A DNA stretch of 63,102 nt, the filler included, from Reticulomyxa filosa (taxonomy: Eukaryota; Protista; Foraminifera): assembly GCA_000512085.1 (NCBI GenBank). It is 21 parts of 21 records of this genome, joined end to end, with 100 filler letters (N's around TTAATTAATTAA, not from the genome) between each part and the next. Parts side by side here need not be neighbours in the genome. Positions count along the whole stretch, not along the records: positions 11,313 to 12,958 come from ASPP01022606.1; positions 13,059 to 14,880 come from ASPP01017782.1; positions 14,981 to 21,570 come from ASPP01025162.1; positions 21,671 to 26,217 come from ASPP01010023.1; positions 26,318 to 28,113 come from ASPP01000013.1; positions 28,214 to 29,945 come from ASPP01010977.1; positions 30,046 to 36,433 come from ASPP01004120.1; positions 36,534 to 38,314 come from ASPP01019113.1; 13 more parts are not named here. One strand, given 5' to 3'. The position numbers and the translations under genes were made by a program. The notes under the pieces are model-generated. The model saw only the letters and a list, made by a program, of their open reading frames with translations. It was not told the DNA's origin and did not search any database. Below are positions 1 to 63,102 of the stretch, one piece after another; within the stretch, counting starts at the first letter, position 1, and each line of letters opens with the position of its first letter.

Positions 1-1060
1 ATTTGCTAGAATTTTAAGTATTTTCATGCAACCTTTTCCATAAACACGAAATAACATTTAAAAAAACTCTTGTCGACTCCAAAAAAGTTTTTACAAGTAA
101 ATAAAAAATTTTGTGTTGAAAACGCTTGATTTTAAATTGATGTGATATTAAGCACAATTTTTTTGAAATTTTGTGTTTCCTTTCGACTTAGTCAAAGTGT
201 GAATTACAGATACGAAAGTAATTTATGATTAATCTTACTATTAAATATTAAGAAGACAAAAGTATCATTCAATTGATGAAATTTAAAAAACATTGTGAAA
301 ATGTAATTTAGAAAGAATTTAATTTCATTATTATTACTTTGCATCAAAAGAAATATTTTATGTTCAATTCATTTATTTGAATAGCCTTTAGATCAATTTT
401 TGTTTTCGTTGAAAAAATGACTTTACTTTGTAAATTTTTACTTCATAAATTACGATTTACAATTATTTTTTTCTTATCATCTGTAAAATGAATCTATTGA
501 TTGAGTCACTTAATTTCTTGATATTGTCCACCATTTGCAACACAAAGTAATTTCATTAATGCTCTTGTTGTTGTATATATCAGTTTCATTATGTGATTCC
601 AGTTTAGTTATTCTTTAGTGGAAAATTCTTTACAAAAAGCGTTTCTGATACGGTATATAATTTTTTTAACTAAAAAAAAACACAAATTTTGGAACGATAT
701 GATAACTTGAATATTTGACTAGCAACGCATATGTATGAGAATTTTATGTGCAATTAGATTTACGCACATTGTTGAAATTTTTAATGTCTGCAAAAGATAA
801 AAAATAATAATAAAAATCCTATTGTTTATATTTCTTCATTCCATTTCTAAATAAGACATCAGTAAATCACTTCATACATCATTGCTAGCTGATTGCAAGA
901 CTTCAGAAGCATTAAAAATTATATTATTAAACATTACAGAAATCAACAAGCGGTTGGAGTTAAGTTGATGTTTCTTGAAAATCTCCACTAAATGTGATTG
1001 CGGAGTATCTTTTACATCTGTAAAATGAGTAAAAACACTGATGGAACCATTAAAAGAAAA

Positions 1061-1160
1061 NNNNNNNNNNNNNNNNNNNNNNNNNNNNNNNNNNNNNNNN
1101 NNNNTTAATTAATTAANNNNNNNNNNNNNNNNNNNNNNNNNNNNNNNNNNNNNNNNNNNN
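1061..1160. other. Artificial contig-joining spacer N44-TTAATTAATTAA-N44 (first of 20)
   Basis: Identical 100-nt blocks at 1061, 5388, 6503, 7725, 9946, 11213, 12959, 14881, 21571, 26218, 28114, 29946, 36434, 38315, 42804, 47002, 50727, 54936, 56148 and 61443. The palindromic 12-mer puts stops in all six frames. Flanking sequences are unrelated. Confidence 0.98.
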
Positions 1161-1399
1161 TCCAAGGAGATTGAAACAGGAAAAGTAAAGACAGTGGCGA
1201 TACTTTCGGATTTGCACGAATGCGTTCAAAATGTGCGGTTTGCTAAAAAATATCTCCAGCAAAACAAGAAAACTGATGGAAAATCGTACTCGCCTTTTGT
1301 CATTTGCTTGCTGACACGATCTTCCAAAGGACGGAGAGCTTCTTTGGTTGCTTCGAAGAGATTTTGTTCGATGTGATATTCAATATCTTCACTTGCCAT
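1161..1399 (-). CDS. 5' exon of hypothetical protein (partial)
   Basis: ATG at 1399 gives MASEDIEYHIEQNLFEATKEALRPLEDRVSKQMTKGE, followed by a probable GTACG donor; no family recognised. Confidence 0.3.
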
Positions 1400-1895
1400 T
1401 GCTACAATAAAGAAAAGGAAAAAGGGAAATGGATAAAGAGTATTTTGTGGTGAAAATTTCAAGTTTTAGTTGTTTCTTTCTGTTCAAAACGAAATATTTC
1501 AAGTTTTTAAGATATGCATAACATTTGTGCTACAAACTCCAAAAGGTATATTTGGTTTTACTGAGTTTTTCATTGTACAAGAAATTGGATAATGACTTAA
1601 TTTTTCTTGGTGCTTTATTTATTTTTAAAAAGATCTAATTTAGTTTTAGCCGATATTTGTGTTTTTTTTGTAATGTTTTAATAGTTGAAATAGTCCAAGT
1701 CTTAAGGAGCATTTTTTCTTGGATCACAATTCAAATCAATAGAGGACTAATGTCGGTCAAATGGTGGTCAAGATACGGATTTTCGCACGTGATAAAATAA
1801 TTCAATTTACAAAAAAATGAAAAAAAGAAAACAAACGCTTTGGGGCATTGAAGACCCGTCTTTTTATTGTTCGTTTATGGCCTTTTTTTTAATTT

Positions 1896-2381
1896 TTAGA
1901 AACCTTGGAATCCTTTGCGTCCTTCCCCACTTCTTGATTTGTCAACACGAATAACACAAAATCGAATGGTTTTGGACAAAGGTCTGCATTGTCCCAGTGT
2001 GACAGTGTCTCCAGCTTTGACTCGAAAACAAGGTGGGAGATGGGCAGGAACGTTAGTGTGTCTTTTTTCGTATCGGTTATATTTTCTGACATAATGTAAA
2101 TATTCTCTTCGTACGATGATGGCTCTGGTCATTTTTGCAGTTTTTACACGACCTTGGAAAATACGTCCACGGATACTAACCAATCCAGTAAATGGACATT
2201 TTCTATCAATGTAATCTCCTTCAATTGCTTCTTTTGGGGTTTGAAAGCCCAGACCAATGTTTTTCCACCAGCGTCTTTTTGGAAAGCGTCGGCGTTTAGC
2301 GCTGCCACGCAAATCTTTGTAACCTATGAACACATTGTGCTGCTTTTGAAAGGCATGCTGAGTTTGAATACGATCAGTCAT
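1896..2381 (-). CDS. RPS11: 40S ribosomal protein S11 (uS17), intronless
   Basis: [10 protein letters not shown]...[35 protein letters not shown]...YNRYEKRH...[12 protein letters not shown]; ATG at 2381, TAA at 1896. Confidence 0.97.
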
Positions 2382-2833
2382 CACCACAAGTTGGTCGGAT
2401 TGTACTAATTAATTAATCGAATAGAAATAGTTGCACACAAAGAAAGCAGATCAAGGGGCTACGGGACAAACTGCATGTTATCAATCTCTTCTTCAATACA
2501 AAGTTCTTTATTTTGCTTCCAAATTTGCCTGTCAAGTTAAAAAATTCAAATCCAAAGTGAAACTTATTCCTTGAACACTCAGCCTATTTCACGAATGAGA
2601 AGAAATACATTAAAAAGTACTATCAAGACGAAGAAATAAAAACATTGATCTTTAAATACATGATATCAATCCGTAAACCTATTAAACCTACACTTTTGTA
2701 ACCTAATGCAAACGCCTCACATATCAAAATATTTGTAAAAATTAACTGTGGTCAATTTGCTTGTTCATGCAAAAAAAAAATTGGGGGCAGCATAAAACAT
2801 TGACCAATAGATAAATATTCCTTTGATCTAAAA

Positions 2834-3614
2834 ATGCCTAATTGGGTTAGTGTGCATCCTTTTTTTGAAAAAATATTGTTAATGAGCGCAAGTAACAGTA
2901 CAACTAAAAACTACCAAAAAGAATAGAATACAAGAAATCCAACGAATCAATGAACGAGAGTTGGAAATGAACGTATCGACTGAAGCGTCATGGCACAACA
3001 AATATTTACAATCAGCGTACATCTATATTGGAAGTTTAGACCACGAGTTAAATGAAGGAGACATCATTCAAGTGTTTTCACAATTTGGCGAAGTTGTCGA
3101 TTGTTATCTCGTGCGTGACAAAGAAACAGGCAATTCGCGGGGCTACGCATTTCTTGCATATGAGGATCAACGGAGTACAGTACTTGCAGTGGACAACATG
3201 AACGGTGCACAGGTCGAGCATTGTCCGATTAAAGCAAAAAAATAAAAACAATAAAATAATTGAGACTGTTTTGAATATCATTTTTTTGTGAAATAGTTGT
3301 TAGATCGTCACTTGCATGTCGATCATGTATCGCGTTATCGCAAACCTTTATCTCATACGGGCAAAGATAAAAAGCCCAAAAAAACGGACAACATGGAGTG
3401 GGAGGCCTCCGAAGACGACGAGTCGTATGAAAAAAGACGTCGGCAAATATGGAACTACGAATTGTATGAGCAACATAACGAAGAAAAGGAAAAAGAATAT
3501 AATAAAAAAGAAAAAGAAAAAGAAGTTGAGAATACACATTCCAAAATCAAAATGGAAATGGAACAAAAATTGACGGAAAGAAAAATGAAAAGGCAAAACG
3601 ACAGAGCCAAATGA
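2834..3614 (+). CDS. RBMX2: RRM protein RBMX2/Ist3/Snu17 (RES splicing complex), 3 exons
   Basis: SWHNKYLQSAYIYIGSL..LNEGDIIQVFSQFGE...GYAFLAYEDQRSTVLAVDNMNG..LLDRHLHVDHV. Introns 2846-2921 (GT..AAG; first exon tentative) and 3213-3296 (GT..TAG). Confidence 0.93.
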
Positions 3615-5579
3615 TTTTCAGACAAACAAATCGGAGGTTAAAAATTGTTATCTTTGAGGCCAATTGTTATCATTAAATTTAAGAAAAAGTTCAGCACATT
3701 CAATTTGACAACTTTTTTCATTGATAGTCCAAAATTTTATTTGACAAAAGTCAAATTTCGCTGTTACTTTCTTTGGACAGAAAGAAGCAAATAACACATG
3801 ACACAAGATAAATATTTATTATTGTTAGTGAAGTGGAATCTTTTTTCAGAATAGCTTTGCACGTTCGTACACCCTTACTTTTTGCGTTTGGCTTTAAATC
3901 TGAGAGGACTTGTATTGAGATTATTCAAGGAAGTAACTAGAAAAGAATAAATTAGAATGGGAACAAAAAGTTGCGATAATGGTACAATACAGTAGTTGAA
4001 AAAAAAAGGCAATTTAAAGACTACTTTGTGAATATTTTTAAGAAATAAAATTTTCAAAGAAAAAAGATAATGTTTAAGGGAGATCAGGATTAAATATTTG
4101 TTTTTCCTCGAATTTTCTTTATTTTCTTTATTGTTTCTTGCTTAATTTATTTTATTTACTAAACAAATTAACTTATTTTCGAAACAGAATTCCTTTTGTA
4201 TTACACTTCAGTCGAGCTACATCTCTTACAAATTTAAACATTTAAATCAATCAGAACATTTCAAACTCTGAAGAATGAAAAAGATTTATAAATCTTTTTT
4301 GTAGTTTAGCAGGACATTTATCGACTTGGACTATTGTCTAAAGGTATTGTGAAAAAAAAGGAAATTTTGAAAAGAGAAAACAAATCGTCATAAAGTACGA
4401 TTTTATATTTCAATACTTTAGCTACATAAGTTATTTGTTAAACACAAGTAGTAAAAGGATTATAGTGCTGGTTTTTAACAGTGGAGTGGAAAAAACTGTG
4501 TATATTCTTTTTTATGAACATTCAATATTGTAGGATGATCTAACCAGAAAGTAAATTGTATTCTCGGAATAGGAGAAGATAGTCAAATTAAATTAAAAGA
4601 GGAAGGAAAGATTGGAGTCATTATGCCCCCATTTTAGTGAAGAGTATCATTACGCTATCTACATGAACACAGTCAAAGAAAAGTAAAACAGCGCCATGCA
4701 ATAATGTAAATAACTTTAAAAAATGAATTTCAATTTTTACTAAGGTGAATTGTGTAGCAATTATCAGTTCAAACATAAACTTGCGAGTATCAGCGTCAAG
4801 ATATAAGGAATATCAAAAAATTTCTTTTTGTAGTTGATTGTTTATTGTTGAGACACTTCATGAGGTTAAAACCATTATCTGAATGACATTTGGAAAGGTG
4901 AAACTTAGAGGAGCAAACCAAATTTCTTCTGAAAGTTCCCTATTGGTGAATATCTGGCTTTCGCATTCAACCCTTTCTTTTTTTCATTTGTTCAAATTTC
5001 ACCAATTTGTGTTTTCAGTTGCAATCCGAAATCTCGGGACCTAATAATCAACCAAGGAAGACAGTGTCGGTTTATGGTTTTTGGCAAAAAGCGATAACTA
5101 AGAAACTGAAAAATGACAAGTAACGATAATGCAGAAAAGACACAAACGTCTATGGAACAGTTGCAAAATCGCTGCAAACGCATCGTCAATTGCTTTCGCA
5201 ATGGTATGTACTTGATTGAAAACTCAATTTTTTTTGCTTGAAAAAACGTTGAAACGCAAGTAATTAAAAAAACAAAACAAAAACAACTTGTTGCATTAGA
5301 AATGCGTTTGAATTTTAAAAAGTATACGTATCCCTCAGCGGGCTTTTTTTTTTGAAAATTGTTGGTACAACTATAGAACAAGAAGATNNNNNNNNNNNNN
5401 NNNNNNNNNNNNNNNNNNNNNNNNNNNNNNNTTAATTAATTAANNNNNNNNNNNNNNNNNNNNNNNNNNNNNNNNNNNNNNNNNNNNTTTTTTTTAATAA
5501 ACCCTTAGCTCTTGAGTCATCATTCATTACAGTAATACAATACTAAACATCATACAACCCAACCAAGTGGCGCTTTGGC

Positions 5580-5691
5580 AAAAAAAGCAAGTAAGACAAA
5601 ATCAAAAATAAAAGTTTACTTCGGGCGGCACCCAAGGGCACCGCCTGATTTAAATTTTTTTTTTTTCGATTTTCCCTTACTTGCTTTTTTT
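5580..5691. repeat. Imperfect inverted repeat / fold-back with arms of about 50 bp and a GC-rich core
   Basis: AAAAAAAGCAAGTAAG (5580-5595) is the exact reverse complement of CTTACTTGCTTTTTTT (5676-5691). Pairing continues inward to GGCGG..CCC-AA-GGG..CCGCC (5624-5645). Confidence 0.85.
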
Positions 5692-6602
5692 TTAAATTTT
5701 AGTGATGCAGCATTGGTTTTTTTTAAAATAGGATTTTAGACAAGCAGATGGCGTAACATTGCTGTTTTTGTTATCTAACTTTTTAACAGAACAACAGCAT
5801 TTTGTTTCATCATGTCTTGCATATTTTCTGACTTTTTAAGATAATGAATTTTATCCAATTTTAATAAATTGGGCTGTATTTAAATCAAACCCATTAATTT
5901 TATTTTTGAATAGCAACTTTTTTCATCAATTGTTGCATACACTTATTGGTACTTTCTTGAATGATTGTATATCTGTGAAAGAATTAATTACAATGGCTTG
6001 ATTTATCCATTTTTATTACCACTTTAAACGCTTACATGTATGTCTCCAATTTATGTTTAACATATCTACTAAAAGGCAACAAAGTGCGTTCATTACAGCG
6101 TTTGTTGTTCTATCAAACTTTGAAAGCGAGTTAAAGTACTATATCGGCCTTGTTTAACTTGTCTTTCAAATTGAATTTTTTAATTGTTTTTTATTGCTTG
6201 GAAAAATTGATTAATAATTACTTAGTTTTGTAAAATGTAACAACTTGTTCAGGAAATTTATATTTTTTGAAAGTACTCAACAAAAACATGTTTAACAAAA
6301 TGATTTACAAAGTTATTTATTGTTGTCTATTTATCTTTTGTCTTTTTCAACAAATGGTATGCCATTATGGACAGTATATAAGGCTGCAAATTCAATAGAA
6401 GTGCGTACTAGAACTCCTTTTTCTTTAAGAAAAATAGAAAATAAATTGATATCATGATTACAGCAGCGTCTTTCTATAAATTCTTTTTATATATATATAT
6501 ATNNNNNNNNNNNNNNNNNNNNNNNNNNNNNNNNNNNNNNNNNNNNTTAATTAATTAANNNNNNNNNNNNNNNNNNNNNNNNNNNNNNNNNNNNNNNNNN
6601 NN

Positions 6603-6632
6603 GGGGTGGTGGGAAGGGGGTGGGAAGGGGGG
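6603..6632 (+). repeat. G-rich tract with G-quadruplex potential
   Basis: GGGGTGGTGGGAAGGGGGTGGGAAGGGGGG at the contig start; five runs of 3 or more G. Confidence 0.5.
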
Positions 6633-6920
6633 TGTTCCTGTGGCTCTCATTCGTACATATTTTTTATCTTTGTATTGCTGTTCCAGTTATGCATTATAAA
6701 TACGTACAATTATATCAAGTCTCAAAGCCCTTTCAGTGATTTCAATGAGTGGACAAAGCGCGGACCGAAAAGACATGGAAATTAGATTATTCAAATTCAA
6801 AGACTAGAAATTAAATTGCTTTATCTCCACTCCAAAAATTTGTTGAATAAATATGTCCGCAAATCACTTATTGATCCAACTTCTTCACTTGCATTGAATA
6901 TAATGTAGGATTGGCCTGTC

Positions 6921-6960
6921 ATATTATAAAAATGGACAAGATATTATAAAAATGGACAAG
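6921..6960. repeat. Perfect 20-bp tandem duplication
   Basis: ATATTATAAAAATGGACAAG twice. Confidence 0.95.
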
Positions 6961-7824
6961 TTGTACAATATATGAACTTCTACGTTCGTATAGATGTATT
7001 TTCAATCCGATTATGACTCCAAATTTGAAACATTTCTTGGACGTGTTGGAGTTCATCCTTTTTATCCATGTCCATCACTTTGGGTCACTATTGCTGTTAT
7101 TGCGCTCTTGTTCTTACGGGATGAGTATTTATATCGCGCAGAATTGGACCAGGTTTTGAAAGTAAACCGTCCTTGGCTCGTCAGGCTTTCAGCCATAAAG
7201 CATTTTTTATCGGTCAACAAACGCAAGACAACGTGTATAATCCATATTACAGTGATTTGAGTGGTCAAAAAAGTATATGAAATTAACGCTTTTAAAACTT
7301 AGTGCCGAATGCCTCCGTTTTGGCATCCTTTTTTAATAAGGCACGTATGCTGACAAGACCGAAAGTTTCGCATACTAAATTTTTTAAGTTATCATGCAGC
7401 AAACCTATTTCAATGCTTGAAGATTGTGTAAATGAAAATTTATGGACAGAGGCTTTTATGAAATGTCTTTTTGTTGATAGAGAAAAAAACAATAATAATA
7501 ACGATTTTAGTTGAAAGTGTGTTGTTCTTTCATTATTTATATCTTGCAGCATATTTCAATCAATTACTTCATTTATAAAAAATATCTTCATGCAAAGAAC
7601 AGCAGATAACAATTAAATTGTAACGCCACTTTTTCTTTGCAACAAAATTCATTTGATCTTCAACAAAATCCTTGTATTCACCAAATTTGTCCATTTTTAG
7701 TTTTTCAAAAAAAAAATAACATAANNNNNNNNNNNNNNNNNNNNNNNNNNNNNNNNNNNNNNNNNNNNTTAATTAATTAANNNNNNNNNNNNNNNNNNNN
7801 NNNNNNNNNNNNNNNNNNNNNNNN

Positions 7825-8296
7825 TCAAAGAGCATGAATTTTCTAAATGTTCTTTCATTTCTTCAATCTTTCCTTTAAATTTACAAACATGTTTAAATTC
7901 TGTGGCCATTTCACCTTCTTTTGTTTGCTCATTTGCTTTTTGATTGAAATAATTTATAAATTGTCGAGGACAAATTACTTTTAATTTACTAACAATATTT
8001 CTCACTGTTCGTCCTTTCATGCAGCTGCAGGGACCATGTTTCCCAATGGGACATTGATTATTATTCTCATTCAAATATTTTATCAGACATTGTTCACCAA
8101 CTATCAGTGCATCTTTGTAATCATCGTGCTCATCGCAAGTCAATTCCATTGCATTGTTTGCAATCTGCTTACATAACAGACATTGTAAACTTGCCAATTT
8201 GTTTTGTTTAGTTGAAGTTGCTACCCAATCTTTGTTGTAACAACCTTCAAGTGACAAGGTTGTCAAATTTTTTACTTTTTCTTCCACTTGCAACAT
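7825..8296 (-). CDS. RING-like / TRAF-type zinc finger protein (3' truncated by gap)
   Basis: CLLCKQIANNAMELTCDEH...GEQCL...CPIGKH, LKVICPR...CKFKGKIEEMKEHLENSC: degenerate RING followed by a TRAF zinc finger. Confidence 0.75.
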
Positions 8297-8893
8297 TAAC
8301 AGATTAGCTCTTTTTTTTTTTAACAAGTGGGAGAAAGAACTTTTGTTTTAATTTCAATTTTTCAAATAAGATTAAATTTTTCTAAAAATACAAATTATAA
8401 ATCATTTATACTTAAGAAGAGCGAGTAGATTTCATCAAGTTTTTTTAGCATTAATTCGTCCATCTATTTTTGGATTTACAATTAAAAAAAAAAGTGACTG
8501 TATTGTTAATTGTGAATTATTTGGAATTTTATTATTGCAAATAAGGTAGATTATTAATTGTTGTTTGCACTTTTGTGGATCATCGTAAATCGGTATTTTT
8601 CATCTGTAATAAAAAGTAAATTGATTACAAAGCAAATACAGCAATGCATCTATTTTTTATGGTTCATTTGTCAAACGATCAGAATGGTTCTTTTTTTTTC
8701 TAAAAAATTGTTTTAAACGGAGTTTGCGTGCATTGTTACATTGATTAATCATCCATTGACTATTTTGCTCCAAGAATGATTTTCCAAATAAGGAATGTTT
8801 GAGTATGCATGATAACAAAACCTCTACTTTCAATTGATATTATTGAAAATGATATATCTCACATAGTACTACATTTTCATATTTAATACATTT

Positions 8894-9945
8894 TCACTTC
8901 ACCCTCAAACAATCTTCACACGGGAGTACTGTTTCAAAAAACAACTGGACATCTTCTTCATTCAAATACCACACTGCTGGACTTTCTTTGTCTTGTTCCA
9001 ATCGTATTTTAATCTTCCATTTGTTTAATTCATCTTCAATACTCTTCTTTTTTGGAGATTCACAATCCTCTTTCCATCCACTTAATCTTGTCCTATTTGA
9101 GAATTGAGATTTTCCACATAATATTTTGATTGGACCATTTTTAAACTTTCTCTTCAGTTCTTGTCTTTGAAATGTCATCAAATAACGCAACATAAAACAT
9201 GTTGAAGTGGTTGAAAAGTAATTGAAGTTCAATAACATTTGATTTTTATTCAAAATGTCCAGTTGCCAATAACTTAGTGAATGGATATAATTGGGTTCAT
9301 AAAATAATATTGTTTCAACATCTTTCACTGCTTTCATCCATGATTTTTTGTTCAATAGCACATATGATCGTATCAACCTATCGATGTCTCTCAATAAAAT
9401 AGAAGTAGACCTAACTTTGACATTAGGATACAACTCATTTTGAAAAATATCCAGATATTTCTGATGATAAAATGATAATTTTTCAATATCATTTTCATCT
9501 AGTGTTTCCATCATTTTCAAATATCCAACACTTGTCGGTGATACTATAAGTTTATCATGCAAGTTAATATTATTATTTAAAGCCAATTTTGGAATTTGAT
9601 TATCATGAAAATCAAACAATTCCTGCATTTTATTCGCTTTCAAAAATCCTGACATAATAGTTGCACATGTTATTTCATCAATTGAAATAAACTTCTCTGA
9701 TCGTTTTGAATAATTCAATATTTCCATCATCTTATTTATTTCTCCACATTTTGCATATACATTCAACATTGAATTGATTGAAATTATATCAATATCAATA
9801 TTAAAATCATGTATCATTTTATTCCAAATCAATTCAGCACTTTGAATATCACGTGCATTTGCACAAACTGATAATAATGAATTACAAGTAATCAAATCGG
9901 GTTTGATGTTAAATTTGTCAATCATCAAATGGAGATAATATAATG
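8894..9945 (-). CDS. Pentatricopeptide-repeat protein with C-terminal SMR-like domain (5' truncated)
   Basis: PPR repeats KPDLITCNSLLSVCANARDIQSAELIWNKM, IDIISINSMLNVYAKCGEINKMMEIL and IDEITCATIMSGFLKANK; C-terminal LLNFNYFS...IKILCGKSQFS resembles SMR motifs. Confidence 0.85.
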
Positions 9946-10045
9946 NNNNNNNNNNNNNNNNNNNNNNNNNNNNNNNNNNNNNNNNNNNNTTAATTAATTA
10001 ANNNNNNNNNNNNNNNNNNNNNNNNNNNNNNNNNNNNNNNNNNNN

Positions 10046-10629
10046 TTTCCGAATGGGTTATATGCCTATTGCATGGAAAAAGGCAAACATTGTGCCTATT
10101 CCCAAACCTGACAGAGATTATATCAGCGTAAGAATCATCGAGGTAAATTAATGGAAAGAGTAATCACAAGGAGATTAATGTGGCGGTTGAATGAAAAGCA
10201 GTTATTGCATCAAACACAAGCAGGATTCCAGTCTTGGCACAATACCAACGAGTTGTTATTGAAATTGACTGAGACAATCCACAAGTTATTCAATTGCAAT
10301 TCAGTCACTTATGCAGTGTTATTGGACATTTCTGCAGCATATGATAGTGTATGGAGAAATGGATTGAAATATAAAATGAGACATGAATTCCAACTGGATG
10401 GAAGATTATATTGGTGGATTGTTTCTTATCAGATCAACTTGGAAGAGTTGTATTGAATGGAACTAATTCAGAATGGATGCAATTCAATACATGAGTTCCT
10501 CAAGGATTTGTTTTATCCCCAATATTATTCCTATTATATATTAATGATTTACCAACAATCGTTCAACAGCCGATTCAATGTGGTATGTTCGCTGATGATG
10601 TAGCATTGTGGACATCAATGTTCACAAAG
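10046..10629 (+). mobile_element. Non-LTR retrotransposon reverse transcriptase relic
   Basis: WKKANIVPIPKP, QAGFQ, LLDISAAYDSVW, T*VPQGFVLSPILFLLYINDLP, MFADD; contains a stop and frameshifts. Confidence 0.92.
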
Positions 10630-11212
10630 TCACTGAATTGCAATCGAAAGACTTGTGGATCGTCTTAGCCAATCGCAATAACAATCTTCTGTATTATGCC
10701 ACGATTGGAATCCTGCTTGTTTTTGGTGCAATAATTTCTTTTCATTTAGCAAGTTTGTATTTCCTTCATGCAATGAATCAATGCTTTTTACCATGTGCTG
10801 ATGCTTTTCTAATAACAATTTTCGTCGCAATTGCTTGACAATTTTCTTATACATCATCAAATTCCTTGGTGTCCTTTATTTACGAAATCGGTTCTTTGAT
10901 TTCTGAACTCTCTTTCGTAATCGACATAAACTGTCACTCCACCAAGGTTTATTACCTTTCCAAATAGTTCGAATACCAATGGTTGCCTCTCCAGCATCAA
11001 CAACACATTTGGTCCAAGATTCAACTGCTTTGTCCAATGTCTCTGTGCTTTCCAATACATTAGGGTGTCAATGTTCCTCTTCAATCTCAATCTAAATTGT
11101 TCCCATTTGTTGCTTCTCAGATTCCAAGTCTCATCGTGGTGATAACTACGTGATTTTGATATTGAACGCGAGTGCACATCCAATTCAACATCATCCGTTC
11201 TCCAATTACTAA
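10630..11212 (-). mobile_element. Second, inverted and internally deleted fragment of the same non-LTR family
   Basis: Post-endonuclease linker motifs (WNLRSNKWEQFR, KPWW) jump directly to NEKKLLHQKQAGFQSWHNT, homologous to 10190-10310 on the + strand. Confidence 0.85.
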
Positions 11213-11343
11213 NNNNNNNNNNNNNNNNNNNNNNNNNNNNNNNNNNNNNNNNNNNNTTAATTAATTAANNNNNNNNNNNNNNNNNNNNNNNNNNNNNNNN
11301 NNNNNNNNNNNNTTTTTTTTTCCCCATTCTTCTAAAATAAAGT

Positions 11344-12894
11344 TACAATCTGAAACCAAACGATTATCGCAAATGCCAACGACGAATTGCGTTGGACAAA
11401 ATAATCTCCGTGTCACTGAGTGAGTCTTCGAATGAGTTTGCCATCCATGTGCCCGAGGAGTATGACTATAGATATCGCTGTGTACGTTCAAATTTTTTTT
11501 TTTTTGGTGGGAACGAGAAAAAAAAACCTGCAATGCATATTATTTTTTTTTTAAAAAAAACACAAACAAACATTAAACACATTAGGAAGACAGAGAGAGA
11601 ATCCTGAACGTATTGTCAGAAGTTTATCAACAAAAACAAGGCAAGAAATTGGGCATCAGCAAAGTCTCTCAAAATGAATTGTTGGAGGTGGTGGTAACGA
11701 AAGACGTTGCAAGACTCCAGGTTAAAAAAAAAATACCAATCCTGAAATCAAGGGGAAGGGAAGAAAAATATGTCACTGCTTCAAAATGTTGTACTACCAA
11801 AAAAAAAAAAAAAAGGGAGAAAAAAAATTATGGAAAATACGTATACTTTTTTTTTTTGTTGTTGTGTGGCCCGGCAAAAAAAGACACGTGAAGAGCGCTT
11901 GAAACGATTTAAAGAATTGTTGGGCAAAGAAAACTTTGAAGAAGAAGTCAACGATGCGAAAGGCGCCAATGTGGCCACGAACATGATGAACAACAAAGAT
12001 AAAGTTGAGTTTTTTAAAAAATTGTTTCACCGTACGTGTGTGTAATACATACTTATAACGTATGTGTAATTGCATTTTATTTTTTTTTAAATAAAATTTT
12101 TCCCCCTTCTCCCCCCCCCTTTGCTGTTCAACGTTCAATTGTGATGTTTGTCCATTTATATGTGTGTCACAATAACATTTGAAAGGTCCAACCAGATGAT
12201 TTCGAATTTTTGAAAGTGATTGGAAGAGGTTCATTCGGAAAAGTAATGCTCGGTATGAAGATGGTTGTGTGTAAAATGAACTGCGCTTTTGTATTTGTAA
12301 TAAAAAAAAAAATGAGAGTAGTGTCATGTGGTACGTCCATGTGGACACACATAGTAATATTGTACACCACACATATCGGGTCATACATACATTATGAAAA
12401 ATGTTATTGGTTTATTTAAAAGTATGACGTACATACCATTTGCATAAAAAAAAAACAAAAAAAAACACGCACACATAGTGAAAAAGAAAGACACCGATGA
12501 TGTATTTGCGATGAAAATTTTGAAGAAGAAAGCGCTGATAGCCAAACAACAAGTCGAGCATACGACAGCAGAACGTAACATTTTGCGATCGATGGACCAT
12601 CCATTTTTGATGCATTTGCGATATGCATTTCAAACGGATGCCAAGCTGTACTTTGTGTTGGATTACTACAAAGGTGGAGAGTTGTTCTTCCATTTGAAAA
12701 CAGTCAAACGCTTTTCCTTGGAGCAAGCCCGTTTCTTTGTTGCTGAGGTTGGCATGGCTTTGGGGCATCTGCATTCTTTTGACATCATTTACAGAGACTT
12801 GAAACCGGAAAACATTTTGTTGGATCAAAGTGGTAACGCTTGTTTGACTGATTTTGGCCTGTCCAAAGAATTGACCGACGGAGAAAAAGCAACA
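11344..12894 (+). CDS. AGC-family Ser/Thr kinase with N-terminal myosin TH1-like (PH-fold) domain; partial, at least 5 exons
   Basis: YNLKPNDYRKCQRRIALDKIISVSLSESSNEFAIHVPEEYDYRY (TH1-like); DDFEFLKVIGRGSFGKV, FAMKIL, HPFL, YRDLKPEN, DFGLSK. Introns 11482-11585, 11721-11883, 12004-12185 and 12253-12478 keep frame. Confidence 0.92.
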
Positions 12895-13082
12895 GTTTGA
12901 TTACACTGCAATATTACTACTAAGAAAATACAAGGGAGAGGGGAAAAAAAAAAAAAAANNNNNNNNNNNNNNNNNNNNNNNNNNNNNNNNNNNNNNNNNN
13001 NNTTAATTAATTAANNNNNNNNNNNNNNNNNNNNNNNNNNNNNNNNNNNNNNNNNNNNAACAAAAAAAAAAAACTTTTGTAG

Positions 13083-14848
13083 GCAGTGACAGTGAAGAGC
13101 ATATAGGCGATCAGTTAACTCCAATATTATTGGCACAAGTGACAGCAGCGGACAGTGTAGAAGAAAACTTTTGTCTGCAGCTTGAAAACACCTCGGTTCG
13201 AGAGGAGGACAGTAAGAGTAACAGCAGTGTCGAAAAGGAAGAAGAAGGAAAAGGAGAAGATCGAATTGAATTTTGTGGAAGAGAAGAAGAAGAGAAGAAC
13301 AGCGATCAACAAGGGTTCACTGACAAGTTTGACAAAAACAAGCACGAGCAGGTCATTTGTCGAGGAAGCATACGTGGCAATTCGGATTTCCACTCATTCT
13401 ATCTCGACCCCTTTCAATCCAACGCACAGAAGCGCTTTCGCAAAACTGTGAGAAACCCACCGTCCAATCGCGTTGTTGTGCCAGCGTCCATACTGCCAAT
13501 TCTTTACAGTCCCAAAGAGGAACAAGTATGTTTGTATGTGAGTCCTTAAAAAAAAAAAAAAAAAAAAAAACAAAACTTACAGATAAAAGCAAACATTAAA
13601 AAAAAAAATATTATATATGTACATATATATGTATATATACATACATATATGTATCGACAAAATAAATAAATGCAAACAAACTAAACCTTCTCACTATACT
13701 CAAAAAAAAAAAAAAGGGGGATTTGGAAGTTGCAGCGTCGTTACAAGAGCGCACCCAAAGTTGCAGCAACTTATTACCGCGATCTAACACTTGTCGCAAA
13801 GTGATCGTCGCGCCGGACTTTTCGACCCAACGAAGTCAGTCGTTCAGCCGCTTGCCCCAGAACTTGCGTAGGGAGAGTCGTGAGAGCAGCAAGAAGCACA
13901 GCAGTTGCGAGTCGAACTACTTGCAAGTTGAAGAGAGCATCGACTGCGAAACAACAGTAGTAGCAGCAGCAGCAGCAGCAGTATTACATAACAGAAGAGC
14001 ACAAAGTCAAAGTCAAAGCAAAAGTCAAAACCAAAGCCAAAGCCAACCACAAGTAGCAGCGTCAACAGCAGAGTCCAAAACCAAAACTAAGTCCAAGTCG
14101 AATTTAAAGAAAAAGTACCGATTACTGTCGCTCTCCAAAACATCTAACAAAGACAAAGTCATTTCAAAAGTCGATTCGATAACTCAATCCGTCTCTCTCT
14201 TGGTTTCGCATACTTTTTCGAAAAGCAAGAAAGTAGAGGACACTCCATATCCCGAGTTTAAATTTTTTTTTTTTTTTTGGGTCCCCTCCCCCCTCTTCCT
14301 CCTTCAATTTCATAGTTTTTTTTTTGTTTTTTTTTCTTTAAAAAAAAAAAGTGATTGTTCATGACCGTTTTGCATAGATCCGTTCAACATCATCGACGAA
14401 AAGTAGCCCCATCAAAAAAAACAGCGAAAGCTTCAGCTCGACTCTTCCAGTGCTACGCTTTCAGTCGAACTCGAGCGAAACCTATTCGTGCTCGGTTGAC
14501 AAGTTAGACGAGGAAAGCGACGAATCAGTGTCGGGCTCGTGCTCAGGTTCGGGCGTATCGATCAAGAAAGAGATCAAACAGTCGTGGTCCCACGTGGACA
14601 AGCGCCGTCGTAAGAAAAGCTTTTGGAACAAAATGGGCTGTTGCTGCGGCTCAGTTCAAAACAGCCCCAAAGGCGTCGAAACCTTCCAAGAGACTCAACA
14701 ACAAGCCCATAAAAAGGAGGCCAAAGTCGTGGTCATCCGCGATCATAAGGATGTGGATTTCGATACCAATGGCCCAAACAATGGAGTGAGTGGCGTGAAA
14801 CAAGTCCACGATCCAAATCAAAATATGACGTTGAATGACAGAAATGGC

Positions 14849-14880
<32 letters not shown>
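13083..14880 (+). CDS. Hypothetical low-complexity Ser/Lys/Gln-rich protein, at least 3 exons, partial
   Basis: ORFs 13130, 13723 and 14450 join via intron 13526-13716 and an intron ending at 14377; contains an MGCCCG cysteine cluster and poly-Asn. Confidence 0.6.
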
Positions 14881-14980
14881 NNNNNNNNNNNNNNNNNNNN
14901 NNNNNNNNNNNNNNNNNNNNNNNNTTAATTAATTAANNNNNNNNNNNNNNNNNNNNNNNNNNNNNNNNNNNNNNNNNNNN

Positions 14981-15028
14981 TCAAAACCAACATCAAAACC
15001 AACATCAAAACCAACATCAAAACCCACA
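14981..15028 (+). repeat. 12-bp tandem repeat TCAAAACCAACA encoding SKPT
   Basis: Three perfect units and one variant, in frame with ORF 15041. Confidence 0.85.
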
Positions 15029-17767
15029 CCAAAATCGATATTGATACAACAAACGCAGACGAGCACAACGACGACCAGTTTGACCGAAGAGTTGCGATGT
15101 AAGATGGGATGGGAGCGAAATGACAACAATGACAACAATGACAACAATGACAACAATGATAGTAATGACGATGAGGATGTGTGTGAAAAGGATGAAGGAC
15201 ATCAACAGCAACACGCGGTGGTTGGACTGCCGATCGATCGTCCGCTGCAGGCGTATTTGAACTGCGAGACGTCGTTTTGCGCGTGGAACGAGGACTTGCG
15301 GTCGGTGAAGGTGCTGTTCGCGAAGAGCGAGCACGTGCGCGGACGTGATCGTCCGTGGCTATTTGGCGTGAGCGCCACAAAGGTGTCGGAGTACACGTGC
15401 ATTCACGAACAAGCGCACGTGTTCCAAGATATTGCTTTCCGTCATTCCGACTATCAAAACGACCAAGACGTTCAATTCTGTCTGCGCATTCAAAATGGAG
15501 AAGAAGAAGAAGAAAGAGATAATCATCCCGTGTTGCATGTAGAATTGGACATGCAGCATGTGGACATTGAAAAGGGGTTTGACAATCTGTTCTTGACATT
15601 TTCACAAGACGAATGGTATGATGACTACGTATACGTTTGGAGTGATAATAATGAAAATGATAACAATGATTTGTTTGGTAATAAGAAGCGATTTTGGTGG
15701 AACACGAAAGCATCGGACAATAGCGTGACAGAGATATGTGTGCGATTTGTGAGTGACGATAGTGTGACAAGAAGTGGAGGATTCGAAGGAGTGTTCCGCA
15801 TTCGCAAAGAGATTGGAAAGATGACAGAGGCAACGCCATGTTGGAATGTGGATGGGTCATATCCTAATGCATGTGGTATTGGTATTCAACATAAGCAGAG
15901 TCAATGTCCTTCTTCATTATTATTATCATCATCATCATTATCATCATCATCATCATCATCATTACCATCATCATCATCATCGTCGTCGTCGTCTTTCGTA
16001 ATAGCACGCACGAATGTGTGACTGAGACATTAGACAACGTATACTGCGAGGTATCTCCATGCGAGTTTGTGAACAACTCACAAATGGCCAACGTGTTGGC
16101 AATGAAGGCAAATCAACACAAAAGCAACAACAATAACAATAACAATAACAAAGATGATAATGATGCAATGCGCTATATTTTGAATGGACGCAGTCGTCGC
16201 GACCCGACATACGCCGATCCTTTTGTGTGGATCGTAAGTACCAACCGCTCGCGCGTGGTCGACTTGGACTGGCTCGACATGCAGCTGCGTGCCGAACTTG
16301 ACACTCTGCTGCGTCCCTTTCCCGACATGCGTCGTCTGGCCGAGAGCGTCGACACTCCTGGCCATCATCACAAGTACAAACATGCCATCGGCGTGCGCAT
16401 GCTTCAGTCGCTGCTGCTCGGCAAACGCTTCACTTTCGTCGCCACTGGCAGCAGCAATACTGCTGGCCATGACAACTATTTCATTAGCTCGTATCCCATT
16501 CAATTGCAGTCTTTCTTCAGACCTCTCTTTGCTCGTCTCGGCGTTCAAGGTGCCGCCTTTCGCGTGCGAAATGCCGCCATTGGGGGACACTTGGGCTCCA
16601 GCAAACTTGGGCCTTGTTTACGTGCAATAGTCGATAGTCATGACGACCATATCGACATGATCTCGTGGGAGTCGACCATGAATGATGGCAGTGGGATTGA
16701 TCCTTTGTATTTGGAAATTTGGCTTCGCAATGCTTTAGCTTCTATTCATTCCAGTTCGAGTTCGAGTTCCCGTGCACGTGCGAATACGCACATGCCTGCA
16801 CGTTTTATGACCTGCGTCACTATGGACGACAAAACATCCACGTACTGCGGCTTTTCGGGACGCTTCATGTTCAACTCGTTCCTTGCACATTACCAGAACA
16901 GCACGGCCATTTTTAATTGGCACAGCAAACATGCCTGCGAGAATCACTATACCGACGCCGAAATGTGCAAGGCGCCGTCCATCAGCTGGCACCCCTACCC
17001 CACATGCATCGGTCATTGCCGATACCATGGCGGTGTTCCTATTGAACCAAACACTCCAGATCTTGCACCAGTACAAGGACGAGCTGCGACGTATACTCGA
17101 GACGACGCAATTTCGCCCCAACCACAAACTGGCATGCTACCTGAGCCGGCTGGAAGGAGAGTTTGACTGGAAACTGCCTGGCTCCAAACTCTGCGGTGGC
17201 ATGTGCGAAGCGGAGCCAATGTGGTGCACGACCACGTTCTGGCCCACTCCAGAGCACAGTCGCATGCATCGCTATATCGATGGAGCCAGTGTGCAAGGAT
17301 TCCACGTGCGCGACATTGTGAAGAAGCCGATGGAGCCACTGATCATGCGGCAAGGCGGACGAAGCGCCAACGACTACAAGCCGCAATTGGTGAGCACGCA
17401 AGTCGGTTCGACAGTCACTATTCACGTCCACGCCAAGAAGAACGCATTGATCGGTATCGTATATGCCATGGGCACTTCCACGTATAGTGGCAGTCATTTT
17501 CGAATGGCCGATTACTTTATCGACGACGTTCAGCAAGAGTGTCTTAACTTTAATCAGAGTCAGGTCCTTGCTAGTCGTAACAACAACAACAACAATAACA
17601 ATCCTCAGCTGCAAGCACTCTATGCTTATGTGTCTGCCGATAAAGATCGCATGACCATTTGCTTCTTGAATGCAACCACTCCGGGAAAACACAAACTGAG
17701 GATTTATCACGCGAGGACTGACTCCAAACATCCCAACTATCTCATTGATACTATTGTTGGAATGTAA
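14981..17767 (+). CDS. Probably extracellular protein: (SKPT)n stalk, CUB-like domain, SGNH hydrolase-like domain; frameshifted, 5' truncated
   Basis: CUB-like VELDMQHVDIEKGFDNL...VRFVSDDSVTRSGGFEG. SGNH blocks GSSNTAGH, RNAAIGG, WESTMND, WHP..(H)RVIAD. Three ORFs join if single bases are restored in homopolymers near 15995 and 17000-17012. Confidence 0.7.
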
Positions 17768-18265
17768 CTTCGTCATCGAGTTTTAATGCTTTAGAAACTC
17801 AATTTTTTTTTTTTTTTAAACTTGTTTGTTGTCCATTGGCTCTCTCTTTTTCCTCAAAAGGGTTGATGGTCCCCCAACAATTCTCTCATTCACGAACATT
17901 ACACACAAGAAAAAGTTTTTTGGTGGTTTTAATTTATTATTATATCCTCTACTTTTTTTTTTTTTTAAAAAAAGTTACCAAAAAAAAAAAGTATTTTTAT
18001 TCTATCCACAACACAAATCAACAAAGAGTGTTTGCAATAATTTTATTTAATCTAAAAAAAAAAGATAAACAAGTTGTAATTTATCGAGTAAACTATTTCT
18101 TGCAATGGCTCTTTTTTTTTTAAAGAATACGTTAAAAAGAAGTACAATTATTTATAAAATAAATGTCAATTGTCGAAATTTTTTTAAAAAAGAAGTGCAT
18201 GACGACAAACAGTACACATACATATTTTAAAATTCAAATGTAATTTGTTTTGGCTCGGAAAAGTT

Positions 18266-19996
18266 TTATTTAGAAGACGGAGCCAACCAATCTCGTGGAC
18301 GAGAATACACTTGTTCTGCAATTGTTTCAAACGGATGAGCGGGACTTCGGCAATACTCCCAGCGAGCGGTGAGGGGCAAAGACAGGAAAATGGACTCCAT
18401 ATTGGGTCGTGGTTTGGAGGTATCTAGCACATTGCCCCTATCATGCATCAATTGAAACTCAACATATCTTCCCCGCCGAAGTTGTTGCCACTCCTTTTCT
18501 TCCGCCGAATATTGCTGAAGCGCGTGTCTTCGTACCAATGGGATATACGCTGCGACGTGCGCACTTGCGCAATTTTTGACAAATTGGACAAGCCTTTCTT
18601 TTTCATCTACGTTATCGTCGTTGCATGTCAAATCGTCAAAATAGATCCCGCCTTTTTTTAAAAATGTATACGTATACCATCAAAAAGTATAAAGCCATTT
18701 CTTTTTTTCTTATGTACATACATAAAAAAAAAAAAAGAGTGTTTTCTGTTTTGTTTTTTTTTAACCAATTCCCCGTGTTTCATTTCGATGTGGAATGAAA
18801 AAATGCTTATCACACCAATCTTTGAAGCGCGGATAATAAGAGGGATGAGTCAACTCGCAGGCCTGTTTAAGTGTGCGATGAAAGTATGCACAATCGTCTT
18901 CGTAAATAATAGCTGGCGATAACTCAGATTCGCCATTAAACCACCATACTTTACAGACAAACTCGCCTGTTGATTTGTCAATGTCACCGAATTCAAAATA
19001 GTTGCAGCAAAAATGCCCACTTGGTGCATGCGGATTCCATGGGTGCAACTCGCTCTTTACTGTTGATACAAAGTATTCGACATTGCCTTTTTCGTCACCT
19101 AGCCTTTTTTCAGACTATGTTATATACGTAATATAGCATATATACATATATGTATACATATATATATATATTTTTTTTTGCAAAACTAATAATTTTTTCA
19201 ATTTTGCGTGCCCCGACGCCATTCTGTCTAGCGAAGAAGCTGGAACAGAGCCACTCTGCACACTTATATTTACTCCCGCTTTTTCGAAGATCTTGCCGTT
19301 GGAAAGTACTTTGATCAATCCTCCCGAGTACGGAGTGACTCGTCCGCTCTTGTCCCTTAACCAAAAATCAGGAATGAAACGTGGAGGCATATCTCCTTCT
19401 GTATAAATTCAGAGTGTTCAATATACTTTACAGATAAGAAGTGACTCTTTTTTTTTTTTTCCAAAAAAAAAACAAAACAAAAGAGAGATAGAGGGAAAAA
19501 AAAAACAAGCCTGTTTGTTGAAATGCCTCTGCCTCTAATTCTTCCACTTCGTAACAAATGTGCTCTTGCGTTGCTCGGATTATCCTTTCCATTTGTGCTT
19601 TGGTGTTATGTTTAATGAGATATTTGCTTTTTGCTTTTTCTGGCTCTTCTTCTTCTTCGTCCTCGTTGTCTTTTGTGAACAGCAACAGTCTTATATTGTG
19701 GAAGTCATCCCAATTTGAGTGCAACGATGTTTCTAAAGGCAATGGATTGACATGGGTTGTCAAACCTTTCTTTTCCGACTCTATAGTCCCTTTTCTTGAC
19801 GGAAGAATGATAAGTACTTTCGACTCAAACGAGAAAGATAGGACTCCGGTTCGTTTGTTGTGTCTTCTGGCTCGTTTTTTCCGGCGCCTGACGACGATGA
19901 TGCTGTGGAAGTTTTCACCAGCGATCCACTAAGCAGAAAACTAACTGAAAAGGCCATATATCGCTTTGACAAGAAATGATAACGATTCCAACGCAT
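18266..19996 (-). CDS. CPOX: Oxygen-dependent coproporphyrinogen III oxidase-like protein (divergent active site), 4 exons
   Basis: [70 protein letters not shown], PRDW. Introns 19399-19510 (GC-AG), 19115-19186 and 18652-about 18764. One frameshift near 19792. Basic N-terminus suggests mitochondrial targeting. Confidence 0.9.
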
Positions 19997-20258
19997 TTTT
20001 AATCATAAAAGGGGGTAAGAAATTTTTTTTTTTTTGGAGAGGAGTCCCTTTTGATTTTTTTTTTGAATGAACTTTTGTGGCATAAAAAGCAAAAATTTGC
20101 ATATAAACAATTAAACTTTGAAATGAATTTGGTTACATTGTATTACATTTTTTGGTGCGTTTTTAGAAAAATACTTTACTCAGTGCAATCTAACCAAGCT
20201 ACTTTTGAATTTCTTATCAAGCAAAGCAAGTGAGTAAAAAGTGGAATTGGTAAGAAAT

Positions 20259-21117
20259 ATGAATCCTTTTTCAATGATCCCCACAAGCATAAGTACAGGA
20301 AAGTGAGCGGAGACCAGTCTTACTTTAAAAAAAAAAAATCCTCGTTTTTGAACTCCATCGATAGAACCCAGCAGTGGCTTGGTTTGAAAAGCAGAGCATT
20401 TTTGAGGCCGGGAACAAGTGCTTATCGGAAAAGAAAATGCTATCTGGAGAAGAAGAAGAAGAAGAAGAAGAAGAAGTGCGTTACCGAGTAATAAGAAGTG
20501 CAGGGGAACAAGCATCGACCACAGTGGTGACAATAAACGCACGAAGTAACCCAGTGATAATAAGAGAAGACAGTGTGTCGCAAGTGATGAGTTATTCGCG
20601 CAGTAGCGCAAAAACGGCGCTACTGGGACGAAGTGAGCAAGATCGAAGACAAGCGATCGAAGATGAATTGACGACGAGGTCATGTTGCGGATGTTGCAAG
20701 TTGCGAAAGGGATTAATCATATTGTCATTGTTTTTATTAGTCCATGGCATATACGATATGTTCGGTACCATTGTCTCGGTATGTGTGGGCATTTTAGCCA
20801 CTCTTTGCAGTTTGCTTGGCTTGGCTGGCGTCATCAAATATCGACGCGAATATTGCATCTTTTTTTTGCGTTTTTTGTATTGCGTGTTGGTACTCAATGC
20901 TCTTGCCGTTGTTTATTACTGCTTTTGGTATGACGAAATGACACTGTGTATCAACCCGTGCGAAAATGATCAACACCAAGATCAAACCTATTGCACCCAT
21001 GCTTGCGATTCTGCCAGGCGCATCACCATCATTGTCGAAATCTTGTTTCTCGTCTTGCAGCTTTGTTGCATTTGGCGCTTGAACCAGTTCATTGGGGCTA
21101 TTCAAAAAGTTGGATAG
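20259..21117 (+). CDS. Four-TM membrane protein (LAPTM/tetraspanin-like topology)
   Basis: SCCGCCKLRKG followed by four hydrophobic segments with a Cys-containing second loop. Start tentative: ATG 20259 needs two homopolymer corrections. Confidence 0.6.
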
Positions 21118-21670
21118 CATTATAGCATCCCTCCTTTGTTCCCCCCCCCCCCCCCTTTTGTTCCCCCTTTTTTTTTTTTTTTAGAACTTTTGAACTTGTG
21201 TTTTATGGCTTATAACCCTCCCCCTTTTTTTTCCCTCAATTTTTTTTTTAGAATTTTAGAGAATTAAGTTTTCTTTTAATTAATGTTTATCTTTCTTTCT
21301 TTTTTGTATGGCTCACTGCACTCTTTTTTTTCTGCTCCTGTAACTTCTCCAGTAAAAAGCTAAATCTTGTTTGTATGGACGAACAAAAAAAAAAGATTAT
21401 GATGTCTCACTATTAAAAAAAAATGCGGAGCGTACATTAAAATAAAGGCAGTGTTATTGGATGAACCAAGAGTAAGCGATCAAATTTCGAAAGAAGAAGA
21501 GTCGATGTTGTATCTTGTTTCAGGTAACACAGATAACCAATAATTTCATTCACTTATCCAAAAAAAAAAANNNNNNNNNNNNNNNNNNNNNNNNNNNNNN
21601 NNNNNNNNNNNNNNTTAATTAATTAANNNNNNNNNNNNNNNNNNNNNNNNNNNNNNNNNNNNNNNNNNNN

Positions 21671-21704
<34 letters not shown>

Positions 21705-21983
21705 GTTGTCATTGTTGTTGTCATTATGTTTCTCAATCTTGTCTTCTTCCAATTGATTTTTCGCTTTCTCATTTTTTAGGTTGTTACTCAAATTTGCTTT
21801 CAGTTTTTTCAATGGTGGTTCCAATTTCTCTTGGTGGCTCGACTTGTTCCATTTTCGTCCGACCACGTTTTCTTTGCCACGTCTCAGGCCCTCGTACCGA
21901 CTTGAATGTCTCTCTGCAAAATCAATCATTACATGACCATCATGGAATTTTCCAATAGTACGCTTCACAGGCCGTCGTGACAT
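21671..21983 (-). CDS. Hypothetical basic / poly-Asn protein, 5' part
   Basis: ATG-initiated ORF running into (AAT)n at the contig end. Confidence 0.45.
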
Positions 21984-23266
21984 CTTCGTCTTGAAAACTA
22001 TGACGCCTTGAGGGAGTATGGAATTTCTCTTTTTTTTTTCCGAAATTTTTTGGTTGCTGTTTACTCAAGAACGTTTTCTTCACTCATGAAAAAATTGTTG
22101 AAGTTTATTAAATAATCTTCTTTTTCTTCAAAATAACATTCATCAAAGGTTATAGAACTCATTTTCAAATAAAAATACTTGTGCTAAATAATCATGATTT
22201 TAACCATTCAGTAAAAATGAAGTTGTTAACTGATGAATTCCACAAAACTATTTAGAAAGAAGCAAATGAAACACTTCAAACAATTGATGATCGCACATCT
22301 TATTTGTTATGGCATTAGTACAAAAAAAGTTATTCACTTTTTTAAAAAAATGAGGATTATCGAAAATTTTTGCATAAAAAATAGAAACTGTCCATTTTTA
22401 AAAATATTGTTCATGGATATTCTATTTCTCTGGACAACTAAAAATATAATGATGGTTTTTAACATTCATAATTGATCCATTGGATATCCAATATATGCAT
22501 GGGGTATTGTAATATCTAGGAACGTAAATCCAGAAAGATTTGGTGATTATCTTCGTAGTTTCGGCACAACAACGGACGGCATCGGATACAGACTTTACAA
22601 TGAGATTTGCATATTTACACATTAAAAACAGCCACTAAGATGTAAATGATAAAAATACGGATTATATAAGAATGTTGTAAACAGCCTGTTTGAACCAAAA
22701 GATAATTTAAGAATAAACTTGAAAAAAAAACAAAAAAGTAAAAAATAAAATAGAATAACAGAACAAAAGAGACGAATCACATACAAAACACCTATTAAAG
22801 AGTTTTAATCACACGTTATTTAAGTAGAAACAGCAAAGGATTGCGTACTTTTAAAAAGGAGAGAAATATAGTTTATTGCCTTTTTTTTTTTCTCACAATA
22901 TTCATGAAAAAATTATTTTGGTTGACATAACAACCCTACGATGGGAAAAAACATTTTGTTGATGGTGCAGACAACAACCAAAAAAAAAGTTACAACTTGT
23001 GATTCATTTGTCATAGATCAATACTGTGGGATCGGCACAACAAAAAAAAATCAGGAATAACATGTGAGATTATTGATTGTCATTGTTTCAAAACAACAGT
23101 GTAAAAAACCATGAAGAAATTCGATTATTTCTTAGTAAGAATCTCCTATCAAAAAAAAAAAAAAAAAAATTGTGATGCAATGGAAGATAGACAAAATCAA
23201 CAAAATACAAATACAAAATGTATAAAGACGTATAAAACGTATATAAGAAGAGTGTAGAGCTGGGCT

Positions 23267-23423
23267 CTAAACTTCAGGCAACGACCACGGACGAAAAGGT
23301 AAATCGGATGCATTTTGATTCAACACAGGAACCCGTATTTGAATGCGTTTACTGCGATCCACAGGGATCTGAACAGCCCGTGATTTATTGAACTTGTTGG
23401 AGTCATTGTTATTATTATCATTG

Positions 23424-23491
<68 letters not shown>

Positions 23492-25031
23492 GTCATTATT
23501 ATTATTGTTATTACTATAATTCGTGTTAGTGTAATTCTGATTGTAATGTTCATAATTGTGATCATTATAGTTATGATAAGACTCGTCGGGGAATTCTTGT
23601 GTAACCGGAGACTGTTTGATGGACGGCAGCAAAGGCCGTTGCAATTCGCCTTGTTTGTGTTCTTCACTTTCCTTATGTTTTTTCCCGTTCCATTCATCTT
23701 TTTTGTAGCTTTTTTTTATTTCGCTATGAGTGAAAGGATCCGTGCCCATTGCAGATTCGTGATGCTATATTATTGGTTATTATGCTGTATATTACTTTCT
23801 TGGTTCACACATACAATTGATTTCACAGATCAATTCAACACAAATGCATATATCTATATATATATATATAGATATATAAGTAAAGAACTTGATCATCAAG
23901 ATTGGAGTCTAACGTGGAATGAAGTGACAATTGCGACGAGTCGCAGCTGAGATGGCGCGACTTGGCTTCTCCAAACTCGAAAGGATGATTGGACGCGAGT
24001 GAGTTCATCATATCGACGCCAACGCCGCAAAAGCTTTTCTGAATGGGATCATCGAGGCTGTTATTGTCATAGCCAACACTGGGATTGGGATCTCCGTGAC
24101 CAGACAGCATAACAAAGGGTTTGTGAAAGGGTTCCATGTGTTCAATATTCGCGCTCGCAGTGCCAGTAGTCGCATCAATAGCACTAGCAGTATTAGTAAT
24201 AGCAGTAGTAGTAATAGTGGAATCAAGAGTATTATCCTCATCATTTTTATTAACAATTTTCAAATCCAAATAAAATCTTGGAATTTTGTCACTTTTCATA
24301 TTTTTCAACCCCCTGAGTGCAAAATAATATTTCGCATAATCGCTACCACTGATGTACAGGTCATAATCGATGCCGTGCAAATATGCTCCTTCCAATGTGT
24401 TGATGCTCACCAACGACAGCAAAGGCAACAAATTGGCAAACTCAATGTTCCAAGAACTCAAATCGTCCCATACTTTCGATGCCGTCAAAATGCTGGCTAT
24501 CATTATCGGACGCCAATTTCGTGGCGTCAAACACATTTGTCGGCGATCCATCAGTCTCTCCGCGTATATCAATGACACGATCGTCGACTCCACGTTCAAA
24601 TGCAACTTCTGGAATATATGATGCATAAACGCTCGCACATGCTCTTCCGACGGCTCCGACACAAAACTTCGGTGGTGCTTTTGTTTGAACACACATTGAC
24701 TTGCACCACTTAACACTGCTTGAAATGGTAGCACGGCTATATACTTCTTCTTCAGATAACGGTCTATATCAAACTTATTCTCCCAGTCCATATCTCGTCG
24801 ACTTCCTATTGCATTGTCACGCTTTATCAAATGTCGGTAAAATATCTTTGATACTAGGTCCAAACACAACGATAACGACGGCTGGAACAACGTTCCTTCG
24901 TCGGGTAACCTTAATTTTGTTTGAGAGCCTCGAATATTTTTTAATGCCGAGTTTTCTTCTTGCTTTTTCGGCTTGTTTGATGCTCGCTTCTTATTCTTAT
25001 TCTTTTTGTTCATATTTTTCTTTTGGCTCAT
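23267..25031 (-). CDS. CCNY: Cyclin Y-like protein with poly-Asn tail, 2 exons
   Basis: LNVESTIVSLIYAERL...NWRPIMIASILTASKVWDDLSSWNIEF...YAKYYFALR (cyclin Y box); intron 23765-23888. Confidence 0.88.
23403..23515. repeat. (AAT)n coding microsatellite (poly-Asn)
   Basis: Long TTA run within cyclin Y exon 2. Similar tracts at 14848-14880, 21671-21704, 52499-52545 and 54186-54322. Confidence 0.9.
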
Positions 25032-27228
25032 TGTCTTTTTTTTTATTTTTTTAAAAAATTACGTGCCAAAATTTTTACATTCAGTCCTCGGTCCTGTCTT
25101 TGTCTCAGTTTTCTTTTTCACAAATCGTGGCTGAAATTACTTGCAACTACTTTTTAAAATGAAACATGTTGTCGAATAAAAAAATTAACACAATCATAAA
25201 AAGGTAAATCTGACCGCATTTCATTAGAAATTTTCTGCAAACTTTTTTTGGAGAAAATCCAAAGTGCGGTTAATCACACTGAATTAGAAAAACATTTCAT
25301 GTAAAGAAATTTCATCAATAAATTTTTGATTTAAGTTAGCGTATTTGTCATAAATACATAGTCGATTTAATTAATCTAATACTATTTAAGTATCATAAAA
25401 AATAACAGGTGATGAAGATTGCAGAGATAGCGTCAAGTGTAATACGAAAGCGGCTTTCTGAATAAGTTTTCAAAGAAAACAAGAGTATTTAAAATAATTA
25501 GCACAATGACAAGAAAACAACACAAAAGAAAGTGAATATTGTTTTTCTCGTTTGGACTTGTTCTTGCAACATGCATAAAAACTAACTTAATATCAACAAA
25601 AACGACATTTTATACAGTTTATTGAATTATGACATTAAGCAAACTCCATGTGCTGAAAAAAATATTTATTATCATTTTTTGCAAAATTTACAATATTCTG
25701 TTTAAATATATTACATTAATAAAAATTAATCCATATAAAATAATTGTAAATACAAATATTAATAGTGATAAAATTTGCACAAGAAAATGCAACAAAATTT
25801 TATTTTCAATTTATTTCAGCTTGTTAATTAGTCGTTTTCACATATTTTTTATTCGATTAGTGTTTCGTGACATGTTGGCCCGTTTTTATATTTCGTTTGC
25901 TAGTTCTGGTCTTGTTGGACCATTTAATTTACGAAACCACTTCATGAAACTTTCTGCAGGCTAACTCATTTACTAATTGCCATCTCAATACTCTTTAAAC
26001 ACAAATTAGAAAGTAAAAAATTATATTTATGTAAGCGTGGAGCTAGAACTACATAAAAAAACAATGTTTGATAGAATCGATCTTTATCTGATATTTCAAA
26101 TTACAGTACACGATTCCTTCTTAGATTTGTCGCAACAACAAGTGAAAGACAAAAAATCAGAAAAAAAGCAAGAATCAATTTGGCCTAATTTCAAGGCAAA
26201 AGCAAGTTCAAATGGTANNNNNNNNNNNNNNNNNNNNNNNNNNNNNNNNNNNNNNNNNNNNTTAATTAATTAANNNNNNNNNNNNNNNNNNNNNNNNNNN
26301 NNNNNNNNNNNNNNNNNTCCATAGGCGTTCAGCCATGTGTGATAAGGGCTTGCCCTACAAGTACTACAATATTATCATAGTGTAAAAATATATTCAACAA
26401 ATTTAGCTATAAAAGTATATTGCACGATATAGGATAAGATTACTAAGAATAAATAAACCATACCAGAATATACTAGTGTCACAAAGAAATGGAAAATTCG
26501 AGCGTGAAAAGCAAAGATATTGGACGTAACGAACAATACAAATTAATTTTTTGTTCAACAAAATTATTTTCTGTAATTCACATTAAGTACAATACAATTG
26601 AACAAGCAGAAAAACAAAAAAATATAAACGATTACGAATTGGTTTTATGAAGCTCAAAATATTAATTGTGATGTTCAAGATGAAGAGAAATCAAGTGTGC
26701 AACCAACAAAAATTAGAAAACACATTTAACAAATTGTGATGGCAATGAAAACGTAAACGAAAATGCAAAAGACAAAGAAAATAAATCGAAAATAAATGTC
26801 GAATTGTGTAATAATTTTTCTTTTGCACTTTTGAAAATTGTACGACATATGATATATTTGGGTGAGGTGCGACATTAACTTGAAAAAATATATACTAAAC
26901 TTACAAGTCTATGAACACATTAAAAAAAATTTCACAATCCAAAAAACTAAAAATATAGTTTTGTGATCTTAAACAATAACTATGATACAACAGTTTGGTA
27001 GTCAAAAATTGTTAAATGTAACGTTTTTAAACATTTAAAAATGAAATACTTTCAGTATAGCAATATTGGACTTTGTTGTAATAGTCCCTGTCACCTCTCG
27101 CATAATATTTTTAGAATCTTGTCCATGTGTGCATCTTGTTTTTTTCTTTTCTTTTGATGCCAATAACTTGGTGCAAAAGTGGACAGTGTGTTGTTTCCTT
27201 GGATTGAAGAACAAGGGAAAATATAAAA

Positions 27229-28016
27229 ATGAGTAATAGAAGGTACTCGAATTTAGGTTTTCGGGTACGTCTTTTGTGATTGAAATATGTATATTCAATT
27301 TTGAGAACGCAACAACACAAAAAAAAAAATAGATTGGAGATGTACTATTGTTACCAGAAGCTGTAGGCGTTGTATATTTCATTGGAAATGTTCACTGGGG
27401 TTTGTTTGCAAGGAAGAGGGGAAAAAAAAGAGGAGTAGGAAAACTCTCGGATAGAGGGGGACATGATTTTTTTTTTTTCAATGGTAACACAAACAATATT
27501 TTGTGTGATATTTAAAACGCTTTGACAGATGAGAAACATGTATACGTTGGATTGGAGCTTTGCGGTTTAAGTTTTTGTTTTTGAGGTTCTTTTCGCAAAT
27601 TTTTTTTAAGTGAAAAGGGGATCGGGCTTGGGGGAAAAAAAAAAGACGCAATTGAAAACGGTCATGACGGATCAATTGATAATGTGAGATATTATGTCTG
27701 TGAGCCTGGTAAGGGGATGATGGTACCAATTGAATCAGTCGTTCGAGCAGTATTTTCAAGAGTTCTTAAACATTCTTTTTTTCTTTTTTTTTTTAAAAAA
27801 AAAAAAAAAACAACAAAAAAAAGTTGTTTGGAGAAAGAGGAAAAAAAAAGATAAAACAATTGACAAAAATCCGATAAAAAAAAAAAGGAGCTGTTAGACA
27901 AAGTATCCGAATTAAATATCGATCTGCAACGGCAAAAAACGTCGATGTTACAAGTAAGCACCCAATTGTCTATTGCCACATCGACTATTTCCCGTCTTGA
28001 GGGCGAGCTTGAAACT
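27229..28016 (+). CDS. CAP-Gly domain plus coiled-coil protein, 5 small exons (absent from ORF track), 3' truncated
   Basis: Exons 27229-27264, 27333-27399, 27529-27564, 27646-27761 and 27888-28016 splice in frame to MSNRRYSNLGFRIGDVLLLPEAVGVVYFIGNVHWDEKHVYVGLELCDAIENGHDGSIDNVRYYVCEPGKGMMVPIESVVRAVFSRELLDKVSELNIDLQRQ... Confidence 0.88.
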
Positions 28017-28075
28017 GTTATAATCATATATACACACATATATGTTATAATTATCTATGCAATACATAACACGTA

Positions 28076-28113
<38 letters not shown>

Positions 28114-28213
28114 NNNNNNNNNNNNNNNNNNNNNNNNNNNNNNNNNNNNNNNNNNNNTTAATTAATTAANNNNNNNNNNNNNNNNNNNNNNNNNNNNNNN
28201 NNNNNNNNNNNNN

Positions 28214-28647
28214 AATGGCCTGCCCTGTCACCTGATGCCCTGCGCTTGGGCTCGGCTGCTAATAACAATCGCTCTGCCAGATAGCCTTTGGCGGAATCCG
28301 GGTTTAGCCAATACTGCTTCGCGGCCAAATCAACCAGCAAATCAATCTGATGATGCGCCAGTTTACGCTCCGCCTCGCTGCTTGACGCATAAGGCACAAA
28401 TTCAATAAAGCGGGTTTGCAAAAATGGCGAGCTGGCTTTATCCGGCAGCACGGCTGATGACGCACTCTTCGCCGTCGTGATGATGCCAACTTTATATTCA
28501 GGCTTGGCATCGCCGGAAAATACAAAGGCAAAACCTGCAACCAGCAAAAACGGAAACGCCAGATTCCAGCCAAAGCGCCGCCCGATCGCGCCAAAACTCT
28601 AGGTTGCGGGCGCGCAACACGGCTAAAAACCGCCGCAGATTAAACAT
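28214..28647 (-). CDS. Bacterial ABC-2 type transporter permease (partial, frameshifted)
   Basis: [25 protein letters not shown](G)WNLAFPFLLVAGFAFVF; AAGGAG RBS at 28654-28659; GC about 50%. Confidence 0.88.
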
Positions 28648-29535
28648 GAGCTGCTCCTTCTGATAATTGATGGCCGGTCAGTTTTAAAAACAAATCATCC
28701 AGACTGGCGGTTTTTACCAACAGGCCCGCCAGCGGTCACTTGCTGTGCCAATAACGCAGTCACGGTCCGTTCAATATCCATACTTTCAATCAATAACTGG
28801 CCATCGAGCTGGCGTACGCTGCCAACATCAGCCGGTAACTGCGGCAACCAACCCGGATCTGGCAATTGTAAAATCGCGCCGGCAAAATGCTGGCGCAATA
28901 ACGCATCCGGTGAGCCCTGTGCAATCACCTTGCCTTTGTCGATGATTAACAGGTCATCACACAGCTGCTGCGCTTCATCCATATAGTGGGTGGTTAAAAT
29001 CACCGTGCGGCCCTGTGCTTTAATACTTTTAATCAGCTGCCAGAAGTTGCGCCGGGCATGCGGGTCCAGCCCGGTTGTCGGCTCGTCTAAAAACGAATTT
29101 GCGGTTGGTTAATCAGCGCCAGCGCCAGCAGCAGGCGTTGCCGCTGTCCGCCGGATAATTTTTTGTGGTCTTGCTCTAAAAAGTCGTGCAGATCACACAA
29201 CTAATCAATGTGTCGATATCAGCGGCGCGGATAAAATCGGCAAACATGTGCAAAGTCTCGCGCACCGTCAGGAAATCCTGCAGCGCGGTTTGTTGAAACT
29301 GAATGCCCAGTTGCTGAAAATGCCGCCGCTGTGCCGGTTCGCCGAAATAATGAATGTCGCCGCTATCCGGCGAAATAATGCCTTCTAACATTTCAATGGT
29401 GGTGGATTTGCCGGCGCCATTGGGGCCAAGCAAGCCAAAACACTGGCCTTGCTGCACCGAAAAACTAATGCCCTTCACCGCCTGCAATGCGCCAAAGGAT
29501 TTGGTCAAACCGCTAACTTTTAAAACAACTGACAC
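28640..29535 (-). CDS. Bacterial ABC transporter ATP-binding protein (frameshifted)
   Basis: Walker [52 protein letters not shown] start after GGGAG; stop overlaps the permease start. Confidence 0.93.
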
Positions 29536-29613
29536 AATCAACACTCCCGTACCAACGGATGGCTCTGCTACCATAGCAGGCGAGACAAATTTTTAAATAA
29601 GGTGACTGAGGTT

Positions 29614-29945
29614 ATGCGCACCATCCGGATTTATCAGCCAGGTGATTTACAGCCAGGCCAGCAACTGCCGTTGTGGGACGATGCGGCCCATCATGTCGGT
29701 AAAGTGCTCAGAATGCAAAGCGGTGAATTGTTACAGCTGTTTAATGGCGATGGTTGCAACTACGCCGCCAAGATCACTGAAGTGGGCAAAAAACAACTGT
29801 GGGTCGAGATTTTATCGATGGAGCCAAATCCGGTTGAATCCCCGCTGCATATTCATCTGGGCCAGGGCATTTCCCGCGGTGATCGAATGGACTTTGCCAT
29901 CCAAAAAGCGGTGGAGTTAGGGGTGAGCGCTATTACCCATTATTT
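29614..29945 (+). CDS. rsmE: 16S rRNA m3U1498 methyltransferase RsmE (bacterial, 3' truncated)
   Basis: MRTIRIYQP...HHVGKVLRM...LFNGDG...ESPLHIHLGQGISRGDRMDFAIQKAVELGVSAIT; GAGG RBS. Confidence 0.95.
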
Positions 29946-30808
29946 NNNNNNNNNNNNNNNNNNNNNNNNNNNNNNNNNNNNNNNNNNNNTTAATTAATTA
30001 ANNNNNNNNNNNNNNNNNNNNNNNNNNNNNNNNNNNNNNNNNNNNCACGTTGATTTCGATGATAATGCTTCCATCAAGTATGACTTGAAGGAAGATATTA
30101 TCACTAAAATGCTCTTCCCCTAGAGCTACCATTTCTTTGGTGGTCTTGTCAATGGCAGACCTTTCCACTTTTTGAATCCTAGTGATTCAGTTTTTTGGTA
30201 ACCAAAAAGTTCGTTCATATCCACAGCGATCACTTCTTTGAGATGAGATAGAATATAGGGTCTCGACTGCTAACAAAATATTGCCTACGTATTCACTCAG
30301 CAATACCCAGCGCCACCAACATATGTCAATATTTAAGCCTTTATTTTCATTGATCAAATAATGGAGCGACTTTTGAATAGTCGATCCAATTATCGATTGG
30401 CACGGCCCTGTTGTTTTTTGCAATAAAGGCGCAATAACATTAGCCTCTTCTGCGCACATCAACAGCAGCAACACCCAAATATCGGCGCGCACAAAACACC
30501 AGTCTAATATTTTGAAATAATTGACAAATGAATAGAATATAGCATGGGTTGCGTTTCGTGGCCGTCGTAGTCGTTATCATTGTCATCATCGTTGGCATTG
30601 CGCTTGATATTGTCGTACCCATCCAGTAGCTTCCATTGAGGGAGAGCATTATGTGAAATTAATCCGTGTTAAGAATGCGCAACGTCGGTACTTGTGGCTG
30701 TGAAGAGTCATAACCAAATAACATCGGTAAACAATTTTTTTTTTTCTTTTTAAAACAAATCAATGATGGTATGGCCTTGGAATACTTTTTTTCTTCTTCT
30801 TTATCTAG

Positions 30809-31463
30809 TCTTTTAGGAAGTGCTTTTTATAAAAATGGTCAAGATAATAAAGCAATAGAATATCATGAAAAAGCATTACAAATAAGATTAAATATATATG
30901 GAAATAATCATGCTGATGTTGCTATTTCATGTTTTAATTTAGGTGCTGCTTATTACAATAAAAGAATGTATGATAAAGCATCTGATTATTATGAAAAAAC
31001 ATTAAAAATAAGATTAGAAATTTTTGGAATGAATCATATTGGTGTTGCTCTTTCATATTTTTATTTAGGAGCTACTCATTATAATAAAGGAAAATATGAT
31101 AAAGCAATTGAATTTTATGAAAAAGCACTTCAAATAAGATTGGAACTATTTGGAACTAATCATGTTGATGTAGCTGATTCTTATTATTATTTAGGAAATA
31201 CATATTCTAGTGACGAAAAATTTGACAAATCAATTGAATATCATGAAAAATCATTACAAATAAGAAAACAAATTTTTAAAAAAGAAAACAAAGATATTGG
31301 TGATTCAAATTGGAATTTGGGATGGGCATTTGAACAAAAAAGAGAAAAAAAAATTGCGTGCAAATATTACGAGGAAGCATGGAAAATATATGATAAAGTG
31401 CTCGGAGAATGGAATATAGCAACTATGCATGCAAAAATAAAAGTCAAAGAATTGATTGAATGA
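30809..31463 (+). CDS. Tetratricopeptide repeat protein (42-aa kinesin-light-chain-type repeats), terminal exon or fragment
   Basis: Repeats of LG..Y...G.YDKAIEY.EKALQIRL.IFG.NH.DVA.S at 126-bp periodicity. Confidence 0.9.
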
Positions 31464-31519
31464 ATTTTATATCAAAATTAAGAATTAAATAGAATGTAAA
31501 ATGTTGTTTGTTTTTTAAA

Positions 31520-32062
31520 TTTAAGTAATACAACAACATTCAGACAAATTTACATTTTTAATTTCTTTTTTATAATCGAATTGCTTCATCTTCTGAACAT
31601 GAAGCGCAACAATATTTCCACCCGATGAAAGTTTGCAACATTTACACAATCTGATGAAAATTTTACATTTCCTTCTAAAACTCTTACAAGTGAAAGTATT
31701 TGATCTATTTTGGGCACTGAACATCCTAGTTTGGTCTTAAAAGAAACAAAAAAGTACAAGTCAAAATTATCAATCCATCCAAATTTTATATTCAAAATTC
31801 GTCTCACATTTCTTGAATTATTTCGTCATTTCATTATCACAATTACTGTCGATGTCATTTGTTTTCATCACTTATACAGAGTGTATCCACTAACAAATCA
31901 ACACAATTTTGTGCAAATATAACATCATTTTGCTATTTCTTGACATTGGTCATCTAATGCAGTATTAGCATTTTCCAATTTCTGTATTTCATGTACTGTC
32001 GTTACGTCCCATAAACGAATGGTTTTATCGCTTGAACAAGACACAATAGTTCGGCCACCTGT
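31520..32062 (-). pseudogene. WD40-repeat gene relic
   Basis: GGRTIVSCSSDKTIRLWDV and RILNIKFGWIDNFD...VRVLEGNVKFSSD, broken by stops and frameshifts. Confidence 0.7.
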
Positions 32063-32719
32063 AAATGAAATGCTGATTTTTCACATTTTGTTACCAATAC
32101 TTTTGTATGTCAATAATTCTTTTTAGTTACTTTAAAAGTAATGTAATGTTCGTATGTCTGAATAATCTTAGTTAAAAGTTTAAGTATCGTAGTTGTTTTG
32201 TGTAATAAATTTTGAAGTATAACAAGTATACAATTATTTGTATTACATTGTTAGCGATATTTTTTGGTTTAATCTTGTTAGTGGTTCCACTAACAAGTTA
32301 AGTATAAATTTATATTTTTTTTAGTAGGACTGTTTTGTCAGTGAAAGCTATATTGTCAATTCCAAATGTTCCTACTATTCTAGTTTTTAAAACTATTACA
32401 ATAACATTGACAACCACCTTTAAACGTCAATAAGTTTTCGAAATTTATGAACTGTATGTAAAAAAAAAAGCGAACTCAATCACTTACAAGACTATATAAG
32501 AACTTATGATTTGTTTGATTTGTTTTTCAATAGTTGTTTTTGATTTTATTTGTTTTTCAACTACTTTCAACATAGGATTTACATTCCTAATATTACACAA
32601 ACAGATTTTTTTATCGACATTGGCAAAATATACTTTTTTGTCTGAAAAAGTATTTGCAATTGTACAGAAATATTTTGAAGTTTAATAAAAAAGGAAATAT
32701 TTCGTTGAAAGTCCTTTGA

Positions 32720-33077
32720 AAAAAGCACAAGTGGACAGAAACGACAAAAAAAATTATCACCAACTGGGAATATTGAAACATGTTCACTTCCAATAGGTTA
32801 GTGTATTGATTATGACTTCTAGTTAGTGTCAATGAGCAAAAAATAACAATAAAGGTTATTATGAAACAATATGAAAATGGCCCTTCATTGTATGTAATTG
32901 ACCAATCTGGAACAATTGCGAAATATTTGCAGTAGCTGTTGGTGCTTGTGGAGAAAGTGATATGACAGTATTGCGTAAAGATACGCCAAATCTATATCTT
33001 TTAGATAAGCCGAAGACTTGGCCGCCGAAATACTGAAATAAGTCATTGATGCTAAAGTTGGAGCCAATAACATTGAG
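32720..33077 (+). pseudogene. PSMA5: 20S proteasome alpha-5 subunit pseudogene fragment
   Basis: ENGPSLYVIDQSGTIAKY/AVAVGACGESDMTVLR/YAKSISFR*AEDLAAEILK*VIDAKVGANNIE aligns with the alpha-5 C-terminal half; two stops and frameshifts. Confidence 0.72.
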
Positions 33078-34304
33078 TTTGCTTTGGTGCCGCTGAAAGC
33101 AAAAAATAGACTGTTTATGACTCAAAGCAAGTCCAATCAGCCATTTGCAGAATGACTACTTCTGAATAATCTTAAATAACAAACAAACAAATAAACAATT
33201 GACTAAACAGCACGAACGTTACACATTTTTAACTTGTGCCTTTTCTGTTGACCTTATTTTTCTTCAATTGGTGCTAGGACCTAGTGTCTTGCTTCTTTAA
33301 CTTTCACAGCATTGCATTTAATATTAAAAAAAAATTTACCATTTTGGAGTAAATGTTAAACACAACCCCATCATGTGTGTGCTAATTTAAGCATACATCA
33401 AAATGCAGAATTAAAATGCAGTAACTGTTGTTCGTGTAGCCCCATTGTAAGTAAATCGGGGAAAAAAAATTTTACTTGCACGCTTTTTTGGTTTGAAATA
33501 GTGGGTATTGTTGACTGGCTACTCTGGCAATAATGTGTTCTATGTAAATGACCCTGCTGACTTTTCGTCGACTTACGCATATTCTGGCATGTCCCCAACG
33601 TGCTGTTTATCGTTAATAACAAGGTTCAAATTGTGAATTGTATTTGTTAACACCTTGTAACTGAATGTACTTTTTTATCTTTTTTTTTCCTAATTGCATT
33701 TCACACTAGTGAAGCTTAACACGAAGAATTTTTAAAAAAATGCCCGCCACGTAGCAATATGACAGAGTAACGTCCGCAAAATTTTTCCTTTTTTTTTTGA
33801 GTACATGCATTTCTTGTTCTTTGTATTTGTTCGTGTTTGAAAAATATAGTAAATTTCATTTTGATTTGGGTCTCTATTCTGAGATGCTGTAATTCAGTCA
33901 TAATGTGGCTGTTGAACTGTCAGCAAATTACACAAAGTAACTGTTTTTGTAAAGAGTTTATTAAAAATATCTAATTTTTTTATGTTTAACAATTGGAGTG
34001 ATGAACATTTGTTTTTTTTAGAACAATTTATAACAATATTATTCCTTTATTCACGTAAAATTAGAACTTTCGATTAAAAACAATTTTTCTACTTAGACTG
34101 AGTAACCGTCCATAATGCAAAGAGACAGTTTTTATTGTATTTCAAAACAGTCAATTTACATCTTTGAATCCCAACAAAGAGCGACAAACGGCTAAGAAAG
34201 GGAAGAATGAGCCCATTTTTGAAGATAGAAATACGAACATTACATTTCCCTTAATCAATATGTAAAGAAAGAAGGGGAGGCAAATTTTTCCATATTAGAA
34301 AAAA

Positions 34305-35377
34305 TCAAAAAGAGGTGAAAGTGACCCAGCGATTTTCCAGGATGAATCCCCAGTTGTCAGGATCTCTTGATACTTTCAATGGTGGGTATTCATTGACTTG
34401 AATGTATTGACCCCGTTCTTTTTCAAGTTCATCATGAGAGTGGGAAGGCCTTGCAGAAGTGTCCGAAGCATCCTCAGTATCGATCATATAAAAAGCTTGG
34501 TACCCAAGATCTCTGGAACTTTCACGTTTTTTTTTAACAAACTTCCATTGATACCCTTTGTAATTTGATGTATTCATGCACAATACACCACAACAATATT
34601 GTTCAATGAACAACAAAAGGATCCAAAAAAAAAGATTTAAAAAAGCAAACCTCCATTCATTCTTAGCAATGAATTTCCTGAAAAAGCCAACGAATGATCG
34701 TCTTTGAAGTGACAAATAACTATTTCATCGCTATTTTGTAAAAAGTGTTGATTGTAGTTGTCCAACTTAAAACGAAAGTTCCATTCAATAGCGCTCAGCT
34801 CTGACTGTCCAATTTCACACCGAATCTATCCGTTTCAAAAAAAAAAAAAAGTTTTTCTACTTTCCTTCCACTCGACTTCTTTTCATTTGAACCTTATCTT
34901 GAATCAGTGCTTATATGCCATCTTATGCTTGTGCGTTGATTCCAATTGTTTGGCTTTGGATGGAATGTACAGTTTGCCTTTGTATAACTCTTCACAGTGA
35001 AGCTGCCACAATAAATTCGAACTGCTCACCTTGCGAAATTGCCGACTTACAACACTTAAATGCTTCAAATTATCCACCGCGTCCAAATACAACATTACGT
35101 GTTGTAAAATGTCTCCGATTTGTAATACCTTTGGACATTCATCACTTGTCATTTCTTCGACATCAATTTTCGTCTCTTCGTCCTTGTTGTTTATTGAGTT
35201 GCTATTTAGGCCCAGTTTCAGTTCCATCTTTTGTTGAATAAATGATTTCCACTTATTAAATTTCTCTCTTAATAATATTCTCCTCTTTTCAATAGTGGGA
35301 AGAAACGCCATTTTTTTGTTGGGTTCGTTTCCCTCCCCTTTACTTTTTTGTACTCCTGTTTTACTGTCGTTTCCCAT
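34305..35377 (-). CDS. F-box protein, multi-exon
   Basis: DILQHVMLYLDAVDNLKHLSVVSRQFRKVSSSNLLWQLHC (F-box), ELSAIEWNFRFK, QVNEYPPLKVSR..NWGFILEN; one frameshift near 34911. Confidence 0.78.
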
Positions 35378-35505
35378 TTTTACAACCAATCAAGTGTATT
35401 TAATCTTTTTGACTTGTTCAACTGGTAGCCGGAAAAAGGAACAAAAAAAATCTTCATCATATTAAAAAAAATTAGCAAGTTGCTTGCTAGTCTTTTTGAG
35501 AATAG

Positions 35506-36433
35506 ATGACTTCACATAACGACAACAATGAATTAAATTCAGCACAAAGTCTACGCATAAAGAAATATGGCAACTCTCGCCAACAAAAACAAGGCACTTC
35601 AAATGAAGGTGGTGGGAGCGAGAATAAAGTGGAAGACGAGACAGTGGTTTCAAATATATTGAGTAACCGTGGTGTACGAGGCAAGACAGGTAACAGGAAA
35701 GGCGATCATAAACATCACGTACAACATCCGACAAGGACGTCAGTTGACCACTTGACTACCTCCTTGGGGATGAGTACAAATGATTCGGAGTTAATTGTGG
35801 ACGACGACATTGAAGTCGAACCTGACAACAGTATTGCAAATCCTAATAACCATGTAAACGGGGTGTTGACACGAGTTGGAATGAGTTTCGTTGTGTTTTT
35901 ATTTTTTGAGCCCTTTTTTTTTAAAAGAAAAAAAAAATTGTTGTTTGTTTTTTTTTTTTTTTGTAATTGTGAAAACTGAACAGACCAAGACAGTGACGGA
36001 GACACATACTCTTCAGGAGGTTCGACCGGGGAAGATGGTCATATTCGACAAAATACCAGAAAACAACCTTTTACTAGTGCAAGCCAGGGCAATGGAAGCT
36101 CTCCAGTGAGTATGCAAGCATCAGAATCATTTCGAGGTACTTTTTTAATATTTATATACACCATGCACATATACATATGGTTATTCTTTTGTCTGAACGT
36201 TGTACCAATTACACCCCCAAACGACCTTTTCGTTTTTTTTTTTTTTTTAAACAAAAAAATTATTACACATTATTCAACAAATATGTATATAGAAGGCTCA
36301 CAATTGGGAAATGATTTTTCACCAGTTGGTGGAAATTCCAAATATCCAAGTGGATTGAAACGCGTTGGCAGTGGGATGAACAACAATAATAATAACAATA
36401 ACAAGAATAAGAATAGGAATAATAATAATAATA
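35506..36433 (+). CDS. Hypothetical hydrophilic protein, multi-exon, partial
   Basis: ATG 35506 ORF plus coding-like exons near 35984-36137 and 36292-36433, separated by T/A-rich introns. Confidence 0.5.
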
Positions 36434-36699
36434 NNNNNNNNNNNNNNNNNNNNNNNNNNNNNNNNNNNNNNNNNNNNTTAATTAATTAANNNNNNNNNNN
36501 NNNNNNNNNNNNNNNNNNNNNNNNNNNNNNNNNTACCAAGGATTTTCTTTTGACCAAAGTAAATTGATGTTTTGTTTTGTTTCATTGTTTGTTTGAATTA
36601 TGTTCTATTTTTACAATTTTCATTCAGTACATATTAAAGTTTTGTGAATACAGCCAGTTGGAGCAAAATCCACGCTGTATTTCCTTTTTTAAATTGTGA

Positions 36700-38100
36700 G
36701 TTACTGAATCTCTCCGGAGATTTGGAGACTTTGTGATACCATCCGGTCTGATCAAAATCTACTGGTTATGATGTTTCTTGTTGATCAAATTCTGCTTGCA
36801 ATAAATTTCAGGAACACCATTTTCTCCAAGTTTTCCCATCGGAAAGTTGTAAATCTCTGAATCGCATTTGTTATGAATCGCATCCACAGCAAATTTGCAG
36901 TCAGAGAGGATTACAACTCTTTCGTCTTTGCAATTTTGATTTAATTGAACGTATTTCAATACTTGACGGATTGCCTCAATTTCACATCCAATCATTGTGG
37001 TAATTCATTGGATAGTAATTCAGTCCATTTTGATAGCAACGAATATTGGATGGCCAATCCTGCTCCTCCAAGTCCTGCAGCTTCCATCCATAAATATTAC
37101 AGTCGTCACATCGTGGAACTTAAGTGGATGTGGTAATTTTGCGATCTGCGTTAATAACTTATTCTATACCAACTTCAGAGGCATATGCTATGTATAAAGT
37201 TGATAATTTTACTCTCCAAATTATCTTTACATCAATTTCAATATCGTGGTTGTTTCTCCACAGTTGATATGCCATTGCTAAATTATGATCCATACTCCAT
37301 CGAATACACTTGTGATATAGTTTACTTCCTCCTGCTGCCTTCAAATTCAAATGGTATATCACATTCACAGTGTCGTGAATTTGTAACACCAAGAAAGCCT
37401 GTCCATTCCAGAGCGCACAGGCATATTCCAAAATGGTCTGATTATTGTCGTGTACAATAAATTTATATGAACACAAGAATGTTAAATATCCAAGTTTCTT
37501 TGATGCTTTGCCATAAACGTAGTTAATGTGCTGCTGGAATGTCATTTGTTGATCAACAATCAAACTTAAATATTTCACATGACCTGCTTCTTCAATTCCA
37601 TTCTCATTTACCTGGAGCTAATAATATTTTCTATTTTGATGCATACAATGAAATTTTATCCAAACTTGTTTGCATCAATGGCAGTCCCTTTTTCGTCACT
37701 AGTGTAAATGGATGTCCACAATGCTACATCATCTGCAAACATTCCGCTCATTTTACTTTTAATCAAATGAAATATCCATGCCAAGATTGGTAATATTCTT
37801 TCGTTTCTTCAGTCTCCGCTTTGTCTTTATCTGTCTTTGCGATTGTGCCAGATGTTGGTTTAAGAATAACTGAAATCTTTTTTGGATTCATTGATTTGAA
37901 TTGGGAAAATAACTGTCTTCTTGTTTTTCTTGCCATTATCTGTTATCCAATTACTGCACAATTTGTATTGATGTGATGTCGATTGATGACTTGGATCCAT
38001 CTTTTGAGTATATCAAACTGACTTGAATTTAGTGTCTGGAGATTATTGTTGATGAAATCCAACACAGATTCGCCAATATCTTTTTTTTTTTTTTTAAAGC
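36700..38100 (-). mobile_element. Non-LTR retrotransposon relic (RT and RNase H), same family as 10046-11212
   Basis: MFADDVALWTS (about 37710-37742, nearly identical in DNA to 10586-10617), VKYLSLIVDQQMTFQQHI, ILEYACALW, FMDGS, CEIEAI...VILSDCK (RNase H); heavily deleted. Confidence 0.88.
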
Positions 38101-38418
38101 TTTTGCACAGACTACTCCTTGCTTCATCTTTCACTCCACTGATTTTGGCCCTTGCCATAAAACCCAAAGTGCAAATAAAAGCAAGTTCAAGTACCTGGAC
38201 CAAAAGAGGTCATGGCACTAATAATAAAGGAAAACAAAAATAATTACAACTTGTCAAACAAAACGCAAATAAAAATCAAAATTTTGTTCAAAAATTGTCA
38301 AAAGATCTATCAAANNNNNNNNNNNNNNNNNNNNNNNNNNNNNNNNNNNNNNNNNNNNTTAATTAATTAANNNNNNNNNNNNNNNNNNNNNNNNNNNNNN
38401 NNNNNNNNNNNNNNTTTT

Positions 38419-38458
<40 letters not shown>

Positions 38459-38499
38459 CATGCGTTGCACATTTTTAAAATAGTTAAAAAAAAAAGAAA

Positions 38500-39332
38500 T
38501 CGTTTTATGATATTCACTGTGAGTGATCATATGAGTATTACCCGACCTCCATTGAATTCTACTCGCCATGACTACTATTGGGCAGAACGCCCCCACGGAA
38601 TGAAGTATGGCCGTGAATGCTGTACGCAATGGCCGTTTAATACTCATCCAACCTTTTTATTCCACATCCCGACTGCGTTTAACGAAACCGTGAGATCGTT
38701 TTATACGTTGGAAAAAGAGTGGAACGTGCAATTGCTTCAATGGAAAGCTGAACATGAATTAACCAATGTTTACATCAATGATCAAGTGATATCCTGTTTT
38801 TTTGTTTTTTTTGTTTTTTTTTTTGGAAAAAATTAAAAGTTTGTTGACACATGCAGCATATTACAAGTGCATTTCAACTTTGTTGAGGGAAAAAAAAAAC
38901 AATGCTAATACATAATAGGAACATATCTTACCACCACGACCACGGCTGTTTTTATTTAATTCACCGAGAACAATTGATGAAAACACTTTGAACTCCAACA
39001 ATGTATTGAGTGATGGGATGAGATATGCCAAGAAAATATTTCTGAACAGCGCAGAAGATAAAATGTTGATTAAAAAAAAGAATGACCAATACTTCCAATG
39101 CTACAATTGCGAGCAACCTGATGTACAAAAAACATATAGTGTTGCGGAATGGGACACTGACAACGGATTAGTTTATCAAATTAACAAGCATAATGCGAAA
39201 AAGTTTTGGGACATTATGCCGTTATTTTCTAATGGTTTGATTAACTTTCGCTCTTTAAATGAAACAAATCAAGGCCAAAGTAGCTATGTGCAATTGAAAA
39301 GGTTAGTTGAGGACATTATCAAGAACTCTTGA
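38500..39332 (+). CDS. C-terminal part of a hypothetical protein (possibly fringe/galactosyltransferase-like)
   Basis: GRECCTQWP...FLFHI resembles the CCS..ISFH end of GT31 enzymes; two exons; weak similarity. Confidence 0.4.
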
Positions 39333-39492
39333 GCACTCTCGTTTTTTTTAAAAAATTTTTTCTTTTCGCTTTCTTTTACCACCAAAAAAATTTTATGAAA
39401 TTAAAAGCTTAAATGCATCATTTCAATGTTTCACATATTTTCTGAAAATGATATCAGTTTTTAATTTTCTGCTTATATTTTCAACACTGACT

Positions 39493-41318
39493 CTATTTTG
39501 AGTCCAGTTCCGATAACCTTTTGTTCACTCTTTCTTCAATAGTTTTGACTAGCTTTTCTTTTTCTTCTCCGTTTAAGAAAGTTGCTCTGGCTGAATTTAC
39601 AAACGATTGTAAAATAGTTTTTTCGTCAAGTCGAATCAATTGAGAACATGTCTCTACCTCGTGGGAGTAATCTGTGGCCATAACACATGGATCATCAGTA
39701 TTAATCCCAAAGCTAACCCCTTTTTGTGCAAATATAGCGATGGGATGCCGCGACCAGTCCTTGTCTTTGAGTACGATATGTCTGACGGCACGGGTGATAA
39801 TACTTGAAGTAGGACAACACTCTACATGAGTGTTATGCTTTATCAAGCTGCATTCACACACATGTTTGTTTATTTATTTACATTATTTCTTGGCAATTGC
39901 AGAAATGAGAAAAAATTGGCCTCAACTCTTTCATAACATCTTCATCTTCCGTTGCTCTATATCCATGTCCAATGCGCTCAGCGTGCAAATTGTGGAGCGC
40001 ATCTTTGACACTTTCGGGTCCACAAGCCTCACCAGCATGAATCGTAATGTGCAATCCCTTGTCACGACGTCACATCAAATCAGAAATTAATTGTTTGCAA
40101 CAAAGCAATTGTCAAAGATCAAATTTTGAAAAAAAATTATATATAAATAAATATACATATATATATGTATATTTAGCCAAAGGTAAAGTGTGAAGTTCTA
40201 AACTTTAACATTTTTGACTTGATCAAAAAATTCTTTGTACTCTTTGCTTGTTGCGGCCTGCTCACTTCCAGCAAGATCAACACCAACGACACCTTTACTT
40301 TGATACTTGATTGCCAAGTCAACAACTTCTTGCGCCTTTTCCCCTCCTTTCCAATTGCGCATGCAGCACAAAATTGATTTTACAGTAATTCCATATGATT
40401 GACTTGCTTCGTGCAATGCATCAAGTATTGTCACCAACACTTCCTCCGGTGTCAATACTTTTGAGCACAGCAAATGGGGTGAATACCGGGTCTTCCCATT
40501 TTTTTTTATGTTTTTATTTATTTATTTATTTTTTTTTTTTTTTTTGCATTTCAAAAAGAAAAATATTTTTTTGTTTGTTTACAGTATGCCCCCCCCCCCC
40601 CCCCCCCCCCTTTTCCTATCTCTCCCCAAATGTATACAGTTTTCAAATATTACAAAACATTCACATACACAAAGAAACCTCAGTGTAGTAAATCTGCTGT
40701 TCATACTGTTGCTTTACAAAGCCCTTACACATATCAATGATGGCACGTTTGTCATCGATAAGATAGGCCATGTAGAACTCCATTTTATCTAGCACTTCTT
40801 CCAAATGCGCACTTTGCTCTAAACATGTCACCAATGGGATAAAGTCCTCCAAAGTTTTCACGTGTTTCGGAATTGCACTAGGGTGATTCCTTTTTGCTGC
40901 TTCATATAAAATCTTTGGGTTCACGCTGCCGTCTAGATGCACATGCTATTGTTATCGACAATTTTTTTTTTTTTTTTCCATTCACAAAAACAAACGTTGC
41001 ACATTAGTGTCATCACCATACACATCCCATGTTTTCCATACCAGCTCCACACGATAAAAATTGGATGAATCCCTTGGACTTTCTATTTGTATTACATTTT
41101 TACTTTCTTTTTTTTTTTTTTCTTTTCTTTCTTTTCTTTCATATTTTCACTCACGTCGTACCTGTTTTTGCTTCGTCAAGCTCTTCGGCTGTTTCGACTG
41201 CTACTGCGTTGCTCTTTTGGCCAGCTTCGGAAAACGTTGATGCACTCGCGCTTTGAAGGCCAGGTCTTATCTCCTCTGCTCGAGATTCATCCTCAGCTTT
41301 ATTGAAAAAATTTCCCAT
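39493..41318 (-). CDS. ADA: Adenosine deaminase, about 6 exons, with N-terminal MGNFF extension
   Basis: [56 protein letters not shown]; all metal and catalytic motifs present. Confidence 0.94.
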
Positions 41319-42269
41319 TATATGTTAGCAATATCTGTTTATTTTTCTATTCACAACGATTGACCGACAACTTGCAAGCCCTTGAAACTCAAAGTTGTGA
41401 AGGCTGACCCAATTATTTTTTTTGTTTTCCGAAAGGTTACACAAATGAATAAAACTGGAAACTTTCCACTTATTGCAAAGAGAAGGTATTGCTTCTGTTG
41501 ATCACCTCATGGTGTTATCAACAATCACAATCTCTTTTTTTCCCTACGCAAATTCGAACTACTGTATTTTGTCTAGTTTATGAAATATCTTTTTTTTAGT
41601 GTCCGCAACAACACAGTTAATTTTCTTATAATAAAATCACTGCAATAAGTATGTAACAATTTCAAACAAAGCTTCTCTCATTGTGAGCAACAAAACAATT
41701 AATTTTGGTTTGTGTTCAAGTAAATTTTTGCATTCAATAACTTACAAAAATTAAATTTGAAAATTGATATTTGTGCTTACAAATGTCATTTTTTTATCGT
41801 CTACCAGACTGACAATAAGATATATGTATATTTAATGTACATTCAATTATAGCACGCTATGTATCATTACACAACATATTATTCCTTTCAATTAAGAAAA
41901 ATAAATAAAGTCATTAATTTATTAAAAAAAAATTTATGTTAACAACATATAACTACCTTTCAAATCAATTATAGCATGTTCAGACAGATATTTTCAATAT
42001 CTTTGCATAAAGTGATTAAAGTCCTCAGAGAAAGCGAAAATGGATAATGATGACAGATAAAAAAATAAAAAATATGGAACTGGGCCCTTTTTGAGAAACC
42101 CTTCAATTGAACCAATTTTTTTTTTCGTTTTTTATGAACAGTATCTCAAGAAATTACCGTTTTTACTGATGAAATATGCGAAAACTTGTGTTTACAAGGG
42201 CGAAAAGAGTTGTACTGAACTGACCACAAACATTATGTTACAATAAAATTGGCTATGCTAAAAAAAAAA

Positions 42270-42740
42270 TTATTGACAAATGGGGAAATGAAAAGAAATG
42301 GGCTGATTTGGTTGTTCAGGATTTCTTTCAGTTCCCCCGGCATCATTGGATGCATTAATACAAAAAACGACATCCTGGAGTAAGTTTGGTAGATTTTCCT
42401 TGGAAAAGGTTTTATTGATATCTTGTTCGTCCTTCGAGTCTAGAGTCACATCCGACTCTTTCTTTTCAAAAAGTAAAGCTTTCAACTGTGAGGATCGGTA
42501 CACCTCCAGTTTTGCCCCTAAATGGTCTTCCCCAGGAGTGTCTTCAGTTTCATTCTCAGATGGCAGTTCACTGCTCACCGATACTTGCAAGCTCTTCCGA
42601 GTGACAAAGACATATCCACGTCCGTCGTGCACATGTCCACATTGGACAACTTGCAATTTCTTCAGCCGCTTCAAATTCCTTCTCAGCACCGGGCACCCTA
42701 TATGACAAGCAAGCATACTGTTTGCACTGAGCAATGTATC
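42270..42740 (-). CDS. Metallophosphoesterase (MPPED/239FB-like), C-terminal exon
   Basis: HIGCPVLRR...VVQCGHVHDGRG...FCINAS...NQPISFHFP. Confidence 0.72.
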   Translation of the reverse strand, partial: DTLLSANSMLACHIGCPVLRRNLKRLKKLQVVQCGHVHDGRGYVFVTRKSLQVSVSSELPSENETEDTPGEDHLGAKLEVYRSSQLKALLFEKKESDVTLDSKDEQDINKTFSKENLPNLLQDVVFCINASNDAGGTERNPEQPNQPISFHFPICQ

Positions 42741-43397
42741 TTTCCTAGAGAGAGAGAGAGAAGGAAAGAAAACACTCCTATCCAACGACAACAAACAAAC
42801 AAANNNNNNNNNNNNNNNNNNNNNNNNNNNNNNNNNNNNNNNNNNNNTTAATTAATTAANNNNNNNNNNNNNNNNNNNNNNNNNNNNNNNNNNNNNNNNN
42901 NNNCAGTTATTAATAGCATATTTTTTTCAAACTGCTTATTCATTGCCAGATAATAACATTGTCCTTGTAGACCTGTTTTTTTTTTAAAAAAAGATACCTT
43001 ACGTCCTTTTTCTAATATATCACTCCATTTTTATATTTTAAAAAAAAAGTTGGCAATGGACCTTTGTCTTCACGTCTTCGCTTGGTTCGATTGAACAAAC
43101 CCGGAATAAATGTGATACGTTTGGGTTGATTATTTTTGATCTTCATTTGACGCAAAGATGTAGACAATGGCAGCAATCGCAGTTTTATTCGAATAATGTT
43201 CAATTGCTAGAAAAATTGTTCTTATTTTGAAATTTATTTTATTTTTTAATTAAATTTTTAAAATTAGGCTTTGATTGGAATTGAATTGGATTTACATGAA
43301 CGTACACACACCACAAAACAAAACAATACAATCTTATTACAATTAACCACCCAAACTTTCGCGTTTTTTTTTAAAAAAAATCAAAACATGATAATAG

Positions 43398-43461
43398 CGT
43401 CGAAAAGCGAAAGCACTAAAAAAAAAAGCAAATCTAGGTTTTAAAAGTAAGAGATTATATA
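43398..43461 (+). repeat. 64-bp displaced copy of POP4 exon 2 sequence (44915-44978)
   Basis: 61 of 64 positions identical, same orientation. Confidence 0.9.
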
Positions 43462-44448
43462 AAAAACTGTCAATCATAGCTCAATTTTTTTTTTCTTTCT
43501 TTATTTTTTTATTATTAAAAAATTTTTCTTCTCTTTATACGACGATCGACAACGTTAAACGACACTATCGAAACTGGAACACTACAGTTACTCGAAAATT
43601 TATTGTTTTAAAAAAAGAAAAGTACAAACTTACATTATTGCACAAACGTTTTTTTACTTACCTTTTAAAAATTTTATACTGTAATGGGCAAATTTCTTTG
43701 CCTTATAAAAAAATTTTATTAATGGCATATGATCATATGGGGCATTCCTTGCCCCAATTGACCCTTTTTTTGCTTATTATCATCACCTATAAGCTGCAAC
43801 CCTTGCAAAGCTCAGAGGGATGGTAGTGTTATCTTCTATTACTGTTAACCGGATCAAAGCACATCGTAATAACAGGAGCAATGAAATAAAACAAACAAAA
43901 TAATCACAAGCAAACAAACACATTCAAAGAAAGTTGGTTGGAAACTAGCTGAATACTTTAAAAATAGTTTTAAAACTTTGAAATTTGTATGTTATCACCA
44001 ACAAATAAGTCTCTTGTTGAGCCAACACAAGCTGCAATCATTTTTCTTTATATTTACGTTGCACTTTCTCAATACCACAAATTTAAGTCAATATAAATAA
44101 AAATTTATATCTATTTAAAAAGTAAAAAATTTCTTAATTTACTACAATCTGTACACATAAAGATGAAATACTCATTGTTGGAAGTTGAATTAATCAAGGC
44201 TATTATTCATCGGAGATATTGATGTAAATAGTCTTTATAATTCATTTCATTATTAATATGCCAGACTTCAACTATAATATACAATATTATTTGAAATATC
44301 TGTTAAAAATTTGATAAGTTGTTGAAGTAACATTAACGTGATGCTGTCTACAAGCTTTGTTAATTGTGAACAAGAAAAGGATATTTTCCAAGGTTTTACG
44401 TTTTTTCGAAATTCCTTTTTTTTTTTGTGAAAACGAATATTATTTCAA

Positions 44449-45513
44449 ATGTCCAAACAAAACAAACAAATACTGAAATCAAAGCAACCACAAAAGAAGG
44501 AAAATCCAAAAGAATGGAAACCAGCAATCAGTGGCAAAGATGAAGAGCGCTATATGAATTTTTCACAAACGCTGAGACTGCCCAAATGTGTGACTAATTT
44601 CTTGAAAGAATTCCCTCAAACAGGGAAAAACCTTTCAAAAAATGCACAATTTGTGGACAATTTTTTCAATTCTGGAATGCAAAAGGATGTGCTTTGGATT
44701 CGCAAAAAAGACATAACACATCCAGCAACATCTCACTTGCAGCTCAAACAACAAGAAAATCTAAAAGGCTCTTTTCCCAAATCAGTGTTGGAAGACAATC
44801 TCAATTTAGGGTTCAGTTAAAAAAGGTCAATATTCATTCTGCCAAAACTTATTTAAAGTTATATTTTTAAAAAATAAAAGTGTGAAAATTTCGACTCAAC
44901 GCAGAAAAGTGGCACGTCGAAAAGCGAAGGCACTAAAAAAAAAAGCAAAGCTGGGTTTTAAAAGTAAGAGATTATATAGAATAAAAACCCATTTGCATTT
45001 GAAACAACACGATGCCCGATACAAGTTACCAAAGTATTGTCTCCCTTTTGTATCTCGTTTTAATCATTTGCAAGCTGAGAGTTCTTTAAATTGGGCTGAC
45101 TTTTTATCTTTGCATCATAAATGGAAACAATATGCATCCCGACATTTGGAACTTGCTCAGTCAAAGCCGTATTTCTCTAGCGAGGTCAGCGGATATTATA
45201 TCAATCATTGCATTTGCCAGTTGGATTTACATGGATGCTTTGTCAAAATTATTGAAGCTAAGGCAAAAAGATCGCTCCAGAATTTCCAAGGCATCATTTT
45301 ACAAGTTTTGCTTTACCAGTTCTTTTGATAAATTTATAGTTGATTATTTTTTTTTTTTTTAAGGTGTCAAAAAATCGGATTGTCTTCATTAGCCAGTCTC
45401 CAATACCTAATCGGTTGATCCATTTGCCGTTAGTGGGAACCGAATTTTCATTTACGATCAAAGAACGTTTATTTTGCATTCATGGCACACATTACAGAAA
45501 GTTCATAATTTGA
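44449..45513 (+). CDS. POP4: RNase P/MRP subunit p29 (Pop4), 3 exons
   Basis: FLSLHHKWKQY...LDLHGCFVKIIEAK...FQGIILQ|VSKNRIVFI...EFSFTI...IHG; introns 44811-44880 and 45305-45363. Confidence 0.85.
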
Positions 45514-46058
45514 AGAAGTGCCTCTTCAGCTTCCCACTTATTTCTTGTTTTTATTTTAATAAAGATTAAATTTGCAGCAATGTCGTTTTAACGATTGCTG
45601 TTTACATTATTAACCCAAAAAAATTCGTTTTTATTTTAAACAAAGCAATTGACATAGTTACAATGAGTGTTCCTGCAATGCGAACACACCGAGTTTGTCG
45701 AAAGATGAAAAAAAAAACGATTACAATTATCACGTATCAAAACAACTAGACGACATTCTCTTTTAATTTCAAATCATTATTCACAAAATAAGAAAAAAAA
45801 AGACAAAGAGAAAAAAAGGATAATGGAGCCAAAGCAATACAAAAAGTTGATCACAAATGAAAAGTATGCAACCCATAGACAACAAAAAAAGAAAGGAATT
45901 TATTTTTTTTTTGCAGTGTTTCCGTTACAAACTACAGACACAATTTTGAAACATCAAAAAAAAAGACAACACATTCAAAGAAGTATTTTTTCAGCTTTTG
46001 CTGGTGAAAACATTGTAATGAAAGGTAATAAAACAATTTGTAGGAAAAATAAACATAA

Positions 46059-46544
46059 TCACTTTTGGAGAGTACTCATGTATTTCTTGACAAAGCGATG
46101 AAACTCCTCTGTTTCGGCAAATCGAGTAAAGCTGTCACGAGCCATTAATTCGTACACCTGGATAGACAATAATGAATAAAAGGAGAAAACATATTGTTTG
46201 TTGTATGTGATATGAAAAAGAAAAAAAAAGAAAGACCTCTTCGGCAGCTTTGTCGAAAGCACGTAATAAAATGCCTCTTGGCTGAGAGGCAAAAGAAGAA
46301 ACGTGAGATTGATGGAGAAGATCATTGAGGTGCGGTTGTTTGTGTGGAGGCTGAGAAGGAATAGAAGGGCTTTGAGAGAGTTCGACAGGTTCATCAGGCG
46401 ACGCTGGCGTCGGGGACGGACTTGGCGATACAGAATGCACTTGTGCAATGTTATCCAGTGCTTGAGGTACGTTTTCTTTGACTTTGGCAAGGATATTGAT
46501 ATTAAGTCCATGAAGAGATGTTGCTTTGTCACGTGGCAGCTCTC

Positions 46545-46581
<37 letters not shown>

Positions 46582-47001
46582 GTTATGATCAGATATGATC
46601 GCATCGGCACTTATGTGTTTGTGTTTGTCCTTGTTTTGGTCTTTGTCATCATTGTTATTGTTATGGTTGTGATCGTCGAGAATCGACGCACTCGGCACCA
46701 CATTTAGCCGAGGAGAGACATTGGCCAGTCTGGGTTGTGTAGTGTGATCCTTGCGCTGTTTCGCTTTAACTTCTGCTTCATTGCCACTTCCATTGTCAAT
46801 CACGTTTTCTTTTTGTTCGTCACTGTCGTTCTCTTCGTCATTATTTTCTCCTTTTTCTTCTTCTTCTTCTTCTTCCTCTTCCTCTTCCTCTTCCTTTGTT
46901 CTTGCTTCTGGTCCCTTTTCGTATCCATATTCCATTGTCACAAAATCATTCATCTCTTCGTCTTCTTCCTTGTCATTCTTACTTTGCTGTTGCTGTTGCT
47001 G
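46059..47001 (-). CDS. RGS-domain protein C-terminus with long low-complexity insertion (5' truncated)
   Basis: AFDKAAEE|VYELMARDSFTRFAETEEF (terminal RGS helices) across intron 46158-46236. Confidence 0.78.
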
Positions 47002-49439
47002 NNNNNNNNNNNNNNNNNNNNNNNNNNNNNNNNNNNNNNNNNNNNTTAATTAATTAANNNNNNNNNNNNNNNNNNNNNNNNNNNNNNNNNNNNNNNNNNN
47101 NAGTTGTTTTGTTTTTTGAACAGACCGCAAAACCTAAAAAAAAAAATATGTCTTTTTTGTTGGCTGCTGTTCATTCTTCACTAAGGGAAAAAATAAATAA
47201 ATATGGGGTAAGGCCCCCCGTCTCCGCAAGGAGTACAAATGGTTTGGTATATGTTTGTACGTTTGTTTTTTTTTGACATAATTGACGTTGTTTGTTTTTT
47301 GATTAACAGCCTCAACCCGTCTGCTAAAAAAAACTGTATACGTCCAGCTCCAAGCTCCAAACAAATAACAATTTCGGGGCTGAAGCTACTCCGCGTTGCA
47401 AAAAAAATGAAAGGGTTTGTATCTTTTATTTTTATTTTATTTTATTTTTTTTTACAAAGTTTGTATTTGTCAATAGGCATGCTTCCATCAACAAAAATTT
47501 TTTTGGCACCTCCACATACAAAAGAACAAATAGATAATATTGGGATTCGAGCTTTTAGCTCCATTGCAAATGTGTTGTTGTTTGTTTTTTATATTTTTTG
47601 TTGTGATAGTGAATATTTGGGGGGAAAGAAAATAATGGAAAAAGAGGGAAAAAATGGAAAATAAATGGAGAAAAAGGGAAATAAAAGTGGGAAAATTAAT
47701 TTAGAAGAAAATAAAAATGAAAAAATGTTAAAAATAAAATAAAAAAAGATGACAATGAGAAAAAAAGTAAAAAAAAGATTAAAAAATGTAAAAGAGAAAA
47801 AAAAATAGTAAAAAAAAAAGCAAAAAAGAAAAGAAAAAAAAGTACGTATCACGTTATGTTTGTTTGAAAGAAAAAAAAACAAGCGGTTTTATTGACTTTG
47901 GTTATGGAATCGCTTTTTGCGCTTGAAAACACGCAAAGTCGCCGCCCTCAGACGTATACTAATTCACATATTGCGTCTTAATGGAAAATGTTAAACGAAA
48001 TATGTCAATGTCTCGAAGCGTTAATCAGAAGTATTGCAAAGGACTTGTTTATCATCAACGTATGTGGACACAAATTTCTATCGCTTTGATATGCCAACAA
48101 TTATCCGCAAAGATTTTGTCGAACTGCAATCTACAGATTCCAATGCAAGAAAAATTCAATGTATGGAATTGCTAATTTTATAAATGGAACACAATAATCG
48201 AAACAAAGATATTGGGCAATCGTGTCAAAACTGGCTGTGTGCGTGCGCATATGCGCAAATTTGGATTTTTAATCATGCTCGTGCTGATTGGAGTAGTCAT
48301 AAGCTCGTAGGCAACCATTGAATATTGATAATTGGTGAATATAGAGAAATTATTACATTTTCTGGATCTATCATTGCAAGAGCTATGTACCTTGCACTTG
48401 TCAAAAGAGCGCGTGTAATCTTTGCTGAACTATCTCCGGGATCGACTATTGACGACTGACAACGTGTTGAACGGCACCCAAGAAAGCAATCAAGAAGAAC
48501 GACAGCGAATACGTCAAAAAAAAAAGTGAATACAAATGATACCTTCACTAATCGCATTACCAATCAAAAAATTGTTGAATGGACGTATGTTGATTGATGC
48601 AAAAATTTCCAATAACGACAGTCATCCAAGGTCAAAGCGTGTATATCTTACAATTGTGACGATAGTAAATGAATTTGGTATTTAGAAAATGTCCATTGTG
48701 TATGACTGTATTGGAACAATCGAAGAGTGAGATGAAAGTATGACAAACACTTGGCAACAAACAATCATTGCATAAAGATCAGATCAAGATTAATTCAAAT
48801 AATAGTTGCGCCATTTGGAAACATTCACTCCTCCAACTTTGCAAGACATTCGGCCAGTGAACGGAAGCAATGACGAAATATTTTTGGATGAAGATGCAGA
48901 AATGAATGACGATGAGTACGAAGACGAAGATGGAGACAAAGACAACAAATCCAAACACGGATGCGCAAAAAGCATGTTGGTGAATTTGTTGACGTGGCTA
49001 TCAACTACCGAGATCGATTTCGAGTCTTGGGAAACAAAACAGGCGCTATGCACTATTTTTGCGATGTGGAGCTTTCCAATGAAAAACGTATTGAAATTGA
49101 ACTGGATAGTTGACATCCTAACCAATCGATGAAACTGTGCGAGAAAAGATTTACTTTAAAGTTAGTTTCAATTTATTTGTGTATTTATTCTTGTTTTGTT
49201 TTAATTTTATCTTATTGCATGCTAGTGCTCCTGATAGAACTTCGTTGTGGAGAATCTAGGAACAGTTGTATGATTTATTTATTTTTTTTTTAGAAAAAAA
49301 AATAAAAAAATAAGTACTTGATTATTGTTGGATTTTATTTTGATGTAGGAAAGCAAACTGACAATAACAACAATAACGACCTCCGCAATCGCCATTGCGG
49401 TCCGAAAACATCAAATACGATCCTCCAATTAAAATCATT

Positions 49440-50620
49440 CAACCCAACGATCGCACAATCTTCATCAATGGAAACAACAGGCGTTATCAAATGCATTGGT
49501 TATTCTCCTTTTTCCAAGGGCAAAGTTATTGGTATTGAACTAGATTTGTTTTTTTAGAAACCATTTTTTTTATATGTAATATGATATTTTGTATGTTCTT
49601 TATAGACATATGGATTCCTGGTGATCATGATGACGTGTACAATCAATGTTAATACTTTCAGTGTTTTTTTTTTTGGTCTTATTTTTGTTATGTAATATTT
49701 GCTTAAAGTTAAATGACATATATCAATTTAGAATGACTTGATTCGAGTGTAAAATGCAGTATCCCAAATGAGGAGATATTTTTGTCAAACGATGTTCAGT
49801 TGCCACCATTCAATTGATTCCGGAAGTGGAAACCAGAGTGACAGGCCACAGTGGCAATGAAAGGAAAGAACGCAAATACAGCATTGGATAACGAGTGCAG
49901 ATTGACACGAGAGAAAAAAGAAGTTAATCTGACCATATTTTTTTTTAAACGATATGCAATGCTGGACTTTGAAATTTGGAAAAATAGAAAATACAATGCA
50001 AACGGAGCGAACGTATACGGCATTGAGCTAGATGAAAAATACCTAAAGATACCAATGAATAATACACAACCAAATGAAATGCTTCACGTACAGGTTGTTA
50101 TTGTTTGCTAATTGTCATTGAGATAGAAGGGAGAGGAGGGCAAATGAACAAAACAAAAATTCAATATATTTTTTTAAAAAAAAAAAAGACCTGGATGGTG
50201 CGAAAACATGCAATCAAAGCGGTAATCGACGAAGACGACATTCCAAAATACAGCATTGAAATTGAACAGTGGACGTCATGATACATAAAAAAACATTGAA
50301 GGTACGGACGAATGAAAAATATATGTCATCGAGATCGAAGTGTGGATCGGAGAATCAATAAACGTCGAGGTTGAACAAACAAGGCACTTCAGTGTGAATC
50401 ACTGATATAGCATAACTCACTCACCCTTCAGCATTGAACGAGTTCAAACCAAAACAACAACGAAAAAAGCAACGATAAATCTCTTGATTGGACGAGACTG
50501 GAATTTACTAACGACATGGTAGCCACAATCCATTTCATTGGTACCATGCACTTCGCAACAGATGAGCAGATCAGTGTGAAGGATGGGACAATCACGATGG
50601 CAAGATGTGAGCAAGTCGAC
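49440..50620 (+). pseudogene. Degenerate multi-CAP-Gly gene relic
   Basis: TGVIKCIGYSPFSKGKVIGIELD/WIPGDHDD..*YFQC; GANVYGIELDE; VATIHFIGTMHFA..DGTI; many stops. Confidence 0.6.
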
Positions 50621-50826
50621 TTGTGTTTAGATTGCATTGCTGAAATTACACTTTGTCGATTCTAAATCGCGAAGAGGATATCCACAATCTTCGAGTTTGG
50701 TATCGTTAGGTGAACGGACAATGAATNNNNNNNNNNNNNNNNNNNNNNNNNNNNNNNNNNNNNNNNNNNNTTAATTAATTAANNNNNNNNNNNNNNNNNN
50801 NNNNNNNNNNNNNNNNNNNNNNNNNN

Positions 50827-50862
<36 letters not shown>

Positions 50863-50919
50863 AAAAAATATTATTGTCGCTTTCATTTATTCTCTTGTTT
50901 TTGGTTTGTTATACATACC

Positions 50920-51273
50920 ACACACGCTCGATGGATGTTCACAATGGTCCAAGGCTTCGCATAGGATTCCCAAGGCTGTGACACTGACGCAAAAACATTC
51001 CCACGGTATCAGTGCAAAGAACAAAACGTAGACGATGATGACTTTGGTGACAAGAAACGCACCATCAAAATCCACTGCGTATGTGAACAACGGAAAGTAA
51101 TCCTCTGATAAGAAATTTATTACCACAAAGTTAAACAGCGCAATCACGAGCAACGACACATGACAATATGGCAACAAAGTGTCCACATACGAAATTGGAA
51201 TGCCCCATCTCAAATGTTTCAAAACTGACTGTCTTACATACCACCATTGCAATTTCTCGATTGATGATTTCAT
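50920..51273 (-). CDS. Hypothetical membrane protein, first exon
   Basis: ATG 51273, two or three hydrophobic segments, GTATG donor near 50920. Confidence 0.45.
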
Positions 51274-51541
51274 CTTATGGTTCTTTGCCTTTTTTTGTAA
51301 CTTTTTGTTACTATTTTGTTTAAATTTACTTGCTTTCTTTTTTTATTAGATCTTGGTGCAGATAATAAAATATTCCAAAGGAAAGTTGTTGCATCAAACA
51401 AAACATGGAAGTAAATAGCAGAATAAGATATAATATGTTTTACTTTCTGCCGGTCCAAAAAAAACGCAAAGAAAAAAGCAGTAAAAGGCAGAAAATGTTG
51501 CTTAAAAAACCTAAACAAGCCTCAAAAAAAAACAATTTAAA

Positions 51542-51616
51542 ATGAGCGACCAAGAAATGAGTGACCATGAAACGACCAGCCAAGGAACGACTGATCAAGA
51601 AATGAGTGACCGGGAG
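51542..51616 (+). repeat. Five imperfect 15-bp units encoding MSDQE-type pentapeptides
   Basis: ATGAGCGACCAAGAA / ATGAGTGACCATGAA / ACGACCAGCCAAGGA / ACGACTGATCAAGAA / ATGAGTGACCGGGAG. Confidence 0.8.
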
Positions 51617-52989
51617 CTGGATACAAAGTTATTGTTATGCGACGACCTTGTTTCGCACGTGTGTACATATTTGAACGACCAGGGAATAATAACCTTGCAG
51701 TTGGTGTCGAAGCGAATGCGCGCAAACGCGCGCAAAAGTCTGTATTCGCTGAAGCACCGATTGTCCGCTTGAAGTTGCACCGACTGCAAAGTGTGAATTT
51801 TGAGTTGTCGTACTTGGAGCCATTTTTAGTGCGTAAGTGTGTGGAACTGACATTTTCGTGCACATCATCACTACCAACAACAGGAACAACACGACGGAAC
51901 ATAAGTGACGACAAAGCAAAGTACTTTCGAACTATTCTGGAACAGATGCAATCCAATGTGGTGGAGCTATACCTAATGCTACCTTTCCCGGCGCCGCTGA
52001 ACTCTCCTGCAATGACAATCTTCCAGGAATATCGTTTCCCGCATGTAAGGCATTTGACGATTCGATCCGAGGCGTTTCGGATCCCGACCAGTTACACTAT
52101 GTTATACGTACCTTTGCTGACGAAGCAATGTTCCCAGGCCTGCAGCATGTTACCTGCGTGCGCCAGCCGTTTCTAGACTACGTAGCGCACATGCAAGGCC
52201 GAGTGCCGGCCCACGTGACCACGTTCGAGTTTGAAGAGTGCACGCACATTGCTGTCAAAGAGGTGCTTGAAGCATCCCCGCACGTGCACACCCTTTGCTT
52301 CCGAGACTGCCTGCTTCCACGCAGCTATCGCGTGTCCTCTCAGCATTCCCACTCCTTGCACATTGCCGACACAAACATGCTCGCGCTTCAGCGCGTCCTT
52401 CTCGATTTCCAAGACCCACTCGCCGTCCATGAATGGCTTCAGGATACTTGCAAACGATTGCCGACAATCAATTTTCATTTGTTGGCTGTGCTCATCGGAA
52501 TAATAATAATAATAATAATAATAACAATAATGATAATGATAATGATGATTATCATTATTATCATGGTAATGATGACAATAATAATAAACACACACTGCAC
52601 ATCCGGGCCACTGTGGGCAAAGAAAAAGCCTATGGCAACAATAGGCCGACATATCAACAGAGTGGCCAAACTGACTTTGTAAAGTATCAGGTGTTCACCA
52701 ATTCGCAAATTGTTTCTACATATTTAGCTGCGTCATCCAACTGCGTTACTGTGTTTTTGGAGTTAAACTTTTTTTTCATGTGTCCGATGACAATGTGGAT
52801 GATACGTGTGCTTTCTTGGCTGACTTGGCGCACGCCTATCACTGTCAAACATTTGAGCCAAACACGGTTCACATTATTCTTCACTTACTTGCTCGCTCGA
52901 AGCCACTGTTCTTTATGCAGAAGCAAGTCATGCAAAAATTATCCATGTATCACTTTAATTGCAATGTTGTACGTTTGGTGTGGGAGTAG
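51542..52989 (+). CDS. F-box-like / LRR-like protein, four homopolymer frameshifts
   Basis: LLCDDLVSHVCTYLNDQGIITLQLVSKRMR (F-box-like), FPHVRHLTI, FPGLQHVT. ORFs 51542, 51637, 52128, 52433 and 52780 chain with one base added at each join. Confidence 0.65.
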
Positions 52990-53229
52990 AATTGTTTATT
53001 TATTTATTTAACTTTTTCTTTTTTTCCTCTTCATTGCTTTGTTAATTCATAACAATTTATAAACTATTTACACAGTAAATGTGTTGGCCCGGCATATCTT
53101 TTAGATCAGTCACACGTAAAGCATTTTGTTATGTCGACCGTTTTCATTGTGTTTGGGTTGCAATTAGCGTTTTGTTTTTTGTATTGAAAGGGCTTAACCA
53201 ACTTAAAAAAAAAGTGTATATATATATAA

Positions 53230-54292
53230 TGCCTACACTATTTGTCACAACATTATTTTGGACACTCTTATTGCGTAAACTAGTGGTAAGAGGAGAGGAT
53301 TCGAGTTCGGATTGTAACTATGTGATATATCAATCGGACCCGAAAGCTACGAACGTGTGTTTCAACCGGTATAGTTTGCAAGGGGATTACAGCTACCAGT
53401 TTGCATGCGATAAGAAGACGGACACGTTGAACCTGAAGACGTATTCAGGTACGGACTGTATAGGAACCCCGTATTCGACGCAGCCGTACGACCACAGCAG
53501 TACGGACCTGACGTATAAATGCGACGGGAGCGACTGGTGTCACGGCGTGTATACGTTGTACGACATGTCAAGCGTGCAAAGTAACTGCAGGTACTCAAAC
53601 TACGCGAACAACCCAGTGGCAATAGGCGTGTGTGGGACGAACGGGACAACAAGTTTGCGATACGTATGCGGTGTGGACGAGACAACGAATACGACGTGGA
53701 TGAGACGCGATTACTTTTGGTCAAACACTCAGTGCAAAGGCAAGGCCGATCGATATATGGTATTCAAGCGCGGATGCCACAATGATTATAATGATACCAA
53801 TAGCACCGGTTACAATCTGAAGTCGCAACGCGTGTATGGCTACTATTACAAATATGGCGTGTCATGTCAAGCGAAAAGCACTGATACCACTGAGTCGCCT
53901 AACACAGGCAATAGTAATGAGTTGCTGTCCAAAGCCAATCTTAGTGTCGCGCTCCCCGTTATCCTGTTTTCCTTTGTCGGTTGCTGTATCGCTAGGTACT
54001 ACTACGTACGCTACAAAAAAAGAAGAAAAGAGAAAGCCAAAATGATCGCTGCCAAGTCCACCAGCGCCGTTTCGCTTTCTGCTGACGACACTGATAATGA
54101 CACCACCAAAAAACCAAAGTTGCACGCGCTAATTCGCAGAATAATCAGGCCAAAAATAGCAACGCGAATATCAATAAAAACAAGAATAATAACAATAATA
54201 GTAACAAGAATGTTGTTGGTAATAATAATAGTAATAAGAATGTTGTTAATAATAATAATAACAATAATAACAATAATAGCAATAATAACAAC

Positions 54293-54323
<31 letters not shown>

Positions 54324-54853
54324 GAAAAAAATCAGCTGCTGATATTGAAGGGGTTAGAGATCCCTTTTTGCAGGAAGACCACAGCCCGGGCCAAATTCAA
54401 AACGTTCAGTCCTTATCTTATAACGATAACATTGGTGGCATTGACATGGTACCTGTTGTGCCCGCCGCCCAGTCACAACTCGTGCTCATCCCTTTCCAAT
54501 CTCCCACTGATCCCACCCAACCACAGCCTGTTCAGTTCCAACAAGTCGTTATGAATGGACAGACCTATTTCATCATGCCTCAAGCTGGTGTTGGTGGTGG
54601 CTCACCTGCGCTGGTCCCGGTTGTTGGCGCAAGTCCGAATGTGGCTCAAGTTCAGATGACTGTGGCCCAAAGTCCTTCTTCTCCTAATGCCGATGGGAAA
54701 AAAAAAAAAAAAAAGAAAAAGCAAAGCGATGCTGAACACCACTCTCCTCGAAATGTCAATGCTGAAGTTGAAGTTGATGTTGACATTCCTTTGGGAGAAG
54801 GACAATCACCATTGGGAGAGGGAGCAGAGGGCGAAGGGGAGGGAGCACGCTAA
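53230..54853 (+). CDS. Type I membrane protein: signal peptide, Cys-rich ectodomain, TM, Asn-rich tail
   Basis: MPTLFVTTLFWTLLL.. signal; two Cys-rich modules; TM VALPVILFSFVGCCIA then RYKKRRK. One extra A in the A6 run near 54110 links it to ORF 54368. Confidence 0.72.
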
Positions 54854-55566
54854 TGCATTTTTCTAGATACTCCCTTTTCAAATTGTTTGAGCCTTTTTTT
54901 CCCCTCACTCTTTGACACTGGCATGTTGTGGATGCNNNNNNNNNNNNNNNNNNNNNNNNNNNNNNNNNNNNNNNNNNNNTTAATTAATTAANNNNNNNNN
55001 NNNNNNNNNNNNNNNNNNNNNNNNNNNNNNNNNNNAGAGTTTGCGTCTAATAAAGAAAGATTAATTGCAAACTTTCATTTTTGTCAATCAATTCATCTTC
55101 ATCGTTATCACTATTCTGTTCCAAGTCGTCTTGCGCAGCGTCTTTTTTTTCTTCTTTGACGTCTGCAAGTTGCTGATCGTTTAGAAAAAAAAGGTTCACT
55201 TTGGAAGACGAATGATGTGCTCATTTCGTTGATTTTTTTTATTGTCAACACTTTGTTTAGTCTAAATTAAATCATTTTTCTCGCACGTCTGAAACTATTA
55301 CTTGAAGTTATTCTAATTTTATCAATCAAAAGTTTACAACGAAAAGAATATCACAATATCCAAGCAAGCATCCAACAAAAAAAGAAACACAAACATCTTT
55401 TTGTAAATCGTTGTTATTTTTAGAAATTTTGTATTTTTGCAATTGATTGATTTCTTTTACAGTTAATTGTATTTATTTTGTAAAGTAGCAAAAAACACGT
55501 TACTAAGTGGAGTGGTTTAAGCGTGCCTTTCCTTTATGTTTTTTTTTAAAAAGACGATCCCTCACA

Positions 55567-56110
55567 ATGACAACAGTCGGCTCTCCGTCTGATGATAGGC
55601 TATATGGTTCATTCAATACACCAACCCTGAATAAAGCCACAACAGTAAGTCATTTGGAACGTTTCCATGACGAAGATTCGTTACTAAATCCTCCCGAGCC
55701 AGGAGAAGAATTTACGTCAACAGAGACATTACTGGAAGATGGCCCACGACCAGCAGAGAGAGCCATATCGATAAATGGGATGCGCAATTCGGGGATAATC
55801 TATGAAGAGACCTCGTTGACCGCAGCAAGCAGAGAGGGGAACAAAAAAACGGGGAGTATGGAAAAAGAAGAGACAAAAGAAGCAATGGAAAGAATAGAAG
55901 AAAATGAGATTGATGGTTTGAATGTTCCGGAAAACTTTGAAATTCCACAGTCATCGCCACCGCCACTACGAAGGATTTCCACAGTCGATTCCACAAGCAA
56001 AAACGGTGCACACTTGGAAGACCTCATTTTAAACATCATTAGTGAAGCAGGCGGTGCCGACATAAAAGAGGCGGTCATACGTTACCATCCTGCAATTTGC
56101 ACTTCTCAGT
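55567..56110 (+). CDS. Hypothetical acidic protein, first exon
   Basis: ATG-initiated frame of about 180 codons ending at a GTGTTTTT donor. Confidence 0.55.
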
Positions 56111-56279
56111 GTGTTTTTTTTTTTTTTTTTCTAAACCAAAGTGACAANNNNNNNNNNNNNNNNNNNNNNNNNNNNNNNNNNNNNNNNNNNNTTAATTAAT
56201 TAANNNNNNNNNNNNNNNNNNNNNNNNNNNNNNNNNNNNNNNNNNNNATTTTTATATACATAATTTGCAAAAAAAAAAA

Positions 56280-57836
56280 AAGTTGTACCAGAAGAGGATT
56301 GAAGGCTCAGCTCTTCATCCAAAATGGTGTTTGACCCACCCACGTAGTCATATCCACCTGAATCGGTCACACATTGTTGCACCCATAACGACAATGACTG
56401 ATTATCGACGAGTGCGTTCATTTGTTGATAGCTGCAATTTGCGGTAAATGTCTCCACCGTGTTGTTTGTTTGCCAACAATTGGAATTCCACAAATTTACG
56501 TAATCCCACCAATACGACTCATTATGTGTTTGGGAATATCTTTCAATTTTTTATTTTTTTTTATTTTTTTTTAAAAAAAAACAACGACAACAATGATTCT
56601 CTTAACTTCCACACACAAGTACTTCTCAAGTTTTCTTGTACTACGTCCATGCCATTCAATCCTGACGAAACATCGCCTTTCATTGTGACAGTTGCAAGTG
56701 ATTTGTAAATTATTATTATTATTATTAATTATCAAATTGATATATGTGTGTGTGTATGTGTATGTACATGTAATTAAAATTAAAATATTTTTAAAAAAAA
56801 CACCTTCAGGATCGACCGCGCAATATCTCCCAGAATTTGTGCATTGTTTGCCACAACGAAAAGTTCCAGTGTCACATCTCCAATAGGAGCCATTGATGGT
56901 ATATACGTGGGGTGCAAATGTAGTGTAATTTTTATATTCCAAGTTCAAGGCGGTGTTTCGCCAATTTTGTTTAAACTTGACGGTTTGGGGATCATTGGCA
57001 CTTGTCCACAGCTCATATTCCACACGACCATCGGGATGAGGGAGTCCCCATTCCAGACGGGCAATGACCCAGTTCATTTCGCTTGGATCCGGATATCTGG
57101 TTTTGGTAATGTTTATTGGATCCCAGTTCGACACATTTAACGCAGACATCAAAGTACTCGCATTTGTAAATGCTATCCATTTGTCGTTGTGTTGTACGTA
57201 CACAATTATCAATGCTACGTATTTTTGATCCTTTGACACACTGATTTGTAGTAGGATATACAAATACATATATGCATATATGTATATGTATGTATATGTA
57301 TACATACATATATCTATACATTAGTAATGTATATTATTGTATTAACATAGCAAGACTGAAGGAATGTCAATATCATCAACCCAGTTCTGTAGGGGCCACA
57401 TTGTAAACAGTGGCTCAATTGCGTCATCTAGGACAATTGCAGCAGATGCGCTAAGGGCTTGCACATTTTCCACTTTTTCCACAAAGTTGCAACTGCCACG
57501 GTCTATTAAAAATATAAATGATAGGGTTGATGAATCTCCTGTCCAGTCCTCTAACCAGTGGATGTATTGATTCTGATCAATCACTTCTTTGTTGCACTCC
57601 GTATGATATGTAGTGTTCATTGGAAGCACCAGATATCCTTCCACATTTCCTCCGTATTCAATGTGTCCAAATTGTGCTGGAGCTACCAACCACTCCAGGC
57701 CGTACAAAGGACTATCCGAAGACACGTACGGAAATTTTAACAGTGCTCCAGTACTCGACTCATCTGCTGTTGCTGTTTGACCCAAACGACATTGCCAGAA
57801 TAATATAATGCTAACACTTAATATTACTTGAAACAT
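56280..57836 (-). CDS. Vacuolar sorting receptor (BP-80/VSR-like), PA domain; multi-exon, 3' truncated
   Basis: Signal peptide; AQFGHIEYGG, LIDRGSCNFVEKV..Q, EPLFTM, IDIPSVL; LEWGLPHPDGRVEYELWTS; CGKQCTNSGRYCAVDPE; GMDVVQENLR; NTILDEEL. Confidence 0.9.
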
Positions 57837-58046
57837 TGGAATGCAGGCTCTTTCAATTTGACAAGATTTTTTTGATGGCGGATGGGTAGACGTTCACTAG
57901 GAAAACTGACAAGGAAGTGACTTTTTTCCAATAATGAAGCAGAACAAGTGTTCGAAGGAAAAAAACAACAACGAAATATTCAAAATTTACAAGAATTTGT
58001 TATTTGTGTTTTATACATTGCTAACAAAATCGCAAAAGAAGGAAAA

Positions 58047-61000
58047 TCATCCCTTAATTGATAATTCATCCCCAAAAAAGGACGAATTTCCTTCATTGAT
58101 CTGTTTTTGTGTTGTCGTACTCAATTTGGATCGAACAATCTCTTTGTATTCAAAATCGATCTGTTCCAAATCAATATCAGCATTGATCAACGCATTAGTA
58201 GTCTCACTTTGTGGTTTTTGTAGAACCTTTACATGTGCCCAAAAGCGGTCCAACAATGCCGGAATGAATAAGAAAATGATCAAAGGTATCCAAATGAATA
58301 GCAGAAACACATAAAACGATAGCACTTCCAACATGACTTGCCATCGATGATATTTGCTCCCTTCTGTAAAGGGTCGAAAGCAGATGGGGCAAATAGTGCG
58401 ACGATATAGCAATTTTTTCATGAGATCTTTATCAGCATCATCAACAATTTGATACTCTTGAAATAGTTCAAAGTAATCATTAATGTTACCTTTTTTGTCT
58501 CCAATGTAATGTCTGTTATCGTTCCACAAAAAAAATTTGTATACGTATAAACAGAGGTAGAACAAAAAAAAATTCTTGCAAAAGTATTACCTGCAATAAC
58601 GACAATGATCAGGTTTTTCAAATGGATTTTCAACACATTTTCTACCTTTTAAGGAGAGAAACAGCCCCGAATTGGCTTCTTGAATATCGGAGTTTTGTGA
58701 AGATATAGGCGTGCGGACAGATGCCTCATTTTCATCTTTTTTTTTTTTTATCATGAGTATGCCACAGGTGTAAAAAAAAAACTTTTTTTTTTTTTATTAA
58801 GAAAAAAAGTTGAGTAATCGAAATTACCGGATTCAGTGTTGTTTGCGTTTTGCCAGACATCAGCAGCCTCGTCAGCACCCGCGAATTGATCAGTGGATAG
58901 AATGGGTTCATCGGATTTGACAGCGGTGAGCGTTTTCATTTCCACTTCAACAGAGCCAGTATTATCCACATTGGTATTAAGCCGGGAAGGAATACGTTTG
59001 TTTTTGCGACTGCGTCTCCAACTGCTGTTTTTGGTCACAATCAAATCACGATTCAAAGAGTAACGAATGGGAAACCAAAAATTAGCATTCAACACATATT
59101 TTCCGCGTGTGAGTACTCGAATGGAGTTATCCAAGATGGAAACCACGGCCATGACCACGATGACCACAATGTTGAAAGGAGGGGACATTAGGCCATGTCT
59201 CCTGGCGGTATCGATGGTATCTTGGAAGCGGCTAAAGTTGGATTCCACTCGCGCGCGTTCTTTCATAGCGTAATATGTGCTGGCCATCAATGCCAACAAC
59301 AAGTTCAACAAAATGATGGTACCCACGACACTGTACAATGCAACCACGCATTGAGCCAAGCGCGAACGATACCAACTGAAGCAAATGACCCCAGTGTCTA
59401 GATTGTATCGTTCGTTAATCGTCGTCCAATCTTGTTCCCCCAACAGCGTTTGAAATATATACAACACCGACTGCGCCAGTGAATACAGTTCGTAGCGAAA
59501 CTGCGCGTCGTAAGTGCAAATGTCAGGATGGGAAATCCGCAAGTCGGAGGAGACAATATAATACAATGCCAACACAAACCCAGCAGTGAATAAGATCAGC
59601 AATATCAAAAAACTCTAAAGAGGTCCGATAGAACAATTCACAAGCCATACATGACGTATACATTAAAAATTTGTTCGTTTATTTTATTTTTTTTTTTTTG
59701 AAATAAAATGTATTGTATAAAAAAAAAAAAAAAAAAAGTAACAAAAATGTCAGTCATCATTTTCATGGCCATTTTGAAAAAAACACCAGTAGAAGTATTT
59801 CTTCGAAAAAAGCCCAAGAGACGCGTCCAAACGAGAATGCATTGCAACGACCAAAACAACATGTAAGTGGTGGTGTAATTGGAATTGATCTTCTTTTCCA
59901 ATTTGAGGACGGAGTAGTGATGGGACAGCTCTCCATTGGTGGTGTTGGCGGTGAACTGGAACCGCGAAGGGATAAGAAAGCGCATAATAAACAAAGCGAT
60001 CCACACGCACATGATCGCTAAATCGCAATAGTTGAACAAATTGGCAAAGTAGTGTCTGCCTTCAATGACCAATTGGACCAATTGAAATAAAATGAAGCCG
60101 ACATTGGCCAGCCATAAGATCTCCTCTTGTAAAGTGAGTTTTTCAAAGGGATAAATCCGCAGATAAGTGATCCAAGAGATGAAAAGTACATAAAAGAAGT
60201 ATAAAAAGAACTGCGTGAAATAACGGCCAATCGCACTGAAATAGAAGCGATTGGGTGATGTGATGAGCGTATGTAGCGTTTGGAAGTTGCTGCGTTCGAT
60301 CTGCAAGAAATTTTCTTTTGGGTCCAAATACTCGTATTTATTCCACATTTGTAGCATCAGCGGGGAGAGACGATGGAAGTCAAGGAACGAGTCCAGATGG
60401 AATCGAATGGCGATATCGAGCATGGACATTTTGTCAATGTCGCAAGGGATTTCGACAAGAATGGCCAGCAAATGATCATTTTCGATCTCAGAGAGCAGGC
60501 CAGTGGAAATAGCAATGTACTTTTCGCTGATGGCAGTGAACTGTTCTTTCCGACTTAAATCATGGTCGGCACGCTCTTTCATAAACGCAGCAAGATATAA
60601 AGATGTCGCTTCCGGAAATTCGCTTGTTTCAATAATAGCCTGACACAACTCATCCAACGACTTAATCTGCAGCTTGCTCAGCAACTCGCGATTCTCCTCC
60701 AACAGTCGCACAGCAATGGCCGTCGGCAATTGATTGGCCAAATAAATTAAACAGTCCCATACACTTTCGCGATCTTTGACAGATAACTGGTGGACACAGA
60801 AATACCACAAAGGCTTTCCATATGTGTATACGTCCAAGTCATATAACAGCTTTGGCAATATTGGTTTGTTCGTTTGCATTTTTTTGGAAAACGTGTTTTC
60901 CATAATTCGGGTAGTCCCCCCTCCTTTCATTGTCCTCCTCGTCACATTGCGACTCCATTGCATTAGCTCCTTCTTCTCTTGCTTTTCTTTCTTCAATTGA

Positions 61001-61326
61001 TTGTACCTTCGGAACTGCTCGCGACGACAGATCCGCAACGCCGTCACTTTCCTTTCGCGTCGGAATTTCAATGCGCGATGCTTGTCCGCCTTATTCTTGT
61101 CGAACATCGACACCATCTCGCGCACTATGTTCGCCTCTTTTATCTCTGGCAGCGTTGGCAACGGTAATGGCTTTGCTTGCGACAGCGATATCACCGCCGA
61201 CTTCATCTTCAGAAACTGCGCCATCTGCTCCGCCAGTGTCTCTGGGGGACGATAGTCGCTTATCTCTTTCCCCACTTCCATATAAAATACAAATAGTCGA
61301 ATCGCTTCTTTCAATTTTCGCAATTT
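58047..61326 (-). CDS. TRP-like 6-TM cation channel, multi-exon, 5' truncated
   Basis: S1-S6 hydrophobic pattern, WTRLLGFF...GVFFKM..MMTDI, pore FQTLLGE, IILLNLLLALMASTY, SPPFNI. Confidence 0.85.
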
Positions 61327-63102
61327 CTTTTTTTTTTTTTTTATTACCAAAAAAATTAAAAGTGAATTTACGTACATATACAAACATATACACATGCATA
61401 TACGTATACGTATACGTATACATATATGTATATGCATAATCANNNNNNNNNNNNNNNNNNNNNNNNNNNNNNNNNNNNNNNNNNNNTTAATTAATTAANN
61501 NNNNNNNNNNNNNNNNNNNNNNNNNNNNNNNNNNNNNNNNNNTGTCTTGAATTCGGGTAATGGCAGGATTACGTACCATGATGAACTCTCCACAGAACAC
61601 ATTTACTTGAACGCATCCCCTTTTCTTTGTCGCTCCTTCGTCAAAGCTATGATGAAGTTATCTTTCCTGGACTGAATATATTATATTTATTGGTTTGTGC
61701 ACTTACACAAACAATATACTTTTTGAGTTTTGATTGAGATAGACCAAGAAAATACCAAACTGGATAAGATAAATTGCACTGCATATGTCCATATACTTGA
61801 TTCTTATTGCTTTTGTAATTTTTGGTGTTGATAATATACACGCTTTCACTTGCTCGATATTTTTTATTGTTTTAAACCTATTTTCACAGGACGCACCAAC
61901 TGGATATTATTAAAGAAAGAAAAAGTATTCAATCAAGTAAATACTTATTGCAAACTCAATCTGACGATTTACCTTTTTTTCTCATTTTGATTGTGATATT
62001 TGTATATGCGGAACTTGGTCTTGTATGGTTTCGATATTGGTCTTGGAGTCAACTTCAATTCTTAAGTTCGAAATATCGACGACATGGTACACTTGCTCGA
62101 CTTGAAGACAATGTACTAACTCATCGGACAAATGCGTATATCGACATCCAATTCGAAGATTATTCCAGATGTATGTCCAAATACTGGCAACAAAGTCGCT
62201 GACGTAATAGAATTGAAATTGCATTAACAATGACCTGGAATCGCAAGTTGTTGTTTACATTAACAACTTTGTTACATGCGCATATCTAGATAAATTCTTT
62301 GGGCCGTGTGATTGGAAGGTGCAGTTGTCATTACTGGTGGCCGTTAATTTTTTTTTTAGTACGTGTCGGTCCCATGAAAATCTTGTATGTTGATAATATC
62401 TTTCGATAGGCTGTAGAAAGCGAATTATTTCTATTTTGAAATCCTGTATATTGATTGCATATATGTCTATAGAAGATACAATCAAACGACTGTTGTTTGT
62501 GTGTTTATGTACCTAACATATCCAAGTCGACGTTTGTGATAAAGTTGGAGACACCAAAACAGCGGCTGTATTGAACACATATTGATCCCTTGCATTGCCC
62601 ACTTCTTGTACTACACTTCAATATCTTCGCCAATTGAATCGTCAAAATAATAAATGAATATCGAATTGAAATAATCAATTGTTATGATCATGTCATTCGC
62701 CAATGAAGAATTTGGTTCATTCAATATTATCAATTCAATTTTGCTCCACATTCTAGTTGATTTGTTGTTGAATCTCATCACTGCAATTGCCATTGGTCTT
62801 GAATCTGAAGTCATTGGTCCCATCTTCGTCTTTTTTTTCTATAATGTCATAAGTTTGTTTTCACATTGATATTTAAAAAAAACACAAAGAAAAAAATATA
62901 CTTAACTTGTTATCCCGCTCAGGATAATCAATTTTTATAATATTAAATTAAAAAATTAAAATTAAAATAATTTTCTTCATTTTCTTATTCTTTTTTTTTC
63001 TTTATCTTTTTTATTATTAACTTTTTTTTTTTTTCCAACAATTTTCTTTTTCTTTTTCCTTTTTTTCTTTTTCAATAACCTTTTTTTTTCTTTTTTATTA
63101 TT

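Follow-up and report, generated by a model that had tools for sequence, protein, structure and literature searches.

Does the spliceosome of the foraminiferan Reticulomyxa filosa find the 3' ends of introns in an unusual way? The question is raised by a stretch of 63,102 nucleotides from this genome (the window, meaning the whole stretch that was analyzed), in which several acceptors directly follow runs of A and end in AAG. The original prediction was that A-runs and AAG stand in for the usual polypyrimidine tract and YAG, and that an altered or lost U2AF65, or RNA structure, may lie behind this. Database comparison agrees with a foraminiferan origin, the top matches being to R. filosa, two of them at 100% identity.

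Introns and their junctions

Every statistic given here rests on 31 introns reconstructed in the window, and all 31 sets of junctions are predicted from protein homology or reading frame. A better-supported tier (tier A) holds 19/31, and the remaining 12/31 were placed by frame only. The introns are 67 to 226 bases long, with 30 GT donors, 1 GC donor, and an AG 3' end in 31/31. At 12 junctions, each open donor/acceptor pair was scored against homologues; only GT/GC-AG pairs were enumerated, and such pairs restored homology at 12/12.

In the TH1-kinase gene (plus strand), intron 1 (11482..11585, GT..TAG) was the top of 50 open pairs, with 11486-11589 (AAG) nearly tied. Intron 2 (11721..11883, GT..A7G, an AAG) scored 145.8 versus 114.8 for the next acceptor, followed by intron 3 (12004..12185, GT..AAG; 148.4 versus 122.6) and intron 4 (12253..12478, GT..TAG with an AC-rich end; 190.4 versus 170.4). 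The adenosine deaminase gene (minus strand) has intron 1 at 40946..41041 (GT..TAG; 65.9 versus 33.9, best upstream frame), intron 2 at 40492..40678 (GT..A9-TGGGAAG; 83.0 versus 45.1), intron 3 at 40058..40203 (GT..AAG; 102.6 versus 62.0), intron 4 at 39848..39926 (GT..CAG; 104.3 versus 87.9), and a 5' intron at 41083..41161 (GT..TAG) placed by frame only. In the vacuolar sorting receptor gene (minus strand), introns 2 (56677..56803; 200.3 versus 180.3) and 3 (56540..56606; 154.6 versus 117.2) are both GT..AAG, and intron 1 (57173..57346; 141.3 versus 118.4) is GT..TAG; here, a GC donor and CAG acceptor chosen by eye were discarded after homologue scoring. Coproporphyrinogen oxidase intron 3 (18652..18765, minus strand, GT..A7G) scored 140 versus 101 against bacterial HemF. 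The Pfam alignment continues uninterrupted over this junction (position 179 on both sides) and over that at 40492 (position 92 on both sides). Scoring against bacterial HemF did not fix oxidase introns 1 and 2 (both minus strand). Intron 2 (19115..19186, GT..TAG) was placed by frame only, the homologue scores being uninformative, and intron 1 (19399..19510) has a GC donor, which every top-scoring pair requires at low scores, and ends in CAG, or in AAG/GAG 3 to 6 bases further.

The RBMX2/Snu17 gene (plus strand) has intron 1 at 2846..2921 (GT..AAG, A4 before the AG), placed by frame where other open pairs exist, with the first aligned residue of the exon at position 6, as in human RBMX2. Its intron 2 (3213..3296, GT..TAG) was chosen among 3 open pairs for continuity of the RRM. 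In the CAP-Gly gene (plus strand), introns 1 (27265..27332, GT..A11-TAG) and 2 (27400..27528, GT..CAG) were placed by frame and by what we take to be the CAP-Gly motif. The acceptor of intron 3 (27565..27645, GT..G5-A10-G) is used by 3/4 open pairs, the Pfam CAP_GLY match beginning 4 residues inside the following exon, and intron 4 (27762..27887, GT..A11G) was placed by frame only, a GAG at 27890 being likewise in frame. Three minus-strand introns were the sole open pair in the ranges tried: 46158..46236 (GT..CAG, pyrimidine-rich end) in a gene that is presumably RGS-like, a family assigned without a Pfam hit, and, in the TRP-like channel gene, 58736..58827 (GT..A13G, no homologue) and 59615..59742 (GT..TAG, pyrimidine-rich end), where the Ion_trans match begins at the adjoining exon.

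A further TRP-like intron (58513..58590, minus strand, GT..CAG) was placed by frame only where other open pairs exist. Frame only also placed the cyclin gene intron (23765..23888, minus strand, GT..TAG) and plus-strand introns of unnamed genes at 13526..13716 (GT..A14G), 35885..35983 (GT..CAG), 36137..36292 (GT..TAG), 38786..38918 (GT..TAG), and 44811..44880 (GT..A6-TAAAAG). Outside the 31 stands 61327..61442 (minus strand), the 3' part of a presumed TRP intron, recognized from sequence only, which ends in A15G and whose donor is lost in a gap. All ten acceptor sequences first cited are present in the window at the positions given for them; those at 13716, 27887, 44880, and 58736 were placed on frame only, and 61327 lacks a visible donor because the contig starts inside the intron.

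Signals at the splice sites

The 31 acceptors are 13 AAG, 12 TAG, 6 CAG, and 0 GAG. The high share claimed for AAG was thus confirmed, overall (13/31), in tier A (9/19), and at homologue-scored junctions (7/12); in most eukaryotes, AAG makes up a few to 15% of acceptors, and the roughly 40% seen here is far higher. The strong YAG preference of animal- and plant-type acceptors was not found in this set, where YAG ends 18/31. Among the 64 unused internal AGs, YAG is rarer (13/64, p=0.0004; the used share is also above local background, p=0.01) and GAG is frequent (17/64 versus 0/31, p=0.001). AAG makes up 34/64 of the unused AGs and 13/31 of the used ones and is therefore tolerated, not favored. 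Read-through pieces of paralogue models imply that the -3 base varies between paralogues at one intron position, P0001 apparently having AAG where the window has TAG and P0129 YAG where the window has AAG.

The 19 bases upstream of the acceptor are free of AG in 31/31 introns, the nearest upstream AG lying at least 20 bases away. The last 20 bases hold 2 AGs versus 14.0+/-3.7 in rotations (0 versus 7.7 in tier A), and 17 equally A-skewed stretches before start codons contain 18 (Fisher p=5e-7). The sorting receptor intron at 57173..57346 bypasses an upstream CAG, AAG, and TAG, each at least 42 bases away. The AG-free zone, the avoidance of GAG, and the residual YAG preference are the clearest splice-specific signals in these introns.

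Branch motifs were not enriched in -45..-6 (YTRAY, 6 versus 5.8 expected; TRAY, 16 versus 14.1; CTRAY, 2 versus 1.2), nor was YNAY, 31 introns being too few to reveal a degenerate motif. Seven branch patterns and two A/C-rich patterns gave no enrichment beyond a weak excess of ACR (p=0.015, uncorrected), and the branch point is therefore inferred from the AG-free zone only. Donors are weak, with GTRAG in 0/31, GTT in 17/31, T the commonest base at +3, and GTTTGT once. The U12-type donors GTATCC and ATATCC occur in 0/31, no Rfam match was found in the window, and no minor snRNA is listed for R. filosa (PMC11347168 Table S7). A metagenome scan for relatives of the kinase gave 29 loci. In the three of these loci that were read (L007, L021, and L022), no foraminiferan-type intron was seen; in one case, L022, the site of kinase intron 1 is also occupied by an intron, which has a T-rich TAG end.

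The pyrimidine tract is absent, as had been claimed. Pyrimidines fill 104/310 bases at -13..-4 of the 31 introns versus 145 expected from rotation of each (p=0.0002; 73 versus 88 in the 19-intron tier, p=0.06), and pyrimidines reach 70% of -20..-4 in only 2/31, so that no U2AF65-type tract is seen near the AG in this set. T5+A5 junctions outnumber A5+T5 junctions by 7 to 0 in introns and by 13 to 3 in the rest of the window, and the AT skew upstream of 17 ATG codons (+0.23+/-0.09) is similar to that at the 3' ends of introns (+0.29+/-0.08).

Some observations point away from a T-then-A background bias. Downstream of stop codons, T is favored only weakly (AT skew, -0.10+/-0.11), the 17 start codons were chosen by eye, and among seven spacers between genes one is strongly opposite in polarity. 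Long A/T runs are about twice as dense in introns as in intergenic DNA (20.9 versus 11.7 per kb), introns fold better than their dinucleotide shuffles, and the full set of 31 introns has a significant excess of A at the 3' end (p=0.001 to 0.006). The A10 to A14 runs right at the AG look hard to attribute to background alone.

Competing readings of the 3' end

We think it unlikely that the A-tract is a positive 3' signal that replaces the pyrimidine tract and is bound by U2AF65 in altered form or by some other protein with affinity for A. A does make up 54% of -13..-4 over all 31 introns (versus 40%, p=0.001) and stands at -4 in 25/31 (p=0.0006 versus local background), and purine-rich ends outnumber pyrimidine-rich ones by 10/31 to 2/31; in Fritillaria, moreover, A-rich intron ends have been shown to be bound by a divergent paralogue of U2AF2 (PMC13326754). 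In tier A, however, the excess is modest and not significant (46% versus 39%, p=0.06 to 0.13; A at -4 in 13/19, p=0.10), two introns keep ordinary pyrimidine-rich ends, and only 8/31 acceptors have four or more A abutting the (N)AG, a pattern also present at 10/64 of the unused internal AGs and at 12% of positions within introns. That A-runs "often" abut the acceptor was therefore an overstatement, since they exist at 8/31 and most acceptors lack one. Because a similar A skew precedes start codons and most acceptors are free of runs, A-runs are unsupported as a replacement signal.

The skewed ends might instead act through structure, T-runs at the donor side pairing with A-runs at the acceptor side so as to bridge the splice sites and bypass U2AF65, a reading that we consider improbable. 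The 5' ends are significantly T-rich (292 versus 221 of 620 bases, p=5e-5), folding shows hairpins inside introns, and introns out-fold dinucleotide shuffles, which intergenic pieces do not (mean z, -0.85 versus +0.12; Mann-Whitney p=3e-4). With homopolymer runs kept intact, however, the mean z drops to -0.34, and the antisense strand folds well too (z, -0.58), which points to DNA palindromes. End-to-end pairing is predicted in a few introns (27565-27645, 38786-38918, and 27400-27528), but on average 1.9 pairs connect the first 25 bases with the last 25, versus 1.6 in block shuffles, only 6/31 introns lie above the shuffle mean, and folding brings the two ends no closer together than it does in shuffles (span, 20.4 versus 18.0 to 20.8). 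End-bridging structure was rejected on these values, and the structure-guided joining of intron ends first proposed is unsupported. We give even less weight to the view that misplaced junctions or sequencing error inflated the AAG share and that the true acceptors are mostly YAG. The junctions are predicted, the assembly is fragmented, several junctions are placed elsewhere in the NCBI gene models of these loci, and homologue scoring overturned the by-eye choice at 57173-57346. Seven AAG acceptors nevertheless outscore all alternative acceptors by 20 to 40 units against homologues, Pfam positions are gap-free across the 18652 and 40492 junctions, and length errors in intronic homopolymers would leave exon frames unshifted.

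Discussion

Our preferred reading, which we hold to be probable though by no means certain, is that these GT-AG introns are of the ordinary major type but very weakly marked, and that the first AG other than GAG downstream of a degenerate branch point is taken. From their sequence, they are likely major-type introns in which AAG would be accepted about as often as TAG. The branch point would lie some 20 or more bases upstream of the acceptor, the AG would be located by scanning, the first acceptable (non-GAG) one being used, and U2AF65 would contribute little sequence information. The frequency of AAG may follow from a loosened preference for YAG, with the base at -3 sampled from surroundings rich in A. 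The A-richness of the introns is likely a general bias of noncoding DNA rather than a new signal, and their A-rich 3' and T-rich 5' ends would mostly reflect the T-then-A polarity of this genome's noncoding DNA.

Of the original idea that 3' sites are recognized differently here, the missing U-rich tract and the relaxed -3 position stand, whereas A-run replacement and structure-guided joining do not. Since the U-rich tract is missing and -3 is relaxed, 3' recognition would have to lean less on U2AF than in animals or plants. A more radical view is that foraminifera have rewired both splice ends, with a U2AF65 that is lost or reads A-rich RNA, an A-rich plus ANAG acceptor, a one-base-shifted donor class (AG at +5/+6), an intron-rich genome, and no visible branch motif; we regard this as doubtful.

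An intron-rich eukaryote whose introns of 67 to 226 bases have very weak donors and show neither a pyrimidine tract nor a clear branch motif illustrates, at the extreme, how small a consensus is enough for a spliceosome. Here one could ask of a natural system whether scanning for AG is sufficient by itself to fix the 3' end, and how the specificity of U2AF changes in evolution. The weak signals likely explain the mis-spliced gene models for R. filosa, and gene finders would therefore need splice parameters for foraminifera in which AAG is permitted.

Only 6,244/50,607 annotated introns of R. filosa were classed as consensus "major" (PMC11347168 Table S4). Our literature search found no account, for Reticulomyxa or foraminifera, of acceptors that are A-rich or end in AAG, although the genome paper (Glockner 2014) may describe splice signals; PMC13746701, PMC12730881, and PMC10158995 gave nothing further on acceptors, and the available text of the Astrammina paper calls foraminiferan introns canonical and does not describe their signals (PMC3079666). 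Fritillaria borealis introns, linked to the divergent paralogue U2AF2-beta, resemble those described here in their A-rich ends and weak tracts (PMC13326754). They mostly lack GT/AG ends, and the factor has been shown, whereas the introns here have canonical ends and are known from sequence alone; among the GT/GC-AG pairs enumerated, GT-AG pairs restored homology at 12/12 scored junctions, and ends of the Fritillaria type were not found. The (AC)m-(GT)n introns of zebrafish, many of them tract-less, share complementary low-complexity sequence at opposite ends and are structure bridged and U2AF2 independent (Lin et al. 2016, PMC4691745). There, AC lies 5' and GT 3' and the ends pair, whereas here T lies 5' and A 3' and pairing does not exceed shuffles. 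Entamoeba has GUUUGU donors with a coevolved U1, and T is the commonest base at +3 here too; it differs in having strict donors and clear branch points, whereas the donors here are loose and GTTTGT occurs once (bioRxiv 10.1101/2022.06.08.495308). Fungal and protist U2-type introns with weak or missing pyrimidine tracts have been surveyed by Iwata and Gotoh (2011, PMC3033335). In that survey, strong branch points offset weak tracts, whereas here no branch motif is visible, the donors are weak too (GTRAG in 0/31), and the 3' end is pyrimidine-poor. What those introns and the ones described here have in common is GT-AG ends, short length, a weak tract, an AG-free zone, and some preference for YAG.

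Results

Exons were located by Pfam, and at 12 junctions (4 in the kinase gene, 3 in the sorting receptor, 4 in the deaminase and 1 in coproporphyrinogen oxidase) every frame-open GT/GC-AG pair was enumerated and scored against homologues, namely 5 kinase relatives, 10 of the 21 receptor matches, 15 of the 150 deaminase matches and 3 bacterial HemF sequences. For seven further junctions the reading frame was combined with a structure alignment, a Pfam boundary or a known protein motif, which brings the better-supported set (tier A) to 19 introns; another 12 were placed by frame only (tier B), and all 31 junctions are predictions from sequence and homology. AAG acceptors won at 7 of the 12 scored junctions, each by 20 to 40 units over the next acceptor, and the TAG winner at 11585, in kinase intron 1 (11482 to 11585, plus strand), was almost tied with an AAG pair. 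For coproporphyrinogen oxidase intron 1 (19399 to 19510, minus strand), the top pairs use a GC donor, which appears to be needed there, and then three in-frame AGs spaced 3 bases apart.

The ten acceptor sites cited in the original prediction are all present in the sequence. The 31 introns, 67 to 226 bases long, end in AAG (13), TAG (12) or CAG (6) and never in GAG; tier A has 9 AAG, 7 TAG and 3 CAG. The claimed lack of a pyrimidine tract was confirmed, with 104 pyrimidines in 310 positions at -13 to -4 compared to 145 by within-intron rotation (p=0.0002; p=0.06 in tier A alone), and 2 of the 31 3' ends are pyrimidine rich while 10 are purine rich. The idea that acceptors are often directly preceded by A-runs fared worse, since an abutting run is found in a minority (8/31); such runs also precede 10 of the 64 internal AGs left unused and occur at 12% of intron positions.

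In every one of the 31 introns, 20 or more bases separate the acceptor from its closest upstream AG, and 2 AGs fall within the final 20 bases where 14.0±3.7 are expected. GAG accounts for none of the 31 used AGs versus 17 of the 64 unused ones, and YAG for 18 versus 13; AAG is not commoner among used than among unused AGs. Position -4 is A in 25 introns (13/19 in tier A). No enriched branch motif was found when the 31 introns were searched for one.

The donors are weak: none reads GTRAG, 17 begin with GTT and 9 have G at +5, a base present in 6 of 9 GTA donors versus 2 of 17 GTT donors. An AG at +5/+6 occurs in six (GTYNAG donors at 3213, 12004, 40203, 39926, 56606 and 44811; p=1e-4 versus intron background, six positions tested), whereas a single donor of the 31 has it at the standard +4/+5. 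There are possibly two donor classes, one of them read in a shifted register.

Base composition shifts along the introns, from T rich at the 5' end (p=5e-5) to A rich at the 3' end. T-run-then-A-run junctions outnumber the reverse by 7 to 0 within introns and by 13 to 3 in the remainder of the window, counted with the contig at 28214 to 29945 masked, and this shared excess suggests a property of this genome's non-coding DNA. The T bias 3' of stop codons is weak, and one gene-to-gene spacer has the opposite polarity.

The N-flanked spacers between the 21 contigs carry stop codons in all frames, and adjacent contigs need not be genome neighbours. Kinase and sorting-receptor exons match R. filosa proteins, and the deaminase exons have a 100% match. 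Given the complete identity to the protein model P0127, this foraminiferan is very likely the source of the DNA. The masked contig (52% GC) has ABC transporter and RsmE pieces with best relatives in Rheinheimera/Alishewanella (76 to 79% identity); it is bacterial and likely contaminates the eukaryote assembly. Non-LTR-like elements have left decayed fragments of reverse transcriptase and RNase H at 10112 to 11210 and 36762 to 37617, one element having an internal inverted duplicate (10633 to 10875 resembles 10112 to 10453). Long C/G homopolymer runs occur amid otherwise AT-rich non-coding DNA at 21127 to 21142 and 40585 to 40611, one of them within deaminase intron 2. A stretch of about 70 bases is present twice with small differences (43395 to 43465 and 44917 to 44985), one copy apparently outside the gene to which it belongs. 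The gene for RBMX2/Snu17, a component of the RES splicing complex, lies at 2834 to 3614 (plus strand) and itself has two weak-signal introns.

Discussion

The predicted intron ends combine AAG use, a missing tract, an AG-free zone and avoidance of GAG. We think it fairly probable that they are handled by splicing of the major type, where a loose branch point would come first and a scan would then run to the first AG other than GAG. The role of U2AF65 would be reduced, a U-rich tract would add little, and the A bias would be of neutral origin. Read-through pieces in the paralogue models P0001, P0125 and P0129 allowed the -3 base to be compared; if intron positions are conserved, they suggest that AAG in one paralogue can be YAG in another at a given position, which fits relaxed selection. 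A relative's kinase gene in a metagenome locus (L022:503-677) has an intron at the kinase intron 1 position with a T-rich TAG end.

The A enrichment could instead mean that a factor reads A, as described for the divergent U2AF2 acting on A-rich ends in Fritillaria (PMC13326754). A content rises from 40% in whole introns to 54% in the final ten bases (p=0.001). In tier A the rise is weaker (39% to 46%, p=0.13; final twenty bases, p=0.06), and therefore by-eye picking in tier B may account for part of it. Stretches 5' of start codons have an A skew of +0.23 versus +0.29 at intron ends, yet contain 18 AGs in 17 stretches (p=5e-7); AG depletion is therefore specific to splicing, and the A skew is not. 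The reading of poly-A in place of polypyrimidine is partly supported, by the missing tract and the use of AAG, and we regard an A-reading factor as unlikely.

Bridging by RNA structure, which can substitute for U2AF2 in fish (PMC4691745), is a still less likely explanation. Compared with dinucleotide shuffles, introns have better predicted folding (mean z of -0.85; intergenic, +0.12), but z falls to -0.34 once runs are kept whole, the antisense strand also folds (z of -0.58), and introns have no excess over shuffles in end-to-end span or end-linking pairs, so the proposed structure-guided joining is unsupported as a general rule. End-to-end pairing could occur in a few introns. We consider it very improbable that the junctions are simply misplaced. 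The NCBI-type models P0127 (RFI_05274; 56248 to 57320; 100% identity across the whole query) and P0148 (39493 to 41318) restart at identical AAG acceptors (56677, 56540, 40492 and 40058), and they read through or misplace several introns relative to the homologue-based junctions.

The literature searched, which excluded the R. filosa genome paper and a spliceosome figure, gave no description of these acceptors in foraminifera. Weak tracts occur in fungi and protists, usually compensated by strong branch points (PMC3033335), whereas the introns here have no enriched branch motif. Table S4 of PMC11347168, which covers 263 species, lists 50,607 R. filosa introns, of which 6,244 are "major," 29,850 "major-like" and 11,851 "non-canonical." By hand arithmetic on the lowest-looking rows from Capsaspora to Vulpes, only Entamoeba invadens falls below R. 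filosa in its share of "major" introns, and noisy annotation is part of the reason for the low R. filosa value. The splice grammar seen in these predicted introns is real and unusual, and it is best filed as a predicted variant of major-type splicing.
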